This document shows, piece after piece, positions 1 to 60,958 of a stretch of DNA of 60,958 nucleotides. The translations under genes and the position numbers were made by a program. This DNA comes from an uncultured Cytophagia bacterium (GTDB lineage Bacteria > Zhuqueibacterota > Zhuqueibacteria > Thermofontimicrobiales > Thiofontviventaceae), in NCBI GenBank assembly GCA_964498785.1, contig CAZCJL010000030.1:1-60958 (forward strand). The letters run 5' to 3'. Under the pieces are notes generated by a model. It worked only from the letters and a program-made list of their open reading frames with translations. It searched no databases and was not told where the DNA came from. Every line of letters begins with the position of its first letter. Positions within the stretch are counted from its first letter, which is position 1.

Positions 1-320
1 TGTTTAAATACGACATCGCGGCAAGCGCCCATATCTACCATAAAATATTGAGAAGGTACTTAAAAATTGTTAAAAATTAAATAAAATTATATTATTATAT
101 TGACAATTGTCATTTTATTTTGTAATATTTATCAATGAGAGATTGAATTAATACTTAACCTGATTTGAATCAACTGAACATTTTTCCATGAAGAACTCAC
201 ATCGCCATCCTTCTCTGATTGAATAATATCTGGTTGTGGAACATTATTGCGACCATGCACTCACCTCACATCTCTCAATTATCGCAAAAAATATTTCCTA
301 ATTTAAGAAAGGCCAGTATC

Positions 321-3300
321 ATGAAAAACCGTTTGTTTCTATTTTGTTGGCTCATATTCGGGCTCACAATCGGGGGCTTCGTGAACTCCATTGGGAATGC
401 AGCTCCAATTAAAGTCGTTATAATTGATGCCGACGACATTTCCGATGATATTGCCAATGGCTTTCGTGAAGTGTTCAGTTCGAACGGCTGCATAACAACG
501 ATTATCCAGAGAAATGACGTAATTAGTTTCGAATTCTCTGTGTATGATATTATTGTCATCAGTCCGGCCAATTACTCTGCCTGGCAGAATTATTCCGCAA
601 TCCCGGATTCAATCTATGCAAGCTCCAAACCAATTATTGGTTTGGGAAAGGCCGGATATTATCTTTTTGGTATCAATAATTTACCCATCGGAAATCCGCA
701 GGGAATGCACATATCGAATGACAGCACAGTATTACTCAAATCAACCGGACCCTATTATGATTTTCCGAATATTATTCCCATTCCTGCTGACAGTACAGTG
801 ACATTGTATACGAGCGCTCACCGGGTAGGCATTCATTATCCGGAGCCTGTAGCCGGTGTAAATCCCATCGGCATGGGTAAAAAGTACGGAGGCTATCTCT
901 ACATCGCGACTTTTGAAAATCGGTTTTTACTCTGGGGATATAATGAATCCGCGGACTCATTAACAAACATTGGCAATGACCTGCTGATGAACCTGGTTTA
1001 TTACATGGCCGGTCGTACTCCGGCAGATGCCCCGCCGGATCACTGGGATTTTAAATCCGGCACAGGGAATTATGCGACTGTCGTTATTCCCTCGGCAATC
1101 CAGCCGGCAATTGGCAGCGAATTGCTGGAATCGGGTGATTTCATCGGCGCATTTACCCCGGACAATGTATGCGCCGGATGGATCGAATGGCAAAATGTAA
1201 ACGCTGCGCTTTCTGTCTGGGGAGATAACAATCAAACTCCGGACATCGACGGCTTTCGCGTCGACGAGCAAATTAGCTACCGCATTTTCCAAACGCAAAC
1301 ACAGCAAGAATTTACAGATGTTGTTGCAGCGTACGCCCAGGGCGACGGTTTGTATGCAAACAATGCGTTTATGATTCTCAGCCAGTTAAACGCGCTTGCA
1401 CCAGGATTATCCGTACTTTTTGTCCCGGCAGATACGCTTGATTTTGCCCCGAACATCACAACTCTCTCATTCCCGCTGGAAAATCATGGGAGTGGTGAAC
1501 TTATCTGGAGTGCAGCCGCGCAACCGGAAAAACCATGGCTCGTCGCTATCGATCCTTCCAATGGCATCGGAAATGCCGAAATCCAGGTAACTGTTGACCA
1601 CCAGCAGTTAACTGTGCCAGCAGATACAACAGATATTATCATTCAATCGAACGGCGGAACCGGACAAATCACCGTCATTATTCGTCAATCTACTGAATTG
1701 CCACCGCACTGGGATTTTCCATCTCAAACCGGAAACAACGCCACCGTAATTATACCTGCGGAAATACAGCCAACCGTGGATGGCGCTCCACTTCTCCTGA
1801 ACGATTATATTGGCGTGTTTACACCGTCGGGCCTGTGTTGTGGCTGGCGCCAGTGGAATGGTGAAAATCTTGGGATCACTATTTGGGGAGATGATGACCA
1901 GACGCCGGAAATTGATGGATTTCAAACCGGCGAATTAATGTTCTATCGGGTATTTCGATCATCTGTTTCAAGAGAATGGACGAATATCGAAGTGGCATAT
2001 TCACAAGGAAATGGCAGGTACTCGACAAATACAATTTTTATCCTCGGGATGTTTCATACATTTGTAACAGAAATTCCGTTTCTTTATGTCGAACCGGACA
2101 CATTAAATTTCGGGACGACGACAGACACGATGATGTTTCACATCGAAAATCATGGCAGCGGGGTACTTGAATGGAGCCTGACCCGTTCTTTTGAGAAATC
2201 CTGGCTGACAGACATCAGCCCGGAAAATGGAACAGGCGATACTGAAGTTTGGGTTGTTGTGGACAGGCAATATCTTACCGAACCGGCCGATACCGCTAAA
2301 ATCATCATCAATTCAAGTGGCGGAAACGGAGAGGTAATTTTATTCATTGAAAAACCGTCAGATGATTTCCCGGATCACTGGGAATATAAGCCGAATACCG
2401 GTAACAATGCAACCGTAATAATACCTGCGGAAACAGAGCCAACTGTAGATGGCGCTGCCCTTCTTATGAACGATTATATCGGCGTGTTTACACAGGCCGG
2501 ATTATGCTGTGGCTGGCGGCAGTGGACTGGTGAAAATCTTGGTATCACTATTTGGGGTGACGACGACCAGACACCGGAAATTGATGGATTTCAAACCGGC
2601 GAATTAATGTTCTATCGGGTATTTCGATCATCTGTTTCAAGAGAATGGACGAATATCGAAGTGGCATATTCACAGGGAAACGGTCTGTACTCCACGAATA
2701 CAATTTTTATCCTCGGAATGTTTCATACATTCGTAACAGAAATTCCGTTACTTTATGTCGAACCGGACACACTAAATTTCGGAACGACGACAGACACAAT
2801 GATGTTTCACATCGAAAACCATGGCAGCGTGGTGCTTGAATGGAGCCTGACCCGTGCTTTTGAGAAAGCCTGGCTGACAGAGATTATCCCTGAAAGTGGA
2901 ACAGGCGATACTGAAGTTCGGGTTGTTACGGACCGGCAGTTTCTTACTGATCCGGCAGATACGGCTAAAATCATCATCAATTCAAATGGCGGGAATGGAG
3001 AGGTAATTTTATTCATTGAAAAACCGTCAGATGATTTCCCGGATCACTGGAGATTTAAACCAAATACAGGGAATAACGTAACTGTGGTGCTGCCAACAAC
3101 GGCGAATCCAAATATTGATAGCGCTCCGTTATTGACAGGTGATATTATCGGCGTATTTACTCCGGCAGGTTTGTGTTGTGGCCATGCAGCCTGGAATCAT
3201 GAAAATATCGCGATTGCTGTTTGGGGGGATAATCCGCAATCACCAGACATTGATGGATTTCAGTCACAGGAGCAACTGTACTATCGCGTCTTTCGTCCGG

Positions 3301-3731
3301 CAACTGCCTGTGAATGGACGTCAGCGAACGTTGAATACTCACAGGGAACCGGATTGTACGAGGCGAATCAATTTATGGTAATCAACCGATTTGATGTGAT
3401 CACAACATCGGTTGCTCAGGCGCAGGAAATAGCCCGACCGCAGTGCGTTCAATTACAGCAAAATTATCCGAATCCGTTTAATGCACAAACGACCATTCGC
3501 TATGATATTATCGAATCTGCAAATGTTGATATAATGATTATGGATATTCGCGGTGCAGTTGTTCGCCAGTGGAATTTTCAGAATCAAGCAACAGGTTCGC
3601 ATCAGGTTATCTGGAATGGCAGGGATCAAAATGAAGCAAATGTTGCGTCCGGAGTCTATTTTTGCAGATTATCCGTTCGCAATATGAACAGCAATACTCA
3701 AATAATTCGAAAGCTGATATTTTTAAAATAG
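321..3731 (+). CDS. Giant modular secreted surface protein: signal peptide, ~270-aa N-terminal domain, four tandem ~223-aa repeat units (a CC-motif module plus a BACON/Ig-like module), and a T9SS C-terminal sorting domain. The ORF track begins at TTG 219; ATG 321 is preferred.
   Basis: MKNRLFLFCWLIFGLTIGGFV signal peptide after a Shine-Dalgarno-like AAGAAAGG. The unit HW.F...TGN.ATV.P......G..L...D.IG.FTP.GLCCGW..W..N..I..WGDD.QTP.IDGF......YRVF......EWT...V.YSQG.GLY occurs four times. The C-terminus NYPNPFNAQTTIRYDI...GVYFCRL...RKLIFLK matches the Por_Secre_tail pattern. Confidence 0.8.
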   Translation: MKNRLFLFCWLIFGLTIGGFVNSIGNAAPIKVVIIDADDISDDIANGFREVFSSNGCITTIIQRNDVISFEFSVYDIIVISPANYSAWQNYSAIPDSIYASSKPIIGLGKAGYYLFGINNLPIGNPQGMHISNDSTVLLKSTGPYYDFPNIIPIPADSTVTLYTSAHRVGIHYPEPVAGVNPIGMGKKYGGYLYIATFENRFLLWGYNESADSLTNIGNDLLMNLVYYMAGRTPADAPPDHWDFKSGTGNYATVVIPSAIQPAIGSELLESGDFIGAFTPDNVCAGWIEWQNVNAALSVWGDNNQTPDIDGFRVDEQISYRIFQTQTQQEFTDVVAAYAQGDGLYANNAFMILSQLNALAPGLSVLFVPADTLDFAPNITTLSFPLENHGSGELIWSAAAQPEKPWLVAIDPSNGIGNAEIQVTVDHQQLTVPADTTDIIIQSNGGTGQITVIIRQSTELPPHWDFPSQTGNNATVIIPAEIQPTVDGAPLLLNDYIGVFTPSGLCCGWRQWNGENLGITIWGDDDQTPEIDGFQTGELMFYRVFRSSVSREWTNIEVAYSQGNGRYSTNTIFILGMFHTFVTEIPFLYVEPDTLNFGTTTDTMMFHIENHGSGVLEWSLTRSFEKSWLTDISPENGTGDTEVWVVVDRQYLTEPADTAKIIINSSGGNGEVILFIEKPSDDFPDHWEYKPNTGNNATVIIPAETEPTVDGAALLMNDYIGVFTQAGLCCGWRQWTGENLGITIWGDDDQTPEIDGFQTGELMFYRVFRSSVSREWTNIEVAYSQGNGLYSTNTIFILGMFHTFVTEIPLLYVEPDTLNFGTTTDTMMFHIENHGSVVLEWSLTRAFEKAWLTEIIPESGTGDTEVRVVTDRQFLTDPADTAKIIINSNGGNGEVILFIEKPSDDFPDHWRFKPNTGNNVTVVLPTTANPNIDSAPLLTGDIIGVFTPAGLCCGHAAWNHENIAIAVWGDNPQSPDIDGFQSQEQLYYRVFRPATACEWTSANVEYSQGTGLYEANQFMVINRFDVITTSVAQAQEIARPQCVQLQQNYPNPFNAQTTIRYDIIESANVDIMIMDIRGAVVRQWNFQNQATGSHQVIWNGRDQNEANVASGVYFCRLSVRNMNSNTQIIRKLIFLK
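1035..3710 (+). repeat. Intragenic tandem repeat, four units of ~669 bp. Units 2 (about 1705..2373) and 3 (about 2374..3042) are ~90 percent identical at protein level and near-identical at DNA level.
   Basis: The unit starts DHWDFKSGTGN / PHWDFPSQTGNN / DHWEYKPNTGNN / DHWRFKPNTGNN lie 670, 669 and 669 nt apart. The duplicated spurious ORFs 1976..2170 and 2645..2839 have near-identical translations. Confidence 0.85.
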
Positions 3732-3858
3732 AAATTTTAATCAACTAGTAGCTCCCGGCTATTAGCCGTCAGCCTTTCATAATCATAAAGGAATAACGCT
3801 AAGAGCCAATAGCGAATGGCTAACAGCCGAATAATTTAAAAAGGAGGTTTGATTCATC

Positions 3859-5400
3859 ATGAAACAAAAACGTATTTCATCAATAATGTTGTATGTAATC
3901 CCATTTATTCTGTTGGGATTCATCAGTGTCTCTCTGGCGACACCTGTCTACATCCAGAACTTTTCTGATTTTCCGAAATATCCCTATAATACATCCGCTT
4001 ATATGTCCGGAGGTCGATATGTCGGGTGCGGTCCCACGACAGGCGCCATGATTTTGGGATATTTCCATCATGTGGAAGGGATGTCCAGTTCCACCGGTTT
4101 GCTAACAAGTCCGGTGACCGGCGTCAATGAGGGTCTGAATACCGCCTGGGCGCTGCATGGTTCTGGCTATATGAGCACAAATTCCAGTGGTTTTGGCTCG
4201 CCTTACGATATTGAACCGGGAATGGAAGATTATGCAGCGGATCGAGGCTACGAAATCGATGTATTGATTCATGTGTCGCCGATTTATGATCCCAGCTCTA
4301 CGACGTGGGATGCCTATGGGCCGTATGGCACATCCTGGTTAAATGATGGTGATTTCTGGATTCAACATACCGATGGCACATGGGATTTCGACAAAGCTAA
4401 ATTCTGTGATTTTGTCGCGCCCAAACTCGCAAACGGAGTTACTGTTTTTCTGGCAATCGATACAGACCTTGATGGCGGTGGTGATCATTGGGTTCCGCTA
4501 GTGGGTTATGATCGAGCGACTTACAAATATTATTTCTATGATACTTACAGCACAACCTTGCGGTCAGCAGATATTCACTATTGCGGCGCTACAGGTCCCA
4601 AGAAAGATAACGCGATTTCATTTGTGCGCACTGTTACTTACGTCGGCCCGGCCGGTTCCGACGTCAATCCACCACGAGATATTGTTGCTCTTAGCGGTTA
4701 CAACGGCTCGGTTCCTCTTGCCTGGAATGTACCATCCGGCACAAGCCGTTCACTTGCAAGACCGGCTGTCATTTCCCCGGAATCAGAAAATGCACCTAAA
4801 GAATTTGATATAATTCCCGAAGACCAAAATCACAATCCGTTCAGTTCAATCCTGCAATGGACAGAACAACCCTACTCAGTCGATGAAGTCCCTGGTGGAC
4901 AGGAGACAACGCGGTCCATGGCTTTTCTTGGTTATAATGTATATCGAAGTACTTCGTCCGGCGGACCATTTACTAAAATTGCCAATCAGATAACCCGGCA
5001 ATACTATCTCGATAACGGCGCCGGAATTAACGCCACACGTTATTATCGGGTTACAGCCGTTTATAACGAAGGAGAAAGCTCTCCCACGAGCACTGTAAGC
5101 GCAACAACAGTGAATGATGGCTATCATATCGAAGCGGGTTGGGCGAATTCTCCGCCAAGCATAAACGGAGTTGTGGAAACCAGTGAATGGAATAATGCAA
5201 CTCAGGTAAATATTACATATCCGGGCTATTCGGGAACAGTAACGCTTTATGTTATGAATGATGCAAATAATCTGTATCTCGCCGTTCATGATGGCCGTGA
5301 CAATAGTCAGGAAAATCTCGATCAGTTCGCGCTGTTCTTTGATGAAAATATTAACAGAGAATGGCCATCTTCGTCTACCAATGAAGAAGGAGTGATTTAG
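3859..5400 (+). CDS. N-terminal part of a large secreted protein: signal peptide, C39-like papain-fold cysteine peptidase domain, fibronectin-III domain, and the start of a CBM9/DOMON-like beta-sandwich. It ends at an in-frame TAG (5398..5400) inside that beta-sandwich, and the frame stays open to 7953.
   Basis: Strong Shine-Dalgarno AAAAAGGAGG. MKQKRISSIMLYVIPFILLGFISVSLA signal. VGCGPTTGAMILGYF (Cys motif) and GGDHWVPLVGYD (His motif) fit the peptidase_C39-like family. YNVYRSTSSGGPF...YYRVTAVYNEGESSPTS is a fibronectin-III domain. Confidence 0.7.
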   Translation: MKQKRISSIMLYVIPFILLGFISVSLATPVYIQNFSDFPKYPYNTSAYMSGGRYVGCGPTTGAMILGYFHHVEGMSSSTGLLTSPVTGVNEGLNTAWALHGSGYMSTNSSGFGSPYDIEPGMEDYAADRGYEIDVLIHVSPIYDPSSTTWDAYGPYGTSWLNDGDFWIQHTDGTWDFDKAKFCDFVAPKLANGVTVFLAIDTDLDGGGDHWVPLVGYDRATYKYYFYDTYSTTLRSADIHYCGATGPKKDNAISFVRTVTYVGPAGSDVNPPRDIVALSGYNGSVPLAWNVPSGTSRSLARPAVISPESENAPKEFDIIPEDQNHNPFSSILQWTEQPYSVDEVPGGQETTRSMAFLGYNVYRSTSSGGPFTKIANQITRQYYLDNGAGINATRYYRVTAVYNEGESSPTSTVSATTVNDGYHIEAGWANSPPSINGVVETSEWNNATQVNITYPGYSGTVTLYVMNDANNLYLAVHDGRDNSQENLDQFALFFDENINREWPSSSTNEEGVI

Positions 5401-5517
5401 ATCGCATGGAATAGCAGTGAGAGCCAATCCTTTAGTGTCTGGGGAGGTCGTTATGGATATTGGCCGGATCATATTGGCCTGGCAACCAATGTCACAACGC
5501 CGGGAGTCACTCACGGT

Positions 5518-7953
5518 ATGTCGCGTGCGTCCGTTTATGTTGAATACGAGGGGACATACAATCTTTCTTCGAGTCCGATAAATGGCAGTCCGGGTTCCAA
5601 AATTGGGATTCTGGCGTTTACCTATGATTACGACGTGGAATATTTCAATGCATTCTGGCCGCAGGAAGCCGTGCGCCTGGGTGCAATTACTTCGAATCCT
5701 CATAGCTGGGGCACAGCGCCGTTCAGTTTCGGGAACTTAATCCTGGCGACAGAACCTGCCGCTACGAATCCAGATATTGCTGTAAATCCATCAACATGGA
5801 ATTATGGCGATGTCAATGTGGGAAGCTCCAAAGATCAGGTTTTTCAGGTGCGAAATGAAGGAGATGCGACGCTGTCAATCACCAGTATTTCACTCGTTGG
5901 GGATGCATCCAGTTTTCAGGTAATCTCCGGCGGTAGCGCAACCAGTCTGCCTCCTAACGGCACACACAATGTTACTGTACGGTTCCAACCCATCAGTTCC
6001 GGAACCAAATCGGTACAAGCCCGAATTTACAGCAACGATCCTGACGAAAATCCATTTACAGTAACATTGACTGGTCGTGGCGTCACTGTTCAGCCGCCGG
6101 TATTGCACGTTACTCCCACAACTCTCAATTTTGGGGCGTCACTGAATTCACTGACTTTTGACATCAGCAACAGCGGTGAAGGCACGTTAACCTGGACAGT
6201 CCAGGAAATACCGGACAAGCCATGGATCACTTCTGTGAGTCCCTCTTCTGGTACGAATAGCGGAACCGTGACTGTAAACGTGAATCGGGCTCAGTTGACT
6301 CCATCCAGCGATGCCGGGCTTATTCATGTAGAGTCCAACGGAGGGGATCAGGATGTGGTTGTAAATATTTCCAAATCAAGCATTCCGCTACCGGGACACT
6401 GGACATTTACCGAAAACACCGGCAACAGCGCCACCATCGTTATTCCCACTACCGCGAATCCAAATATTGACGGAACCCCGCTGCAAAACGGGGATTACAT
6501 CGGCCTGTTTACACCGGCAGGATTATGCTGCGGCTGGAAAGTCTGGCAAGGTAGCAATATGTCTATAACAGCCTGGGGCGATGATAATCAGACGCCTGCT
6601 GTGGACGGCATCCGTTCCGGCGAACTCCTTCATTATCGGGTCTGGCGCGAAATTCTTGGCAAAGAATGGACATTCGTTGAAGTGGATTACAGTCAGGGAA
6701 CTGGTTTGTATGCTGCCAACGCGTTCATGGTGCTCAGCCGCTTCGATGTATCTGAACAGCGGTGCATCACGCTGAATTTTAATGCAGGCTGGAACATGTT
6801 CTCGCTGAATGTCGCTCCCGGCGATCCTGATATCGAAGCGGTGCTTGCATCTGTGTTAGATAAATTAGTGCTCGTAAAGGACGGTGAGGGAAATACATTC
6901 ATTCCGATGTACAGTATCAATGACATTGGCGCTGTACACACGGCAAAAGGATACCAGGCTTATTTAAATACAAGCGCTTCTCTGGAAGTTTGCGGACAAC
7001 CGATTGCACCGGACACGCCAATTCCACTTCCTTCTGGCTGGAGCTTGATCAGCTACCTGCCCGATCATCCTATGAATATCGCTACCGCACTGGCAAGTAT
7101 TCAGAGCCAGCTTGTACTTGCAAAAAACAATGAAGGTCAGACATATATCCCCATGTATGGAATTAATGATATCGGCGACATGCAACCATGCCAGGGATAT
7201 CAGGTATATTTGAACGGCGGCGCCACACTGACGTATCCGTCAACAGGTGCGCTCTCGAAAGAAATGGGCGAACGATCGGTGTCTGCTCATTTTCAATACA
7301 ATGAGCGTACCGGTGAAAATGCGACCATCGTTTTGCCGACGTCCATCCAGCCCCGTTATGCAAATGGCGCCCCGCTGGATAACGGCGATGAGATTGGCGC
7401 TTTCACGGCTGACGGACGCTGCTGCGGCGCGATTATCTGGAATTCTGATCATTGCGCCATGACGTTGTGGGGCGATAATAGCAAAACCGAGAATGTCGAT
7501 GGCGCAGTTTCCGAAGAGATGCTGCAACTCCGCGTCTGGCAAAAATCGACAAACCGTGAATATGTAGTCGCTGCGAATGCAATTGAATACCAACGCAATG
7601 GCTATATGATTCTCACCGATTTCATTGCACAATCTGCGCAGGATGTGAATCAGGCGGGCGATCTGGCCACACCCGCGTCATTCCAGTTGTGCCAGAATTA
7701 CCCCAATCCATTTAATCCTGATACACGCATTAATTTTGACATCCCACAAAAAGCAACTGTAACGCTGGCGATTTACGACCTGCAGGGCCGCCGCATACGC
7801 ACATTAATCCAGGGCGAAAAAGCAACCGGTCACTATGTGGCTGTCTGGAACAGCCGCACGGACACCGGCGAAAAAGTACCCAGCGGTGTGTATGTATACC
7901 GGTTGACTGCGGGGGATTATGTTTCCAGTAAGAAGATGATATTGTTGAAGTAA
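5518..7953 (+). CDS. C-terminal part of the same reading frame as 3859..5400 (frame is open from 5401). Contains an ASH/HYDIN-type Ig-like domain, a BACON-like domain, two CC-motif modules separated by two ~75-aa beta repeats, and a T9SS C-terminal sorting domain. It has no signal peptide or convincing ribosome-binding site of its own, so it is probably one gene with the upstream part.
   Basis: Same frame as 3859 (both 1 mod 3), with no other stop between 5401 and 7953. NPSTWNYGDVNVGSSKDQVFQVRNEGDATLSITSISLVGD...FQPISSGTKSVQARIYSNDPDENPFTVTLTGRG is ASH-like. GLCCGW and GRCCGA modules. C-terminus QNYPNPFNPDTRINFDI...GVYVYRL...KKMILLK. Confidence 0.7.
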   Translation: MSRASVYVEYEGTYNLSSSPINGSPGSKIGILAFTYDYDVEYFNAFWPQEAVRLGAITSNPHSWGTAPFSFGNLILATEPAATNPDIAVNPSTWNYGDVNVGSSKDQVFQVRNEGDATLSITSISLVGDASSFQVISGGSATSLPPNGTHNVTVRFQPISSGTKSVQARIYSNDPDENPFTVTLTGRGVTVQPPVLHVTPTTLNFGASLNSLTFDISNSGEGTLTWTVQEIPDKPWITSVSPSSGTNSGTVTVNVNRAQLTPSSDAGLIHVESNGGDQDVVVNISKSSIPLPGHWTFTENTGNSATIVIPTTANPNIDGTPLQNGDYIGLFTPAGLCCGWKVWQGSNMSITAWGDDNQTPAVDGIRSGELLHYRVWREILGKEWTFVEVDYSQGTGLYAANAFMVLSRFDVSEQRCITLNFNAGWNMFSLNVAPGDPDIEAVLASVLDKLVLVKDGEGNTFIPMYSINDIGAVHTAKGYQAYLNTSASLEVCGQPIAPDTPIPLPSGWSLISYLPDHPMNIATALASIQSQLVLAKNNEGQTYIPMYGINDIGDMQPCQGYQVYLNGGATLTYPSTGALSKEMGERSVSAHFQYNERTGENATIVLPTSIQPRYANGAPLDNGDEIGAFTADGRCCGAIIWNSDHCAMTLWGDNSKTENVDGAVSEEMLQLRVWQKSTNREYVVAANAIEYQRNGYMILTDFIAQSAQDVNQAGDLATPASFQLCQNYPNPFNPDTRINFDIPQKATVTLAIYDLQGRRIRTLIQGEKATGHYVAVWNSRTDTGEKVPSGVYVYRLTAGDYVSSKKMILLK

Positions 7954-7974
7954 AAAATACTTCCGTCAATTTTA

Positions 7975-8022
7975 CCCATCCGGCAAGCCATTCCTGTGTT
8001 GGGATGGCTTGTACGGGTGGGG
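7975..8022 (+). terminator. Imperfect long hairpin downstream of the 7953 stop; candidate terminator.
   Basis: cccatccggcaagccattcc-tgtgtt-gggatggcttgtacgggtggg, followed by gagattggcttcattttt. Confidence 0.4.
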
Positions 8023-8172
8023 AGATTGGCTTCATTTTTCAAGCACATATTCGACGCTTTAGTCTTTACGTATGATGTCTATTTTACGTCTATCTGATAT
8101 TTTCCATCTCACATTCTATTTTCCGACAACTTCCAACTCTCTCCGGCTAATCTTGTAAGTTTTTAAAATAAA

Positions 8173-8202
8173 TTGAAATCCACGTAGAACAGAAACTTAT
8201 AA
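8173..8202 (+). promoter_or_regulatory. Candidate sigma70-type promoter for the beta-helix gene: TTGAAA, 18-nt spacer, TTATAA.
   Basis: TTGAAA at 8173..8178 and TTATAA at 8197..8202, about 34 nt upstream of ATG 8236. The promoter consensus for this lineage is unknown. Confidence 0.25.
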
Positions 8203-8235
8203 ATATAAAACCTTGTCTTTCAACAGGAGGAATCT

Positions 8236-9891
8236 ATGAAAAATCAGAAATTCATTTTCACAAGTGTATTACTGGTTTTGATGACTTGTGTACTCACCGG
8301 GTTTGCGTCCACGTATTATGTGGATACGCGTCATGGGGCGGCTGATGATGGCAATCCCGGCACGATTACGCTGCCGTGGAAAACAATTAGTCATGCGGCG
8401 GAAACTGCTGGCGCGGGTGATACTGTGTTGATCCGCACAGGGCAGTACTCGGAATTCATCTATTTTGATCAATCCGGGAATGCAACAGATGGTCCCATTG
8501 TTTTTGCTGCCTATCCCGGAGAAAGGCCAGTTATCGATGGAAGCGGCGTGGCAGATGCAAATAACGGGATTGTGCTGGATAAGGATTACGTTGTAATATC
8601 AGGTCTGGAAATTTGCAACTGGAATGAAAACGGTATCTGGATTGAAAATGCGGCGTTTTTTGAAATATCCGGTTGCATTGTGCATGATGTGTTTTACGGC
8701 ATCGGAATTACCGATGGTGCACACGATTTTGTTTTCAACCGGGTTGAGGTACACAATTTTTCGCTCTATGGATTCGATGCCTCTCCATCCGGCGAAGCCA
8801 TCTGTTATAACGGCACGTTCACCGAGTGCAGCGCGCATACCGGTCGTGATCGTGACCAGAATGTTGATGGATTTGCGCTGGGCCACGGCGATCAGCATCA
8901 TTTTACATTGAATCGTTGCATAACGTACGAACTGTTCGACGGCTTTGATATCAGCGCCAGAAATACCACTTTGACCAGTTGCCTGGCGTACAATTGCTGG
9001 AATGGCTGCTATAAATTATGGCAGGATGAGGTCTCTCTTGTGAATTGCATCGGTTATAACGCTACCGGTTCTGTTGTGGAACTGGACTGGGACGGGGAAC
9101 CCGGAACAACCACGTTGATGAATTGTACCTTTTTCAATGGCGAAACCTATACCATCTGGATCGAAAATGCGGCAGATACGTTAAAAATGGCCAATTGCAT
9201 TCTCGCCGGCGGAGATAATATCATGCTGGCGTTTGAGCAATTTAGCGCACAAAATTATTTCGGTGATTATAACCTGTTCCACAATGATGATCCGGCCCGG
9301 GCAGTTGTTGTGGGATATACCGACGAATTGTCACTGGATCAATTATCTTCCGGTGAATGGAGTAATTACAGCGGTCAGGACAACCATTCGTTGGTAGCAC
9401 AGTCAAGCACCGATCTGTTCACCGATCCGACAAATGGTAATTTTCAACTGAGCGCTACAAGTCCGGCTGTGGATCAGGGGACAGATGAGAATGCACCGGG
9501 TAATGACTTTAGTGGCAAACCCAGACCATCGGGGAATGAGTTCGACATCGGCGCGTTTGAGTTTCAGCAGGAAATTGCAATTAATAGTAAACCAGTCACC
9601 CGCAATTGGCTTGAATCGCCGGTACTTCACGGGAACTTCCCGAATCCATTCAATTCAGCAACACACATTAATTACAAAGTGCCCAAAGATTCACACGTAA
9701 AAATCGTTGTCTACAATCTTCTCGGTCAACAGGTTCGGTTGCTTGTTGATGGGTTTCATCTGCGTGGTCATTATCTTATAAAATGGAATGGAGTTGATGA
9801 TTGTGGCAACTGCGCTGGAAGTGGAATTTATCTATGTGCTTTCTTTTCTGGAAACTCAACCCAAACCGCACGGCTTTTATATTTGAAATAG
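8236..9891 (+). CDS. Secreted right-handed parallel beta-helix repeat protein (pectate-lyase fold) with a T9SS C-terminal sorting domain.
   Basis: Shine-Dalgarno AGGAGG. Signal peptide MKNQKFIFTSVLLVLMTCVLTGFA. Repeated beta-helix rungs (NNGIVL..., ISGLEICN..., GCIVHDV...). C-terminus NFPNPFNSATHINYKVPKDSHVKIVVYNLLGQQVRLL...RLLYLK. Confidence 0.75.
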   Translation: MKNQKFIFTSVLLVLMTCVLTGFASTYYVDTRHGAADDGNPGTITLPWKTISHAAETAGAGDTVLIRTGQYSEFIYFDQSGNATDGPIVFAAYPGERPVIDGSGVADANNGIVLDKDYVVISGLEICNWNENGIWIENAAFFEISGCIVHDVFYGIGITDGAHDFVFNRVEVHNFSLYGFDASPSGEAICYNGTFTECSAHTGRDRDQNVDGFALGHGDQHHFTLNRCITYELFDGFDISARNTTLTSCLAYNCWNGCYKLWQDEVSLVNCIGYNATGSVVELDWDGEPGTTTLMNCTFFNGETYTIWIENAADTLKMANCILAGGDNIMLAFEQFSAQNYFGDYNLFHNDDPARAVVVGYTDELSLDQLSSGEWSNYSGQDNHSLVAQSSTDLFTDPTNGNFQLSATSPAVDQGTDENAPGNDFSGKPRPSGNEFDIGAFEFQQEIAINSKPVTRNWLESPVLHGNFPNPFNSATHINYKVPKDSHVKIVVYNLLGQQVRLLVDGFHLRGHYLIKWNGVDDCGNCAGSGIYLCAFFSGNSTQTARLLYLK

Positions 9892-10079
9892 TCATTCAGG
9901 GTGCATAATGCTCCTTTCTACCATCTAAAATAGTGTACTTTGCTCACAGACATACAAAATGGATTGAGTGCACATTGGAGCTATGCTTTTATAAATTATC
10001 AAATTAATTCATGCAATATTTAACTGGCATCACTTTTGCGTTTGTGATCCACCTACTAATCATAATTATAATTTAATTT

Positions 10080-10529
10080 ATGAAACCTGTAAAAATCGAT
10101 CCGCCTTATTATCTGTATCTTTTTATTGGAATAATGGTCCTGCTTCATTTCGTTATTCCAGTCACGCATTTTATTCATTTCCCCCTGAATCTTTTCGGAC
10201 TGATTGTGTTAATACCAGGGATTGCTTTAAATTTATCCGCCGATAAAGCATTCAGAGTAAATAACACAACTGTAAAACCAATTTTGGAAACAAATAAACT
10301 GATTACCACCGGTATTTTTCACTTAACCAGAAATCCGATGTATTTAGGATTTGTATTGATTCTTTTGGGAATCGGAATATTAATGGGCACATTGACTCCA
10401 TTTTTAGCAGTGATTGTTTTCGCGTTTTTTATGGACGTTGTTTTTATTCGATATGAAGAACAAAAGCTGGAAAAAGCGTTTCAGGAAAAATGGGTGGCTT
10501 ACACGAAAAAAGTTCGACGATGGATATAA
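10080..10529 (+). CDS. Membrane methyltransferase of the isoprenylcysteine carboxyl methyltransferase / phospholipid methyltransferase family.
   Basis: Four to five transmembrane segments and the family motif ITTGIFHLTRNPMYLGFVLILLGIG (H..TrnPmYlG) followed by an EE..L...F region. Confidence 0.65.
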   Translation: MKPVKIDPPYYLYLFIGIMVLLHFVIPVTHFIHFPLNLFGLIVLIPGIALNLSADKAFRVNNTTVKPILETNKLITTGIFHLTRNPMYLGFVLILLGIGILMGTLTPFLAVIVFAFFMDVVFIRYEEQKLEKAFQEKWVAYTKKVRRWI

Positions 10530-10587
10530 ATTGAACATTTATACATCTTCAAATTATATCCCAAATCATTAAATCAGGAGAATTCGG

Positions 10588-10761
10588 ATGACTGATGAAA
10601 AAAAGAAAGATAATAAGAATGCCGAGACCGTGACAATTATCGGCCCGATCTGGTTCATTGGCTGGCTATTTACAATTGGATTTGCGAAACTTACATTCTG
10701 GAAAGCTGTTTTCTCATTAATCGTCTGGCCATATTATTTAGGTAGCGCATTGTCGCTCTGA
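10588..10761 (+). CDS. Small 57-aa membrane protein (two predicted transmembrane helices), absent from the ORF track.
   Basis: Shine-Dalgarno AATCAGGAGAAT 7 nt upstream of the ATG. MTDEKKKDNKNAETVTIIGPIWFIGWLFTIGFAKLTFWKAVFSLIVWPYYLGSALSL. It fills the gap between the methyltransferase and the cytochrome. Confidence 0.45.
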   Translation: MTDEKKKDNKNAETVTIIGPIWFIGWLFTIGFAKLTFWKAVFSLIVWPYYLGSALSL

Positions 10762-10812
10762 TCAATACTCATAAATCAAGATGAAACCTGAAATTCTAAA
10801 AGGAGGTATTGG

Positions 10813-11865
10813 ATGAAAATACTGGTAAAATCACTTACAGGAGCAGGATTAATTTTATTGTTGACAGGTATTATTTTTGCAATTCCATTGAACCAGGCGA
10901 TATGTCAGGAGTCTTTCTTTCATAAAAGTCTTCATTATACAACCGAAGGCATGCGTTTCTGGTATGAAGAAGAAGGCGGATTCAAAAACGTTACCGGAAT
11001 CCCGTATTCTGAATTAGATTGTCAAACCTGCCATACGGCAACATGCGATGTGTGCCATGCAGAAAAACAGGGCGAGAAATTCTCATTTTCGACTGCAAAG
11101 GCGCAACAATCAGAGACATGCCTGACATGCCACAGCCGGGAAGCGGCGACTTTCCGATTCGGTAAAAACATGGGGATGTTAGATGTTCACATTGCGAACG
11201 ACATGGTTTGCACAGATTGCCACAAAGCAGAAGATGTTCACGGGGACGGTACATTTCATCGCTCCATGCGTGACACAAATGCAGTGAAAACCGCGTGTAC
11301 CGATTGTCACGAGCCGGATACTGAACTACGCGCACATACTGTGCACAAAGGCAAACTAAATTGTAACGCCTGTCACGTGAAATATACAACAACCTGTATG
11401 AATTGCCATTTCGATAATTTTTTAGCATCTGGTTCCAGAAAGGGAAATTTCCAGGCGTTGCCGGCAAATGTCTTTCTCGTAAACTACAACGGCAAAGTAA
11501 CAACGGCAAATATGCAAACACTGGTGTACAAGGATGAAAAATTTATCGTTTATGCACCTTACTACACACATTCAGTGCAGGCTAATGCCCGGACCTGTGA
11601 TGAATGCCATGGCACCGATTTAGTGAAGAAAATTAAAAATGGTGAAAAAGTCGCGGCAATGGAATATCAAGACGGGAAGTTTGTTCCTCATAACGTTGCG
11701 GTTCCGGTTGTTCCCGACCAGCTCACATGGCCTTTTCTAACAAAAGAAGGTGAAAATTGGGTCGTTCTGAACAATGATAAAAAAGTGCATGTCCAAATGG
11801 CATGTTATGGAACAGCACTGACAGAACAACAGATTAAAAAATTAGCAATGCCATTTAAGAAGTGA
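10813..11865 (+). CDS. Membrane-anchored octaheme c-type cytochrome (8 CXXCH motifs).
   Basis: Shine-Dalgarno AAAGGAGG. N-terminal transmembrane helix. CQTCH, CDVCH, CLTCH, CTDCH, CTDCH, CNACH, CMNCH, CDECH. Confidence 0.85.
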   Translation: MKILVKSLTGAGLILLLTGIIFAIPLNQAICQESFFHKSLHYTTEGMRFWYEEEGGFKNVTGIPYSELDCQTCHTATCDVCHAEKQGEKFSFSTAKAQQSETCLTCHSREAATFRFGKNMGMLDVHIANDMVCTDCHKAEDVHGDGTFHRSMRDTNAVKTACTDCHEPDTELRAHTVHKGKLNCNACHVKYTTTCMNCHFDNFLASGSRKGNFQALPANVFLVNYNGKVTTANMQTLVYKDEKFIVYAPYYTHSVQANARTCDECHGTDLVKKIKNGEKVAAMEYQDGKFVPHNVAVPVVPDQLTWPFLTKEGENWVVLNNDKKVHVQMACYGTALTEQQIKKLAMPFKK

Positions 11866-12165
11866 AAGACAACATTAATGAAATTAGATTTTGTATAAAT
11901 CTACTTTCAATATGAATCAAAAATTTTGTTACATCCTCCTATTTAATTATTTTAATGCTTTAACCTCTTTTTATTCCACACGAATGGGGCATCGGTTTGT
12001 TATTTTCGGCAAGCCGGTGCTCCATTTTATTTTGATTGATTTTAACCCCATCCAAATTCAGACATATTAAAAAATTATTATTTTCTGCTTGTAATTTTCA
12101 ATAATTTTTTTTTCTTTAGCTATCAGACAATATCAATTATTTTTCATATAAAAAGGAGTATATAC

Positions 12166-13191
12166 ATGTCAAAAAAAATAGTGACTTTTGGTGAAATCAT
12201 GTTGCGCCTGGCTCCGTTCAATTACGAGCGAATCGTTCAGGCAGTGAATTTTCAGGCAACCTACGGCGGCGGCGAAGCGAATGTAGCAGTTTCACTGGCG
12301 CATTTTGGCGAGGATGTCTATTTTGTCACCAGGCTTCCCAAAAATCTGATCGGCGAGGCAGCGGAAAACCGTTTACGCGGATTTGGCGTTCATACAAATT
12401 ACATCCAGCGCGGCGGAGAGCGACTCGGCATCTACTTTCTGGAGCATGGCGCGTCCATCCGACCCTCGAAAGTGGTGTATGATCGTGCGCATTCAGCTAT
12501 CGCTCAAGTCACTATCAATACTTTTGATTGGGATGAAATTTTCAGAGGCAAAGACTGGTTCCATATTACCGGAATTACGCCGGCGCTGTCCCCCAACGCA
12601 GCAGAAGTTAGTCTGGAAGCTGTGGCAGCAGCCAAACGAAATGGCCTCAAAGTAAGCTGCGATCTCAACTACCGTAAAAAGCTCTGGACAAAGGCGGAAG
12701 CCAAAGCTACTATGACCAAACTGGTGGAATTCGTGGATGTAGTAATTGCGAACGAAGAGGACGCGGCAGATGTGTTTGGTATTGAAGCGGAAACCACTGA
12801 TGTGACCAGCGGCACGCTGGATATCGAAAAATATAAATCTGTAGCAAATCAACTGCAAAAATTATGTGATGCTGAGCTCGTCGCAATTACACTGCGGGAA
12901 AGCATTTCAGCGTCCGACAACAACTGGTCTGCAATGTTGTACGATGGATCTGAGTTTCTGGTGAGCCGAAAATATCATATCCACCTGATCGACCGTGTCG
13001 GCGGCGGAGATTCCTTTGGCGCCGGTTTGATTCATGGGCTTGTAAACGGCTGGGAAAAGCGAGATGCCCTGGAATTTGCCGTGGCAGCTTCCGGTATGAA
13101 ACAGACGATCCCCGGCGATATGAATCTGGTGAAAGAAGACGAAGTACTGGCAATCGCGAAAGGCGACACTTCCGGCCGCGTTCAAAGATAG
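12166..13191 (+). CDS. kdgK: 2-dehydro-3-deoxygluconokinase (PfkB family sugar kinase).
   Basis: Full-length similarity to KdgK sequences of the Thermotoga type: FGEIMLRL N-terminus, TYGGGEANVAVSLA, SCDLNYR.KLW, and the PfkB C-terminal signature DRVGGGDSFGAGLIHG. Shine-Dalgarno AAAAGGAG. Confidence 0.8.
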   Translation: MSKKIVTFGEIMLRLAPFNYERIVQAVNFQATYGGGEANVAVSLAHFGEDVYFVTRLPKNLIGEAAENRLRGFGVHTNYIQRGGERLGIYFLEHGASIRPSKVVYDRAHSAIAQVTINTFDWDEIFRGKDWFHITGITPALSPNAAEVSLEAVAAAKRNGLKVSCDLNYRKKLWTKAEAKATMTKLVEFVDVVIANEEDAADVFGIEAETTDVTSGTLDIEKYKSVANQLQKLCDAELVAITLRESISASDNNWSAMLYDGSEFLVSRKYHIHLIDRVGGGDSFGAGLIHGLVNGWEKRDALEFAVAASGMKQTIPGDMNLVKEDEVLAIAKGDTSGRVQR

Positions 13192-13198
13192 TCCATTG

Positions 13199-13231
13199 AA
13201 ACCTCTCTCAATCTTCCTTTGAGAGAGGTTC
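13199..13231. terminator. Bidirectional hairpin terminator between convergent genes.
   Basis: aacctctctca-atcttccttt-gagagaggtt, a perfect 10-11 bp stem, directly after the kdgK stop and abutting the stop of the minus-strand ORF 13232..13438. Confidence 0.55.
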
Positions 13232-13438
13232 TCACACCAAATCAAGTTCATTCAGAATCGCAATCGCTCCGTCCCCGGACATACGGATCGTCATCACATC
13301 TGAGTTTATTTCACAGTACGATTTCATTTTAAAGATTAAAATATATTGCAACCTCCGGATGCTGTACTCCTCAATCGTAATCCAATCAGGCGGCTTTTCA
13401 TAAACGAGTTTGGCGATGAATTCTGTTTTGGGGGGCAC
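13232..13438 (-). CDS. Hypothetical 68-aa protein (uncertain).
   Basis: ORF with a Shine-Dalgarno-like GAAGGA upstream, convergent with kdgK and sharing the hairpin terminator. No recognisable family. Confidence 0.3.
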   Translation of the reverse strand: MPPKTEFIAKLVYEKPPDWITIEEYSIRRLQYILIFKMKSYCEINSDVMTIRMSGDGAIAILNELDLV

Positions 13439-13803
13439 AATTATTGTCCTTCTTGAGATATTTATTCTATTTAAGGAGAATTCGATCTAAGCAATTATCT
13501 AACTACACGATTATTTTTAGCCACCATTCAACACGGACTAAAATGATTAGTTCGTAAAATTGGAGTACAATGCCTTTATGCATTGTACTTTGATGCGCAT
13601 AAACAGGGTATCCATGAACTCAGAAAAAGGTCATTCTTTTATATGACAAATTTATTAAATTTGGTGGTTCCTGGGGCTGTATTAAAAGTCCAGGATTTGT
13701 ATTTTGCGAAATTATGGGGTATAGCGATCCCATCGCTTGGAGCGATGGGATCGCTGGTCTATTAAAAAATCTTGCTTAAGAAAGATTAACTTTTGATACA
13801 GCC

Positions 13804-13935
13804 CCACGAACTACCCTTGCGAAGGTTTTTCAAAACGGGACAAGCTGTATATTGATACATATTCATGAATTATTCATATAGTGTGTTGTAGCGAAACCTT
13901 CTCAAGGGTTTTCCCGACGATATCAAAGTTCCTGG
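13804..13935. repeat. Copy A of a palindromic MITE/REP-like element family. Terminal inverted repeats CTACCCTTGCGAAGGTTT ... AAACCTTCTCAAGGGTT enclose an AT-rich core.
   Basis: About 94 percent identical to the reverse complement of 25420..25563. Shares termini and core with copy C (39186..39290) and the minimal copy D (47229..47266). The spurious ORFs 13881..14069 and 25285..25515 share CCSETFSRVFPTISKFL because they translate this repeat. Confidence 0.8.
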
Positions 13936-14139
13936 GCAGCCTCTTAAGAAAATTCACTCCCTTTTTAAGGAATAAAGTTCATTCTATTGAAACGCGTTTC
14001 TTATATCGACATCAGGCTATTCATGCTTTGTGTTGTCTTTTTACCATTCCCTCTTTTCAATTAATATAACCTTTCCCCCTTGACATTTCAACAAAAAACT
14101 ATTATAATTAATTCAACGAATGAAAATAAAGGATAATTT

Positions 14140-15117
14140 ATGAAATATCGAAATTTTGGCAAAACCGGCATACTGGTTTCGGAAATCGGATTTGGCGCGT
14201 GGGCAATTGGCGGTAGCTGGGGTCATCAGGATGATCGCGACTCGGTGAAGGCGTTGCACAAAGCCATCGATCTGGGTATGAATTTCATCGACACTGCCGC
14301 GGGGTACGGCGATGGCAGAAGTGAAAAAATCATCGCGCAGGTGTTGAAAGAGCGTAGTGATAAAAAAATCTATGTCTGCACCAAAACGCCGCCGTCACCG
14401 GGCGAATGGCCGCCATCTCCTTATGACAGTGCGGAAGCCCGGTATTCTGAATCATATCTCCGCAAAAATGTGGAGCAACGGCTCAAAAATCTGAATACTG
14501 ACTGTCTGGATGTCCTGTTACTTCACACCTGGACCCGGGCGTGGAACCATGATCCTGCGCCGCTGGAAATTCTAAAAATGTTAAAAGATGAGGGTAAAAT
14601 CCGCAATATCGGGATATCCACGCCGGAGCACGATCAGAACTGCGTTATCGATTTGATGCGCCGGGATTACCTGGATGCGGTGCAGGTCATTTACAATATT
14701 TTTGAACAGGAACCGGCCGCTGAATTGCTGCCTGTCGCCCTGAAAAAGCAGGTCGGTATCATCGTGCGGGTGGCGTTTGATGAAGGCGTTTTGACCGGAA
14801 AATACCCGGCAGACAGTGCGTTCCCGGAAGGTGATTTTCGTCAAAACTATTTTGCAGGGGACCGGCTGGAACGAGCCGTAAATCGCGCGAAAAAGATTGA
14901 ACAAGACATTGCAGATACCTGTTTATCGCTGCCAGAGGTCGCGTTGAAATTTGCCAAGTCTCATGACGCCGTAAGCACAGTAATTCCGGGCATCCGAAAT
15001 GTGCAGCAGGCAGAGGCGAATATCGCTGTCTCCGATCTGCCGGAACTTTCTGACGATCTAATAAATCGCCTGCACAAACATCATTGGCGCCGGGCGTTCT
15101 GGTATGCAGGGAAATAA
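14140..15117 (+). CDS. Aldo/keto reductase family oxidoreductase.
   Basis: MKYRNFGKTGILVSEIGFGAWAIGG...GMNFIDTAAGYGDGRSEKII and later conserved aldo-keto reductase blocks. Confidence 0.8.
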   Translation: MKYRNFGKTGILVSEIGFGAWAIGGSWGHQDDRDSVKALHKAIDLGMNFIDTAAGYGDGRSEKIIAQVLKERSDKKIYVCTKTPPSPGEWPPSPYDSAEARYSESYLRKNVEQRLKNLNTDCLDVLLLHTWTRAWNHDPAPLEILKMLKDEGKIRNIGISTPEHDQNCVIDLMRRDYLDAVQVIYNIFEQEPAAELLPVALKKQVGIIVRVAFDEGVLTGKYPADSAFPEGDFRQNYFAGDRLERAVNRAKKIEQDIADTCLSLPEVALKFAKSHDAVSTVIPGIRNVQQAEANIAVSDLPELSDDLINRLHKHHWRRAFWYAGK

Positions 15118-15120
15118 TAA

Positions 15121-15759
15121 CTATTTTTGCCCGATGAATTGAAAACCAACGGCGTCATGTCCGTTCATGGTCGTTAAATGAATTTCTTCAAAATGGATTT
15201 GCTGAAAGCGGGACGTCAGTTCGGTAATCCAGTTACGGTCATGATGCCGCAGCACAGCGCCTTCCGGCAATTTAAAGACGCCGTATTTTTGGTAAACATC
15301 TTTGATCTTAGCATAGCGCCGAATATTTCGCGCATCACGCTGGAGCAACAGATCGCTGATATAAATGAAAGCGCCCGGTTTTAATAACTGGTAAATTTCA
15401 TCAATGATTTTTTGCTGACCATCATCTGTGGGGACGCATGTGAGAACGGCAAATAAAATGACCAGATCGAAGGAAGTGCGTTTCTTAAATCGGAATTGAA
15501 CAAGCAGGTTCAGATGAGGATACATTCGCAATCCCCGTTTTATCATGCTTTCTGCCGGATCAATGCCAATCACATTGGAATAGCCGTGTTCCCGCAACGC
15601 GGCGCAGGTTCGGCCATAACCGCAGCCATAATCCAGAATCGCTGCATCTGTCGAGATGCATCTTTCCAATAAATCAATTTGCAGCGGATGGCTGAAATTT
15701 TTCTGTTCCGCGACCCGGTTCCAGTATTCCAACTGAACATTCAGCGATTTACTATCCAT
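15121..15759 (-). CDS. Class I SAM-dependent methyltransferase, translationally coupled to the upstream giant gene (8-nt overlap).
   Basis: SAM-binding motif I ILDYGCGYGRTCAALREHGYSNVIGIDPAESMI. Overlaps the stop of 15752..21436. Confidence 0.75.
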   Translation of the reverse strand: MDSKSLNVQLEYWNRVAEQKNFSHPLQIDLLERCISTDAAILDYGCGYGRTCAALREHGYSNVIGIDPAESMIKRGLRMYPHLNLLVQFRFKKRTSFDLVILFAVLTCVPTDDGQQKIIDEIYQLLKPGAFIYISDLLLQRDARNIRRYAKIKDVYQKYGVFKLPEGAVLRHHDRNWITELTSRFQQIHFEEIHLTTMNGHDAVGFQFIGQK

Positions 15760-18700
15760 TCTCCCCGCTCATTCGGGCGATTTTCAGATAATAGTAACGC
15801 AGCAGATCCTGCTCTTTTTTGCCGAGCACCTGTTCCTCAATGCGCAGGATACGCTCCACATCACGCAGCGCGCGCAATACGTCAATGGGGACTTCGCGCA
15901 TTTGGTGCGGGATTTGGGTGAGGTAATTGACCGCGTCGATCAGGAACTGTCGCATGTAATCATCCATAACCCCACGCAACAGACCGGCAATCTGACTGCC
16001 CAACCGATGCACTTCCCCCGGCTCGATGGTGAACGGAATGTCTGGCACGCCTTTTCGATCAGACAACGAATTAATCGCCAGCGCCAGTTCCACAAAACTC
16101 TCCACCTGCTGTTTGATCGGCTGGCGAATGAGTTCCCACATCTCCGCACGAATCGTACTGATTTCTACGGGGACCCGCATCAACTGCCGCATGGTTTCCG
16201 CCCATTGCGGCTCGATTTCCACGGAAATGTCTTTTCTCAAATTATCAAAATCAGTATTGAATAGATCTGGTTGCAGCAGGATCGACACATCCGGGCGGAA
16301 TGCCGGTAATACATCCGGGATAATGCGGTCGCCACTGAAAAATTCGGAAACATTCAATCCCTGTCGTCGCAACAGTTCTTTTTGCATCATCAGAATGAAA
16401 CCGGGAATGGAGTGATTATCTTCTTTTAAAATCAAAAATGCGGAATTTCCTGCCCGGAATGATGGTTCCATTTCCCTGATGTATGGCAGCGAAAGATCGT
16501 GATAAATACGCAGTGTATGCAGAATATCATGCACCGGCAGCAGCGGCAAAATGCGTTCGCTAATCACCATTAGTCCATCACTGTTCGCGAACTGCTTTTC
16601 CGCAAATTCACTGAGGGCACGGAACAGACCGGTAGTCAACTGATTCACACCTAAAATGACAGTCTGCGCCCGGTTATGCCCGATGGCCCGAAACAGGCTG
16701 CCATGTTTCAATAACGGCAGTGTTTGCGCTAATCGTTCAATGATCTGCTGCCCCTGATTCCCCGGGGTTTGTTGTCCCGGACGAACTGTCGGGCGATCGC
16801 GCAGCGTGGGAGTTGCCCTGGAAATAAAATAGGAGATCACATGAATCCCGACGACATCCTCTTCCCTGCCATAAAGAATGTGCTGATAATAGCGCGACAC
16901 CAGTTCGATAAACTCATTGAAAATCTCATCCCGGCGTCCCATGGTCAGCCGTTCCAATTCCTCCCATCCGCGGGACTGAAATCGCAGCCGGGTTTCCTGA
17001 AGTGGTTCATCGGCGCGAGACAGCTCGCCTTCATAGTATTTCTGGGCTTTTCCGACATGATACAGCAACCGTGCCCGTTCGTAAGCGGAAAGATGGCGCA
17101 GTTTTTCTGCAACATTGCTTTGAAACGTCCGGAAATCACCACCGACCAGCACACCGCGCAACGGGCTTTGCGCGAATTCAGTACTGCGGCGAGCGGAATC
17201 TTTTAGCACACCAGCGAGATTTGCCAGCGAATCCCGGGAATACAGCACGGATTTTCCGGCGTTTTCATCATAATAGCCACCCTGTCGCTGCATCGGCTCG
17301 CCGCTGCCCAATTTGATCCGCACCTTGCCAACCAGTCCCCGTTCCGCCAGCCAGCGGATCGACCGGTGTTTTGCCTCGCGGTACAACATTGCGCCAGCGG
17401 GTTGACTCACCTGCTGGCTTAAATCTGAGCCAGCGAAAAATAATTCACACACCATTTCCTCAAAGCGCTCGGCAGAATTCTGGGTCAATCGCTGACTCTG
17501 TCCCGTATATTCCCAGATGCGATCCAGATAGGATTCGAGATTCCGAATGGTTTTGCCGTCTTCGAATAACGGGATCAAACTAACCGCCGGAATAACAGCT
17601 TCCGGATGTTCTCGAGTAATTTCCTCCCACCGTGAGCGCATTTTTCGATCCAGCATAATTAGCGCTTCGGGATCAGTGGACATGCTGACCTGCAGTCCCA
17701 TCACCATTCCCGGTGTGCCGTATTTCCCGGCAATCTCATTGATTTCTACAATATTATGCACCGTGGTATCGATTGCGAATTGGTCCTGCGCCAGAATCAT
17801 TTTTTGATGAATGCGCGGGGTCAACATAAACCGCCGCAACAGGCTTCTGAAAAATCCGGCATGCAGCGCGATATCCGGATGATGCAGGTTGCGCTCGATT
17901 TTCGGCAACAATGCAAATAATGTTTTGCGCAACCGCTTATTCAATGAAAAATAATATTCCAGATTTTCCCGTCGTTGCACGCGCAACCGAAGCATTTTTC
18001 GTTCCAGACTGTCATTGTGCTGCCAAAGTGCAGTCAGCGGATCTCGGGCCAAATGCAGTTTCATTCCCACTCTTCTCAATAATCCAATATGCAAATCGAA
18101 CGGCAACACCCGCTGATAGCGTTTCTCCAATTGATTGGTGAGGTAAGTAATTTCATTCAGCAATTTTCGGAATTGTACAATTCTGTTTTCCAGCGTCTCG
18201 AGATCATTGAATAATTCAGGGTCAAGTTTTATGGATTGATCCACCCGCAGCAATGTTTTTAAGAATTCTGCTTGCAAATGCACGTTTTCCACAACAACCG
18301 CAGCCACCAACCGGTGTCCTTGTCCCGATGGACGAGAGCTGCCATCCCAATCGCCCCAGAAAGAGATCAAAGATTTTAGAGTGACGTCATTATGCCAGTG
18401 CGCCCATTCTTCAGCCTCAATAATCGAGTGTAAATCCAGTACCAGCTCGTCCGCTTCCTCAATAGAATTGATATGCACGTTCATGCCCAGAAATTCATCT
18501 GTTAGCTCATTTGCAAGTGCATGAATCGTTTCCCGTGGAATATCAAGGCCATAGATGAAATTTTCCAGTATTTTGTCAATGATTAAATCGACTTTCAGCG
18601 CGTACATTTGCGTGGGATGGACCGTCCGGTCGAACAATCGTTTTCGAAACGTGACAGATCGTTCTTCAAGGGATTCTTTGTGCAGCTCTTTTTCCAGAAT

Positions 18701-21436
18701 GTGAATTAATTTTGTCCGTTGCGAACCGTTCACTTCATTTATAATCATCTCCGCCAATTGAATTCGATCGCGATGTTTTTGTCTGAAAACCAGAAATCGC
18801 TGTGGCAAATAATCCGCATTGAACTGACGCATCATTTTTGGGATATTAAAATGCCTGGCAACCGGCTTTAGCTTTTTTGATAACAGAACACCAGCTTCGG
18901 AGGCAGTACGTTTCAGGAATTCATCAAAAACAATCGCGTACTCCGAAAATAAGCCCGTCGTTTTGAATTGCGCCGGCGTAAGCTCTCTGCGAGTATAGTT
19001 AAGGGATTCTTCAGCGATCAGCCGGTTCAGATCGATCAGCACGCGCCGGGTTTTCTGTCGCAGAATGCCGGCGTCATCCACACCACCAAGTGTGAGACGG
19101 AATGAGTTTCTGCCGATTTCATAACCCTTCGCTGTTCTGGCAAATGTAGACAAAGGAATCAAGCCAATCCCCTGCAACGCCAGTTTGGAAGCCAGCCAGT
19201 CCAGTGAAATACCTGTTGGCAATTTCCGGATGATCATATTGGGATACATCGCTCCCTGCGGTCTGCGGATTTCGATTTGATACGGATTGCGGTCCGACGG
19301 CAAATTGGCGCATGCTATTTCCAACGCTTGCATGCGTTTCTCAAAAATCCGGTTGCGCCAGGTCCAAAACGTCGCGATCTTTTCATAACTGTTTCGATAA
19401 AAAAGATAGGAAAGCAGCGTTGCCATCAAATTCGGACGGATCAGTCTATTCAATTCGGAGAATTGGTTTTTAAGACCCGCATGCGGGATTTCCGCAACAG
19501 CCATGCGTGCACCGGCAAAACAATCGGTTTTAGACAGCGAATGCACTGTAATTCCATACTGCGCCAGCTCCCGTCTTATTTGGCCTTTTACCACCATATC
19601 ACTAATGATTTGCCGAACCGATTTTGGTCCGCTCAAATTGTGAGCCGGCGCGACATTTTGATATGCCAGATCATCGATAACAAACACACGCTGTTCCAGT
19701 AGCCATTTTATTAATCTCTTCACATCGTTTTCACCAAACACATAGCCGCTGGCATTATGCGGATTATTCAGCACGACTGCGCCATGATCGCGCCAACCCG
19801 GATCATCCTCTACTTTACTCCGGACGGCATTGATAATCCCGTCCACATCCAATGACAAATCGTCATTTAGCGAAATTGCAATGACACGCGGGAAACAGTG
19901 CTCATACGTCCAGCTCATATCCGGTGTGATTACTTCATCGATCCCGCAATGAAAACCGAGCAAACTGAGCGCTGTTCGCGCTGAGCCGCTCACCACAAAG
20001 CAATCTCGTTGTGAATACTCCGGATGATGTTTCAGAAAGGCATTTAAAAAAGCCTGTTCTAAATTGGCGTGCCACTCCGAATCATTTAAATGAGTGAAAA
20101 ATTTGGCTATAATTTCAAACGGCGATAATCCTGTGAACGGGTCAAACATGCGCGCTTTTTCAGGCAGATAACTTTCGAGTGTACGATACACATCGCTACT
20201 GCGATTTAACACCGGCCTCACGTGAGATGTTGCTTGTGCGGCATGGTTTTCAACAATAGCACAAAGACGCCGTACAATCCGGTTCACCTGGCGATTTTGT
20301 GGAAGCATGAGGTTAGCGTCAGAATTTTCCGGGAAAATATCAATCACATCCGCAAAGCTGTTCGGTTCGTCCTGTTTCGTGTTGAGTTTTTGATCCAGCA
20401 AAAATGTGAACAGTTCCACCTCTGCCGCTGCTGGAGTTCCTTTTAATTGAAAATGAACAGTCTCGAAAATTTTTAAGAATTCGGAATTCCCGGTCATGAA
20501 TGAAATTGATAGCGCGGAAAAACGCGCATCGATTGCTGATGGTGAAATAATCCGAATCACGCGATTTAACAGACCGGCTTCCCGCGCCAGCGACAGGTGA
20601 TTTGGGGCATCGTTGGTTTCAATAAACATAATCGGATGTTTTAAACAGAGCCGGCGGAGTTCACGACGAACTTCTTCACAGGGAATATCGCCCAGAATCA
20701 AAAATACGGGCTGCGAAGAATTCTGTTGAAAGAATGATCCCAGCGCCGGTAAAACAGACTGATCAGTGTCTGGCAATGAATGAAATATCAGTGACGAATA
20801 CTGTCGCAAATGCTCTGGTATCTTCACTCCTACCAAAAAAATGTGCGCCGGCAGATCGAGCAGATAGTGTGAAAGCGAATGAAAAACTATCCGCAAATCT
20901 TCCCCCAAACCGCCATTGGAAAAAATAATTTCCCGGCAGCCTGTTTCCGTACCCGGATCGTAATCCAGTGGTTCATATTGATGTCGGGTGAGCCATTCAC
21001 GAATGAGTACTGCCAGTTGATTAGGATTTTTCTTATTGAATCCGCCACGGGGCATATAAGCAGTACTGTTTTCAATCGCCCGAGTAATCAATTGAGGGAT
21101 GTCACCGCGTTGATTCGAATTATAATCCCAAAAATAATTTGACTGACCTTCCCCGCCAGAATCCCGGATGTTCAACCCCAACACGATGCAACTGTACATA
21201 TCACTTAACCGGCGATCCTGGATCGGATTCCCGATGTGAAAATTAACACGTTCGTCCGGCTTCACCGGAGATGATGCGGTCGCTTCGCTAATTTCCGAAA
21301 CCTTTGCCGCTTTCAGCGGACGCAACCGAAACGAGGATTGCAAGCGATGTTGTGATTCAAATTTATTCATATTTTCTATGGAGTTATGGCATGGCAGCGA
21401 CTGCCTCGCTGCATGCCGCCGTTTTTCAGCCGGCAA
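15752..21436 (-). CDS. Giant (~1.9 kaa) cytoplasmic protein of unknown function. It has a degenerate PLP-aminotransferase (class I/II fold)-like domain, then an intact-looking aminotransferase-fold domain, then ~1100 aa of unassigned mostly helical sequence. The start is uncertain: TTG 21436 or ATG 21370.
   Basis: Domain 2 has NNPHNASGYVF (compare NPxNPTG) and SLSKTDCFAGARMA (compare SxSKxxGxxGxRxG, the PLP lysine). Domain 1 (NFHIGNPIQD...YMPRGG...LIREWL...IIFSNGGLGEDLRIVFHSL...IISPSAIDARFSALS) keeps the fold pattern but has SPSA where SxSK is expected, so it lacks the lysine. No Walker A motif or HEXXH. Confidence 0.6.
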   Translation of the reverse strand: MPAEKRRHAARQSLPCHNSIENMNKFESQHRLQSSFRLRPLKAAKVSEISEATASSPVKPDERVNFHIGNPIQDRRLSDMYSCIVLGLNIRDSGGEGQSNYFWDYNSNQRGDIPQLITRAIENSTAYMPRGGFNKKNPNQLAVLIREWLTRHQYEPLDYDPGTETGCREIIFSNGGLGEDLRIVFHSLSHYLLDLPAHIFLVGVKIPEHLRQYSSLIFHSLPDTDQSVLPALGSFFQQNSSQPVFLILGDIPCEEVRRELRRLCLKHPIMFIETNDAPNHLSLAREAGLLNRVIRIISPSAIDARFSALSISFMTGNSEFLKIFETVHFQLKGTPAAAEVELFTFLLDQKLNTKQDEPNSFADVIDIFPENSDANLMLPQNRQVNRIVRRLCAIVENHAAQATSHVRPVLNRSSDVYRTLESYLPEKARMFDPFTGLSPFEIIAKFFTHLNDSEWHANLEQAFLNAFLKHHPEYSQRDCFVVSGSARTALSLLGFHCGIDEVITPDMSWTYEHCFPRVIAISLNDDLSLDVDGIINAVRSKVEDDPGWRDHGAVVLNNPHNASGYVFGENDVKRLIKWLLEQRVFVIDDLAYQNVAPAHNLSGPKSVRQIISDMVVKGQIRRELAQYGITVHSLSKTDCFAGARMAVAEIPHAGLKNQFSELNRLIRPNLMATLLSYLFYRNSYEKIATFWTWRNRIFEKRMQALEIACANLPSDRNPYQIEIRRPQGAMYPNMIIRKLPTGISLDWLASKLALQGIGLIPLSTFARTAKGYEIGRNSFRLTLGGVDDAGILRQKTRRVLIDLNRLIAEESLNYTRRELTPAQFKTTGLFSEYAIVFDEFLKRTASEAGVLLSKKLKPVARHFNIPKMMRQFNADYLPQRFLVFRQKHRDRIQLAEMIINEVNGSQRTKLIHILEKELHKESLEERSVTFRKRLFDRTVHPTQMYALKVDLIIDKILENFIYGLDIPRETIHALANELTDEFLGMNVHINSIEEADELVLDLHSIIEAEEWAHWHNDVTLKSLISFWGDWDGSSRPSGQGHRLVAAVVVENVHLQAEFLKTLLRVDQSIKLDPELFNDLETLENRIVQFRKLLNEITYLTNQLEKRYQRVLPFDLHIGLLRRVGMKLHLARDPLTALWQHNDSLERKMLRLRVQRRENLEYYFSLNKRLRKTLFALLPKIERNLHHPDIALHAGFFRSLLRRFMLTPRIHQKMILAQDQFAIDTTVHNIVEINEIAGKYGTPGMVMGLQVSMSTDPEALIMLDRKMRSRWEEITREHPEAVIPAVSLIPLFEDGKTIRNLESYLDRIWEYTGQSQRLTQNSAERFEEMVCELFFAGSDLSQQVSQPAGAMLYREAKHRSIRWLAERGLVGKVRIKLGSGEPMQRQGGYYDENAGKSVLYSRDSLANLAGVLKDSARRSTEFAQSPLRGVLVGGDFRTFQSNVAEKLRHLSAYERARLLYHVGKAQKYYEGELSRADEPLQETRLRFQSRGWEELERLTMGRRDEIFNEFIELVSRYYQHILYGREEDVVGIHVISYFISRATPTLRDRPTVRPGQQTPGNQGQQIIERLAQTLPLLKHGSLFRAIGHNRAQTVILGVNQLTTGLFRALSEFAEKQFANSDGLMVISERILPLLPVHDILHTLRIYHDLSLPYIREMEPSFRAGNSAFLILKEDNHSIPGFILMMQKELLRRQGLNVSEFFSGDRIIPDVLPAFRPDVSILLQPDLFNTDFDNLRKDISVEIEPQWAETMRQLMRVPVEISTIRAEMWELIRQPIKQQVESFVELALAINSLSDRKGVPDIPFTIEPGEVHRLGSQIAGLLRGVMDDYMRQFLIDAVNYLTQIPHQMREVPIDVLRALRDVERILRIEEQVLGKKEQDLLRYYYLKIARMSGENG

Positions 21437-21441
21437 TAATT

Positions 21442-22419
21442 TTATTCTACGTCCTGAACTTCTTTTTTCTCAATCGACTGGATCATATTCTGGAGCATTT
21501 TTTTCAACAGCCCCATAAATTGAGAGCCTTCTGCCAGGTCTTTTGATGAAAGTGACACTACCGTGCGCGCGTTGCGCAAATTCTGGCTCGCTTCTGCTAG
21601 TTGCGCGACTTGAGGCGTTAAAATAAGCAATTCGGGATGATCAACTAACATTTGTATTTCTTTTTGATCCATTTCCAATTGCATTTTTTTTACTTTCAGC
21701 TCCTCATCCACTCGATGAAGGGCCAAAACAGCTTCCTGTTCTTCCGCTGTTTTCTTCAATGCAATTTTCTTCATTTCAAGATCATGCTCATAGTTTGCAA
21801 TCTGTTCATCTGCCTCGGATTTAGCGCGGGCTGCGGCGACACGTGCGTTTTGACTGTATATTTCCGTCTGCTCCAGAATGCGCGCAGCTTCCTGCTGCCG
21901 GATCGCCTCAGATATCTTTTTATCCGCTGGTTCCACGGATTGAACGTTCACTGCCATCACTTCCAATCCCAATTTCTCTTCTGAATCCTTCAGGCGACTA
22001 TCCACGTGCTTTGCCATCTTATCGGATGCTAATTCCTCGATGGCATACTTTTCGGTAAACTCCCGGACAAATGAATTTGTCACCACTTCCAGTTCTCGCG
22101 TTGCCTGTGCGACCGCATCTTTGTTCCAGCCACCGACACGGATCAGCGCGGATAAATGTTTCAGCGAGGCCGCAACCGTCACTGCCAGTTTCACCTGAAC
22201 CGCGATCCGTCCCTTTGCATCCGCCTCGATGGTGTGCACTGTTGAATGTACTTTTGCCAAAATTGTTAAACTAAAATGCCGCGGATAAATCCGGGCCCTG
22301 CGCCGGCGAACCTGACCATCTGATTCGTATAAAACAATGTAATCCGGTCGTGACAATCGATATTCAAACAGAATTAGCGCCAAAATAATGGCTGCAATGA
22401 TGGCGATTGTAAGCACCAT
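21442..22419 (-). CDS. SPFH/band-7 (flotillin-like) membrane protein with a C-terminal coiled coil. The ORF track start is 22434; ATG 22419 has the better ribosome-binding site.
   Basis: N-terminal transmembrane helix VLTIAIIAAIILALILF, an SPFH-like core, then an EA-rich heptad region (EAIRQQEAARILEQTEIYSQNARVAAARAKSEADEQIANYEHDLEMKKIALKKTAEEQEA). GGAGGG lies 6 nt before ATG 22419. The stop is 5 nt before the giant gene. Confidence 0.7.
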   Translation of the reverse strand: MVLTIAIIAAIILALILFEYRLSRPDYIVLYESDGQVRRRRARIYPRHFSLTILAKVHSTVHTIEADAKGRIAVQVKLAVTVAASLKHLSALIRVGGWNKDAVAQATRELEVVTNSFVREFTEKYAIEELASDKMAKHVDSRLKDSEEKLGLEVMAVNVQSVEPADKKISEAIRQQEAARILEQTEIYSQNARVAAARAKSEADEQIANYEHDLEMKKIALKKTAEEQEAVLALHRVDEELKVKKMQLEMDQKEIQMLVDHPELLILTPQVAQLAEASQNLRNARTVVSLSSKDLAEGSQFMGLLKKMLQNMIQSIEKKEVQDVE

Positions 22420-22568
22420 ATTTCCCTCCGTCATCTGATGTTTTATGTGTTACTGTTTTCTCTCAGTGCAACGTCATTCATCATCGCACGATTCGAACAG
22501 ATAAATTCTATTAATATACGTAATTTTTCTGTCAATCAAAAATAAAAATTAAATTTTCATTTTGGAAT

Positions 22569-23330
22569 TCAGGTACTTCGCTTTTCCGCGACCACTAACA
22601 TTTCAAAATCATCAGTGGTCAGTTTTTTATCGCGGCTGAAAATTCCTGTGTCGCAGCCGTAAATCCCGATATTCATGCAGTCGAGTGACTTTAAATACCA
22701 TGAGATTTCCGATGGCGCAAAATAGCGCTCGTTGCAATCAATTTTCTTTTGTTCGCCGGCGTCGTCCACAATTTCAATGGTTGAAAAATCTCTGAACGTC
22801 AGCAGATCGAAATTATTTTCAAGAGAAGCAACTTCTGAATTTTGATTTATGAAATCCTTCACAGAATGATAGAGCGGATAGAGCACATTCAAACACGTGA
22901 AAATAAATTTACTGCCGGATTTCAACGACTGCACGGCGTTTTGGAGAATCCTGAAATTCATCTCATCCGTTTCCATAAGTGAAAAAGCGCCTTCGCACAG
23001 CATTATTGCCATATCGAATTGACTTTCAAAGCTAAACTGCCGCGCATCTTTTTGAAGAAATTCTACGGTAACACAAGCTTTTTCAGCTTTTTCACGCGCC
23101 CGTTTTAATTGCGATTCCGACAGATCAATGCCAGTTACTGAATATCCCCGACAAGCCAGTTCAATTGCATGACGACCAGTACCGCAGCCAATATCAAGAA
23201 TACGTTTTGTTTTATCGAATCCGATCTCCTGTTCGATGAAATCTACTTCAGCGATCGTACCCTGTGTAAACACTTCCTGATCGTACTTTTCCGCATAATT
23301 TTCAAACAGTTTTTCGTACCATTGTGACAT
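22569..23330 (-). CDS. Class I SAM-dependent methyltransferase.
   Basis: ILDIGCGTGRHAIELACRGYSVTGIDLSESQL motif I. Shine-Dalgarno AAGGA. Confidence 0.75.
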   Translation of the reverse strand: MSQWYEKLFENYAEKYDQEVFTQGTIAEVDFIEQEIGFDKTKRILDIGCGTGRHAIELACRGYSVTGIDLSESQLKRAREKAEKACVTVEFLQKDARQFSFESQFDMAIMLCEGAFSLMETDEMNFRILQNAVQSLKSGSKFIFTCLNVLYPLYHSVKDFINQNSEVASLENNFDLLTFRDFSTIEIVDDAGEQKKIDCNERYFAPSEISWYLKSLDCMNIGIYGCDTGIFSRDKKLTTDDFEMLVVAEKRST

Positions 23331-23376
23331 TTATGTGATCCTTTTGTTAGCCACACCTGTCTATCCAATACACAAA

Positions 23377-23407
23377 GATTTCCGAAGTCTCGGAGACTTC
23401 GGAAATC
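23377..23407 (-). terminator. Strong 13-bp hairpin downstream of the TPR-like gene (minus strand).
   Basis: gatttccgaagtc-tcgga-gacttcggaaatc, a perfect stem, followed on the minus strand by UUUGUGUAUU. Confidence 0.5.
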
Positions 23408-23467
23408 TGCTACCCGTTAGCTTTTGCTGCTTTTACAGTTAAAATCCCCACCAGAATCCGCGCCAAC

Positions 23468-24277
23468 TTACCCTTTCAACCCCTTCTCCACAAACTTCAA
23501 CAGCGCCGGGTCAGTCCAGTATTGCCCGTTTCGCAACCAATAATCATACGCTTCATCATCTCCGCCAACAGTCACAACATCCGAGGCGTATTCTTTGGGT
23601 TGCTTATGTTTCTTTTTAAGAAGCTCGTTGGCGATATTCGGCAAAAATTCGATTGCTGCTTTCAATGCCTCTTCTGCATCCCGTTGTTTCTCCAGCCGGT
23701 AACACGCCATGACTTTCCCGTATAAAATATCCGGCAAGGTATCGTCAGAAAACATATCACACAATTTCAGGATTTCTTTGAATTTTCCCTGAGCGATGTA
23801 ACACTGCATAAGAAGCGCCCGAACACCCTGATTATCATTCGGATTATAATTCAACATATCCGCAAATACTTTAATCGCCCGATCCCATTCCTCAATATTG
23901 AGATAGGTGACTCCCAATCCCTGCATGGTTCGCAGAAATGGTCTGTTTTCAATATGCGCCCATTCGATTCGTCCGCGATAATTTTTGGGAATGACGGCAG
24001 TTCCCACAGAATAGCCTTCCATAAAAAAGGAAAACGCAGTCCCGTAATTAAACAAATCAAGTTCCATCCAGCCCAGGCTACTGTATGCGTCGATAAATTC
24101 CGGGTCATCTTCCAAAATAGCTTCGAGATTGAAACTCGCTGCACCGGCTTCTTCAGTCTCCTGCGCTTCATAAAATCGATCAAATATTTCTTTGCGTGAA
24201 GCTCCCCACTCAAAAACACCTGTCGGTGCTTCTTCCCCTTCATAAACCTTAAATTTTAGTTTGGGGTATTTTGGCAT
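23468..24277 (-). CDS. Hypothetical protein, probably TPR/helical-repeat containing.
   Basis: No catalytic motifs. Composition and periodicity (A.Y...G....A......L) suggest TPR-like repeats. Confidence 0.45.
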   Translation of the reverse strand: MPKYPKLKFKVYEGEEAPTGVFEWGASRKEIFDRFYEAQETEEAGAASFNLEAILEDDPEFIDAYSSLGWMELDLFNYGTAFSFFMEGYSVGTAVIPKNYRGRIEWAHIENRPFLRTMQGLGVTYLNIEEWDRAIKVFADMLNYNPNDNQGVRALLMQCYIAQGKFKEILKLCDMFSDDTLPDILYGKVMACYRLEKQRDAEEALKAAIEFLPNIANELLKKKHKQPKEYASDVVTVGGDDEAYDYWLRNGQYWTDPALLKFVEKGLKG

Positions 24278-24335
24278 TTTGTTCTTTCTTTTAAATTGTA
24301 AAATTTTTAAGGATTGTTATTTTAGTTAAAAATTA

Positions 24336-25148
24336 TCAGGCAAATAATAACAAACTCAACGCCATAACAATCATTCCGCTCACCACCCCGTAAATTGCCA
24401 GATGGTGCTCGCCGTATTTTTCTGCTGTGGGTAATAATTCATCGAGAGAAATAAACACCATAATTCCGGCGACGCCGGCGAACAATAAACCGAATATAAT
24501 GTCGTTAAAGAATCGAAGTAGAATAAAATAACCAACGACAGCACCAATCGGTTCAGCAAGCCCGGAGAGAAAGGAATATAAGAATGCCTTGCGTTTACTA
24601 CCTGTCGCATAATAGATGGGTACCGACACGGCAATTCCTTCGGGAACATTATGAATGGCAATTGCAATAGCAATACTTAAGCCGAGCGCCGGGTCCTTCA
24701 AAGTACTGGTAAATGTGGCCAAACCTTCCGGGAAATTGTGGATCGCAATCGCGAGCGCCGAAAACATCCCCATCCTCAATAGTTGAGTTTTTTTTATATC
24801 TTCAGTTCCGTTACACATTTCCTCAATTTTTCTGGGTTCATGCGGATTTTCAAAAGAAGGTACAACTTTATCGACAAGCGCGATAAAAAGCATTCCTGTG
24901 AAAAATGCAAGCGTTGTAAACCAGTAGCCGCGTGTTTCTCCAAGCTCAGCAGATAATGAAGTTCGGGCCTTTAAAAATATTTCGATCAACGATACGTAAA
25001 TCATCACACCCGCGGAAAATCCTAATGCTGTGGACAAAAATTGTGTGTTCGTTCGTTTTGCAAAAAATGCCAGCGCACTTCCGATACCAGTCGCCAATCC
25101 CGCAAATAGCGTGAGTCCGAATGCAAGAATTACATTTTCTGTTGGCAT
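24336..25148 (-). CDS. zupT: ZIP-family zinc transporter (ZupT).
   Basis: Eight transmembrane helices with HNFPEGLA and HNVPEGIAV metal-binding motifs. Shine-Dalgarno GGAGG. Confidence 0.8.
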
Positions 25149-25419
25149 AAAGTCGCCTCCATATTATTTAGAGTGGGACACGAATCATTGACATTTCATT
25201 TAATATAATCCTTTTCCTCTTAAAATCAAGTAAATACTCAACTGTGTGATAACTTTTATACTGAATTCAGGAAACGGTTTTTTTTCAAGCGGCATTTTGG
25301 GAAATTGTTATGAAGCGTTTGGCAGCAGGAAGGATTATACGCAGGTGAAGGCGCGCACGAAATTCCTTCACCTGAATGCCCTTGTTATTCTGAAGAGTTA
25401 GCATCCTTGAACAGCGGGT

Positions 25420-25563
25420 TACCAGCCTGTCCAGGAACTTTGATATCGTCGGGAAAACCCTTGAGAAGGTTTCGCTACAACACAATATATAGATAAATTC
25501 ATGAATATGTATCAATATACAGCTTGTCCCGTTTTGAAAAACCTTCGCAAGGGTAGTTCGTGG
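25420..25563. repeat. Copy B of the palindromic MITE/REP-like element, inverted relative to copy A.
   Basis: The reverse complement matches 13804..13935 with only a few central mismatches. Lies between the stop of the OMP gene and the zupT upstream region. Confidence 0.8.
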
Positions 25564-25571
25564 ACAGGTTC

Positions 25572-26285
25572 TTACAGCCCCATAATCAAACCGGTCATGA
25601 TTTTAAAATCACTGGATCGCTGCGTGCCATCCAATTTGCCGGATTTTATCTGGTTGATCAATCCAATTGTATATTTAGTGACAACGGATAAATGAACTCT
25701 GCTACTAAACGGATACGACACACCCAGTCCCACATCTATTCCCAAGTTGTATTTTGACAGGTTTCCCTTTATGTCATATTTTAATTTTTCAAATTCAGGA
25801 GCATCATATTCAGATTTAAATTTTTCACTGGCAGATAACAGGAATCCCAGGTTCGGACCGGCGAGAACAAATGTATTGAAAAATTTGGTTTGATGCGATG
25901 CTTTCATGTGTAATGGCAGTTCGATGTAACGCAAATCCTGCACAAACCAGAATTTTCCCAGCTCTGTGCCCTGTTCGTCGGTTCCCACCATTTTGGTGGT
26001 GCTTCCACCAGCCTGACTATAAAAAAGTCCGGTTTCCACTGATAAAAAATCCGAAACAGAAATTTCTACAGAGCCGCCAGCTAACAATCCATTTTTATGA
26101 TGATTATAGGGACCGAACGTAAAAACCGGCAGGCTATTTTCAGGCGCCAATCCGGTATTTGAAAATCCGGCCCATACACCGATGAGGTATTTACCCGGAT
26201 TATTATTATTGTTTACCGAGCCAGCAGCAAATAACTGAGCTCCTAAAAGCACAATGAACCCACAAAGGAAAATTGCTTTTTTCAT
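25572..26285 (-). CDS. Outer-membrane beta-barrel protein (porin/OmpA-like barrel family).
   Basis: Signal peptide MKKAIFLCGFIVLLGAQLFAAG, alternating amphipathic beta-strand pattern, and a C-terminal aromatic-rich strand. Shine-Dalgarno GAGGAG. Confidence 0.6.
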   Translation of the reverse strand: MKKAIFLCGFIVLLGAQLFAAGSVNNNNNPGKYLIGVWAGFSNTGLAPENSLPVFTFGPYNHHKNGLLAGGSVEISVSDFLSVETGLFYSQAGGSTTKMVGTDEQGTELGKFWFVQDLRYIELPLHMKASHQTKFFNTFVLAGPNLGFLLSASEKFKSEYDAPEFEKLKYDIKGNLSKYNLGIDVGLGVSYPFSSRVHLSVVTKYTIGLINQIKSGKLDGTQRSSDFKIMTGLIMGL

Positions 26286-26979
26286 ACTAAAATCTCCTCT
26301 TGAATAATATTAGTGATTTATTGTTGGAAATAAGCTACCAGAGCCAATCCATTTTCAGGGGGATCTCTGATCATTGGACATAATCAAAAGATAATGAAAT
26401 ATTTTATGGATTATGGTAGCAATTTTTTATATGGGTGGGTTCCTCGAATGTTTTTATTTGATCTATCAATTAATTGACTGTCGGAATATGATCCGGGTTC
26501 CGTTCTCTTTTCTAAAAACGATCGAATTGGATATTGCTTTTTAAGAATCATATTTATATATTACAACACGTAAACATAATCATCATTGAAATTTGGAGTG
26601 TATTACACCTGTGCGCCTCAGGAGCATTTATGCAATGCCGAAGAGTGAAATCCATAAAGGGATTTCACTCCGGCGAATAGACTTTAGGGAATTTAAGAAT
26701 CACCGGATTTTAAAAAGGAGATCATAATGCTAAAAAAATATTTCTTTTTTTGTTGAAAAAAGAAAATGGAAATTGGCATAAAAAATGGTCTGGCTGCAGT
26801 TGGATTGAATGATAACATTTCTCTAAAAGGATAAATTAATTTTTACATAGAGAATGCGGATGTCACAGATCACAACGATGATTTTTTAGCGACAATTCTA
26901 TTTTAAAAAAACCGTGATGATCAGCGTAATGCGTGTCATCCGTGCGCTATCAACTCGTCAATAATAATGAGGTTTAAGC

Positions 26980-28260
26980 ATGGCACATCACACACTCAAA
27001 TCATCCTGTTCTCAACTCATCGACAGGCTCAATCGGTTTCCACAGGGAGTGGCGCCGTCGGAGACGTTGAATAAAATTTTGAAAATCCTGTTCAGCGAGA
27101 AAGAGGCCGAGTTAGTTACCCTGCTACCGATCAAACCGTTTACCGCGAAAAAAGCCAGTCGCATCTGGAAGATGGATCTCGCCAGCACCCAAAATGTGCT
27201 GGACGAGTTAGCGAGCCGGGCGCTGCTGGTGGACATCGACCGGGACGGGACATCGGAATATGTGCTGCCGCCGCCAATGGCCGGTTTTTTCGAATTTTCG
27301 ATGATGCGCATCAGAAGCGATATTGACCAGAAACTGCTGGGAGAATTGTTCTTTCAATACATGAATGTGGAAGAAGATTTCATCAAAAGACTGTTCTGCG
27401 ATGGCGAGACGCAGCTTGGTCGGGTTTTCGTGCATGAACCGGTGCTGAGCAACGAAAACGCGCTGCACGTGCTGGATTATGAACGTGCATCCGAGATCAT
27501 CAAGACCTCGAAATACATGGCAGTCGGCGTTTGCTACTGCCGGCATAAAATGCAGCATGTTGGCAGAGAATGCGACGCGCCAATGGAAATTTGTATGACC
27601 TTCGGCAATTGCGCCGCGTCGTTGAGCAAATACGGGCACGCCCGTCTCGTGGATAAATCGGAGGGACTCGATTTGCTGCAGCAGGCTTATGATAATAATT
27701 TGGTACAATTCGGCGAGAACGTGCGCGAGGGCGTCAGCTTTATTTGTAACTGCTGCGGCTGTTGCTGCGAGGCAATGATTGCGGCTCAGCGTTTCGCCGT
27801 GCTGAATCCAATTCATACAACGAATTTTATTCCAAAAATCGATACGGAAACCTGCACCGGTTGCGGTAAATGCGTGGATGTATGTCCGGTATTTGCCATG
27901 AGTCTGGTATCAGCAAACGATCCGCAGAAACAAAAACGAAAACAGGCACAGCTCAATGCGGAACTGTGCCTCGGCTGCGGCTTATGTGCGCGAGTATGTG
28001 ACAAAAAGAGTATACAGCTAAAATCCCGGGAGCAACGCGTCATCACGCCGCTGGATGGCGCACACCGCGCAGTGGTGATGGCAATCGAGCGGGGAATGTT
28101 GCAGCATTTAATTTTCGATAACCGGGTACTGTGGAGCCATAGGGCGCTGGCAGCGCTGCTGGGTGTTATTTTAAAACTACCGCCGGTGAAACAAATCATG
28201 GCAAGCCGGCAAATGAAATCCAGGTATTTGGAATCGATGATTAAAAAATATTATTTTTAG
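26980..28260 (+). CDS. Iron-sulfur protein with a 4Fe-4S dicluster ferredoxin domain plus an unusual Cys cluster CNCCGCCCE.
   Basis: CTGCGKCVDVCPVFAM and CLGCGLCARVCD (two CxxCxxCxxxCP-type motifs). Also VGVCYCRH and FICNCCGCCCEAM. Confidence 0.6.
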   Translation: MAHHTLKSSCSQLIDRLNRFPQGVAPSETLNKILKILFSEKEAELVTLLPIKPFTAKKASRIWKMDLASTQNVLDELASRALLVDIDRDGTSEYVLPPPMAGFFEFSMMRIRSDIDQKLLGELFFQYMNVEEDFIKRLFCDGETQLGRVFVHEPVLSNENALHVLDYERASEIIKTSKYMAVGVCYCRHKMQHVGRECDAPMEICMTFGNCAASLSKYGHARLVDKSEGLDLLQQAYDNNLVQFGENVREGVSFICNCCGCCCEAMIAAQRFAVLNPIHTTNFIPKIDTETCTGCGKCVDVCPVFAMSLVSANDPQKQKRKQAQLNAELCLGCGLCARVCDKKSIQLKSREQRVITPLDGAHRAVVMAIERGMLQHLIFDNRVLWSHRALAALLGVILKLPPVKQIMASRQMKSRYLESMIKKYYF

Positions 28261-28385
28261 TACCTGACAGCTTAAATTTTGCACTTTTTTGGAAAAATAT
28301 TTTTCTGATCGATTTTATGAGTTTTTTTATTTTTAATTTTTCATTATTAATTTTTAATTGCAGCTTGTCTGCGTTGGGATTTACT

Positions 28386-29516
28386 ATGATAAAAAAAATA
28401 AACATTCTTTCTTTTTTATTACTTATGAATGCAACGCTGTTCGCCGCCGACATCCGAATTGATTTCACGTCGAAACTGGGGCTCAGTTCCGGGTCTCAAT
28501 TCGCACAATTATTCGTTCCGGATTATTACGAACCGCCGGCAGACGGGAAATTTATGCTGGTGTTTCATTTCCATTCTGCCACCTGGGCTGCAGAAGATGA
28601 AATCACAAAATCAGGCATGAACGCCGTGCTGTTCAATATTCATCTGGGCGCGCTGTCGAGTCCTTATCAAAACTATTTTCAGGATCAATCGAAATTCAAA
28701 TCAATCCTGGATGAAATTCTCGATGTTTTACAAAATAATACCATCATCCGAAATCCGACAATTGAAACGCTCATTCTGACATCGTTCAGCGCGGGATATG
28801 CTGGGGTGCGTGAAATTCTGAAAGTCGAGAATTATTATCAACAAATCGACGCGCTAAATCTGGCAGACGGACTTCATTCCAGTTCATATCATGCCAGCCG
28901 GGATCGGCAGATGCAGGATTTCGTGCGTTTTGCCAAAGATGTCAGAGATGGAAAGAAAATCATGTTGATTACGCATTCCAGCATCCCAACCAGCGGCTAT
29001 AAAAGCACCACCGAGACTGCTGATTATCTCATACAAAAAATTGGCGCCACAAAAACACCGGCGTCGGTACAGGACGAAATCGGCCTACAAACATCTGCCT
29101 GTGATACCGGACATTTTCATTTACGGGGATACGCCGGCGAGACAGCAGAGGATCATTTAAAACACCTGTATGCAATGCACCTGCTGTTGACGCAGGCAAT
29201 GGGTATTTTGCAGCCGACTTCTGTGGGCAGATTAAATCAATCCGCAGAACAACCGGACGCGTTTGGGCTTGCGAATTACCCTAATCCATTTAATGCGACT
29301 ACGAATATTTCCTGGCGCCAGCCGCGGTATTCATCTATCCAAATAACGATTTATGATATTAACGGTCAACTGGTGGAGACATTGTGCGACGAACAAATCG
29401 AGGCAGGGCGTCATTTTTTAACATGGAACGCGCAGCCCTATCATTCCGAGCTGTACACATTAATTTTGAAAGCAGATGACTATACTGAGTCGCGAAAATG
29501 TTTGTTGTTAAAATAA
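28386..29516 (+). CDS. Secreted protein, possibly an alpha/beta-hydrolase-like fold, with a T9SS C-terminal sorting domain. ORF track start is 28317; ATG 28386 is preferred.
   Basis: Signal peptide MIKKINILSFLLLMNATLFAA. TSFSAGYAG is nucleophile-elbow-like. C-terminus NYPNPFNATTNISWRQPRYSSIQITIYDINGQLVETL...RKCLLLK. Confidence 0.6.
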   Translation: MIKKINILSFLLLMNATLFAADIRIDFTSKLGLSSGSQFAQLFVPDYYEPPADGKFMLVFHFHSATWAAEDEITKSGMNAVLFNIHLGALSSPYQNYFQDQSKFKSILDEILDVLQNNTIIRNPTIETLILTSFSAGYAGVREILKVENYYQQIDALNLADGLHSSSYHASRDRQMQDFVRFAKDVRDGKKIMLITHSSIPTSGYKSTTETADYLIQKIGATKTPASVQDEIGLQTSACDTGHFHLRGYAGETAEDHLKHLYAMHLLLTQAMGILQPTSVGRLNQSAEQPDAFGLANYPNPFNATTNISWRQPRYSSIQITIYDINGQLVETLCDEQIEAGRHFLTWNAQPYHSELYTLILKADDYTESRKCLLLK

Positions 29517-29622
29517 TAAAATTAGACAGGATAACAAGATACACAGGATTATTATAAAAAAGATTAAAAATAATCTTTGATCCTGTTAATCTTGTAATTC
29601 TCTTTAAAAATCGGAGAAAACC

Positions 29623-30675
29623 ATGAAAGCAGCAGTACTCGCACAATACGGAAAAATCGAATGGAAAAATGTCCCGACACCATCGATTTCGGATACAGAG
29701 GTGCTCGTCCGTGTAAAATACGCCAGTATTTGCGGCAGCGACCAGCATGTGTTCAAGGGAGAATTTCACCCGCGGACATCGGTGCCGATGATCCAGGGAC
29801 ATGAATTTGGCGGTGTGATTGCAAAATGCGGAAAAGATATTGCGGATTTTCACGTCGGAGACCGGGTGACCGTGGATCCCATTTTCTGGTGTGGCAAATG
29901 CACGGCATGCAAGATCGGTCATTACCCTGCCTGCCGCTCGCTGAAACTGTTGGGTATCGATGTCGATGGTGGCTTTGCCGAATTTGTGGTTGCCAAAAAG
30001 TTTATGTTAAACAAGGTTCCTCCGGCGATTTCGGACAAACAAGCGGCGCTTGTGGAAGTACTTGCTATCGGATTTCATGCCTGCAAACGGGCAAATGTTC
30101 GAAAGGATGACAGTATCGCGATTTACGGAGCCGGGAAAGTCGGGCAATGCATTTTACAGGCAGTGCGCACAAAAACATCCAACCCGGTTTTCATAATTGA
30201 TATTCTTGACACGCGCCTGCAACTGGCACAGCAGGCGTATCCCGACATCATAACGATAAATGCGAGGAACGTTGACCCGGTCAGCGTAATCAATGAGCAC
30301 ACAAACGGACGGGGCGTGGATATCGCGTTTGAGGCCGTGGGACACGCCGTCGTAGTTCCCGAACGGTTGCATCCGGTACGATCATGCATTCAGACCATTC
30401 GTCCGGTGGGGACTGTGTGCGTGTTGGGATTATCCGACACCGAAGCGCCGCTGATCATGAAAGAGCTGATTTTTAAAGAAGCAAAAATCATCTCATCGCG
30501 AGTTACGCATGGCGAGTTTTCCGAAACATTGCATCATCTGGAACACGGGCACCTGAAACCAGATGCGCTGATTTCCAAAATCATGCATGTCAGCGAAGCG
30601 CAACATGGGTTCGAGATTCTGGAACAGGAGCCGGAAAATTATTTAAAAATTCTGCTCCGTGTTAGCAAAGGATGA
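29623..30675 (+). CDS. Zinc-dependent alcohol/polyol dehydrogenase (MDR family).
   Basis: CGSDQH, GHEFGGVI, GDRVTVDP, CGKCTACKIGHYPAC (structural zinc), and GAGKVGQ Rossmann motif. Confidence 0.8.
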   Translation: MKAAVLAQYGKIEWKNVPTPSISDTEVLVRVKYASICGSDQHVFKGEFHPRTSVPMIQGHEFGGVIAKCGKDIADFHVGDRVTVDPIFWCGKCTACKIGHYPACRSLKLLGIDVDGGFAEFVVAKKFMLNKVPPAISDKQAALVEVLAIGFHACKRANVRKDDSIAIYGAGKVGQCILQAVRTKTSNPVFIIDILDTRLQLAQQAYPDIITINARNVDPVSVINEHTNGRGVDIAFEAVGHAVVVPERLHPVRSCIQTIRPVGTVCVLGLSDTEAPLIMKELIFKEAKIISSRVTHGEFSETLHHLEHGHLKPDALISKIMHVSEAQHGFEILEQEPENYLKILLRVSKG

Positions 30676-31078
30676 CATGCTACTGTTGCACTAACATGCC
30701 TGTGTTGCACAAAAACATTTAACTGATGAACAAACGAATCGAATTTGCGTAAAAAATAGGCAGATGTTCTGCCGCAACAACCGAAAAGAATGATAGAGAT
30801 CATCGGGATGATAATTACGAAAACATCAAATAAGATGCACACTATTACAAATCAGATTATGATCTTTGTTTGCATTTCTGACAATGATACCAAGAGATCT
30901 TGCTACATAAATCGCCGCTAACTGTAAAGCGATTATTGAGGATACAAAAGTAAACTTATCGATTGAGATAGTCTTAAAAAGACTAAAAAAACTCACAATG
31001 ACACAACAAGACCTGGCTTTTTCGGATAATTTGAAATAACACATAAAATCGTATTAAAAATTCGGGAGTCATAATTTG

Positions 31079-31693
31079 ATGATGGATAAACTTCAAAGAT
31101 CTGCCGAGATTGCGAAACGAATCACTTCTTTCTGTGAAAAATATTTAACAAATGAATTTTTACTCTATGCGTTGGAATTAGCTGAAATTTTACGCAGGAA
31201 ACGAAAGATTGACATCACCCGCGGGAAACCGGAAATATGGGCTGCATCGATCGTTTACGTTATCGCTCGGTTAAATTTTTTGTTTGATAAAGAATCTCCG
31301 GATAGCATCACACCTGATACGATCTGTGATTTTTTCGAAACGAAAAAATCGACCACCAGCAACAAAGCCACTGACATTGAAAAAGCTTGTAATATCAAAA
31401 TAGGAGATCCGCACTTAGGTAAACCGGAAATAACGGATATGCTCACTTATTACCAAACACCGGATGGATTAATGATTCCGAAAAATACTTTTAAGAATAA
31501 TGAGTTAGTCGTTGAACTTATGGATGAAGAAGAATCTAAACAATTTGAAAAGATGCTCCAAGAAAAACAACGCCAGGAACAGGAAAGAATATCTGCCGCG
31601 GCAGCTCGTAAGTTTGCGCTTCGGAAAGAACGGGACGCCCAAAAGCGGAAATTGAAGTTTAAAAATCAAATTGATTTGTTCGGTGATGAATGA
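31079..31693 (+). CDS. Hypothetical protein with a Lys/Glu-rich C-terminus.
   Basis: ORF with GGGAG 10 nt upstream. No recognisable motifs. Confidence 0.45.
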   Translation: MMDKLQRSAEIAKRITSFCEKYLTNEFLLYALELAEILRRKRKIDITRGKPEIWAASIVYVIARLNFLFDKESPDSITPDTICDFFETKKSTTSNKATDIEKACNIKIGDPHLGKPEITDMLTYYQTPDGLMIPKNTFKNNELVVELMDEEESKQFEKMLQEKQRQEQERISAAAARKFALRKERDAQKRKLKFKNQIDLFGDE

Positions 31694-31795
31694 AACAGGC
31701 ATTGGTTTCTCTCTCCGGAATAACTTATGACATAAACCCGCCGCTGATGCAGAAGAAGACTTATACGAGATTTATAGATATATCGCTATCTATAA

Positions 31796-32545
31796 TTAAG
31801 GAATAAAAAAGGAGTTTGTATTCACGAATAGAATTACGTTTTTATTTCTTTGCGCCTTAGCGTCTGGTATGGCTATTGAGAGTTTCATTCCGAACGCTGA
31901 TTCGTACAAGTCAACCGCTGCATCTGGAAATCCCTGTTGAATAGTTATCTCATCATTCACGGTTATAATCTGCTAATGGATAACGCTTTTTTCTGCTGAT
32001 AACATCACCTTCGATAATGGCCGAATTTCCCGATGCATCTCCGATTATAATTTAACCGGTCATCAAACGTCCCAGATTGTATTGAGTTAGCATCTCAAGT
32101 GCCTGTTTTACTGTGGCGCACTTTTCTAATACAGCTTTCATCAGACTTCCATAAAAAGTCGGTTTGTCTTTAGAATGTAAAACCGGATTTGCCAGCGTTG
32201 CCAAACCGTCATAGAATAAACCCTGGTCATTCATTCCGCCCTGTTCTTCACCAAAATTAATTGATCTGTTTTTGTAAAACCAAAGAAGACGCATCCGAAT
32301 TTTCCATCTTTGGGTGAATAAAATTTCATTTGTGAATAGGGAGCAATAAAATCTTCATTATTAGCGGCAAGTGCAAGCGTGTCGTTCGAAAAGTAAATTA
32401 CAGCACAAGCATCGTTTTCAGAAATACATGAAAATAATAGAATCAAACAGAGGATAATCTTTTTCATTAATAAGGGCACAGTTGACGAGCGCATGAACTG
32501 CTTTTTCAATTCGACTGGCAGGTTTGCATTACGCGAGATGACCAC
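31796..32545 (-). pseudogene. Decayed linear-amide C-N hydrolase (choloylglycine hydrolase / Ntn-hydrolase family) pseudogene with multiple frameshifts.
   Basis: ORF 32231..32545 carries the signal peptide plus a Cys Ntn-nucleophile-like N-terminus (SENDACAVIYFSNDTLALAANNED). ORF 32052..32294 in another frame carries the GGMNDQGL motif (family GMNEKGL). Two further frames downstream read GDASGNSAIIEGDVI and IQQGFPDAAVDLYESAFGMKLSIAIPDAKAQ. Confidence 0.5.
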
Positions 32546-32677
32546 GTAATGAGTTTAGAGTCATGGCAGCTCACTGGCTTGTTACACTCAAAAAACAGAT
32601 TGGAACTTACACCCCACATCATGATCCGTCGACTAACGAAACATTATTCACTATTCCCTGTTTTGGAGACATCCTGT

Positions 32678-34078
32678 TTAATCGTCAGCTTTACGTCTTT
32701 CTGACAGCTCGTTTCCGATTGCTATCATTGTATTTTCATCTAATTTATATAGAAGCATTATACCGAGAGCAAGGAGGCCGAGCAATGCCGGGATCAGGCT
32801 AAAGAGTAATAACAATCCTTTCAGGCTTTCGATTGATTGTGCCTGATTCGCGACAAATCCAACCTGTGACATCAGGTTCAGGGCGACAAATGCGCCAAAT
32901 GCCCAGCCAAATTTCTGGGACATAGTGGACGCAGAAAAAATGAGACCGGTCGCCCGACGCCCGTGCTTCCATTCGCCATAGTCGGCAGTATCGGCGTACA
33001 TTGCCCAGAGCAAAACGCTTAGCGGTCCGCCGGTCATCGAGCCGACAATCTGGAGCAGAAAGATCAAACCGAGCTGTTCCGCGCTCAGAAAATAAAACCC
33101 AGCCGTACTGATGATGGCAATACTGATCAGGACTATAAAAGCCTTTTTTTTGCCAACTATTTTCGCGAACCAGCTCACCAGTAATACGCCAAGAAAAGAA
33201 GAAATTTGTCCGACTGTGTTGAAGGCGGATGCCAGCGCTTCAAAACCGTAAGAGCCGGTTTTCAAAAATGGTAGCGAAAGCTGCTGTGTACCGATAACAT
33301 ACTTAAAGTAATGCACGGTTACACTGCTGCGTACAGCAACGAACAGAATAAAAGTGATGGTGGTTGCGAGCAGAATGAGCCAGGGTTTATTGGTTACTAA
33401 CTCGTGCAGATCTTTTTTAACAGAAGATTGTTGATTCTTCGGCGGCTGCACCCGTTCTTTTGTACCGGTAAACGTTATTAAGAAGAAAATAATAGCCGCG
33501 ATACCATATACAACGAAAGATAATTGCCAACCGCTCGCAGGATCTCCTCTGCCAAGCGCTTTTGACATCGGCAGTAGCGTTGCGGAAACGATTATGCCTG
33601 CTGAAAAAGCAAACAGAAATTTAACAGAAGATATGGTGGTGCGTTCTGTGGAATCGGCAGAAATCACGCCGAGCAGCGCGGTGTAGGGAATATTAATTGC
33701 AGTATACAGCATCATGATCGCAATAAAAGTCACATACGCCCAGATGATTTTTCCGGTGAGCCCGAAATCAGGGACTGTAAACGTGAGAACGCCAATGACA
33801 GCAAATGGCACACACAACCATAACAAATAGGGTCGAAATTTTCCCCATCTGGTTTGCGTTCGATCGGCGATAATTCCCATTATCGGATCATTGACGCCAT
33901 CCCAGATGCGGCTGACGAGGAACATGGTGGCTGCTACGCCGGCAGGAAGCAGAAAGACGTCGGTGTAAAAATAAGTAAAATACAGCATAAAGGTCTGCCA
34001 GTAAAGCACAGAGGCAAGATCACCGAAGCCATAACTAATTTTTTCTTTGAATGAAAGCCTTTGAGTCTGTAAATTCAT
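32678..34078 (-). CDS. Glycoside-pentoside-hexuronide (GPH):cation symporter family sugar transporter (MelB/YicJ-like).
   Basis: KISYGFGDLASVLYWQTFMLYFTYFYTDVFLLPAGVAATMFLVSRIWDGVNDPIMGIIADRTQTRWGKFRPYLLW is the GPH family signature. Twelve transmembrane helices. Its AAGGAG ribosome-binding site overlaps the stop of the upstream glycoside hydrolase. Confidence 0.8.
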   Translation of the reverse strand: MNLQTQRLSFKEKISYGFGDLASVLYWQTFMLYFTYFYTDVFLLPAGVAATMFLVSRIWDGVNDPIMGIIADRTQTRWGKFRPYLLWLCVPFAVIGVLTFTVPDFGLTGKIIWAYVTFIAIMMLYTAINIPYTALLGVISADSTERTTISSVKFLFAFSAGIIVSATLLPMSKALGRGDPASGWQLSFVVYGIAAIIFFLITFTGTKERVQPPKNQQSSVKKDLHELVTNKPWLILLATTITFILFVAVRSSVTVHYFKYVIGTQQLSLPFLKTGSYGFEALASAFNTVGQISSFLGVLLVSWFAKIVGKKKAFIVLISIAIISTAGFYFLSAEQLGLIFLLQIVGSMTGGPLSVLLWAMYADTADYGEWKHGRRATGLIFSASTMSQKFGWAFGAFVALNLMSQVGFVANQAQSIESLKGLLLLFSLIPALLGLLALGIMLLYKLDENTMIAIGNELSERRKADD

Positions 34079-34087
34079 ATCCGCTCC

Positions 34088-37000
34088 TTATTTCAGTAAA
34101 ATACATTTCCGTACCTGAACAGATTGTGGTGTTTCCAGTCGGTAAAAATAAATACCGGATCCAATATCATGTGCATTCCAGGGGACATGGTAACTTCCGG
34201 CTTCCTTTACTTCATTGAAAAGTTCAGTAACAACCTGCCCCTGAAGATTAAATATTGCCAGTCGAACCTGACTTTTTTTGGAAAGGGTAAAAGAAATAGT
34301 GGTTTCATTGTTAAACGGATTTGGGTAGCTATAATCTAAAGTAAATGTTTTTTGCACGGTTTGCCCGGCCTTGTTATCTGCAATTGAAGTTTCATGATCA
34401 GTTAGAAATTCTATTTCATCTAAGTAAAGGGAGCCACTTCCCCAATCTGCTGATCCTTTAAGTACATTTATCGATATTTGATTCAACGCTGCCACATCCA
34501 TTGTTGTCGAACCATCATTTGCTTCAAAGTTGTTGAGCGGGATTGTTACAGTTATCGAATCAGAGCCATTCAGCGAATAATCGTATTGCCAGTATCTGCC
34601 GCTTTGTTCATGCAGCAAAATAGCGAGATCGTGCCCGGAGTTATCCGGTTTGAGCCAGAATTGCAAAAATTTTACCTGACCATAGTCACCGGAAAATTCT
34701 CTGAAAACACCGGCATACGGCGGACTGCCGTTTCCGATAGCGTATTTCATTCGCATGGATTTTTTACCCTTCCCGATGAGATTCGGTTCCAATAAAATAT
34801 CCGCATCGGTACCATAGCGCGTCTTCCAAATTAATTGTAAGATTGAGTTTGATGTATAGTCCTCAAAATCATCTATCGTAAGCAGATTTTTAATCATGAC
34901 TTCAACAGTATCCTGTTGCAGACCTGATGCGGACGCGATTATTTTTGCCGGACCGGATTTTTTCGTGGCTCTCAAAGTGATCGTCGCCAGCCCATTATGC
35001 GGAACAGCCGGATTATTTCCTATCAGACTTGCAATGCCTGTTAATTCAAAATGAACCGGATTCGTCGCCTGACTGCAAATCCGTCCAGCGTCATCCTGGA
35101 TATAGCATGAAATTTGTGAAGTATAAGTTGTATCGCTGAAAAGTATGGATGGATATGCGATCAGCTCCAATCGCTGCGGCATGACTCCTTCTTTCGCAGG
35201 AGAGATGATGAATGCAATATCTGACAGACCGCCGGCGATCGCTGGAACCTGATCATTCAACTGCCCGTTTTGACTGAAACGGGTATGTGTTTGAATGGTA
35301 TCTCCTTTCCAGGGATTGATCCATGTAACGGTAAAAGCTGCATCCATTAATCCCTCGATGCTGAATGATTTTCCGGAGACATCGTCGCCATAGATTTCCC
35401 GAATCCAGCCAAATGCAATGGTATCGGCTTGCATGGCATACGCATCACAACCGGGCGCCGTAATCGATGCCTGACTCAGCGGGATATGTGCATAATCAAT
35501 CGTATTAGCGATTTTGGAGAAAGCCCGCATTTGCGCCATCACCGTACTGCTCATGATTTGTTTGGTTCCGAAATCCCACCAGAACGGTGTAGCTGCCAGC
35601 CCGCTGGCCCAGGTTACCCATAGCGCATTATGAAACAGCGCCGTATATTCGTTTGAGGGCGCAGGGAAACTACCGTAATTGTTATAATATCCTGCTTCAC
35701 CCAAAATACCAGGTTTGTTAAAATCCTGCCAAAACCGATGCGCGATATTTCCATATATCCAGAGGCTACTGCGCAACGGATTTCCAGGATACCGCGCTGT
35801 CCAGCCAGTTTCATACAAATGCACATTGGGCAAATCAGTAACGGCATAACCGTCCCGCCAATAATGGCCGCCGCTCATAGATGCAGTCGTTGGCCTGCGA
35901 TACGGATCGTTTTGCGTGAGGTAATCATGTACACGCTGAACCCACGCTAATGCCTGTGCTTGTTTTCCTGCCTCCCATCCATCTGTCCCGTTTATTTCGT
36001 TCACAATTTCCCAGATACCAAGACTCCGGCTGTGTCCCCAGCGTGCAATCAGGTAACGATATTGCTTTTCTTGATATTTCCAGGCAACCTCGCTTTCGTA
36101 AAAATCAATGACATTACACACCTGGTTATACGGATTGATATGCCACAGATGCGCCCAAACTGTGTGGGAGAGCAGATCGTGCGGCCATATCGACATCATC
36201 ATTTTCAGGCCACGGGCTTCGGACCATTCCAGGATTTGATCGATCCTGCCGCATTTTGGCTGATCATATCGGCCCAGCCCGGCTTCCATGGACTCAATGA
36301 TATTTCCTTCGCCGCCATACGTAATGTTCCAGTACCCAAACATATTGGCGCCGGAGGCTTCCAGATCAGCCAATCCGCTGGAACTATTACTGACTCCCCA
36401 CGGATAAAATGGACCAACCCCGTAAAATGACGTATTATCATCGTGCATCAAATAACGAGGATTATCCGGCGAAACCTTAATCCAGCCGTGATGTGGAGAA
36501 GCGACTGCCTCGAACGTATATTCCTCACTTTGTCCTGTTCCGTCAATATCTGTCGCGGAAAGCACATATCGCCAGGCGCCGATTTCATTCGGTGAAAAAC
36601 GCATTTTCCACTGATCGCAATTATTGAAATTATCATAAAAGGCAAAAATTTCCCATGTTTGGTTTGATGGCGAAATAAATGTTGCCCTGATATCGATCTC
36701 ATCCGGATTGTATGGATTCATATACGCTGCATCCTGCAACAGCAAGCGCGCTTCAAATTTTTCATAAAGTCCCACGGTTTCTGAATTAGTACTCAGCACC
36801 GATATTTTCGGCGGCGATCCCTGTCTGTAAGTACGGGCGCTCGCCTCGTTGGATGCACCGGATTCATTGCCACTGTTATCAATTGCCGTCACTTTGTAGT
36901 AATAGGTCTGGTTCACTGTCAATCCCTGGTCTGAATAAGCTATCTGTGAGGCTGTCGCTAAAAATGTGGATTCGGCACAGGGAAAGCCGCCCTCAAGGCT

Positions 37001-37606
37001 GCGATATATTTTGTAATATTCTATTAAATCCGGATTATTACACTGCCACGTCAAATCGATCCGACCGGAATCAATGGTTGTCGCCTGGAGATTGCTGATA
37101 TTGATAATCTGCACTGCATCCCCAATTTTTAAATCGTCAAAATAAACCGTGCCTGATTTGGGAAGTGTCGAACCGCCATCCAGATAAATGTAGATGGTTT
37201 GCAGGGTCGTTCCGCCATGATTTTCCAGGTTAAATGCCACCTCGTGCCAGGTGTTGTCGCCGTAGATATATTCTCGCAACCAATCGTTCTCTTCATTATA
37301 ATAAATCGGTTTAAAGGTCAGTTCCGTATTTACATCTGATTTTACTTTCACAGAAATAAACGGATTGCCTGCTACCAGAATTGGTTGCGGTGGCGTATAA
37401 TTGATATTGTGCCATTCCCAGCTTTCTGTAGTGCGGGTATAATCGATCCTGAGTACGCTATCCTGTTCTGTCAATTGAAATGTCGTTCGGTCGGATTGCC
37501 AGCCGGTCATAATGTTATCATTAAAATCTTCTACCCAGCCGGTTACCTGAGCGGCAAGCAGGGAAGGAATACAGATAATTAATAAAATAAGATAAAATCT
37601 TTGCAT
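34088..37606 (-). CDS. Secreted multidomain glycoside hydrolase: N-terminal CBM-like beta-sandwich, fibronectin-III, DUF5060-like domain, GH5-like (clan GH-A) TIM-barrel catalytic domain, Big_2 Ig-like domain, a second CBM-like module, and a T9SS C-terminal sorting domain.
   Basis: Signal peptide MQRFYLILLIICIPSLLAAQ. GIWEIVNEINGTDGW resembles the clan GH-A acid/base motif. C-terminus YSYPNPFNNETTISFTL...GIYFYRL...RKCILLK. The N-terminal ~170 aa are homologous to the N-terminus of 56797..59694. Confidence 0.7.
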   Translation of the reverse strand: MQRFYLILLIICIPSLLAAQVTGWVEDFNDNIMTGWQSDRTTFQLTEQDSVLRIDYTRTTESWEWHNINYTPPQPILVAGNPFISVKVKSDVNTELTFKPIYYNEENDWLREYIYGDNTWHEVAFNLENHGGTTLQTIYIYLDGGSTLPKSGTVYFDDLKIGDAVQIINISNLQATTIDSGRIDLTWQCNNPDLIEYYKIYRSLEGGFPCAESTFLATASQIAYSDQGLTVNQTYYYKVTAIDNSGNESGASNEASARTYRQGSPPKISVLSTNSETVGLYEKFEARLLLQDAAYMNPYNPDEIDIRATFISPSNQTWEIFAFYDNFNNCDQWKMRFSPNEIGAWRYVLSATDIDGTGQSEEYTFEAVASPHHGWIKVSPDNPRYLMHDDNTSFYGVGPFYPWGVSNSSSGLADLEASGANMFGYWNITYGGEGNIIESMEAGLGRYDQPKCGRIDQILEWSEARGLKMMMSIWPHDLLSHTVWAHLWHINPYNQVCNVIDFYESEVAWKYQEKQYRYLIARWGHSRSLGIWEIVNEINGTDGWEAGKQAQALAWVQRVHDYLTQNDPYRRPTTASMSGGHYWRDGYAVTDLPNVHLYETGWTARYPGNPLRSSLWIYGNIAHRFWQDFNKPGILGEAGYYNNYGSFPAPSNEYTALFHNALWVTWASGLAATPFWWDFGTKQIMSSTVMAQMRAFSKIANTIDYAHIPLSQASITAPGCDAYAMQADTIAFGWIREIYGDDVSGKSFSIEGLMDAAFTVTWINPWKGDTIQTHTRFSQNGQLNDQVPAIAGGLSDIAFIISPAKEGVMPQRLELIAYPSILFSDTTYTSQISCYIQDDAGRICSQATNPVHFELTGIASLIGNNPAVPHNGLATITLRATKKSGPAKIIASASGLQQDTVEVMIKNLLTIDDFEDYTSNSILQLIWKTRYGTDADILLEPNLIGKGKKSMRMKYAIGNGSPPYAGVFREFSGDYGQVKFLQFWLKPDNSGHDLAILLHEQSGRYWQYDYSLNGSDSITVTIPLNNFEANDGSTTMDVAALNQISINVLKGSADWGSGSLYLDEIEFLTDHETSIADNKAGQTVQKTFTLDYSYPNPFNNETTISFTLSKKSQVRLAIFNLQGQVVTELFNEVKEAGSYHVPWNAHDIGSGIYFYRLETPQSVQVRKCILLK

Positions 37607-37637
37607 TTTAAAATCCGCTATTTTTATTTTAGTGAGA

Positions 37638-37676
37638 AAAAAGTGGCCATCTCATCAAAAGTAATGGTCACTTTTT
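37638..37676. terminator. Hairpin terminator after the SurA-like gene, with a T-run on the plus strand.
   Basis: aaaaagtggccat-ctcatcaaaagta-atggtcacttttt, followed by cattctttttt. Confidence 0.45.
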
Positions 37677-37692
37677 CATTCTTTTTTAAAAA

Positions 37693-39135
37693 TTACTTCA
37701 GCAAGCCATCATAATACGCATGGATAAATTCGGGATATTTCTTAATTTCCAGGTCCGATGTCAGTTTCTTCAAATATCCCGGAACTGCATGCTGCCGTTT
37801 GGTTATTAACAATTGTTCTTTGATGATATTTTTTACAGAATCGTACGCTGCATTCTGATAAATTGACGCCTTTCTGTCATGATAACAGGCTTGAACCTCT
37901 TTCTCAGCAACAGTTGTATTTTTAACCAACTGCCGGCGTACTTTTGACTGCAACAAATATTCTTTATAAAGGCCAGTTTTAAGTTTTACCTCAGGGGAGC
38001 TTTCCAACCCCATTTCCTTTGCCTCTGTCGTCAAAATCAAATCCCGAAAGGCAAAATCCAGGGTCGATTTATAACTTTTAAAAATCACATCATACGGAAT
38101 GTAATTAAGCGCACTGATAAATTGGCCAACCGTTAATTCCTGGTCATTCAACGCCGCCAAAATATCATACCGAATGTCCCAGAGATTGGTTTCCAATTGA
38201 ACCAGCTCTGATTCGCTTAATTGCATCATGTCCATTTGATCCGTGGTAGCCGGTTTCCGGTTGAGAATTTTAACCAGCTTGTCCCCCAACTGTTGCATCA
38301 CTGCTGGGCGCACCTGAATATCGACATCCTCCATCATTTTCCGAATGTATTCGCGTGCGAGCTTTTCGCCTTTTTTACTTTCTAATAAATATTTTGCTTT
38401 CTTCCGATGAAGCTCGTATTGTTGCCGGGTAATCATCGGATTTTTTTTAAAATTGATTACCTGGATGATATGATAGCCAAATTGTGACTTGATTGGTTTT
38501 GAATACTCATAATGTTGTAGATTAAACGCTGCCATAGCCAGATCATATTCCATCTGCTCCCATTGCACCCATCCGAGATCACCGCCACTTTGCGCCAATG
38601 CCGAATCGTTAAAAACCATGGCTGCCAAATCTTCAAACGCTACGCCCTGTTCGAGGCGTTGGTATAGTGCTTCTGCCTGTTCTTTGGTTTCAGCGAACAG
38701 ATGCCGGATATGCCGCTGCTGGTGTGTGTATAAATACGTCTGTTCGATTTCGTCTTCCGTTGTGTGAATGTCCGGTTTAATCACCTGCTCAAAATGCGCA
38801 TCGCGCAGACATTTATTTCGATATGCATCGATGCGATAGTGTATTCGCTCGTCATTGAGAATACCCATTTTTTCTGCCTGCTCCGCCAATAACCGTCGTT
38901 GGATCAATTCATCTAAAAATTCCTCACGCAGCTTTTTTGAATCAAATACAGTCGGCTGTTTAATGATTTCCAGATATGCGGTACGAAATTGTGTCAGGGT
39001 GATTTTGTGTTTGCCAAATTTCGCCACGACTCGTTCTTCTTTTGAACAATCGAATTGAAGCGAAATAAAAATTAGAGTAGGCAAAAAGAGCAGAATATTA
39101 TTTTTTGTAAATTTAAAAAGGTTTGGTTTTGTCAT
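37693..39135 (-). CDS. Periplasmic peptidyl-prolyl cis-trans isomerase of the SurA/PpiD type (parvulin domain).
   Basis: N-terminal signal/anchor, SurA-like chaperone region, and a PPIC-type rotamase domain (GGDLGWVQWEQMEYDLAMAAFNL...SQFGYHIIQV). Confidence 0.75.
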   Translation of the reverse strand: MTKPNLFKFTKNNILLFLPTLIFISLQFDCSKEERVVAKFGKHKITLTQFRTAYLEIIKQPTVFDSKKLREEFLDELIQRRLLAEQAEKMGILNDERIHYRIDAYRNKCLRDAHFEQVIKPDIHTTEDEIEQTYLYTHQQRHIRHLFAETKEQAEALYQRLEQGVAFEDLAAMVFNDSALAQSGGDLGWVQWEQMEYDLAMAAFNLQHYEYSKPIKSQFGYHIIQVINFKKNPMITRQQYELHRKKAKYLLESKKGEKLAREYIRKMMEDVDIQVRPAVMQQLGDKLVKILNRKPATTDQMDMMQLSESELVQLETNLWDIRYDILAALNDQELTVGQFISALNYIPYDVIFKSYKSTLDFAFRDLILTTEAKEMGLESSPEVKLKTGLYKEYLLQSKVRRQLVKNTTVAEKEVQACYHDRKASIYQNAAYDSVKNIIKEQLLITKRQHAVPGYLKKLTSDLEIKKYPEFIHAYYDGLLK

Positions 39136-39185
39136 ATTTAATTTTTAAAATTTCTACACGATGTGTCATCTATAATTGCCGGACA

Positions 39186-39290
39186 AACCCTTGCGAAGGT
39201 TTGTAGCCATACAATATATAGATAATTCATTGTAATTTTTTCAATATACAGACCAGTATATTTTTATAACCTTCGCAAGGGTAGTTCCGA
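39186..39290. repeat. Copy C of the palindromic MITE/REP-like element (about 105 bp).
   Basis: cccttgcgaaggttt ... acaatatatagataattcat ... aaccttcgcaagggtagttcc. Lies between the stop of 39369.. and the start of the SurA-like gene. Confidence 0.75.
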
Positions 39291-39368
39291 TACAGGCTGT
39301 GTGGAGACATCACACATTATTTTTTAGTTAAAAATCCGTGTGGATCAGTGTCAATCCGTAGCAAAATT

Positions 39369-42300
39369 TTATTTAATAATCAAAATTCTGCCTACATGTT
39401 CGCCGATGCCCGGTGCATCCACGTGGTAAATATAGACGCCATAGGCAATATCCATATTGTCTTCGGTCAGCAGGTCCCAGCTTTCCGAGCCATCGTATTC
39501 CGAAGAATCGTATTTGCCAATGGTTCCGGAGTCGTGCTCCAGTTTGCGCACGAGTGTCCCATCCACTGCATAAATGCGAATAGTACATTTGGGCGGCAGG
39601 TGGATAAACTGGAGCGAGCGCGGCCCTCTTCCTGATGTATAGGGATTGTGCGGTTCCCAGATTGCTGTCACAACATACGGATTGGGCACTGCCTTGATTT
39701 TGTCCAGATTCTTCTTTGCGTACTGATTATCGTACTTCTGCCCCGTTACTTTAAACCGGAACGCCGTATTTCCGTTGAACGGAAAATCCGGATACAGGCT
39801 GAGCGTGTCTCCGGCGCCAAGAATTCTGCCGTATTCATTGAAAAAATTCGTATCTTGCACTGCATTATTCAACAAGCTGAATGTAATAATTGTTGTATCT
39901 TCAAATTCCTCAAAAAAGATAATGCGATCCTTCGCTGAGAAAAAGCCTTTGGGAGTAATGGTTGACTTTACCGCTGCATCGGACACTGCAAACGGAACCT
40001 CCTCTCCGGTAGCTTTGTCATAGATTCGATAATTCACTTGTGTTGATGGAATCGGAATCGGTTTTCCGGTCGCGGCTAATGGCACACCCAAATAAGATGT
40101 TTCGGTGACAAGTTCATCGTAAAACACGATTTCATATTGTCTGGGATAAGCCACACCTGGTTTGAATCCATACATGGCAAATGCGCCGAATTTTAAATTA
40201 TATGCCGTGGAATAGTCAATATTATCGCTCCACTGAATCCCGTTGTAAATAGTGCTATCCGGCAAATCGATGACGCCAGCCGGTGGATTATAGACGAAAA
40301 TTTTCATGCCATTGACCACTGTGGTCAATGTCTGCGGATCCCCATCTCTGTCATCGAACAGGTTGCTGATTAATTTGTAGCCATCCTGTTCATATCGATA
40401 ATTGTAAAACCACACCGTGTCAATAACTGTCTCTGTGGTCAGATTTTTTAGCACAAATCCAGTCGTCATGTTGGGCATCATTTCGTCGATATCGGCTTTG
40501 TCGATTAGGCTATCGAAATCATTATCAAATAAATCCAAGGATTGATCCAGAAACTGAATTTCGTATTCATGCCCATCGCTGAGGGAATTGGGTTGGAGAA
40601 ATTTGACAGCCACTCTGCCACTGGTTTTGCCGCTCCCCACCATTTGTGGCTCCTGATCGAAGCCCGGCGGGACATAGCCCAGCGCCGGCGCCTGCGGCAC
40701 AACAGCTACCACATTTTCAGCTAACTGAATATTCCCGGCGGGATCGACATTCACAAAAATCGTATTTTCGGTCGGACCGATATTTTTCTCCAAATCACCT
40801 CTGTCATAAGCCGTCACAGCATAAAAATATTTCAATCCATTGGTCAGTTGTGAATCAACAAATGTATGAACCAGTCCGGTTTCATTGCCCAGATTGAACT
40901 GGACGCCGGTTCCGAATGTAACCGGGAAATAACCAAATACACTGTCGATTTTATCATAAATCGCGATGGGCTGTTTAAACCGTTCATAGCCCAGGCCATC
41001 GGTAATTTGTCCGGCATCTTCAAAGGTGTGATGCGTTGCCCGGTAAATTTTGTATCCTTCAAAATCATATTGTTTCAGGAACCGGTCAAAACTATATTCC
41101 GCCTGATCGTCCCAAAATAATGTTACCTTTTGATCTTCAGCAATCGCAGTGACTTTCGGTTTCATCGGCGCGACCGCGAAGTTATAGTTCGAGTTGTAAA
41201 TTTTCTGGATCACCTCTTTATTTCTGAGAATATCCACTTCGTCCCAGCCGTAAACCATGGATATGGAAAGAAATTCTTCCTGATTTGGCATGAGCGGGAA
41301 AAAGCCGCAGGAAAAGACATAGTCATAATCCTCGCGTTCCCGGGAACCGGTATCGAAATACCCCGGGCGGGAAATATCCCACATTTGGGGATCGTTGCTG
41401 TAAGTTACATCTCCGTATTGATAAAACTTAAAGCTGGTCAATCCAATCTGGTCTGATTCATCTACATCGACCTGGTCTATATTTGGTTCTCCGGGCAAGT
41501 CACCATATCCGGGCGTCGGAATTCCATCTCCTTCGCCGGCGTCGCCAGTACCCGGTTTACCGTCCAATCCCACGTCATCAAACAGTATATCCCAATCCTC
41601 ATCATTATCAATGCCATCGTCCCGGCGCTCATCGATCAAATAATTCGCCAGCCCGATGCTGTTTATGTAGTCTTTGGCTTTGTAATCCTGATCATTATAT
41701 TCCGACCGGATATATAAATAATACCACACCGAATCCTGTGTCATGGCGCCATCATTTTCATCAATCAAACCATTTAAATTATCATCAATTCCATTTCGCT
41801 CAATTTCCTGGATCGGACTATTCGGTTTCTTCGTATACGTAATTCCATTCACAGTAAATCTCGCACCTTCTTCGGGCATAGTAACGACTGCTCTTTCATA
41901 GGTATCGCTGTTATAATCGATCATCACAATCTGATCGCCAACACCATAAAATTTTGGTTCAAACATCGTTTCATCGATAATCACACCATCGCCATCAATG
42001 CCGTCGCCATCGTTATCAATGCCGTCATACGGATTTCCCGGGCTTTCCAGGAATGCAAATCCCACCCAGGGAACAGGCGAATACTGGCGTGTGCCGCTGT
42101 CATCCCAGTCATAATTTACAGCCAGCGCTTTTTCCCGATAGAATCTGGCAACGTCATCGTCCCAATCGGTATTTTCTCCAAGCAGCGCCCCACTGGATGC
42201 ACCGACATTAATACCAAACAGGGTGCTGTTCAAATAAAGTTCGCCGAAGTTCCTGATTTCATAGAGCCAGAACAGGCAATCCTCTGCATCAGGATTTGAC

Positions 42301-43004
42301 CACTGAAGACCGCGCACAGCCATTCGTAATCCCAGTCCACCTCGATCGGGTTCAGCAGCGATTGGTTTTGGAAGGCTATATCCCAGTAATCTTTTTTTAT
42401 ACTGGAAATCGTCCATTACAAAATAGCTTTCTTCATCCGCATTTTTCTGGTCTTTACCAAAATAGCCATTCCAGTGCCCACTCCATCCGGGGTCGTTGGC
42501 ATCTTTCATTTTATCGGGCCAATAGGGAGGCCAGGTAAACGCCTGATGGCTCATGGAAACTGCATGGAACGGGTCTTTGTCTCGCTGGGTCAAATTATAG
42601 TAACCAGGAATCGGCTCAAATCCGAGAAAAGCGCCGAGTGAGTCATGAGAGAATCGGTCTGGGTCCCAGCCCTGACAAAATATGGCAGGGGTAACATACT
42701 CGAATGTAGAGTCGCCGGTAACAGAATCGGTCCCTGCATATACTCTTAACCTGGACATTACGTAAGTTGAAGTATTTCCCATCTGCACCATCCCTGTTCC
42801 GATAGGCCACTCGCCGGCGTAAACAGTTGCCTGATCCCCTTTGATACCGCCCATCATTCCGTGATTATGGAAAGTTACACGGATTAAATTGCCGGCATGA
42901 TCATTTCTCGCCCGGTACAGGGTACTTCCATGACCGATTTCTTCGGCAGTTGCATTTAGCCCTCCCAGCAGGAATACCAGCAGCAAAAGAATTTTATATT
43001 TCAT
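39369..43004 (-). CDS. Large secreted protein with thrombospondin-type-3-like calcium-binding Asp-rich repeats, fibronectin-III-like domains and a variant T9SS C-terminal domain. ORF track start is 43094; ATG 43004 is preferred.
   Basis: Shine-Dalgarno AAGGAGATGA before MKYKILLLLVFLLGGLNATA. DGIDNDGDGIDGDGVIIDE and DDGIDNDEDWD...DGKPGTGDAGEGDGIPTPGYGD. C-terminus VPNPYVV...CTIRIYAVDGTLVRKLEH...GVYIYHV...GRILIIK. Confidence 0.65.
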   Translation of the reverse strand: MKYKILLLLVFLLGGLNATAEEIGHGSTLYRARNDHAGNLIRVTFHNHGMMGGIKGDQATVYAGEWPIGTGMVQMGNTSTYVMSRLRVYAGTDSVTGDSTFEYVTPAIFCQGWDPDRFSHDSLGAFLGFEPIPGYYNLTQRDKDPFHAVSMSHQAFTWPPYWPDKMKDANDPGWSGHWNGYFGKDQKNADEESYFVMDDFQYKKRLLGYSLPKPIAAEPDRGGLGLRMAVRGLQWSNPDAEDCLFWLYEIRNFGELYLNSTLFGINVGASSGALLGENTDWDDDVARFYREKALAVNYDWDDSGTRQYSPVPWVGFAFLESPGNPYDGIDNDGDGIDGDGVIIDETMFEPKFYGVGDQIVMIDYNSDTYERAVVTMPEEGARFTVNGITYTKKPNSPIQEIERNGIDDNLNGLIDENDGAMTQDSVWYYLYIRSEYNDQDYKAKDYINSIGLANYLIDERRDDGIDNDEDWDILFDDVGLDGKPGTGDAGEGDGIPTPGYGDLPGEPNIDQVDVDESDQIGLTSFKFYQYGDVTYSNDPQMWDISRPGYFDTGSREREDYDYVFSCGFFPLMPNQEEFLSISMVYGWDEVDILRNKEVIQKIYNSNYNFAVAPMKPKVTAIAEDQKVTLFWDDQAEYSFDRFLKQYDFEGYKIYRATHHTFEDAGQITDGLGYERFKQPIAIYDKIDSVFGYFPVTFGTGVQFNLGNETGLVHTFVDSQLTNGLKYFYAVTAYDRGDLEKNIGPTENTIFVNVDPAGNIQLAENVVAVVPQAPALGYVPPGFDQEPQMVGSGKTSGRVAVKFLQPNSLSDGHEYEIQFLDQSLDLFDNDFDSLIDKADIDEMMPNMTTGFVLKNLTTETVIDTVWFYNYRYEQDGYKLISNLFDDRDGDPQTLTTVVNGMKIFVYNPPAGVIDLPDSTIYNGIQWSDNIDYSTAYNLKFGAFAMYGFKPGVAYPRQYEIVFYDELVTETSYLGVPLAATGKPIPIPSTQVNYRIYDKATGEEVPFAVSDAAVKSTITPKGFFSAKDRIIFFEEFEDTTIITFSLLNNAVQDTNFFNEYGRILGAGDTLSLYPDFPFNGNTAFRFKVTGQKYDNQYAKKNLDKIKAVPNPYVVTAIWEPHNPYTSGRGPRSLQFIHLPPKCTIRIYAVDGTLVRKLEHDSGTIGKYDSSEYDGSESWDLLTEDNMDIAYGVYIYHVDAPGIGEHVGRILIIK

Positions 43005-43029
43005 AATATCATCTCCTTTTGGAACATGA

Positions 43030-44124
43030 TTAGAACGAAAAGATAAGTGAAAATTTATTTGTTCGATCCAAACGGCCAAAATCAACATTGGCATAATCCA
43101 GCGCCATTTCAGAATTTAAAATGTTGAAGTGAAATCCAAAACCAAAGGTCAAACCTCCCTCCCGGTTTTTCAGGAACAATTGACGATAACCTCCGCGAAG
43201 CGCAATCAGGTCATAAATTTTAATTTCGGACCCCATGTTTAAATATTCCCTGTTGTCGTTTGGGTGCACCGCATCAACAGCAACGACGAGATCATAGTTT
43301 TTCGTGTCAAAGAAATCTTTCGCCAAATTAGATGAAATGCCGACCCTGAACAAAATCGGAAGCGGGAAGCTATCGGTTTGCAGATTGGCGTTAATGTTTT
43401 GATTGTTCCCGGCGACCTGTTCAGAAATATCGTGCTGAATCAACAAATCTCTGCCATCCATTTTCAGATCCGTACCAAAGTTAGAAATGGACATGCCGAT
43501 GGTCAAATTTTTGAACCTCGTATGGTACAGGACTCCGACATCAAATGCCACAGCAGAAGAATGGCAATGCCAGATGGTTTCTTTCACGTATTTAATACTA
43601 CCGCCAATGGAAAAGCGGTCAGTCAATCCTCTGGCATAGCTTAAACCGGCTGCGAAAGAATTTGCTGATACTTTTTCACCGTTACCATCGGGAAATTGAA
43701 CAGTAGTCCGTTCAATATCCGGCATTCCGAGATACGCAATCGAAAAACCAAAAGTGCCCACAGACGGAATGGGAATGGCAACACCTCCGAACATATAGCT
43801 CAAATCTGCAATATAATCGAAATGATTAAACACTATTTGTTTGTTACTAATATTCGCCAGCCCGGCCGGATTCCAGAACAATCCTGTCACGTCTTCAGCC
43901 CGGGTTGAATAAGCCTCCCCCATGGCTAATGCACGGGCTCCTACACCAATTTTCAAAAATGGGGCAGCAGTGGTTCCCACACGACTGACAGATTGTGCAT
44001 TTACGGAGATGAATGAGCATGTAATTATGATTAATGCAATCCACAGATAAGCCGGCCGTACCCAATTCGCGTTTATGGACTGAGGATTTCCTCTGTCTCG
44101 TAGGATATTTTGCTTGTTATTCAT
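43030..44124 (-). CDS. PorV/PorQ-like (UPF0164) outer-membrane beta-barrel protein, T9SS-associated.
   Basis: Signal/anchor then TAAPFLKIGVGARALAMGEAYSTRAEDVTGLFWNPAGLA, which is the hallmark N-terminal block of PorV/PorQ-family proteins. Beta-barrel periodicity and C-terminal FSLIFSF. Confidence 0.6.
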   Translation of the reverse strand: MNNKQNILRDRGNPQSINANWVRPAYLWIALIIITCSFISVNAQSVSRVGTTAAPFLKIGVGARALAMGEAYSTRAEDVTGLFWNPAGLANISNKQIVFNHFDYIADLSYMFGGVAIPIPSVGTFGFSIAYLGMPDIERTTVQFPDGNGEKVSANSFAAGLSYARGLTDRFSIGGSIKYVKETIWHCHSSAVAFDVGVLYHTRFKNLTIGMSISNFGTDLKMDGRDLLIQHDISEQVAGNNQNINANLQTDSFPLPILFRVGISSNLAKDFFDTKNYDLVVAVDAVHPNDNREYLNMGSEIKIYDLIALRGGYRQLFLKNREGGLTFGFGFHFNILNSEMALDYANVDFGRLDRTNKFSLIFSF

Positions 44125-44138
44125 AGTTATACCTCATT

Positions 44139-47120
44139 TTAATTATAACTAATTCGGAAACCGAATTGAATAAATCTTGGCGAAGAATACATACCTGGCC
44201 GGGTATAAAATTCATCAATATTGGATATTTCCAGGAATCTGGTTCTTTGCCCATAACCTTCCAGCGTAAAATCCGGTTGTCCGGTATCGGCATAGACATA
44301 ATTCGCATTTCTGGTATCCAGCAGATTGCTGACATTGCAAAATGCCTGTAACTGCCATAATCCGAATCGGAATGATTTCATGATGCGCAGGTCTACATTA
44401 TATTTCAGAGGTGAGCGACCGCTGTTCTCCCGAAGGCCAATATAAGCCGCGCCTCCGGTAGCTTCGGAGCGTGCAAATTCCGGGGTATATGGCAATCCCG
44501 AATTCACATTGCCGATGAGCGTTGCTGTCCATCCTTTTATTGAATAGTTCATTACGAGATTCAGAGATTGCCGTTCGTCCCAATCCAGATTGACAAGTTG
44601 CACATGCGGCTCCCGTTTACTTTGCAAATTAGTATATGCGTCCCGTGGATCCGATGACGTTCCCTGTACTGTCATAAAAGTATAATCCATATTAATGGAA
44701 AACTGTTTCAGGCGATAGGACGATGATAATGTGATTCCTTTCGCTGTGGCATTATCACGGTTTTCCCATTTATAATAGGTTAATCCTTTGTATGTATCAA
44801 TCGGAAACCCTGGACCTACCCAATCCCGAATATCCCGGTAAAAGCCTGTGAGATGGATGAAAAGATCATCCCGAAGTTGTTGTTGCAAACCAATCTCGTA
44901 CATCACAGACCGTTCGGATTTTAAATCCGCATTTCCGACAAGATTTTCTGATCCAGCGCCCTCGATCCAGAAATTGGGATTTTGATATAAGTAGCGGAAT
45001 TCCGGATTCTGGAAAAAATGACCATACGAAAAATGAATTACCCCTTTTTCTGTGATCGGAAATGAAAGTCCGAACCGGGGACTGATCTGGGATTTCGTAC
45101 TCGGCTTGTTGTACCAGAATTGCTCCCGTTCCTCGATCGTGTATTCGACCAGCTCGCTGTCCGGCGTTGTCGGCGTATAATTATTGTAAACATGATCGAT
45201 TTTAAATGGCCGGTAAATTTGTGGGTCCTTGGGATCAGCTAAAATTCTGCCATCAGAATCGAAATAATCATAACGAATACCCATATTGATAATGAGCTCA
45301 TTAAATTCGATTTTGTCCTGAATGTATGCGGCAAATTCCCTCGGCTTCGCACTGTAATTTATATGAAACGGCGAATTTTCCGGTGGAATGAGCGGGCGAT
45401 AATCCACTTGCGAAAACTGAAGATCAAAGTAATCATTGGAAATATCATGAAATCTGCCTGATAGTCCTGTTTTCATCAAATGGCGTTTGGTAATCTGGCT
45501 GGTAAGATCAAGGTTAAATGATGCATATTTTGTTTTGGTCGTCGTACGCCGCGGATCATTTCCCCAGTAGGCAAAATCGTTTGAACGGGATGATATGGAT
45601 ATGTTATCATCCCGCTGCGGTCGAAACACATACTGCTCAAAATCACCTGGCTGCGTGGGCATATAGCGGTAATCGAACGGATCTTCATAAAGATAATTTT
45701 TGTGATCATTCACGTAATAGCTGCCTTTTAAATCAAGGAAGGTACTTCGCGAAAATATGTATGTCATGGATAATATCTGAGTGTAACGATCCGTATAATA
45801 ATATCTGCCGGCATCTGGTACATATTTAAATCGATAATCCGGATATGAACCACCCAATCTGTAACTTTTATCGTGATTATAGTAAATGCCGTAACTGAGA
45901 TTTAGATTTCCACTGACATTGAAATAAATTTTAGATTGCGTTGAAAATCCCTCGTACCAATTGAGAGGAACTATTTCATTATCCGGGGTTTCAAAGGTAT
46001 GCACGCTATCCGAAACCGGTGACCGGAACCCCCAGGGCATAAAATAGCGTTTTCCATGGTTATAACCCGGGCTGTATTGATACCGTCCTGAAATGAAATA
46101 TGATATTCGTTTTTTTGTACCGGGAATCGGCCCGGAAATGTTCATCTGCAAATCTCTTTGATTAAACGGATTATAGCTATTTAAATAGGGCTCTTTTTTC
46201 TGCCAGGGTTTTTCCATGGCTTCCACCGATTGAATCAGTTCATCGATGGATTCAATACCATCCCGTGAAAAATCATAATTCGGATAGGGATTCTGCATAT
46301 TCAACGTCCTGGCCATATCGTTTGCCCAGGCGGTATTGTCCATCACATAGTAAACATCATCTGCCAGGCTGAAATGATCGCCGAAATATGTGGTGAGGTT
46401 CATGGTAAATTTATCAGCCCCTTTCTTGGTGACGATATTCACCACGCCGGAAAGCGCCTGCCCGTACTCGGCATTAAAAGTGCCTGTAATTGCTTTCAAT
46501 TCCTCGATTGCCTGATCATCCACGCTTATGCCGGAGCTTCGGTTCAGCGGATTAATGACCTGTACACCATCCACCATATAGATAATTTCGTTAGTTCTTC
46601 CCCCGCGAATATGCAGATCGCCGGACGCATCTTTAACCACGCCTGCCTGCAGATTCACCAGCTCGGATACGCTGCGCACCGGCATCTGATCGATCTGGTC
46701 AGAACCAATCGACCTCTCGGATGAAGTTAAGTCCTTTTGAATGGGAGATCGCTCTGCTGTGACAACAACCTCTTCTCCCATATCTAGAATTGTGCCCGAC
46801 AATTGAAAATTCAGTTTTGTTGTCAAATCCACAGTGACACGAATATTTTCCATTCGCTGGTTTTGATAGCCAATCATCCTGGTAACCACAGAATAGACGC
46901 CCGGAGGGATATTAATTATGTAATATTCTCCATCCATATCGGTGGCAGCCCCCATCAGTGTCCCTTCGATAATGACATTTGCACCGACCAACGGATCACC
47001 GGTTTCGCTATCCACCACTTTACCGGCAATCTTGCCCGTTGTTCCCGCAAAACTGTCTGCGCTGAACAGAAGTAACATCGTCACTACAGAGATGACCACG
47101 ATTCCTGATTTTTTAGGCAT
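44139..47120 (-). CDS. TonB-dependent-receptor-like outer-membrane protein (CarboxypepD_reg domain, plug, 22-strand barrel).
   Basis: Shine-Dalgarno GAGGAGG. Signal peptide. GKIAGKVVDSETGDPLVGANVII..GT..GA.TD.DG.Y.I..P.G.Y is the CarboxypepD_reg domain. Plug motifs DLHIRGGRTNEIIYMVDGV and GVVNIVTK. Long barrel. It ends RISYN rather than the canonical aromatic residue. Confidence 0.6.
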   Translation of the reverse strand: MPKKSGIVVISVVTMLLLFSADSFAGTTGKIAGKVVDSETGDPLVGANVIIEGTLMGAATDMDGEYYIINIPPGVYSVVTRMIGYQNQRMENIRVTVDLTTKLNFQLSGTILDMGEEVVVTAERSPIQKDLTSSERSIGSDQIDQMPVRSVSELVNLQAGVVKDASGDLHIRGGRTNEIIYMVDGVQVINPLNRSSGISVDDQAIEELKAITGTFNAEYGQALSGVVNIVTKKGADKFTMNLTTYFGDHFSLADDVYYVMDNTAWANDMARTLNMQNPYPNYDFSRDGIESIDELIQSVEAMEKPWQKKEPYLNSYNPFNQRDLQMNISGPIPGTKKRISYFISGRYQYSPGYNHGKRYFMPWGFRSPVSDSVHTFETPDNEIVPLNWYEGFSTQSKIYFNVSGNLNLSYGIYYNHDKSYRLGGSYPDYRFKYVPDAGRYYYTDRYTQILSMTYIFSRSTFLDLKGSYYVNDHKNYLYEDPFDYRYMPTQPGDFEQYVFRPQRDDNISISSRSNDFAYWGNDPRRTTTKTKYASFNLDLTSQITKRHLMKTGLSGRFHDISNDYFDLQFSQVDYRPLIPPENSPFHINYSAKPREFAAYIQDKIEFNELIINMGIRYDYFDSDGRILADPKDPQIYRPFKIDHVYNNYTPTTPDSELVEYTIEEREQFWYNKPSTKSQISPRFGLSFPITEKGVIHFSYGHFFQNPEFRYLYQNPNFWIEGAGSENLVGNADLKSERSVMYEIGLQQQLRDDLFIHLTGFYRDIRDWVGPGFPIDTYKGLTYYKWENRDNATAKGITLSSSYRLKQFSINMDYTFMTVQGTSSDPRDAYTNLQSKREPHVQLVNLDWDERQSLNLVMNYSIKGWTATLIGNVNSGLPYTPEFARSEATGGAAYIGLRENSGRSPLKYNVDLRIMKSFRFGLWQLQAFCNVSNLLDTRNANYVYADTGQPDFTLEGYGQRTRFLEISNIDEFYTRPGMYSSPRFIQFGFRISYN

Positions 47121-47228
47121 TATGTCCTCCTCGCAACAGAAATAAAGTAATTATTAAACCGCAAAGTCCACAAAGAAATCACAAAGTTCACAGATAATGC
47201 CTCTGTGTACTTTGTGTATCCTTTATAG

Positions 47229-47266
47229 ACCCTTGCGAAGGTTTTGAACCTTCGCAAGGGTAGTTA
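47229..47266. repeat. Copy D, a minimal version of the MITE/REP-like element: the two terminal inverted repeats fused as a hairpin.
   Basis: cccttgcgaaggtttt-gaaccttcgcaagggtagtt. Confidence 0.7.
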
Positions 47267-47344
47267 ACAACTCCGGCGGGGCAATAACATCACAGATACA
47301 ACCCTGCCTGGTAATTTTCAAAATATTTTCCGAATAGAGAAAGA

Positions 47345-50300
47345 CTACTTCATCATTAACATTTTACTTGTTTTATTAAATGTCTGGGTTCTCATTTTGC
47401 AGAAATAAACGCCGCTCGATACTTTCATCCCCTGGTCGTTTGTTCCATCCCATTGGATGCTGTATGAACCTGCCGCTTTTTTGCCATCAACAAGCGTTCG
47501 TACTTTTTTGCCCAGAATATTGTAAACGTCAATTTTTACATCAGAGCTATGTGCTAACTGGTACTTCAGTGTTGTTTCCGGATTAAACGGGTTGGGATAA
47601 TTTTCGAACAGTTCATAGGTCAACGGAGCTTTGCCGCTATTTTCAGCTACAGATGTCGGACCGCCAAAAACTTCAAGAAAGCCCCAGGTGCTGGGTCGTT
47701 TCCAGCCTTCTTCGATTACATCGCCGCTGCCACCGAATGCCACTAATAAAGTACGGCTTTCATCTCCAAGAGACGGATCCATATCAGTCCCGTTGATGGT
47801 CATTGGCATCATCGCGCCATCTTTGGTCGTCCAATCCTCGCCAACTTCGACCAGAGAATCAAGCTCCATTCTGGCTTCGATAATGTAGCCATCGCCGGTG
47901 AATTTCTGGAATACTGTGGTTTCTACACCAGGGATTGTGGTTTCTGTCATTCCGTTGATCTGTGTCGTACCCCAGGCAGTAAAACTGATACGCCAATCAC
48001 CGGTTCCTTCCTCAGACACAGAGCCCTTCGGATGTTGAGCCGATAATGCTTTGGCGTCGTAAAATCCCATATAAAATTCAAGAGCGTCGCCTTCCCATGC
48101 CTGTCCCGGAGGATCGCGAAGGTCATCGTCTGTCACATCTCCGGAGATATAAAGGTAGTTATCATCTATTACGAAGGTAATATTAAAATTCAAGTCCGTT
48201 GATTCCAATGTCCATGTGTCGCCATAATCACCACTTGCTGTTTGCGGTTTAACCATGTGGGTTTTATAATTTTCGAATTCAGTATCCAGACCATCCAGAA
48301 CAAACGCATCCGCGAAATCAGCGACATATTGTGCCTTGGCAGTAACACTGGTCGGGAGTGTGATCGGACCGACTTTGCACTCGGGCACTAATTCAGTTTC
48401 AACTCCCTGTGCAGAGGTCGCTGTAACTGCATAATACAAAGCCGCCTCACCAGCGTCTCTCGTCCATGGACGATGTCCCCAGTTTTGATGTCCATGCGGG
48501 ATTTTCGATGCAATTCGCATCACGCCTTCTGCATTTACATCATTAATCGGACTTTTGCTGACATATACATTATAAGTTTCGGTGCCAACTGCGTTATCCA
48601 TCCATTGTAAATGAGTAAAAAAGTATGGAGTAACAACACCGGGGCCCACGATAGTATCCATTTCAGCGATAACGGCTGGAGATACGACTTCCCCTTGTGG
48701 TTGTGGAATACCGTAATACATCAGATTATCCCAGTAGACATTCCCAACCCAGGTTTGCGCTTCCTGGTAGGAAATTTGGCCGCCCACGGAAAGCGTTGCA
48801 GTCGGATCGACTTCACCGGCATCAACAAAAGAAACAACATCGTAAAACAAGGTATTCCATTCACCCCGCACCAAACTGGAATCGTCGATGAAATAAGCAT
48901 GTTCCGTCCAGGTCCAGCTCACGTGGTCGCGTGCAAAGATTGAGACTTGTGCTCCCAACGGAATATCTGTCGGTAAATACACATCCAGAGAAATAGTATG
49001 AGCATAGGTTTCTAATTCAGCGGAATAGATATTCGCGTTGCCTTTTTCAAATGCGCCTTTCTGTTCGGTACTGTTTGCAAAGTCATAACTGGTGTTCAAA
49101 ACACCTGCGCTGCGAGCAGTGGGATCTGCGCTCCATATCACACCGTTCAATCCATCGCCCCAGGCTTTGGCAAAATCATTTGTACCGGCCGCCTCGTTTT
49201 CAAAATCAGCCACCAGCCAATCCATACCTGTTTGGGTTCCCAGAAAGCTGATATTATCAAAATAGATGGTACCCGCCCAGGTGGAATCTTCATCCAGAAT
49301 ATTCCAGCCCTGGATTTGGATACCGACTTTGCCTAGTTTATTTGCTTCGAGGTCGAGACCATCGTCGGGAGCCAATCGGGATAATGCAACCATGTCCATA
49401 TTAATGGGGTACCAGGTTTCTTTTGGTATATCATACACATTATGAATGGGATATTGTCCCCAGACACCAGCCCAACTGGCGTTATCCTGTACCCAAAGTT
49501 CAAAATACAAATCATCAGGAGTATCTGCCGGTAACCAGACATAATAGGTTAAAATCTGATTGCCGTCCGGATCAAGCGTACCATCATGCTGAATAACGCC
49601 TTTTCTTCCCAGCGTACCATCGTACGTTACAGCGAGCACGCCATCCGAAACAGTGCTGGGATCTTCAATGCGCGAAACATCGGTTAACGATGGCCCCCAT
49701 CCGTTATCGCTCCAGTTCATCGCGCCTAATGCCGGGTCTTCAAAATCACTGACAGCAGAGGGATTAGCGCCGACCAGACTAAAATTATCAAAATATATGG
49801 TTCCGGCCCATGTTGTGTCGGCATCGTGTTCATTCCAGCCCTGAATTTGAATACCGATTTTTCCGATTTTATTCGCTTCGAGATCAAGATTATCGGCAAG
49901 ATCTAATCGCGATAATGCAACCATGTCCATATTGATGGGGAACCATGTTTCTTTGGGAATATCATATCCGTTATAAATCGGATATTTGCCCCATACACCG
50001 GCCCAACTAGCGTTGTCCTGTACCCACAGTTCCAGATTCAAGCTATCAGGAAAATCTGCCGGCAGCCAGACATAATACGTGAAAACCTGTGCGCCTTCAG
50101 GGTCAATCGTGCCATCATACTGAATGACGCCTTTTCTGCCCAGTGTGCCATCGTACGTAACGGCTAAAACGCCTTCCGATGCACTGCTGGGATCAGCAAC
50201 ACGTGACACATCAGTCAGCGAAGGTCCCCATGCGTTATCTACCCAGTTCATCGTTCCTAAAGCCGGATCTTCAAAATCTGCAATAACTTGCGATAGTAGC

Positions 50301-50368
50301 AAATTAGGTAAAAGTATAACGCCGGCGATTATCCATAACACTGGCTTCATTGTAATTTGGTTCTTCAT
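47345..50368 (-). CDS. Secreted protein with duplicated CBM-like beta-sandwich modules (two ~175-aa near-identical repeats plus a third divergent one), a CBM9/DOMON-like domain, and a T9SS C-terminal sorting domain.
   Basis: Shine-Dalgarno AAGGAGGG. Signal peptide. The block DFEDPALG.MNW.DN.WGPSLTDVSR..DPS..S.GVLAVTYDGTLGRKGVIQ.DGT.DP.G.Q..TYYVWLPAD.PD.L..ELWVQDNASWAGVWG.YPI.N.YDIPKETW.PINMDMVALSRL occurs twice. C-terminus NYPNPFNPETTLKYQLAHSSDVKIDVYNILGKKVRTL...KMLMMK. Confidence 0.7.
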   Translation of the reverse strand: MKNQITMKPVLWIIAGVILLPNLLLSQVIADFEDPALGTMNWVDNAWGPSLTDVSRVADPSSASEGVLAVTYDGTLGRKGVIQYDGTIDPEGAQVFTYYVWLPADFPDSLNLELWVQDNASWAGVWGKYPIYNGYDIPKETWFPINMDMVALSRLDLADNLDLEANKIGKIGIQIQGWNEHDADTTWAGTIYFDNFSLVGANPSAVSDFEDPALGAMNWSDNGWGPSLTDVSRIEDPSTVSDGVLAVTYDGTLGRKGVIQHDGTLDPDGNQILTYYVWLPADTPDDLYFELWVQDNASWAGVWGQYPIHNVYDIPKETWYPINMDMVALSRLAPDDGLDLEANKLGKVGIQIQGWNILDEDSTWAGTIYFDNISFLGTQTGMDWLVADFENEAAGTNDFAKAWGDGLNGVIWSADPTARSAGVLNTSYDFANSTEQKGAFEKGNANIYSAELETYAHTISLDVYLPTDIPLGAQVSIFARDHVSWTWTEHAYFIDDSSLVRGEWNTLFYDVVSFVDAGEVDPTATLSVGGQISYQEAQTWVGNVYWDNLMYYGIPQPQGEVVSPAVIAEMDTIVGPGVVTPYFFTHLQWMDNAVGTETYNVYVSKSPINDVNAEGVMRIASKIPHGHQNWGHRPWTRDAGEAALYYAVTATSAQGVETELVPECKVGPITLPTSVTAKAQYVADFADAFVLDGLDTEFENYKTHMVKPQTASGDYGDTWTLESTDLNFNITFVIDDNYLYISGDVTDDDLRDPPGQAWEGDALEFYMGFYDAKALSAQHPKGSVSEEGTGDWRISFTAWGTTQINGMTETTIPGVETTVFQKFTGDGYIIEARMELDSLVEVGEDWTTKDGAMMPMTINGTDMDPSLGDESRTLLVAFGGSGDVIEEGWKRPSTWGFLEVFGGPTSVAENSGKAPLTYELFENYPNPFNPETTLKYQLAHSSDVKIDVYNILGKKVRTLVDGKKAAGSYSIQWDGTNDQGMKVSSGVYFCKMRTQTFNKTSKMLMMK

Positions 50369-50400
50369 AAAGCCCTCCTTTGATTAAAATTACGTTTTAC

Positions 50401-50418
50401 TGCTGAATATTCAGCAGG
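50401..50418. promoter_or_regulatory. Perfect 18-bp palindrome CTGCTGAATATTCAGCAG between the Shine-Dalgarno site of 47345..50368 and the upstream LacI gene. Candidate operator or RNA hairpin.
   Basis: The sequence is its own reverse complement. It lies about 33 nt upstream of the 50368 start codon. Confidence 0.35.
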
Positions 50419-50617
50419 CTTTAATTGATAAAAAATGTGATTACTCTGGTATATTTTTTCCGTCACTCATCACCTCCTTAGAGTGTATTCTTTTCAGATT
50501 GATCTCGAGTAAATTCTTTTCTGGCAAGCTGAGATTGTGGAAAACCGTATGCTAAAATTTTAATTCGGATAGCGAAGATGAATATTCCGGATTACTCTGA
50601 TCTATATTTTCACGATT

Positions 50618-51616
50618 TCAAATTTTCCTGACCGACTCCCTCTCAACTATTTTTGTCGGCACAATCGTGGTAACGGGTGCTTTGATCTCGTGTCGGATCA
50701 TTTGAAAAAGCGTTCGGATAGCAATGGAACCTAATTCTTCTTTATATACCCGGACAGTTGTCAAAGCCGGTGAAGCATATTTTGCCAGATCAATATCATC
50801 AAATCCGATGATACTAATATCATCAGGAATTTTTAAATTTAGTTCCTGAATGGCTTTATAGCCATGAATCGCATTGATGTCGTTTGCTGCAAATATCGCG
50901 GTGGGGCGATTTTCAAGAGCTAATAAATTCTTTAAATGTTGGTATCCTTTTTCCAGGCCTCCTGTCTGGATTAATGCATTGTCAACAGCAATATTATTGT
51001 AAGTTAACGCTTTTTTATAACCATTGAATCGTTGCTTAAAACTTAATCGTTCAAGATCACCGGAAATGTAACCAATGCGTTGATGTCCTTTTTGAATCAA
51101 ATATTGTGTTGCCGCAAAAGCGCCCTGTTCATTATCAATGAGAATTTGGCAACAATTTTCAATCATAAATTTCGGATCCACCATAATACAGGGGATACCG
51201 TTTGATAATATATTTTTTATAAATTCATCCTGAAAAATCCCAACTAACACCAGTCCGTCAACCTGCCTCTGACGAACCATTTTGGGTAATTTATCCTGTT
51301 GATGTTCCGGGATAAGCTGCAAAACGAGATTGTAATTCTGTAGGGCAACCTCGGCTTCAATGCCTTCCAAAACGCGGGAATAAAATGGATTTCCGGATAA
51401 CGGCTGAACTTCGCGGCAAAATATGACGCCGATATTTTCCGTGGCGCGGGATTTCAATCCCTTCCCAAATGCATTGGGAACAAAATCATGTTTTTGGGCC
51501 AAATCAATTATCTTTTGTCGGGTTTCCGGGCTCACATCGGGTCTGTCATTGAGCGCTTTTGACACTGTAGCCTGTGAAACATTCGCCAGCTTCGCAATCT
51601 CTTTTATGGTGATCAT
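50618..51616 (-). CDS. LacI-family transcriptional regulator.
   Basis: N-terminal helix-turn-helix KEIAKLANVSQATVSKALN and a periplasmic-binding-protein-like sugar-binding core. 4-nt overlap (ATGA) with the upstream hydrolase gene. Confidence 0.85.
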   Translation of the reverse strand: MITIKEIAKLANVSQATVSKALNDRPDVSPETRQKIIDLAQKHDFVPNAFGKGLKSRATENIGVIFCREVQPLSGNPFYSRVLEGIEAEVALQNYNLVLQLIPEHQQDKLPKMVRQRQVDGLVLVGIFQDEFIKNILSNGIPCIMVDPKFMIENCCQILIDNEQGAFAATQYLIQKGHQRIGYISGDLERLSFKQRFNGYKKALTYNNIAVDNALIQTGGLEKGYQHLKNLLALENRPTAIFAANDINAIHGYKAIQELNLKIPDDISIIGFDDIDLAKYASPALTTVRVYKEELGSIAIRTLFQMIRHEIKAPVTTIVPTKIVERESVRKI

Positions 51617-53796
51617 TGGAAATTCTTCCTATAAATTTTACAGGCGACATCTTTATTAAAAGACGGAATATTCAAAACAATTTCGTTTTGCCGGGTCACT
51701 GTAACAGCTTCATTGTGAAAAATTGTTCCCTGATATGTATCCCACCATTCTACCTGATATTCTCCGGGATCGATAGCGGAAATATTCATTTTTGCTGTTA
51801 ATTCGGGTTTGTGCAGCAATTTTTTATTTTTCACAAGCTGCCACTGATATTTTTGATGTCGGAGCCAGAGATAATAATCCCCTTTTTGCCGGACACCCGT
51901 CACGATAATTTTATCCGCTGTTTTTATGCCGCAGTTTTCGAATTTGTACTGTGTAATTTTAATCCAGTCCGTTCCAGAATTTTCTACCCGGATAGCGTGA
52001 CTTCCGGCAGGAACATCGATGCCATAATCTTTGTTGTAGGCACCCTGGTACATTTTTATCTCTTCCTTCCAGACACTTTGCTCCCATTCGCCGTCACCCG
52101 TTCCCAAAGGCAGCGGTTTTTCCAGTGCCAGCGCTCCATCAAGGTAAATTTGCAGATGCCCGGAATCAGATACATCGTCCACATGCACAACAAATCGCCC
52201 ATCAAATCGATAATCGATCTTAAATTCCGGTGGTTGTTTCATCTCTGATTTTGACTTTCCAAACAGATACGAAGGAACCTGGTCGCTGTTATTCATCTCT
52301 CCATTAACATCAACGTTGAAATGAGCGACTGTATTTTTTCCCCACGATTTTGATGGTGACAGAACATAAGTCGCCTGGTCCGGGGATAACTCACTGTTCA
52401 GGAAAATATCATCAATCACAATTTTTTCGATGGGGGAAGAGCCAATCGCAATTTCAGCCGCAAAGTTCGTAATCGCCTGAAAATGAAAATACAAATTATC
52501 CGCTTCGATGAGTTCATCCCACCACCAGGTAAGCGGTGAAATGGGAGTCGGGGAAAAGAGTCCGGCCCACAGTCCATTGTGAATTCCCACGTGTTCAGGA
52601 TCGTTTTCCCGTGTTTTATCTGCACCCCGATAATCACTGCCAAACTCGCCGATAACATGCGGCTTTCCATATTCCTTTTGATGTCGGTCAATATTTATCG
52701 GAATGTATTCTGCAAAATTCGGTTTGTTATAAAGGTGTGATTGAGTGATATCGATGTTTTGCATCCGCCAAATTTCTGGCAGCGCGTTGGAGGAAAAACT
52801 CGTCGTGATTAAGTGATCGTAAGGATCGATTTCTCTCAGAAATTCAGCCATATCTTTGTGCCAGGCAATGACATCTGCCGGCTTCCCTGCGGTCAGGTCG
52901 ACCTCATTCCAGAATTCCCAGGCGAGAATATACGGGCTATATCCATATCGGGCAACGATATATTTCAGGCGATTTTCATAATATTTTTTTGCGACAGGAT
53001 TGACGAAGAAATCAGCCTCTTTATTACAGGGTCCGCCATTTTTTTGATTATACGGATTTTCGTCCCATTTCTTCTCTTTGAAATATCCCTGCAACTCTTG
53101 AATCACGCCATGGTAATCGAAACAGAGCATGATGTAAATATTGTATTTTTCAGCCAACACTAACACCGAATCCAACCGGGCGGCGTTTTGCAGATGATAT
53201 TTCCCCAGTCCAGTATCTTCCCACTCCAGGTAAAGATTCCAGGGACACATCCAGATGCGGACAAAATTGCAGCCGATTTCATTTAGTTTTTTAAAATAGT
53301 AATGGTAATCGTCAGCCCAGCAGACACTTTCCCCAAAAGCTCTGAATAATCTTCCGGAATCGAATATAAACTGATAATCAGACTCAGGATTGCGGCGGAT
53401 GAAACCGTTTCTCGCAGATTGAACAGCAGTTAGCGAAATCGATTTAGTAGTAATCGTATCATCCCGGGTTCGGACAATGAATTGATACGAATATTCTCCG
53501 ATTTTCGTAGGTGTGAACCTGACATTCCAGATAGAAATATTTCCGTTATTGCCAGTATAAAATCCGGGTTGTATGATTTCTTCACCAGAAGGTGATACCG
53601 CAGACATGCTGACACTAATCTCATTAACATCAAAAGGATTAGATAGTTGCGAAGCCCTTATTTCCAGACGGGAGCTACAGGGTCGGTACTGTTCGATGCT
53701 GTCGGGGAATGGTGAAAAAAAAAGTAAACTCGTGCCAGATAGGTGATGAGTAAAAAGAAAAGAGAGAGATAGGACAAGGTAAATAATCTTCTTCAT
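51613..53796 (-). CDS. Secreted DUF5060 / GH5-like (clan GH-A) glycoside hydrolase, a paralogue of the catalytic region of 34088..37606. The ORF track opens at TTG 53868; ATG 53796 is preferred.
   Basis: Signal peptide MKKIIYLVLSLSFLFT. N-terminal beta-sandwich similar to the DUF5060-like region of 34088..37606. TIM-barrel with AWEFWNEVDL (NE acid/base) and HVIGEFG (nucleophile-like). Confidence 0.65.
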   Translation of the reverse strand: MKKIIYLVLSLSFLFTHHLSGTSLLFFSPFPDSIEQYRPCSSRLEIRASQLSNPFDVNEISVSMSAVSPSGEEIIQPGFYTGNNGNISIWNVRFTPTKIGEYSYQFIVRTRDDTITTKSISLTAVQSARNGFIRRNPESDYQFIFDSGRLFRAFGESVCWADDYHYYFKKLNEIGCNFVRIWMCPWNLYLEWEDTGLGKYHLQNAARLDSVLVLAEKYNIYIMLCFDYHGVIQELQGYFKEKKWDENPYNQKNGGPCNKEADFFVNPVAKKYYENRLKYIVARYGYSPYILAWEFWNEVDLTAGKPADVIAWHKDMAEFLREIDPYDHLITTSFSSNALPEIWRMQNIDITQSHLYNKPNFAEYIPINIDRHQKEYGKPHVIGEFGSDYRGADKTRENDPEHVGIHNGLWAGLFSPTPISPLTWWWDELIEADNLYFHFQAITNFAAEIAIGSSPIEKIVIDDIFLNSELSPDQATYVLSPSKSWGKNTVAHFNVDVNGEMNNSDQVPSYLFGKSKSEMKQPPEFKIDYRFDGRFVVHVDDVSDSGHLQIYLDGALALEKPLPLGTGDGEWEQSVWKEEIKMYQGAYNKDYGIDVPAGSHAIRVENSGTDWIKITQYKFENCGIKTADKIIVTGVRQKGDYYLWLRHQKYQWQLVKNKKLLHKPELTAKMNISAIDPGEYQVEWWDTYQGTIFHNEAVTVTRQNEIVLNIPSFNKDVACKIYRKNFQ

Positions 53797-53912
53797 TTTA
53801 AATTGATCCATAAAATGACAGAAAACGATTTCGTTAACAAATATATTATTTTTAGATTTCAAAGTCAAGACCTTTTTTAAATTATTGTTAAAAAACAGAA
53901 ATTTTAAAAAAA

Positions 53913-54908
53913 TTAAATCTCGGAATTCGCCTTGATAAAATCAATCAAATCGTCAACCTGGGTGAAAGCAATGCATGTATATGTATCAGCGCCACCATAA
54001 TATATCGCGAGTCTGCCGGAGGGCGCATCACAAAGCGCGGCGCAGGGGAAAACGACATTGGGTACTTTACCGGTGGTCTCATACGATTTTTCAGGAGCTA
54101 ACAAATAGCGATTTGTTCGATACAAAATTTTCCAGGGCTGATCAATATCCAACAGCGCTGCGCCAATATTATAAACAAAGCCGTTGCAGGTATTTAAAAC
54201 ACCATGATAAATCAGCAGCCACCCCTCCGTTGTCTCAATCGGGACCGGACCAGCGCCAATTTTTGTCGCCTGCCACCATTGTCCCCCGGCTGCCATCACA
54301 AAACGATGTCTTCCCCAGTACGTCATGTCAGGACTTTCGCTGATGTAAATATCACCAAAAGGTGTATGACCATTATCACTGGGGCGATTTAGCATATAGT
54401 AATTCCCGTTGATTTTTCTGGGGAATAAAACGCCGTTTCGGTTAAATGGTAAATAGGCATTTTCCATCTGGTGAAATTTTTTGAAATCCATTGTCCTGGC
54501 AATGCCAATCGTGGGACCATGATACCCGTTGCACCAGGTGATGTAATAGGTATCATCAATTTTGCAAACGCGGGGATCATACGCGTAAATCATTTTCCCG
54601 ATTTCAGGATCATCAAATTTAAACTGGATCCGATCATGTTCTATGTCCCAGTGTATCCCATCCTGGCTTCGGCCCAGATGCAAAAATGGCATGTATGATT
54701 TATAATCAACGCGAAACACGCCAATAAATGCTCCTTCAAACGGGACAACCGCACTGTTATAAATACTGTGGGCACAAGGAATCGGATTGATATCAATCAC
54801 CGGATTGCCAGAATATCGCCAGATGACATCCGGATATCCGGCTGGTTTATCTTCCCATGGTATGTTCGGAATCTCCTGTCCACCGATTATCGTCTTTCGT
54901 TGTGACAT
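53913..54908 (-). CDS. GH130 family glycoside phosphorylase (beta-1,4-mannoside / mannosylglucose phosphorylase type).
   Basis: Five-bladed beta-propeller GH130 blocks: [70 protein letters not shown]....[11 protein letters not shown]. Shine-Dalgarno GGAGAG. Confidence 0.7.
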
Positions 54909-54951
54909 AATTGTCTCTCCATTTTTTTTGAATAAAACGTGACAATAAAGC

Positions 54952-56442
54952 CTAAAATTCTGAATTCAATTTGCGTAATGGAATGATTCCATCGTTCATA
55001 TTCCCATAAGTTTCATATATCCAATCATCTTTTCCATTCACACGAATAACCACAGTCCCCACTTCCAGATTTGGCAGGTCTTCAATGTATCGTTGATGAT
55101 TGTCAATCAAATACTTTTCAACGCGCTGCTTGAATTTCACCATATATGCACTTCGGGCATAAATGGCTTCCTGGGCTTGTACCAGAACAATTGCGGGATT
55201 TATCGCCCGCAAATAATCCACATCAACAGAACCGTGGAAGTGATGATTCCCGTAATAGACATCTGCCTCAATATCGTCGGGAAAATCTCTTAATATTCGC
55301 TGTTGATTTTCCGCGTATATATCGCCACCGTGCACGTAAACAAATCCGTTATATTCCATTTTGAACGACAACGAACGGGTATTTTCGTCCGCGCCGTCCT
55401 GATAGCTGTTCAAAATTTTAAAATTAACCTGATCCAGTTTAAATGTTTCTCCTGTGGAAAAACTTTTATAGTCATAAAAATTTTCTACATTATACCGCTT
55501 TCGAATTGTCGCTCCCCGGTCGCCACTGTCATGATCTTCATGATAATGCGTCAGGAAAAAGTAATCGATCTTCCGAATATTGTGGCGATCCAGCAACGGA
55601 ATGATGACCTGGTCCCGAACCCAATCTTTCGCACAATCCACTAACATAATTTTTCCCCCGGGCAAAATAAAAAGTACTGATGCCCCATGATTGACATCCG
55701 GCGCGATAATTGTGAGTTTTGAATCTTCCGGCGCCGATGCAACATGCAATTGAAAATCAAGTGTGCAATTATCAGCATACACCAATTTAAGCGTGTTTTT
55801 GCCATCAGGTAATTGAGCAAGAACATCTCCGGAAATTGTTACCATTGACGCATCTTCCTGAAACGGAAATTCAATTGTCGAAAACGGTATTTCAGTTTCT
55901 CCGCAAACTATCTCTTCAACGGGGTTTCCGTAATAATTGGTCTTTATGAAAATGTTACGCGGAAATTTTTTATAAAAGAAATTCTGCGTCGGCTTTAAGG
56001 TTGGCTCCGGCTGAATCAGTTGCAGCGTTAAATAGTCAATATCAATGTCGCCCCAGCTTGCTTTCAGCTCAATTTTATTCGACCCTTTGTAAAGGTGAGT
56101 ACTCGTCGATAACAAATTCCAGTCCGGCGAATATCCAAAACCAATCTTTGTTTCTTCCCCGTTTTTGACCAGTGACTGCTCTTTTTCACCATCCGGCGAT
56201 CGATAGCGGAAAACCAAATTGTACCAGGCAGAAGAGTCGACTTCAATATCCCAGATAACACTACCGTTGTCCCCCATTTTGAGGTATTCACCGCCAGATG
56301 CAGTAGAATCGGTAACCACCAGCAGGTCATTGTCGCTCGAATTTTCAGCCTCAAAAAAATTTCCATCAGGCAATTCTGTTGCACTGGCAACAGAAATGAA
56401 TAAATGCAACAGAGATGCGAGTGCAAAAAATTTATATTTCAC
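54952..56442 (-). CDS. Secreted protein with an N-terminal CBM6/35-like carbohydrate-binding module fused to a metallo-beta-lactamase-fold hydrolase domain. GTG start.
   Basis: Shine-Dalgarno GGAGAA 7 nt before GTG. Signal peptide [33 protein letters not shown] is the HxHxDH motif of the metallo-beta-lactamase fold. N-terminal beta-sandwich with [20 protein letters not shown]. Confidence 0.6.
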
Positions 56443-56462
56443 CGGTTTTCTCCAATATATTT

Positions 56463-56769
56463 TTAACCCAAGTTCACCTCAATTTCTTAAGGATAAACTC
56501 CTTTTTATTAAACTTAGGTCGATTTTTTGTTTACAAATAGGTTAATGGATCACTACAGATTTTTGCTTTTTCATTTTTTTTAATATTGGTTTTAAGTTTT
56601 TCATTGTTTTTAATAATTATACCTTTAATTTACTGTAAAAATTAAATTAAAGTCAAGCATTAAATTTGTGGGCCACTTCATCTACTTTTTGAAGCCAAAT
56701 ATTGAAGTTTGCCTTGATTTTTGTCACTTTTAAGACATTTCCCCAAATAGTGTGGTGAACTTGGGTTAA
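56463..56769. repeat. AT-rich 272-bp intergenic segment bracketed by a perfect 16-bp inverted repeat (TTAACCCAAGTTCACC ... GGTGAACTTGGGTTAA). A MITE or invertible-promoter-like element.
   Basis: Left arm 56463..56478. Right arm 56754..56769 is its exact reverse complement. Lies between the GH26 stop (56797) and the metallo-beta-lactamase gene start (56442). Confidence 0.7.
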
Positions 56770-56796
56770 TAATCCTGTCCATCCTGCCCTAAAAAG

Positions 56797-59694
56797 TTAC
56801 TTGATAATAACCATTTTCCGGGTCAAAACAAAATCGCCTGTTTTCAATTGATAGAAGTACAAACCTGACGACAAACTCGATGCATCAAAATTGACAGCAT
56901 AATTTCCGGCTTCTTTTTTTTCATTGATTAAATTTGCAACTTTTCTTCCTAACACATTATAAACAATCAGTTCCACGTTGCATTTTTTTGGAATTTGATA
57001 TCGAATCGTTGTTACCGGATTAAAGGGATTTGGGTAATTTTGAGCGAGCATATATTTCTCCGCGGGCTCATTCTCCAGTTTACTGACGCGGGTGGCAGGT
57101 GTTTGTACCTCTGGCTGCTGACCGGCATCATAATAATCCCATTTTGAACCATACTCAATCGAAAAAACAGGCGTAAATGCCCGCAGATCAAAGATCATAT
57201 CAGTGGTATCGGTATTGAACTGGCGGATTTCAACTGCCATAATATTTTTGCCATTTTTTAGCAACGGCAGTTGTGTGGGATCCAACTGAATGGTTTTGTA
57301 ACCGCAAACATTGGTTTCAGCAAAAGTTTCATAGGATAATTCACCGAAAGGAATGTTTATTCTGGTGATTTCCGCTCCGTTCAGGTACAGCACGGCGCCG
57401 TTATCATACCGAATAATAATGACCATGCCCGGGACAGCACTGACATCTTCCACATAAAATTCATGCCGAAAATAGGCAGTGCGGACTTTGGAAATTTCGG
57501 TGACCACATTTGGATCGCCATAACCCAGCGGGGCATTTCCATTTTTCCATGATACGAGATTATATCCTGAATCCGTCCAATAAATTGGCGCACCCAGGGT
57601 ATCAATTGAAAAGGCAATGACTGCTGATGTATCCATCGAATTCCCAAATTGATCCGTTGCCCGAACGTAATAAATATAGTGCTGCCCCTGCTCGCCGGTC
57701 ATAATGGTTGAATGGCGCAGGTTTCCCTGTCCGTTCTCAAATTCAAACGGCATCTGATCATACGAATGGTCAATCGAGCTGTAGCGGAGAAACGCCCGTT
57801 CATTGGTTTGAATTTCAATTTCAACTCCAGTTTTATAGGAGACAAAATTAGCTTCAGGTAATTTTTTGAAAAATGGCGGGATGCTGTCGGTTGTGCTTAA
57901 GGCATAAACATTTGGCAGGTCGTCTTCGAACATAGTGAACGGATCGTCAAAAAAGTTGAGAAAATCCGGTACACTGGGATGCCCGGGATAGGGCGCATAA
58001 TGATGCGAAACATTTGCATTACGCCAGACCGCCACGTAGGATGCTTTCTTCGCCACCGAATCGCTTTTAATCGGATCGAGAATGACGCGCGTGAACCAGT
58101 CGTGAATATCCAGCGCCTCACGACCGGTCTCCGTGATCGCAGCGACTTTATTGCGCTCTTTTGCCAATTCGACGACATCCCTGGTTTGCCTGACGATATT
58201 GTCAATATCACCAGGACTGATTGCTCCGCTTAAATAGTTATCAAATCCCAAAATATCCACATAATCATCCCCGGGATAACGATCGAGATAGTCCGTTTTA
58301 CTCATCGGAGAGGCCGGTGAAAAAGCAATCAGGACGTTGTGAACATTCAGCGAATCACGAAGATAGTCCACGGTAAATTGCCAAAGTTCAATAAATTCCT
58401 GTTGAGTACAATACGCCTCTCCCCACCAGAACCAGTTTCCGGTATGTTCGTGATAGGGCCGGAAAATTACCGGAATCGATTGTCCCTGTTCTCCGCGCAG
58501 ACCTTTCAAATACAATGCAATCTGCCTGAGTTTTTCCTTGTACAACCCATGATATTGCCCGCCGGGCAACAGGGTCGCGACAATTCTTTCATTTCCCGCA
58601 TCGGACGCGTAAAAGCCCCGTTCTTCGGGATCATATTGATGCCACTCCATTGTATTGATCCCGCCCCGCTCAAAAGCAGATGTCATCCGGTATCGATTTC
58701 GGGCGACATCATCTCCCAGTGCAATTGGTCGCAATCCCCAACCATAAACCGCGGGATAAGAACCGCAGACATCCTTTACATCAGAGCGGTCATCATCATT
58801 ATTCCAGCCGACGCCATACCCCGTGGCATCCTGCATTCCGAACAGCAGGTTGGTTTGCCCAAGCCGCTGAAGATTATAAAACAGGTACTTCGTTTCTTTG
58901 GTCGCTAAACTATCAACAACCCGGATATTGTTTACAACGGCGCCAGTCTCAAAAGTAACGCAGGCATCGAATAAATCCCACACAGCCTGATCAATTTCAT
59001 GCTGAGTTGAATTTGGCGAATCATGAATTGTCTGCGCCGCAGCTATCGCACCGTGAAGGATGTTTTTGGACCCGTTCACAAATTGACCTTCCTCCGTGCC
59101 TTCCACCGCGTTCCTATGAAGCGCACTGGCATGCGTCAAGGCAGGCTCCAATTCCGTCAGATTGAGAGGTATTTTAACATTCACGGAATCCCCGAATCGC
59201 AGATCATCAAAATAAATTATACCAGAATTTGATACAGTGGAACCGCCATCCAGATAAATGTAAAGCCTGTTCATCGACGAGTTGCCGGCATTCATCAATT
59301 CAAATACATACGTGTGCCACTGATTATCATCTGGCAACTTTTTCTGAACCCAGTCTTCTCCTTCATTTTCATAAACAGGTTTAAAGGTTAATTCACTGAT
59401 GACGTCAGATTTTACTTTGACTGAAATCTGGGATTTATGCGATAGATCAATAATTTCCGGCGGCGTAAAATTAATATTATCCCACTCCCAACTCTCTGCC
59501 ACACGATGATAGACAATTTTCAATATACTATCCTGTTCAAAAAGTTCAAAGGTGTGAGGTTGATCAGGAGGAACCTGCCACCCGGTAAGTGTGTTATCGT
59601 TATAATCTTCTACAAAGCCGGTTATTTGAGCTGTGGCAAAAAAAGGGGAGAAAAGCATAAATACAATTAACAAAAGGTAACGATTATTCATCAT
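56797..59694 (-). CDS. Secreted GH26 family endo-beta-1,4-mannanase with an N-terminal CBM-like module, additional beta-sandwich modules and a T9SS C-terminal sorting domain.
   Basis: Signal peptide MMNNRYLLLIVFMLFSPFFATAQ. GH26 catalytic motifs IPVIFRPYHEHTGNWFWWG (acid/base region) and AAITETG (nucleophile). C-terminus NYPNPFNPVTTIRYQIPKKCNVELIVYNVLGRKVANL...GLYFYQL...RKMVIIK. Confidence 0.8.
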   Translation of the reverse strand: MMNNRYLLLIVFMLFSPFFATAQITGFVEDYNDNTLTGWQVPPDQPHTFELFEQDSILKIVYHRVAESWEWDNINFTPPEIIDLSHKSQISVKVKSDVISELTFKPVYENEGEDWVQKKLPDDNQWHTYVFELMNAGNSSMNRLYIYLDGGSTVSNSGIIYFDDLRFGDSVNVKIPLNLTELEPALTHASALHRNAVEGTEEGQFVNGSKNILHGAIAAAQTIHDSPNSTQHEIDQAVWDLFDACVTFETGAVVNNIRVVDSLATKETKYLFYNLQRLGQTNLLFGMQDATGYGVGWNNDDDRSDVKDVCGSYPAVYGWGLRPIALGDDVARNRYRMTSAFERGGINTMEWHQYDPEERGFYASDAGNERIVATLLPGGQYHGLYKEKLRQIALYLKGLRGEQGQSIPVIFRPYHEHTGNWFWWGEAYCTQQEFIELWQFTVDYLRDSLNVHNVLIAFSPASPMSKTDYLDRYPGDDYVDILGFDNYLSGAISPGDIDNIVRQTRDVVELAKERNKVAAITETGREALDIHDWFTRVILDPIKSDSVAKKASYVAVWRNANVSHHYAPYPGHPSVPDFLNFFDDPFTMFEDDLPNVYALSTTDSIPPFFKKLPEANFVSYKTGVEIEIQTNERAFLRYSSIDHSYDQMPFEFENGQGNLRHSTIMTGEQGQHYIYYVRATDQFGNSMDTSAVIAFSIDTLGAPIYWTDSGYNLVSWKNGNAPLGYGDPNVVTEISKVRTAYFRHEFYVEDVSAVPGMVIIIRYDNGAVLYLNGAEITRINIPFGELSYETFAETNVCGYKTIQLDPTQLPLLKNGKNIMAVEIRQFNTDTTDMIFDLRAFTPVFSIEYGSKWDYYDAGQQPEVQTPATRVSKLENEPAEKYMLAQNYPNPFNPVTTIRYQIPKKCNVELIVYNVLGRKVANLINEKKEAGNYAVNFDASSLSSGLYFYQLKTGDFVLTRKMVIIK

Positions 59695-59762
59695 GTTAGT
59701 CCCCGATTTAAAATTGGTCAGAGCAAAATCGCACGCTGAGAAAATGGAAATGAGGATTGTTT

Positions 59763-59780
59763 AACGAAATCGTTTTCGTT
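59763..59780. promoter_or_regulatory. Near-palindromic 18-mer AACGAAATCGTTTTCGTT about 69 nt upstream of the GH26 start. Candidate LacI-family operator.
   Basis: 16 of 18 positions are self-complementary. CGAAA.CGTTTTCG resembles LacI/GalR-type half-sites. Confidence 0.3.
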
Positions 59781-60586
59781 ATTAAATAAAATAATTATTT
59801 ATTTTTAAAAGTCAAGTGAAAATTTATTTTTTGTTGATTTTATTGAAAAACCTCAATATCTGTGGGAAGGCCCAACATCTTGTAAAGAATTGATTATAAT
59901 AACGATTGCGCCAGGGTTAATCTATTTTTAATAACTTACTTATTATATTTTTTTTCTTTGTGTGTTAACATTCAGGCGGATAGAATGGGGGCAAACTACA
60001 GCCACACCAACTCGACAATCGCGTAAAGGGTAAGATAAATGCCCGGTTCGGAATGAGAATATCCATATTACTTATATTCTTCAAAAACGTTTTCGTTAAA
60101 AATAAACACCGCTATAAATCGTGGTACTGGTTCAAACAACACAGCACCTTGAACAAACACCATGCGTAAGCAGAGCGTTATGAGCTAACCTAAATAGTAC
60201 TTAGCCGCTTCAGCGGCTTCCCGAAAAATAAAGAAGCAAACGTTGCTGAGTCGTTACAATATAATAAAGCATTCACATAATTTGGTCCACACTCTATCTC
60301 AAATCCTATATGAGAAAATTTTTAAAATTTCACCACTATATTTTTATAATCCATAAAATTTATATTGCTTTTTAATATTTTATATCGTATATTGGTTCGT
60401 AAATAATTGTACCCTGTTTTTCTTGTTTTTTGTTTTAAGTGACAACAAATTTTTTTGACAACACTAGTAAAACCAAAAAATTTCGCGGAGAATGGTACAA
60501 AAGTCTATTCAACGCGATTTTTTTTTATGAACAGGCTGAAAACAGAGATGTACGCAACAACTATTTTTTTTAAAAGGATAAGTTCA

Positions 60587-60787
60587 ATGGAAAAAGGAAC
60601 TGTCAAATGGTTCAACGGCTCAAAGGGCTTTGGTTTTATCACTCGTGAACAAGGCGATGATGTATTCGTCCATTACAATGCTATTGAAGGTAGTGGTTAC
60701 AAATCATTAGACGAAGGCGATGAAGTTCAGTTTGAAACCGAACAAGGACCTAAAGGCTTACAAGCAACCAAAGTCTCCAAGATATAA
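60587..60787 (+). CDS. cspA: Cold-shock protein (CspA family, 66 aa). The ORF track extension to 60455 is spurious.
   Basis: [63 protein letters not shown], with RNP1 (KGFGFI) and RNP2 (VFVHY) motifs. Shine-Dalgarno AAAAGGATAAG. Long AT-rich 5' leader typical of csp genes. Confidence 0.9.
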
Positions 60788-60806
60788 TTTGGTGACACGC
60801 TTGAAT

Positions 60807-60838
60807 AAACCCTGGCTAATTTTGGTTGGGGTTTTTTT
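60807..60838 (+). terminator. Candidate rho-independent terminator after the csp gene.
   Basis: aaaccc-(16-nt loop)-gggttt followed by TTTTTATTTT. Weak stem. Confidence 0.35.
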
Positions 60839-60958
60839 ATTTTAATTGTTACTATTCAGCGTAGAGCTGTCATTCCTGCGGATGCAGGAATCCCCTAAAT
60901 TTATAATAATTAGGAGATTCCGGGACAAGCCCGGAATGACATTTTACAAAAAGTGTCT

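Follow-up and report, generated by a model that had tools for sequence, protein, structure and literature searches.

Related β-sandwich domains of secreted proteins

Surface proteins with repeated β-sandwich modules are commonplace. Among the cargo of the type IX secretion system (T9SS), BACON_2 (PF19190) and the HYDIN/VesB/choice-of-anchor-D Ig-like domains are extracellular β-sandwiches of ∼100 residues, and the carbohydrate-binding modules CBM20, CBM41, and CBM26 as well as the cohesins are small β-sandwich modules found on secreted enzymes. Adjacent cysteines that form a vicinal disulfide are known from the Cys-loop of the nicotinic receptor (C192-C193) and from methanol dehydrogenase (C103-C104), and such disulfides lie mostly in tight turns.

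The locus described here belongs to a window of 60,958 nucleotides, the whole stretch of DNA analyzed, from an uncultured Cytophagia bacterium of the Zhuqueibacterota (contig CAZCJL010000030.1). It encodes two proteins carrying a repeated module that shares the extracellular β-sandwich character and approximate size of BACON_2 and the HYDIN-type domains and is likewise comparable to the CBMs and cohesins. The module constitutes a domain family so far without a name, of an ordinary kind.

Organization of the two genes

The features of both genes are collected in Table 1. In the six-frame translation of the window, a profile built from the six units recovers six module copies and no more, in agreement with the preliminary description. 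The other copies show 37 to 46% pairwise identity with copy 1 over ∼125 residues, with a mean column identity of 64%. Copy 3 arose from copy 2 by recent tandem duplication, as shown by a direct repeat (positions 1694-1993 versus 2363-2662) of 86% identity; the repeat period is 669 nt. The relative P0019 contains three module copies versus four.

Table 1. Features of the module-bearing genes
Feature	Coordinates	Strand	Details
Gene 1	321..3731	+	1136 aa (ORF and translation); signal peptide, unassigned ∼240-aa N-terminal domain, (module-BACON_2)x3, fourth module, T9SS C-terminal sorting domain
Module copy 1	1035..1400	+	Profile i-E 5e-61; NVCAGW, single Cys
BACON_2 Ig-like domains	1401..1697, 2070-2366, 2739-3035	+	Pfam PF19190, three stretches, E 9e-18
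Module copy 2	1698..2069	+	Profile i-E 3.5e-66; GLCCGW
Module copy 3	2367..2738	+	Profile match; GLCCGW
Module copy 4	3036..3407	+	Profile i-E 2e-64; GLCCGH
T9SS type A sorting domain, gene 1	3465..3710	+	Residues 1049-1130; PF18962 (Por_Secre_tail) E 5e-7; TIGR04183
Gene 2	3859..7953	+	Single 1364-codon frame with in-frame TAG at 5398-5400; signal peptide, unassigned head, choice-of-anchor-D/HYDIN-type Ig, BACON_2, module, X, X, module, sorting domain
Module copy 5 (module A of the cassette)	6388..6759	+	Profile i-E 1.9e-64; GLCCGW
Domain X pair (each ∼80 aa)	6760-7005, 7012-7236	+	X profile 7.7e-33, 1.1e-32
Module copy 6 (module B of the cassette)	7282..7632	+	Profile i-E 1.4e-51; GRCCGA
T9SS type A sorting domain, gene 2	7699..7941	+	PF18962 E 2.6e-6; TIGR04183

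Both proteins show the two hallmarks of T9SS type A cargo, a C-terminal sorting domain recognized by TIGR04183 and PF18962 and an N-terminal signal peptide, the latter visible in the translations as the hydrophobic N-termini MKNRLFLFCWLIFGLTIGG... and MKQKRISSIMLYVIPFILLGF.... The TIGR04183 scores of 35.9 bits for gene 1 and 43 bits for gene 2 (cut-off, 23) support the T9SS secretion proposed at the outset, and the neighboring segments first called BACON-like are indeed BACON_2 domains, with the E value given above for gene 1 and one of 3.6e-8 for gene 2. A PNPF-type C-terminal motif is found in 113 of 164 relatives. The peptidase domains previously attributed to the two proteins found no support, the best candidate being Peptidase_C39_2 at an E value of 0.05 and 14.6 bits (cut-off, 24).

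The description of two giant proteins holds in that modules occur in both; the second, however, is encoded by a single gene broken by a TAG codon. Both ORFs of gene 2 lie in one common frame, and the homologous protein P0055 (1360 aa) spans the break, covering residues 1-1364 in one HSP at 57% identity with a tryptophan opposite the stop. Recoding of this codon was rejected: TAG terminates eight other long ORFs, there are no other split genes, and a Trp codon (TGG) occupies this position in the homologue. The minus-strand ORFs 960..1307, 1608..1925, 4876..5703, and 7240..7632 are regarded as shadow ORFs, given the hundreds of homologues known for the frames on the plus strand.

A module family without a curated name

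Searches with the module profile recover single-module homologues in other organisms with E values down to 1e-45 and multicopy proteins down to 1e-225, which places the similarity far above chance. The family comprises 4,763 representatives at an E value of ≤1e-3, equivalent to no fewer than 4,763 clusters at the 50% identity level, and 505 at ≤1e-30, with a maximum of 15 copies per protein. It is characteristic of T9SS-exported proteins from KSB1 (candidate division; Zhuqueibacterota), Ignavibacteriota, Calditrichota, and allied lineages of the FCB superphylum. The conserved motifs are TGNNAT, GDEIGVFT..G.C.G, and WGDD..T...DGF..GE.

A confident match to an established family was sought in Pfam-A and NCBIfam, and none was found. 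Single units match no Pfam-A family at an E value of ≤1, and 44 diverse members give just six unrelated noise families with one member each; among 17 full-length relatives, no Pfam model covers the module region. With NCBIfam, a single unit has no match at an E value of ≤1, and the 44 members yield single-member noise matches only. Relatives consisting of the C-terminal cassette only carry precomputed annotations of PF18962 or PF13860 and nothing else, and the NCBI names of module relatives are just "T9SS type A sorting domain-containing protein" or "hypothetical." Against PDB chains, a single unit and the profiles retrieve one chance EF-hand protein (E value, 0.17) and then no match. The module thus stands, as originally supposed, as an autonomous extracellular unit of ∼110 to 120 residues without a curated name. 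Names for the module and its companion, domain X, would improve the annotation of thousands of proteins now listed under the two NCBI labels above in genomes of uncultured KSB1, Ignavibacteriota, Calditrichota, and Bacteroidota.

The AF2 model of copy 5 is all-β with a pLDDT of 93.5 and a pTM of 0.87, supporting the suspected β-sandwich; the model of the cassette reaches a pLDDT of 90 and a pTM of 0.78. The module is accordingly modeled as an independently folding eight-strand β-sandwich of ∼115 residues. The TGN.ATVxxP segment, earlier seen as preceding the module, belongs to it and forms its first strand in the family alignment and the AF2 model. The best structural matches are PLAT/LH2 and transthyretin-like sandwiches (5ek8_A and TTR-52, 3uaf_A), which likewise have eight strands and a similar size and superpose over 91 to 94 residues; neither sequence nor structure comparison found a solved relative. 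BACON_2 differs from the module in its conserved motifs, and an alignment of the module family against the BACON_2 copies of the window gives an hhalign probability of 0.05 (E value, 0.83). Together with Pfam BACON_2 matches confined to the segments between modules, this rules out a divergent BACON domain.

Module architectures and the C-terminal cassette

The module alternates with BACON_2 in the window and with HYDIN/ASH-type Ig domains in giant proteins. Within these proteins, the partner domains are likewise repeated and interleaved with it, and their stalk or spacer role is presumably that of the module as well. The frequencies that follow come from sets of best-scoring relatives, in part retrieved with the cassette as the query, and are therefore biased toward relatives of the window proteins. 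Two module copies occur in 70 of the 164 best proteins, with a median spacing of 181 aa (IQR, 175 to 185), and the second copy ends a median of 109 aa from the C terminus. In gene 2, the domain X pair lies between module copies 5 and 6, at positions 6760..7236, which have no Pfam match. Among 269 relatives, X is present in 142, of which 133 have it as a pair and 141 also contain the module; the module-X-X-module arrangement is always found at the C-terminal end. Domain X is thus a second unnamed domain and a companion of the module, and module, X, X, module, and sorting domain make up a conserved C-terminal cassette.

The N-terminal heads before this cassette are unrelated to each other and include Peptidase_M64, Kelch with Laminin_G_3, BNR/sortilin, FG-GAP, CARDB, fn3, cohesin, and PPC. 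At the other extreme are minimal proteins with nothing but a single module between signal peptide and sorting domain, such as P0005 and P0013, the latter encoded by an intact gene in the interior of a 30-kb contig. The neighborhoods of such small single-module genes give no functional hint: the genes nearby have no relation to them, or a contig end truncates the gene.

The cysteine position

The adjacent cysteines of GLCCGW had been described as invariant and as the defining, functionally telling feature of the module, and as suggesting a strained vicinal disulfide; such a disulfide might shape or gate a ligand site or act as a redox or metal switch. The pair is indeed present in five of the six window copies and frequent in the cassette subfamily (27 A modules and 22 B modules, of 42 each). 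Copies 2, 3, and 5 have no cysteines besides this pair, so that, if oxidized, the two would pair solely with each other. The claim of invariance nevertheless fails even in the window, where copy 1 reads NVCAGW. Among the 333 module copies of 164 proteins, conservation is confined to the first cysteine (position 47), which is retained in 92%, with L, V, or A as replacements. Position 48 is A in 39%, C in 24 to 25%, V in 22%, and G in ∼11% of the copies; CC is found in 80 and C-[AVG] in 222, while 199 copies contain exactly one cysteine and 19 contain none. All readable cysteine pairs in proteins with at least five copies are devoid of the second cysteine, and both modules read C-A in a relative that shares 48% identity with the window cassette. 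The CC form is concentrated in one subfamily, the C-terminal cassette.

The structural setting also differs from that of the known vicinal sites. The module resembles the nicotinic receptor and methanol dehydrogenase in bearing an adjacent cysteine pair in an extracellular or periplasmic protein; in the module, however, the second cysteine is dispensable family-wide, and positions 47 and 48 begin a β-strand within a hydrophobic stretch of the AF2 model instead of a turn beside a ligand or cofactor. Alignment columns 46-48, 50, and 53 are 82 to 99% hydrophobic. Many of the module hosts are, moreover, anaerobes or facultative anaerobes (PMC11683472), a further point against an oxidized pair. A functional vicinal disulfide is thus very unlikely. 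With A, C, V, or G at the second position and L, V, or A replacing the first cysteine, the pattern probably reflects a small hydrophobic core position, and the double cysteine, as a subfamily quirk, does not point to a binding site built on a disulfide. Cys47 would be a small buried core residue of strand 3, its neighbor in GLCCGW representing a subfamily substitution at an adjacent small-residue position with no functional disulfide. The eye-catching Cys-Cys does not outlast the family-wide comparison. No literature was found on vicinal disulfides in connection with T9SS, nor on KSB1 together with type IX secretion.

Possible functions of the module

The family, its fold class, architectures, taxonomic range, and cysteine statistics are established by these comparisons; for the module itself, we infer that it serves as a stalk or pedestal, that Cys47 is buried, and that Ca2+ is bound. 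The favored reading, to which we give a probability of about one half, is that of a β-sandwich of T9SS cargo serving as a stalk or display element indifferent to the head it carries, possibly stabilized by calcium. Strung together with BACON_2 or HYDIN/choice-of-anchor-D Ig-like domains, the modules would form long surface fibers, and the fixed module-X-X-module cassette directly before the sorting domain would act as a membrane-proximal pedestal, keeping the variable enzymatic or binding heads off the cell after cleavage of the sorting domain and anchoring of the protein. The conserved residues T11, N13/N14, D36, D65, D66, T69, D73, E79, E93, and N111, mostly located in loops, are candidates for a Ca2+ site that would stiffen the unit, and the same acidic and polar loops may lend some adhesive capacity. 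A spacer repeat is supported by shifts in copy number through tandem duplication of module plus BACON_2 and by the three copies of the relative P0019. The module also offers a defined and confidently modeled unit for studying how T9SS cargo is held and presented at the cell surface.

Two observations fit a pure stalk less well. More than 10 polar or charged positions are conserved in the family alignment, which exceeds the usual need of a pure spacer and would fit a ligand site too, and the minimal one-module proteins suggest that the module does something alone. In a lectin- or CBM-like reading, one form of the glycan or protein binding first suggested, the conserved aromatic residues W53, W63, W86, Y101, and Y108 would form a glycan site with the acidic and polar loops, possibly dependent on Ca2+, and may tether cargo or cell to a polysaccharide or another surface. 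This is a real, if minor, possibility; a substrate-specific CBM is disfavored because the module accompanies many unrelated heads instead of carbohydrate-active enzymes. A PLAT/C2-like, Ca2+-dependent binder of membrane or LPS is another reading, which we consider rather improbable: next to the sorting domain, the module would attach to anionic LPS or the outer membrane by means of exposed tryptophans and of acidic loops loaded with Ca2+. Equally doubtful is a more elaborate version, in which module-X-X-module would be an unrecognized FCB surface-anchoring pedestal docking via Ca2+-loaded loops to the outer membrane or anionic LPS of the same cell, tuned by redox through the thiol pair or a reversible vicinal disulfide of the CC subfamily. 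If true, the cassette would not be a passive spacer and would play a new functional part in how T9SS cargo is displayed.

A catalytic or self-cross-linking domain of the sortase, thioester, or ester-bond type, using His4, Cys47, and Arg84 or Asp36, can draw on the conservation of these positions (His4 ∼81% where aligned, Cys47 92%, Arg/Lys84 ∼88%, and Asp36 ∼90%) and on weak Foldseek matches to thioester and isopeptide pilins. With TM scores of 0.22 to 0.35 and E values of ≥0.04 for these matches, and no conserved Lys or Gln column in the family alignment, the module does not group with the thioester, isopeptide, or ester-bond adhesins, and such a function is extremely unlikely. The module was not found to belong to CBM20, CBM26, or CBM41 either. 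The cohesin-dockerin system co-occurs in some module relatives; the Pfam cohesin and dockerin matches lie elsewhere in their sequences, and the module is neither of the two.

A New Domain Family in T9SS Cargo Proteins

The repeated ~115-residue extracellular module of gene 1 and gene 2 is real and defines a large new domain family of ordinary type, accompanied by a companion domain, X, and a conserved C-terminal cassette. The family is useful for annotation and for the study of T9SS cargo display and brings no surprise in principle. Comparison with Pfam-A (2025 copy), NCBIfam 20.0, and the PDB bears out the preliminary description of the module as undescribed. Single units give no matches at an E value of ≤1 in Pfam-A or NCBIfam, individual scans of 44 diverse members return just unrelated noise confined to one member each, and the module region of 17 full-length relatives is free of any model. 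Module profiles match no PDB chains. For relatives that are nearly all cassette, the collection's own Pfam annotation lists sorting-domain families alone, and relatives are named "hypothetical" or "T9SS type A sorting domain-containing protein" at their source. A relationship to the neighboring BACON_2 domain is ruled out by an hhalign probability of 0.05.

The AlphaFold2 model of copy 5, built on a 17-sequence alignment, is all-beta with eight main strands (pLDDT of 93.5 and pTM of 0.87). A Foldseek search with this model against the PDB and viral models yields nothing at an E value of ≤1e-3, with TM scores of at most 0.42; thus, the module is predicted to be a beta-sandwich, a common class, with no close solved relative.

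When 1.84 billion representatives are searched exhaustively with the profile, 4,763 proteins match at an E value of ≤1e-3, 2,394 at ≤1e-10, and 505 at ≤1e-30; these proteins reach 7,635 residues in length and carry up to 15 copies each. In a scan that covers a single genome for each species, 146 stretches are confirmed. The 80 best loci all come from metagenome-assembled genomes, mostly of candidate division KSB1 (Zhuqueibacterota), a member of the FCB superphylum (PMC11683472). Other hosts among these 80 are Ignavibacteriales/Ignavibacteriota, Bacteroidota, Calditrichaceae, Kapaibacterium, Raymondbacteria, Chitinispirillaceae, and Rhodothermales, besides a few bins with other labels. KSB1 proteins are the closest relatives of the window proteins, which makes KSB1 the likely origin of the window. 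One KSB1 genome (Zod_Metabat.436, JAFGMA01) holds ~15 separate module loci among the best 80, which indicates a strong lineage-specific expansion of these surface proteins.

Genes and Module Copies in the Window

Coordinates of the two module genes and of domain X
Feature	Position	Strand	Description
Gene 1	321..3731	+	1136 aa; signal-peptide-like N terminus; C-terminal T9SS type A sorting domain
Gene 2	3859..7953	+	one 1364-codon gene, with TAG at 5398-5400
Domain X, two copies	6760-7005 and 7012-7236		between copies 5 and 6; ~80 aa

A profile of the six units run against all six frames recovers exactly six copies at the places first described, four in gene 1 and two in gene 2, and no others. 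The other copies show 37 to 46% identity to copy 1 across ~125 residues. The intermodule segments of gene 1 are BACON_2 domains (three stretches, E value of 9e-18), and its sorting domain is matched by PF18962 (E value of 5e-7) and TIGR04183 (35.9 bits, with a cutoff of 23). A 669-nt tandem duplication comprising a module and a BACON_2 domain includes copies 2 and 3 and is visible as a direct repeat (1694-1993 versus 2363-2662) with 86% nucleotide identity. The relative P0019 shares 79% identity with gene 1 and has one module-BACON_2 unit fewer; therefore, module copy number differs among close lineages.

The second protein, initially delimited as 5518..7953, is corrected to the 3' part of a longer gene broken by an in-frame TAG. 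The open reading frames 3859..5400 and 5518..7953 share one frame and are separated solely by this codon. With the relative P0055 (1360 aa), the joined translation gives a single alignment segment that spans residues 1 to 1364 at 57% identity and places Trp opposite the TAG. Recoding of the codon is ruled out, as TAG is the ordinary stop of eight other long open reading frames in the window. Because of the shared frame, the full-length relative, and the normal use of TAG elsewhere, gene 2 is a single gene that contains either a TGG-to-TAG nonsense change or an error in the sequence. Gene 2 is the only split gene found across the window. Upstream of its first module lie a choice-of-anchor-D/HYDIN-type Ig domain and one BACON_2 domain. 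Neither the N terminus of gene 1 (321-1034) nor the head of gene 2 (3859-5397) has a significant Pfam or NCBIfam match. The "peptidase" label attached to these proteins is unsupported, the lone hint being a subthreshold Peptidase_C39_2 match (E value of 0.05) in the gene 2 head.

The Cysteine Pair

The adjacent cysteines, taken as invariant and interpreted as a vicinal disulfide, already vary inside the window, where copy 1 reads NVCAGW, and this interpretation fails across the family. The 164 best proteins yield 333 near-full-length copies, of which 92% have Cys at column 47, with Leu, Val, or Ala in the remainder; column 48 is Ala in 39%, Cys in 25%, Val in 22%, and Gly in ~11%. The resulting pairs are CA (119), CC (80), CV (65), and CG (38); exactly one Cys is present in 199 of the 333 copies and none in 19. 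CC is enriched in the cassette subfamily with two copies, where it occurs in 27 of 42 A modules (corresponding to copy 5) and 22 of 42 B modules (corresponding to copy 6). Proteins with at least five copies have no CC among their readable Cys pairs, the pair being CA. Within the window clade, CA is found in both modules of a relative with 48% identity to the cassette, and module B of a more distant group is devoid of Cys.

The pair lies at the start of strand 3 in the copy 5 model, and columns 46, 47, 48, 50, and 53 are 82 to 99% hydrophobic. The simplest interpretation makes Cys47 a small core residue, with any small side chain tolerated at position 48. A vicinal disulfide may occur in the CC subfamily but is not a family-wide feature. 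The distant single-module proteins P0008 (HFDDCAF) and P0009 (HFTQCAT) have a Cys in the N-terminal segment in addition to Cys47; the two residues could pair in a conventional disulfide that ties the N-terminal strand to strand 3, in which case Cys47 is reachable from that strand.

Domain X, the Cassette, and Possible Functions

Giant relatives show modules and HYDIN/ASH-type Ig domains in alternation; one such protein, 4,497 aa long, has 14 modules and 21 Ig stretches. Two modules occur in 70 of the 164 best proteins, with a median gap of 181 residues (interquartile range of 175 to 185) and a median of 109 residues from the second module to the C terminus. In the cassette, this spacer consists of two copies of domain X, characterized by GWNMFS ... 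L.K..G..YIP.YGIN.IG ... G.GYQ.YL; neither window copy has a Pfam match. Of 269 relatives, 142 have X; it is paired in 133 of them and accompanies the module in 141. The M-X-X-M order (M being the module) is C-terminal in every case. In many relatives, this block lies directly upstream of the T9SS sorting domain. The N-terminal heads are mutually unrelated and include an M64 peptidase, Kelch plus laminin-G, a BNR/sortilin propeller, FG-GAP, CARDB, fn3, cohesin, and PPC. The AlphaFold2 model of the cassette (pLDDT of 90 and pTM of 0.78) limits disorder to the linker before module B.

A fixed block beside the sorting domain, with heads of any kind attached, matches the expectation for a stalk or pedestal and not that for a substrate-specific binding module. 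Two features argue against this: the existence of tiny proteins consisting of one module and a sorting domain, and about a dozen conserved polar or acidic positions, mostly in loops (T11, N13/14, D36, D65, D66, T69, D73, E79, R84, E93, and N111). The module may alternatively have a lectin-like or membrane-binding role. In long adhesins, Ca2+ sites stiffen the units; by analogy, the conserved positions probably constitute a putative Ca2+ site that would stiffen the module.

Neighboring Genes

A third consecutive T9SS cargo gene (8236-9891, 551 aa) encodes a signal peptide, a middle part of right-handed beta-helix-like appearance, and a C-terminal NFPNPFN-type sorting-domain motif. It adjoins gene 1 and gene 2, and three secreted surface proteins are therefore encoded in a row. 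Further downstream, a 350-aa open reading frame (10813-11865) with a signal-peptide-like N terminus and many CxxCH motifs looks like a putative multihaem c-type cytochrome.

Follow-up and report, generated by a model that had tools for sequence, protein, structure and literature searches.

The closest described relatives of the repeats analyzed here are the REP/REPIN-RAYT systems, or 'REPtrons' (Nunvar 2010; Bertels & Rainey 2011, PMC3116915; Messing 2012, PMC3479197, PDB 4ER8; Quentin 2018, PMC6006769). These systems and the present family have in common short palindromic extragenic repeats at many unrelated loci, mostly downstream of genes; the coexistence of singlet hairpins and longer hairpin-forming versions; repeats flanking a Y1/HUH transposase gene with HUH and Y...NP motifs; and occupied sites that differ among close relatives. 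REPs lie mainly downstream of coding regions (PMC3733652). In the GTAG-tagged REP superfamily, reported in Chloroflexi and Planctomycetes, an unpaired GT[AG]G stands at one stem end in >90% of members (Di Nocera 2013, PMC3733652). Among the transposases, RAYT subclass 2.1 (Bertels Group 1) is characterized by the motifs NH[YF]H, FQ, and Y[IV]HLNP, and by a C-terminal extension with an SS motif and an HTH-like domain, and has been reported without REPs nearby (Quentin 2018, PMC6006769).

Two other groups are comparable. IS200/IS605 elements and their miniature derivatives also involve the Pfam Y1_Tnp superfamily, single-stranded hairpins, and no canonical target duplication, but their hairpins are found within the ends of the element, directly oriented, and the element carries its transposase with it in many identical copies. 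The MITEs Correia, RUP, and ERIC are likewise ~100–150 nt long, non-coding, palindromic, and intergenic, with strain-variable site occupancy; they differ in having terminal inverted repeats matched to a DDE IS and defined target duplications, neither of which was found here.

We analyzed a 61-kb stretch of DNA (the window) that carries four intergenic copies of a palindromic repeat. All four are, in our judgment, very probably members of a REP/REPIN family tied to the HUH/Y1 RAYT (TnpA-REP) clade. Such elements are already known; what sets this system apart is only that the same hairpin occurs in very distant bacterial phyla. A first-pass annotation had described the copies as MITE/REP-like palindromes: the description of a REP-like, palindromic, non-autonomous family stands, but the MITE label needs correcting, at least in its classical sense of terminal inverted repeats and a DDE transposase.

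Architecture and gene context of the four copies

The basic unit of the family is a hairpin with a 13–15 bp stem, (A)(C)CCTTGCGAAGGTT / AACCTTCGCAAGG(G)(T). Its arms, ACCCTTGCGAAGGTT and AACCTTCGCAAGGGT(AGTT), are exact reverse complements of one another, forming a palindrome able to fold into a stem-loop, and each arm by itself holds only a 4-bp mini-palindrome, CCTT-NNN-AAGG. All four annotated copies, amounting to eight arms, were recovered at their positions. The 14-mer CCCTTGCGAAGGTT (≤2 mismatches) matches the window eight times, as four inverted pairs; shuffled windows gave a mean of 0.33 matches, and none of 100 shuffles reached eight. There are no solo arms in the window, even at four mismatches. 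Copies A, B, and C are long forms with an interior of 66–68 nt, and copy D is a bare hairpin:

13663-13689, no strand assigned: possible decayed element end, 89% complementary to the outer end of copy A (GGTGGTTCCTGGGGCTGTAT...); weak, as a single 27-nt match with no adjoining core arm
13804-13949, minus strand: copy A, long form, in opposite orientation to B, C, and D
13813-13827 and 13895-13909: core arms of copy A (one mismatch), with a 67-nt AT-rich interior between them
CCCACGAAC / GTTCCTGGG: outer stem of copy A, with a 17-nt bulge at 13910-13927
25418-25571, plus strand: copy B, long form, limits set by the empty site in relatives
25427-25438 (CTGTCCAGGAAC) and 25556-25567 (GTTCGTGGACAG): outer inverted repeat of copy B, with a 17-nt bulge at 25439-25456
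25457-25471 (one mismatch) and 25540-25554: core arms of copy B, then AGTT
about 39180-39295, plus strand: copy C, diverged long form, interior of 66 nt
39187-39201 and 39268-39282: core arms of copy C, then AGTT
47229-47265, plus strand: copy D, minimal REP hairpin with a 15-bp perfect stem and a 3-nt loop, then AGTT

Copy D is thus what the annotation had taken it to be, the two termini fused, with both arms joined by the loop. Single-strand folds computed with DNA parameters recover the 15-bp core stem in all four copies (z = −3.4 to −9.1), with values of −20.5 to −23.5 kcal/mol and z = −3.4 to −4.3 for copy A, z = −3.9 to −4.3 for B, z = −6.8 to −7.5 for C, and −18.7 kcal/mol and z = −8.7 to −9.1 for D. 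In A and B, a second, lineage-specific stem prolongs the core stem on its outer side, and the interior is itself an imperfect palindrome centered on ATTCATGAAT. Copy D would correspond to the REP unit alone, and copies A, B, and C to REPIN-like long forms. The architecture departs from the described systems in two respects. A REPIN consists of two inverted complete REP hairpins, while the long forms of this family have a single 15-bp stem enclosing an interior of 64–69 nt; and the stem is long and perfect (13–18 bp), compared with 6–9 bp in most GTAG REP families (PMC3733652).

The annotation had placed every copy directly after a gene end, which holds for B, C, and D but not for A. The first base of copy B follows immediately on the TAA stop of an outer-membrane beta-barrel gene (25572-26285, minus strand). 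Copy C lies 83 nt past the stop of a 1241-aa gene and 52 nt upstream of a SurA-like gene start, and copy D sits between the stop of a CBM9/T9SS-tail protein gene (~80 nt away) and the start of a TonB-dependent receptor gene. For copy A, the distance to the PfkB stop is 613 nt, and the copy precedes the start of the aldo-keto reductase gene by 190 nt.

A location just past stop codons is also what would be expected if the hairpins were host regulatory RNA, i.e., intrinsic terminators or 3'-end mRNA stabilizers, immobile and kept for their function. In keeping with this, all four copies are oriented alike relative to their flanking genes, the same orientation recurs in 7/7 elements between co-directional genes at AT-rich (FCB-type) loci, and the hairpins of A, B, and C are followed by GGGUUU(U/G). 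However, that U-run amounts to only 3–4 U at A, B, and C and is missing at D, and a terminator scan with a simple hairpin-plus-T-run criterion flagged 0/4 copies, against the terminator role proposed in the annotation. There is no match to an Rfam family, Chloroflexi-type loci show no orientation bias, and a terminator has no need of a stem sequence that is invariant across phyla. Presence/absence between close relatives and linkage to a RAYT gene (both described below) indicate mobile DNA instead, and we regard an immobile RNA element as very unlikely. For the REP family, any candidate host-level role, such as mRNA 3'-end protection or homology for rearrangement, would be secondary, and the hairpins may have a secondary role of this kind in RNA stability.

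Site occupancy in relatives and the segment between copies A and B

Copy B is a clean 154-nt insertion relative to close relatives (L082 and L083). Their empty site reads ...GGGTTGTAA followed by CCCGCTG, where the window reads ...GGGCTGTAA, then the 154 nt, then CCCGCTG. The junctions of copy B carry an imperfect 8–9 nt direct repeat, TTACCAGCC / TTACAGCC; no direct repeat flanks copy A. Copy A is missing in a relative (L079), in which a 2.9-kb, three-gene segment replaces that intergenic region. In relative L086, the intergenic region orthologous to copy C holds unrelated sequence with no core motif, and the relative has its own family copy at another site, L086 13040-13133. Since B is missing from close relatives and A and C are missing from a relative as well, sequence comparison indicates non-autonomous elements that still move or did so until recently, with B a recent mover. 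The window copies were presumably mobilized in trans by a RAYT-type enzyme.

The annotated inverted relationship of A and B, with ~94 percent identity, is borne out: the copies lie 11.5 kb apart and match at 137/147 aligned positions (93%), with one stretch of perfect identity, 68 nt in length. Both carry a derived C-to-A mismatch in one arm, which makes them sister copies; this mismatch and the 68-nt identity suggest that the duplication is recent. The copies are not products of contig mis-joining at repeats, the artefact that the annotation had named as a possible refutation, as an independent assembly and the same family in many other assemblies attest. In that independent assembly (Logan, SRR7048225), contig L001 breaks exactly inside copy C, and contig L081 begins inside copy A, with a recorded length that implies an end, itself unaligned, inside copy B.

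The 11.6-kb segment between A and B has the annotated gene content: aldo-keto reductase, methyltransferase, a 1894-aa protein, Band_7, a second methyltransferase, TPR, and ZIP. Its borders raise the question of whether A and B are the recombination sites of a programmed invertible segment, flipped by a site-specific recombinase or by frequent RecA-mediated exchange. Their inverted orientation, with about 93–95% identity and the long perfect match, would suit such a function, and the L081 contig, running from inside A to an expected end inside B, means that its assembly leaves the orientation of the segment unfixed. Yet there is no recombinase gene in or beside the segment, nor elsewhere in the window, and copies C and D, members of the same family, have no partner of this kind. 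In relatives lacking A and B, PfkB...AKR and OMP-ZIP stand in the window's order and orientation; the gene order at both junctions is the same, and the window's arrangement is therefore ancestral. REP dispersal accounts for the arrangement without any programmed function, and we give programmed inversion hardly any credence. Inversion between A and B is physically possible given the perfect identity, with mild evidence against its occurrence.

A RAYT gene between two hairpins

As annotated, the window holds no transposase, and tblastn with the RAYT protein finds no such gene in the window or in any FCB-type locus. The cognate transposase that the annotation proposed to look for exists in other genomes, in the form of a RAYT gene with the same hairpin around it. 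At locus L040, a 185-aa ORF matches Pfam Y1_Tnp (E = 1e-9), with PNHYHFLL as the HUH motif and RYIHLNP as the tyrosine motif, and has short-form hairpins on either side. Seven further homologues (62–81% identity), fetched independently, all have the hairpin ≤250 nt upstream and downstream, so that it stands on both sides of the gene in 8/8 loci examined, all of them in other genomes. At several of these loci, the hairpin abuts or overlaps the stop codon, and at one the arms have changed in a compensatory manner (GAGGG paired with CCCTC). A RAYT gene between two hairpins is the defining REP-RAYT arrangement.

The sole PDB match of the protein is 4ER8, E. coli TnpA-REP (E = 4e-5), and not IS608 TnpA, and hairpins far outnumber the gene in the loci examined; both points set the system apart from IS200/IS605. 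Its sole NCBIfam match is NF047646, 'REP-associated tyrosine transposase' (REP_Tyr_transpos), at 74–79 bits, just under the equivalog cut-off of 80 bits, and many homologues bear the JGI label 'REP element-mobilizing transposase RayT'. Every named homologue among the top 120 is from Chloroflexota. Given this, and with no RAYT in the FCB-type loci, we infer the enzyme acting in the window's genome rather than observe it. The core motifs NHYH, FE, and YIHLNP resemble those of subclass 2.1, which is reported as REP-less (Quentin 2018); the protein described here differs in being short (185 aa), without the distal domain, and REP-flanked. It is 30–34% identical to plasmid-borne proteins with NHVH/NHIH...YIELNP motifs. 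The NCBIfam score below the cut-off and the likeness to a REP-less subclass both run counter to the REP reading.

By analogy with E. coli TnpA-REP and the IS200/IS605 enzymes, a RAYT encoded as a single copy elsewhere in the genome would recognize the stem once folded in single-stranded DNA, as may occur at a replication fork, and would cut and rejoin at the foot of the hairpin. Non-autonomous hairpins could thereby be copied or removed, and would build up at sites where an insertion is least damaging, immediately past stop codons.

The alternative is a family of classical MITEs, in which a DDE transposase cuts and pastes an element bounded by terminal inverted repeats, leaving target-site duplications, and the hairpin is cargo. 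The terminal inverted repeats would then be CCTGTCCAGGAAC in the window's lineage and GAGCGTGTTTGAAAA in Anaerolineae. The outer inverted repeats of A and B and the imperfect direct repeat around the clean insertion of B are features of this kind; repeat-like flanks also occur at copies in L017, L041, and L086, and in Anaerolineae an outer inverted repeat and what look like 3-nt TNA duplications (TCA, TGA, TAA) accompany the extended forms. Nevertheless, ~430 kb of loci and 150 neighboring ORFs contain neither a DDE transposase nor a pair of termini at IS spacing. The outer repeats vary by lineage while the inner 13–15 bp stem is constant, and in Anaerolineae every occurrence of the outer repeat comes with the core. 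Bare hairpins lacking any outer repeat are common, and it is these that flank the RAYT genes. The direct repeats are imperfect even at the very recent copy B and absent at A. A DDE-transposase MITE was rejected on these grounds, i.e., no matching IS and imperfect or absent flanking repeats, and we consider it improbable. The imperfect direct repeat of B and the outer inverted repeats of A and B do fit DDE-type MITEs better than they fit HUH transposition.

The hairpin in other genomes and metagenomes

The exact 19-mer AACCTTCGCAAGGGTAGTT occurs at 67 loci (35 in genomes and 32 in metagenomes), and the second arm, which lies outside the query, is found within two mismatches at about 50 of them. 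In one Anaerolineae MAG, the exact 19-mer is found on 13 contigs. Short forms laid out like copy D (15-bp arms, 3–8-nt loop) are present at many loci, RAYT loci among them, and the interiors of the long forms vary by lineage. The genome records are labeled Anaerolineae/Caldilineae, KSB1, Caldithrix, Ignavibacteriae, and Planctomycetota. The firm cases of cross-phylum sharing are the window's T9SS-bearing FCB-type organism and Chloroflexota; MAG labels add KSB1, Calditrichota, Ignavibacteriota, and Planctomycetota.

A stem in genomes assigned to several phyla contrasts with the mostly vertical, lineage-specific inheritance described for REPIN-RAYT systems. Tentatively, and with more doubt than confidence, we suggest that these very distant bacteria share one REP-RAYT lineage, whose 13-bp recognition stem is essentially invariant. 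If so, 'domesticated' transposase systems supposed to be vertically inherited would have spread across phyla, and REPs would in fact be driven by a RAYT of a type (subclass 2.1, Group 1) that has been reported as REP-less. The shared length of the interiors, 64–69 nt despite their unrelated sequences, would in that case suggest that the enzyme or a host factor has a structural requirement.

The family resembles the GTAG superfamily in being palindromic and RAYT-linked, and its dispersed copies have GGGTAG at one end; the TAG here overlaps or extends the stem, whereas the tag of the superfamily is unpaired and 5'. In copies selected with the 19-mer, GGGTAG is present by construction. Among 28 copies not selected in this way, the ends read GTTAA, GTTGA, ATTTC, CTTGT, etc. 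Membership in the GTAG-tagged superfamily was rejected for this reason, and the family differs from REP/REPIN-RAYT systems in having no consistent unpaired GTAG tag. Copies flanking the RAYT genes, a set not picked by a TAG-containing query, end in GGGTTAA, GGGTTG, GGCT..., and similar. That the typical tag appears only as a stem-overlapping GGGTAG, and is missing beside the RAYT genes, is a further observation counter to the REP reading.

Among 150 ORFs flanking the elements, no Pfam family is enriched and the neighbors are unrelated housekeeping genes, so the elements are dispersed and extragenic rather than part of an operon. Nine lie between convergent genes and one between divergent genes, and many are 0–25 nt from a stop codon.

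Hairpin repeats in the window

The palindromic family of four copies reported in the first-pass annotation is real. Each copy contains an arm, ACCCTTGCGAAGGTT, followed downstream by its reverse complement, AACCTTCGCAAGGGT, as seen by direct reading and alignment, and AGTT directly follows the second arm in all four. The copies are:

13804–13949, minus strand: copy A, long form (arms around an interior)
25418–25571, plus strand: copy B, long form
39180–39295, plus strand: copy C, long form
47229–47265, plus strand: copy D, two arms and a 3-nt loop

A scan with a 14-mer arm at ≤2 mismatches found exactly eight arms in the window, forming four inverted pairs, against a mean of 0.33 arms in dinucleotide-preserving shuffles; no solo arms were found in the window even at four mismatches. 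The interiors of A, B, and C are AT-rich and 66–68 nt long. Single-strand folding yields a 15-bp stem in every copy (z = −3.4 to −9.1), and an outer stem, GTCCAsGAAC, lengthens the hairpins of A and B across a 17-nt bulge. A and B had been described as an inverted pair of about 94 percent identity, which the alignment bears out: they lie in opposite orientation, with 137/147 aligned positions identical. Given this identity, a perfect run of 68 nt, and a common C-to-A mismatch in one arm, A and B are sister copies.

The window spans a whole NCBI contig. By Pfam annotation it is an unremarkable stretch of chromosome from a bacterium that has a type IX secretion system (T9SS), with genes for PorV, for several Por_Secre_tail proteins, and for a TonB-dependent receptor that includes a CarboxypepD_reg domain; an NYPNPFN-type C-terminal sorting motif recurs across several genes. 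Named SurA-like homologues (42–51% identity) belong to Bacteroidota, KSB1, Melioribacteraceae, Calditrichaeota, and Marinimicrobia. The organism can be described only as FCB-type and KSB1-like, the link to KSB1 being drawn also because a near-identical long form is found in a KSB1-labelled MAG (L017).

The first base of copy B directly follows the stop codon that ends an outer-membrane beta-barrel gene, C and D lie ~80 nt past a stop codon and 50–110 nt ahead of the next start, and A lies 613 nt past the PfkB stop, with the 12/12 sigma-70-type promoter of an aldo-keto reductase gene 130 nt downstream of it. The orientation relative to flanking genes is identical in all four. The proposed terminator role is not supported, as all four copies fail a hairpin-plus-T-run scan. 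Rfam returned no family for the window at gathering thresholds and nothing at the elements in seven loci spanning all element types at E ≤ 1, which rules out a known structured RNA. No tRNA or tmRNA genes were found in the window.

Other features lie close to the copies. A perfect 15-bp palindromic hairpin, AGCGATCCCATCGCT-TGG-AGCGATGGGATCGCT (13723–13755), occurs once in the window, 50 nt from copy A, and a short repeat containing CACGGATT (GCTACGGATTGACACTGATCCACACGGATTTTT, 39330–39365) adjoins copy C; several copies of the CACGGATT-containing repeat occupy the orthologous spacer of a relative (L086, 6040–6130).

The hairpin family in distant genomes

Exact matches to the 19-mer AACCTTCGCAAGGGTAGTT came from 32 metagenome contigs and from 35 stretches of reference genomes; the latter are labelled Anaerolineae/Caldilineae (13 contigs of one MAG), candidate division KSB1, Caldithrix, Ignavibacteriae, and Planctomycetota. 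About 50 of these 67 loci also have the left arm, which lies outside the query, at ≤2 mismatches. Bare hairpins with 3–8 nt loops occur in all groups. The interiors of long forms cannot be aligned between lineages and track host base composition, with a G+C content of 18–32% in AT-rich loci versus 42–64% in Chloroflexi-type loci; L017 and a metagenome contig (L041) have long forms that closely resemble A and B. Across 77 hairpins (loci L003–L068, L069, L086, and the window), the arms are separated either by 3–8 nt or by a tight cluster of 64–69 nt, the latter spanning at least six unalignable sequence types of 18 to 64% G+C. RNAalifold applied to Anaerolineae long forms supported the core stem alone, with almost no covariation in the interior. 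Every base of both arms is conserved without a third-position pattern, which rules out a coding role of the core.

Outer inverted repeats are lineage-specific, CTGTCCAGGAAC in the window lineage and CTCTGTTGAT in Caldithrix-type loci, while an outer repeat GAGCGTGTTTGAAAA...TTTTCAAACAGGCTC extends the Anaerolineae elements of two MAGs (L016, L020, L021, L024, L050, and other loci). In Anaerolineae, GAGCGTGTTTGAAAA was never found without the REP (repetitive extragenic palindrome) core. The ends of this repeat carry apparent 3-nt TNA direct repeats (TCA, TGA, TAA) and resemble IS5/IS1031-group ends. In one metagenome contig (L043, 88–271), the interior and right arm of an Anaerolineae long form are tandemly duplicated, compared with a single copy in another assembly (L028); either genuine expansion or misassembly would account for the difference.

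Using crude ORF calls for 72 elements, nine were placed in spacers between convergent genes, one between divergent genes, and 27 between co-directional genes (17 in one orientation, 10 in the other), with seven inside called ORFs. Many elements lie 0–25 nt from a stop codon, and among 150 neighbouring ORFs, no Pfam family was enriched and no linked gene emerged. Such features typify a dispersed extragenic repeat. A 17-mer from the arm gave no hits to viral contigs, and in the literature the core sequence matched nothing but unrelated primers.

A second hairpin family, GGAGTG(C/A)AATGCC-TTTAT-GCATTG(C/T)ACTCC, occurs in the window at 13562–13593 and 26641–26672 (two hits versus 0.19 expected), and in L010, L017, L041, and L086. 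In the last three, a long-form REP is nested in its loop, and the sequence to either side of that REP resembles the loop. The second family may be another REP family of the lineage and a preferred target.

Hairpin-flanked RAYT genes and known REP systems

At a metagenome locus (L040), two short hairpins 600 nt apart enclose a 185-aa ORF that matches Pfam Y1_Tnp (E = 1e-9), with PNHYHFLL as its HUH motif and RYIHLNPVRAGL as its tyrosine motif. Among solved structures it matched 4ER8 (E. coli TnpA-REP) alone, and among NCBIfam models only REP_Tyr_transpos, scoring just below the cut-off; the protein is hereafter called RAYT (REP-associated tyrosine transposase). A database search retrieved 4,722 homologues at E ≤ 1e-10, many of them named ‘REP element-mobilizing transposase RayT’ by JGI; among the matches listed, all NCBI-named ones are from Chloroflexota. 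Many homologues lie on contigs of ~1 kb, a length that would result from assemblies breaking at flanking repeats. Seven further homologues (81, 76, 68, 66, 65, 64, and 62% identity; contigs of 41–61% G+C) all have a hairpin no more than 250 nt away on each side, upstream and downstream; in several loci the hairpin abuts or overlaps the stop codon. For the low-GC RAYT contigs L074, L075, and L087, the Pfam content of neighbouring genes gave no indication of phylum. Arm variants at RAYT loci affect only the outermost two stem positions (AC, AG, AT, AA), except for one locus with compensatory inner changes, GAGGG paired with CCCTC. These loci have the REPtron arrangement, a RAYT gene between REPs, that defines REP-RAYT systems (PMC6006769, PMC3116915).

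The four repeats in the window are selfish or commensal REP hairpins; regulatory sites, CRISPR remnants, and mis-joins were rejected as readings. By analogy with REP/REPIN-RAYT systems, whose main membership tests the family passes, they would work in the same way. From work on TnpA-REP and IS200/IS605 (PMC3479197, PMC6006769), a RAYT-type enzyme would recognise the folded stem on single-stranded DNA, then cut and rejoin at the stem foot. Stem recognition would explain why the stem is invariant while loop and interior change freely, why bare hairpins stand beside long forms, and why elements have no coding capacity. No RAYT was found by tblastn in the window or in any AT-rich locus, in keeping with the earlier remark that the window holds no transposase. 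In plasmid and phage collections, tblastn found only relatives of <40% identity and identified no mobile vehicle; plasmid-borne proteins with NHVH/NHIH...YIELNP motifs are 30–34% identical to RAYT. The first-pass reading, a REP-like, non-autonomous palindromic family, is largely correct for a real feature, the terminator role excepted.

The family differs in part from described systems. Compared with REP/REPIN-RAYT systems, the stem is long and perfect (13–18 bp); unlike in the GTAG superfamily (PMC3733652), an unpaired GTAG tag is not a general feature; and in contrast to REPINs, the long forms consist of a single stem enclosing a 64–69 nt interior instead of a pair of complete REPs. The RAYT motifs NHYH, FE, and YIHLNP correspond to the second motif set of subclass 2.1 (Quentin 2018, PMC6006769), a subclass reported to lack REPs, making assignment to this subclass possible on motifs. 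Bertels 2017 noted RAYT groups in Caldilineae and allowed horizontal transfer over long time scales, so a cross-phylum family would extend, and not contradict, current views.

One stem recurs in bacteria ranging from Anaerolineae to T9SS carriers, and its interiors have drifted towards host base composition. To our knowledge, nearly all work on REP-RAYT systems concerns Proteobacteria. The family offers a natural test of whether these systems cross phyla and which part of the REP the enzyme reads. The result is modest and leaves established views unchanged; cross-phylum stem conservation and the possible subclass 2.1 affiliation are the only parts that might concern specialists.

Insertion polymorphism and the 11.6-kb segment

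Contigs of relatives were found via cluster members and homologues of window proteins. In two of them (L082, L083), the beta-barrel and ZIP genes are adjacent as in the window, and the spacer is short by exactly 154 nt, the rest being well conserved over aligned columns. At the empty site the sequence is GGGTTGTAA / CCCGCTG; at the filled site it is GGGCTGTAA / 154 nt / CCCGCTG. An imperfect direct repeat of 8–9 nt, TTACCAGCC / TTACAGCC, lies on either side of copy B. Copy B is either a clean gain or a precise loss. Two other relatives (L079, L080), with flanks 92–97% identical, keep PfkB and the aldo-keto reductase gene in the window's order and orientation; in place of the 624 nt that include copy A, they have 2.9 kb that encode three genes and lack the core motif. 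L086, whose SurA-like protein is 83% identical, has unrelated sequence at the site of copy C and its own long form where the window is empty. Occupied sites thus vary among close relatives. Insertion polymorphism is shown for the family, B being a 154-nt presence/absence difference, and the proposed non-autonomous nature of the elements is supported.

Inversion of the segment between A and B, also proposed, is mechanistically possible. In an independent Logan assembly of the same sample, the 11.6-kb segment forms a contig of its own, which begins within A and, judged by its length, should finish within B; this assembly therefore leaves the orientation unfixed. Orientation is resolved only by gene order in relatives: those without the repeats match the window at both junctions, and the window order is therefore ancestral. 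Nothing indicates programmed switching. An invertible promoter was rejected on two grounds: many hairpins are bare, with a loop of 3 nt, and no recombinase lies close by. The REP copies explain short-read assembly breaks at these points for this organism.

The PfkB-to-aldo-keto-reductase spacer (13448–14071 versus L079 851–3776) is an indel hot spot; the three L079 genes are on the minus strand and encode 318, 296, and 234 aa, with no Pfam hits recorded. The aldo-keto reductase promoter, a perfect 12/12 sigma-70 consensus (14080–14108; TTGACA, 17 nt, TATAAT), is kept in L079 and L080, which is of note given the Bacteroidota-like secretion machinery. Elsewhere in the window (219–3731 and 5518–7953), ~669-nt tandem repeats, 80–86% identical, occur within a 1170-aa ORF, and the next large ORFs have related units. 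An 1894-aa protein (15752–21436), whose sole Pfam match is an aminotransferase class I/II domain at residues 478–789, is encoded between a methyltransferase gene and a Band_7/flotillin-like gene; L079 and L080 retain the methyltransferase gene and the start of the 1894-aa gene.

Follow-up and report, generated by a model that had tools for sequence, protein, structure and literature searches.

The window, a 60,958-nucleotide (nt) stretch of DNA, carries four co-directional open reading frames (ORFs) on the minus strand, as the original prediction described. In the direction of transcription, they encode a 253-residue class-I SAM methyltransferase (MT1; positions 22569..23330), a 330-residue SPFH/Band-7 (flotillin-like) membrane protein (21442..22434), a giant protein (15752..21370) and a second, 212-residue class-I SAM methyltransferase (MT2; 15121..15759). 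Pfam bears out the assignment of both small ORFs, with MT1 matching Methyltransf_25 and related models and MT2 matching Methyltransf_23/11. MT1 and the SPFH gene are 134 nt apart, and the 3′ end of the giant ORF does overlap MT2 by 8 nt. The predicted 5-nt gap between the SPFH and giant genes holds for the maximal ORF in the ORF listing, which starts mechanically at a TTG codon (15752..21436; 1894 residues), but not for the probable start, an ATG at codon 23 (nt 21368–21370). This ATG fits the N termini of the homologues and gives a protein of 1,872 residues, as in the deposited gene call (P0001). Counted from the SPFH stop codon to this ATG, the spacer (21371..21441) is 71 nt long, with no terminator-like site seen in it, and the equivalent gap in related loci is usually 5–60 nt.

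The giant protein is a soluble, putative enzyme of about 210 kDa that consists of three domains. A hydropathy scan predicted no transmembrane segment (maximum hydropathy, 1.27), and a motif check agreed with the earlier observation that a Walker A motif is absent. We found more than 700 homologues, each of about 1,870 residues and with 44–59% identity, and relatives are encoded in at least 354 species genomes; the phyla represented are Ignavibacteriota, Calditrichota, KSB1, Kryptoniota, Acidobacteriota and Chloroflexota. The architecture is real and conserved, and the suggestion that it lacks a prior description was borne out, as we found none in the literature searched. The protein is currently annotated as "aminotransferase" only.

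The middle of the protein (residues ~430–825; 18962..20149) is a class-I/II aminotransferase domain. It matches Pfam Aminotran_1_2 (PF00155) with 53.5–58.3 bits (cut-off 19.7), and its profile matches the kynurenine aminotransferase BNA3 (7e-9). The SLSKT (residues 633–637) and NNPHNASG (residues 557–564) motifs, from which an intact domain had been proposed, lie inside the Pfam match, and the domain further contains the IDDLAYQ, SLSKT...GAR and FRLTLGG motifs. The PLP lysine, K636 (nt 19529–19531), is invariant across the family, and the invariant PLP-site residues (N535/N539, D567, Y570, S613-K614, R622 and R758 in the numbering of P0001) make up the complete set of Asn, Asp, Tyr, SxSK lysine, phosphate Arg and carboxylate Arg. 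On this sequence evidence, the middle domain is confidently predicted to be a complete class-I PLP aminotransferase. The best Foldseek matches are the aspartate aminotransferases (AspATs) 2gb3 and 1bjw, ACC synthase and LysN (E ~1e-15; TM score by target 0.65–0.70), and the search does not favour AspAT above ACC synthase, LysN or kynurenine aminotransferase. In its PF00155 match, PLP residues and TM scores, the domain thus resembles class-I aminotransferases such as the Thermotoga (2GB3) and Thermus (1BJW) AspATs, LysN and BNA3. However, those enzymes are homodimers of ~400-residue subunits, whereas in the giant protein a lysine-less domain precedes the aminotransferase and a PEP carboxylase (PEPC)-like domain follows it, all within one chain.

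The N-terminal domain (residues 23–352 in ORF numbering; 20381..21370) has no match in Pfam and no sequence match in the PDB, and contains the invariant motifs NFHIGNP, YxPRGG, ExNxxxNHxSxxREA and KGxP. Its AlphaFold model (pLDDT 86.4) comprises seven strands and helices ordered as in the aminotransferase domain, and hhalign aligns the two domains colinearly but weakly (E = 0.013, probability 3%). In this weak alignment, ISPSA (consensus LTPxA) lies opposite SLSKT, with Ala in place of Lys, and a Schiff-base lysine after strand 6 is absent at the aligned position, as are the NNPxN and IDD motifs from the domain. The original prediction of a lysine-less, apparently inactive aminotransferase-fold domain therefore stands as to the lysine, while the fold, judged from the strand order of the model and the weak hhalign match, is probable. 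The N-terminal domain is probably a lysine-less aminotransferase-like copy that serves as a pseudo-subunit.

The remainder of the protein had been described as ~1,100 residues of unassigned helical sequence. The C-terminal ~1,060 residues (831–1894; 15755..18946) indeed have no Pfam or NCBIfam match, but they hide a cryptic PEPC-fold domain that the first reading missed. PEPC is a homotetramer that converts PEP and HCO3− to oxaloacetate and Pi. The nearest structural neighbour of the C-terminal domain is the PEPC fold, at an identity to known PEPCs of only 12–17%. At E values of up to 10, neither Pfam PEPcase (PF00311) nor PEPcase_2 (PF14010) matches the protein, whether searched whole or in segments, and the NCBIfam PEPC models do not match it either; a related stand-alone protein (P0255) passes PF14010 with 32.8 bits (cut-off 25).

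The conserved residues agree with this fold assignment, with H940, E1292, D1338, R1384, R1548, R1583, N1893 and G1894 being 100% conserved in 80 sequences. The domain contains the motifs TVHPTQ (H940), PLFE (E1292), AGSD (D1338), GSGEPMQRQGG (the R1384 loop) and RAIxH (R1583). The metal ligands E1292 and D1338 align with PLVED and ARSD of the archaeal-type PEPC 3odm; in E. coli PEPC, Kai et al. reportedly assigned Glu506 (PLFE) and Asp543 (GYSDS) as the divalent-metal ligands. The catalytic histidine of TAHPTE (E. coli His138) is kept as H940, and the mobile-loop arginine (E. coli Arg587, GRGGSIGRGG) is kept as R1384. The sequence of the R1384 loop differs from that of E. coli and resembles the archaeal-type LGCGSLPFRG, and its low model confidence is consistent with mobility. 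The family C terminus, G-E-N-G, is the counterpart of the Asn-x-Gly end (E. coli N881...G883), and no equivalent of E. coli R396 could be mapped in the domain. His138 and Arg587 are important for catalysis by E. coli PEPC (PMC11832675), and Flaveria Asn964 belongs to the malate/aspartate inhibitor site (PMC3586729). E. coli H579, R581 and K546 are replaced by L/M1376, S1378 and Q1341, respectively. Since the same positions are also non-canonical in 3odm, they define the bacterial/plant type rather than PEPC activity.

The C-terminal 1,060 residues are thus firmly predicted to form a very divergent PEPC, nearest to the archaeal type. Archaeal-type PEPCs (PepcA/atPEPC, 3ODM, PF14010) are stand-alone proteins of about 525–560 residues, whereas the domain described here is ~1,060 residues long with large helical additions, has 17% identity to them, always lies behind two aminotransferase-fold domains and, in the window's protein, falls below the PF14010 threshold. 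It differs from the bacterial/plant PEPCs (E. coli Ppc 1JQN/1FIY, the maize and Flaveria C4 enzymes, PF00311) in its ~12% identity, the lack of a PF00311 match, the three substitutions above and a loop that is not glycine-rich. The fusion seems obligatory, as the PEPC-like domain extends from about residue 780–860 to the end in every full-length representative. A 2020 review distinguishes four PEPC types, and a term search of that review returned no fused form (PMC8100219). With the cryptic PEPC fold, the giant protein is better read as an enzyme acting at the PEP/oxaloacetate/amino-acid node than as the "modification or biosynthetic machine" first suggested.

The SPFH protein has an N-terminal transmembrane helix (residues 5–24; Kyte–Doolittle 2.85) with arginines after it, followed by the SPFH domain and a charged, helical stretch; at the C terminus, the motif PELLxLxPQxARLAEASQxLxNAxT is conserved. 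The protein matches Pfam Band_7 with 27.6 bits (cut-off 23.6), as do 20 of 28 SPFH orthologues (best, 3.8e-11), and its profile has no sequence match in the PDB; compared with other SPFH proteins, it represents a divergent subfamily. Across 80 related loci, which span several phyla, its gene lies directly upstream of, and co-directional with, the giant gene in 75. In four of the other five, the contig ends at this point, so that the pairing is found in 75 of the 76 loci in which an upstream region exists. The two proteins also co-diverge (r = 0.94, a value reached by 0 of 500 permutations), a mirror-tree correlation that partly reflects shared species history. The SPFH–giant link is therefore real and very strong. 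The other half of the proposed association did not survive the same neighbourhood comparison: an MT2 homologue occurs in none of the 80 loci and an MT1 homologue in one. Given these counts, the conserved unit is the SPFH and giant genes, and the four-gene unit of methyltransferase, SPFH, giant protein and methyltransferase is not supported. The methyltransferases are chance neighbours in this contig, outside the conserved module, and no other conserved neighbour was found across the related loci.

The membrane anchor, SPFH domain and helical C terminus, together with the tight linkage to one specific partner gene, are shared with prokaryotic SPFH systems such as HflK/C–FtsH, stomatin/SPFH–NfeD and FloA/FloT. 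In contrast to HflK/C–FtsH and SPFH–NfeD, the partner is neither a protease nor an NfeD protein but a large, soluble enzyme of metabolic type, and no NfeD-family gene adjoins the SPFH gene nearby or is conserved at the related loci.

Taken together, our preferred reading, with a probability of about 0.42, is that PEP and bicarbonate are converted to oxaloacetate and then to aspartate by an SPFH-tethered fusion enzyme to which the methyltransferases are unrelated. The lysine-less N-terminal domain would act in place of the partner subunit found in ordinary aminotransferase dimers, leaving one working PLP site per chain, and the tandem of a dead and a live aminotransferase would amount to a homodimer merged into one polypeptide. 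The PEPC-like domain would form oxaloacetate from PEP and bicarbonate, and the fused aminotransferase would convert this unstable product to aspartate at once, probably with glutamate as the amino donor, such that PEP carbon would be channelled into the aspartate family and oxaloacetate would not be released. The amino acid product is a guess, because AspAT is not favoured among the structural neighbours. The positive-inside rule suggests that the bulk of the SPFH protein lies on the cytoplasmic side. SPFH proteins form membrane-attached oligomeric assemblies, and this one probably oligomerises likewise and would tether or corral the large enzyme at the membrane's inner face. C4 plants are an established case of a pathway in which the oxaloacetate made by PEPC is transaminated straight to aspartate (PMC3586729). 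The two reactions proposed here are the same, but plants perform them with two separate soluble enzymes, whereas in these heterotrophic bacteria a single polypeptide with a membrane-scaffold partner would carry out both. A point against this reading is that it gives no reason for an anaplerotic enzyme to need such a scaffold.

If active, the protein would add a very divergent, aminotransferase-fused type of PEPC that is invisible to standard annotation, and metabolic reconstructions of the host lineages, which are abundant in sediments, soils and bioreactors, would miss a CO2-fixing anaplerotic or aspartate-forming step. To our knowledge, the clients and functions of the SPFH family are largely unknown, and the invariant pairing provides a bacterial flotillin-like scaffold with a specific candidate client that can be tested. 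In a bolder version, which we regard as speculative and unlikely, an SPFH ring or cage on the cytoplasmic membrane face would specifically hold or enclose PEPC–aminotransferase oligomers as a membrane-attached metabolic nanocompartment, in which either the capture of bicarbonate or the channelling of oxaloacetate would be coupled to the membrane; this would be a fifth, hitherto unrecognised PEPC class and the first bacterial SPFH system with a dedicated client in central metabolism.

The strongest competitor of the PEP-to-aspartate reading is that the PEPC fold has been repurposed for another Mg/Mn-enolate reaction on a 2-oxo acid or enol-phosphate, with the architecture and the SPFH pairing unchanged. 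The reaction might be oxaloacetate decarboxylation, a different carboxylation or a lyase step, which the aminotransferase would feed or drain, as in a catabolic route from aspartate through oxaloacetate to pyruvate/PEP in amino-acid-fermenting bacteria. The 12–17% identity, the failure of the Pfam and NCBIfam models and a size twice that of the archaeal type make a changed reaction quite possible. However, the PEPC-specific residues (the HPT His, the loop Arg, the RP and RAI Arg residues and the C-terminal Asn-Gly) are invariant, and the deviating positions are common to an archaeal-type PEPC (3odm). On balance, we consider repurposing a serious but somewhat doubtful alternative to PEP-to-aspartate conversion.

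Less probable still is a role mainly in regulation or scaffolding, in which the enzyme-like domains of the giant protein would sense PEP, aspartate or an amino acid and govern how the SPFH microdomain assembles or functions, or in which the control would run the other way. One domain in three is already pseudo-enzyme-like, the allosteric aspartate/malate site of PEPC involves the loop Arg together with the C-terminal Asn (PMC3586729), both kept here, and a metabolic enzyme would not ordinarily be paired so strictly with a membrane scaffold. Nevertheless, the aminotransferase and PEPC-like domains have complete, invariant catalytic sets across several phyla, and such residues are usually lost in pseudo-enzymes, which makes a mainly regulatory role distinctly improbable beside a catalytic one.

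The view that the four genes together form a defence module or a single machine for modification or biosynthesis, perhaps mobilised by the flanking repeats, retains very little weight. The genes are co-directional with no terminator-like site between them, a strong hairpin precedes the first methyltransferase, the 3′ end of the giant gene overlaps MT2 by 8 nt, and inverted repeat copies flank the wider block. These copies are present at 13804–13947 and 25419–25563, and copy B matches copy A in reverse complement at about 95% identity, but the element as a whole is not the palindrome that had been described. The copies bracket non-conserved genes and also enclose unrelated ones, for an aldo-keto reductase, a TPR protein and a ZIP transporter. 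Both methyltransferases match a PADLOC model weakly and only in its generic methyltransferase part, whereas PADLOC-DB 2.0 has no match for the giant or SPFH protein, and the genes around the related loci are ordinary housekeeping genes that differ between loci. These neighbourhoods, and the near-absence of the methyltransferases from them, speak against the defence idea as well as the four-gene machine. Finally, a chimeric misassembly or sequencing-error fusion, for which no support was found although the source is a single metagenomic contig, is practically negligible, because more than 100 homologues, independent of one another and drawn from different samples and phyla, align across 98–99% of the giant protein in the same domain order.

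As a separate observation on gene neighbourhoods, an ATP-PEPCK gene adjoins the giant gene in one relative.

The giant protein, an open reading frame (ORF) of 1,894 residues whose numbering is used here throughout, contains a single Pfam domain, Aminotran_1_2 (residues 478 to 789), to which NCBIfam added nothing more specific, and PDB searches with phmmer and with a full-length family profile returned aminotransferases only. The best PDB matches of an AlphaFold model of residues 23 to 830 (pLDDT 86.4, pTM 0.85) were class-I aminotransferases (E ~1e-15, TM-scores by target of 0.65–0.70), namely the Thermotoga and Thermus aspartate aminotransferases (AspATs), ACC synthase, LysN and kynurenine aminotransferase, each match spanning one domain's worth of the query. 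The original prediction had described an intact-looking second aminotransferase domain, and this description holds for the middle domain. The SLSKT (residues 633 to 637) and NNPHNASG (residues 557 to 564) motifs are present, and no PLP-site residue varies within the family: both Asn residues of NNPHN, Asp and Tyr of IDDLxY, the PLP lysine of SLSK, the Arg that follows it and the carboxylate-binding Arg of FRLTLGG. The protein has no Walker A motif, again as predicted.

The first ~330 residues matched no family in Pfam or PDB profile searches. In the model, this N-terminal domain has seven strands with helices between them, in the order and spacing of an aminotransferase large domain. A profile–profile alignment with the middle domain is colinear over 238 columns and statistically weak (E = 0.013), pairing ISPSA with SLSKT, LGDIPCEE with NNPHNASG, and FIETND with VIDDLAY. 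On these two comparisons, we regard the predicted lysine-less aminotransferase-like domain as probable. The domain has invariant motifs of its own (NFHIGNP, YxPRGG, NHxSxxREA and KGxP), indicating that it is under strong selection. On the simplest reading, it would replace the second subunit of an obligate aminotransferase dimer and help to form the single live active site.

The remaining C-terminal region had been described as ~1,100 residues of unassigned helical sequence. Pfam and NCBIfam indeed gave nothing credible for the whole protein or for five segments of it (E-values up to 10), and PDB profile searches found no match for the region. Structure comparison, however, revealed a phosphoenolpyruvate (PEP) carboxylase (PEPC) fold: all of the top 50 Foldseek matches of the AlphaFold model of residues 831 to 1894 (pLDDT 83.6, pTM 0.85) were PEPCs (best E = 2e-10), a result that we consider decisive for the predicted fold. 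Invariant columns of the C-terminal half form a colinear series of motifs resembling PEPC signatures, and hhalign against a single E. coli PEPC sequence aligned these motifs in order (E = 0.05, probability 1%). The family profile, searched against 1.84 billion representative sequences, gave only 244 matches and did not reach canonical PEPCs. One match, the stand-alone protein P0255 (1,038 residues, E = 3.7e-24), passes Pfam PEPcase_2 with 32.8 bits (cut-off 25), and has no phmmer match in the PDB; when P0255 and a second such protein, P0265, were included in a core profile, its top PDB match was the archaeal-type PEPC structure 3odm (E = 0.006). These two bridges confirm, at the level of sequence, that the C-terminal domain is homologous to PEPC. 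We considered chemistry of the PEP mutase/isocitrate lyase type (a phosphonate route) but did not adopt it, as the two fold searches are both headed by PEPCs rather than by those families. Every full-length representative from the family-profile search carries the PEPC-like domain, from residue ~780–860 to the C terminus, and the aminotransferase–PEPC fusion therefore appears to be obligatory. P0255 (L082, 6892–10008) and P0265 are themselves divergent (940–1,040 residues) and share the motifs HP[ST]Q, W.D.DGA.R, PLFE, AGSD.SK and GTGE..FRQ.G with the giant family; P0255 is surrounded by housekeeping genes, neither an SPFH nor an aminotransferase gene being among its neighbours, and the two proteins may represent a further unrecognized PEPC-like clade.

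The PEPC active-site residues were audited in 80 sequences. The counterparts of E. coli His138 (H940), Glu506 (E1292), Asp543 (D1338), Arg587 (R1384), Arg699 (R1548), Arg713 (R1583) and Asn881/Gly883 (N1893/G1894) are all 100% conserved; His138 and Arg587 are catalytically important in E. coli PEPC (PMC11832675), and the aspartate/malate inhibitor site of PEPC includes the loop Arg and the C-terminal Asn (PMC3586729). Three positions deviate from the E. coli enzyme (H579 to L/M, R581 to S and K546 to Q). The archaeal-type PEPC 3odm, which reads PLVED, ARSDTAMS and LGCGSLPFRG in the alignment to the giant family, is non-canonical at the same three positions, and these deviations are thus no argument against activity.

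We searched for relatives of the giant protein using one genome per species, found them in 354 species, and compared the neighbourhoods of the best 80 loci, whose record titles name Ignavibacteriota/Melioribacter, Calditrichota, KSB1, Kryptoniota, Acidobacteriota (Bryobacterales and Solibacteraceae) and Chloroflexota (Anaerolineae). In 75 of the 80 loci, the gene directly upstream of the giant gene, on the same strand, encodes a homologue (43–54% identity) of SPFH, the 330-residue Band_7 protein encoded next to the giant gene in the window. In four of the five exceptions, the contig breaks off at, or within, the 5′ end of the giant gene. L070, from a Bryobacteraceae MAG, is alone in having intact upstream sequence yet lacking the gene, tblastn detecting no SPFH homologue within 10 kb on either side of 9956–15571. 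Pairwise divergences of SPFH and the giant protein are tightly correlated (r = 0.94 over 2,701 pairs), a value reached in none of 500 permutations.

SPFH has an N-terminal hydrophobic helix (residues 5 to 24) with arginines after it, so that the positive-inside rule predicts a cytoplasmic location for most of the protein; no hydrophobic segment was found in the giant protein. Past the helix come the SPFH domain and a charged stretch of helix, and the C terminus carries a strongly conserved motif, PELLxLxPQxARLAEASQxLxNAxT. As 20 of the 28 orthologues reach or come close to the Pfam Band_7 cut-off and a sequence search with the family profile turns up no solved structure, we assign the protein, judging from these profiles, to a divergent SPFH subfamily.

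Beyond the demonstrated domain identities, conserved catalytic sets, fusion and SPFH linkage, we propose that the PEPC-like domain would convert PEP and bicarbonate to oxaloacetate, that the fused aminotransferase would convert the oxaloacetate at once to aspartate, and that an SPFH oligomer would tether the giant enzyme complex to the membrane. We give this combination, taken jointly, a probability of about 0.4. The main rival, that the same architecture catalyses a different enolate or 2-oxo-acid reaction, draws on the low identity of the PEPC-like domain to known PEPCs (only 12–17%) and on its roughly 540 extra residues, and we consider it unlikely. A regulatory or pseudo-enzyme role for the giant protein seems improbable.

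All the component folds are known. What appears to be new is their three-domain arrangement, together with the extreme divergence of the PEPC domain and a dedicated partner in SPFH. Public annotation describes the giant protein as an aminotransferase and nothing more. A 2020 review of the PEP–pyruvate–oxaloacetate node recognizes four types of PEPC, and no fused form came up when it was searched by term (PMC8100219). Literature searches found no SPFH–aminotransferase or SPFH–PEPC association, and nothing relevant on PEPC in the Ignavibacterium genome paper. The giant protein fails Pfam PEPcase and PEPcase_2 by score yet has the fold and catalytic residues, and lies outside the curated PEPC families as currently drawn; its C-terminal domain is distantly related to archaeal-type PEPC and is predicted to work alike.

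The original prediction had grouped SPFH and the giant protein with two class-I SAM methyltransferases, MT1 and MT2, in a four-gene, possibly defensive system. SPFH does stay with the giant gene, but homologues of MT2 occur in none of the 80 loci and those of MT1 in one; homologues of the TPR and ZIP neighbours in the window are likewise absent from all 80. All-against-all clustering of neighbours in the related loci brought up no further specific partner: the only clusters that recur are promiscuous families (PAS histidine kinases, secreted proteins, ECF sigma factors and ABC ATPases). Two genes, SPFH and giant, thus make up the conserved unit, and the methyltransferases and flanking repeats are features of the window contig only. 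No PADLOC model matches either core protein, and we rejected a defence system; the four-gene or defence reading is very improbable.

Within the window, all four ORFs lie on the minus strand where they had been predicted: MT1 (22569..23330, 253 residues), SPFH (21442..22434), giant (15752..21436, counted from a TTG) and MT2 (15121..15759, 212 residues). Pfam agrees on both methyltransferases and on SPFH (Band_7, 27.6 bits; cut-off 23.6). The 8-nt overlap of giant and MT2 is real. The 5-nt gap between SPFH and giant holds with the TTG start but not with the likelier ATG at codon 23 (nt 21368–21370); as the deposited gene call is 1,872 residues and this ATG fits the N termini of homologues, the spacer is most likely 71 nt. 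The SPFH translation from the first ATG has no exact copy in the protein collection, which includes giant, MT1 and MT2, and the deposited SPFH call probably uses another start codon. More than 100 independent homologues of ~1,870 residues align over 98–99% of the giant protein, so a chimeric misassembly is practically excluded. No terminator-like hairpins were found between the four genes, whose co-transcription in this contig is plausible from the layout. A strong hairpin with a 15-bp stem (23376–23408, minus strand), just upstream of MT1 and between it and the TPR gene, is likely to be a terminator or else an attenuator-like structure at which the local transcription unit begins.

A ~144-nt intergenic element flanks the wider block as predicted, in two copies 11.5 kb apart in opposite orientation (A, 13804–13947; B, 25419–25563), B being the reverse complement of A at ~95% identity. 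Between the copies lie the aldo-keto reductase, MT2, giant, SPFH, MT1, TPR and ZIP genes, a block without a transposase. The element has internal complementary arms, is MITE- or REP-like, and recurs as a 41-nt piece at 39211–39251 (78%). Two pairs of 300-nt direct repeats (1694–2662, 86%, spaced 669 nt; 49248–50078, 80%, spaced 531 nt) are probably internal repeats within genes.

Several related loci carry further genes beside the giant gene. In two of the closest relatives (L083, 12223–16126; L011, 5165–9141), it is followed by a second flotillin-then-aminotransferase-fusion adjacency, absent from the window: a Band_7+Flot flotillin of ~475 residues, then a ~787-residue protein with an AspAT-like domain and an unrelated C-terminal region bearing a GSAGTGK P-loop-like motif. 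We rejected the reading of this protein as a paralogue of the giant's N-terminal half, since it joins an ordinary AspAT to an unrelated domain. Two genes upstream of giant, L083 further carries a gene for an ATP-dependent PEPCK, again absent from the window. In four other loci, a stand-alone 405-residue aminotransferase lies directly downstream of giant (L020, 15771–16988; L024, 15817–17034; L026, 9839–11056; L033, 5725–6942), followed in three of them by a ~551-residue protein.
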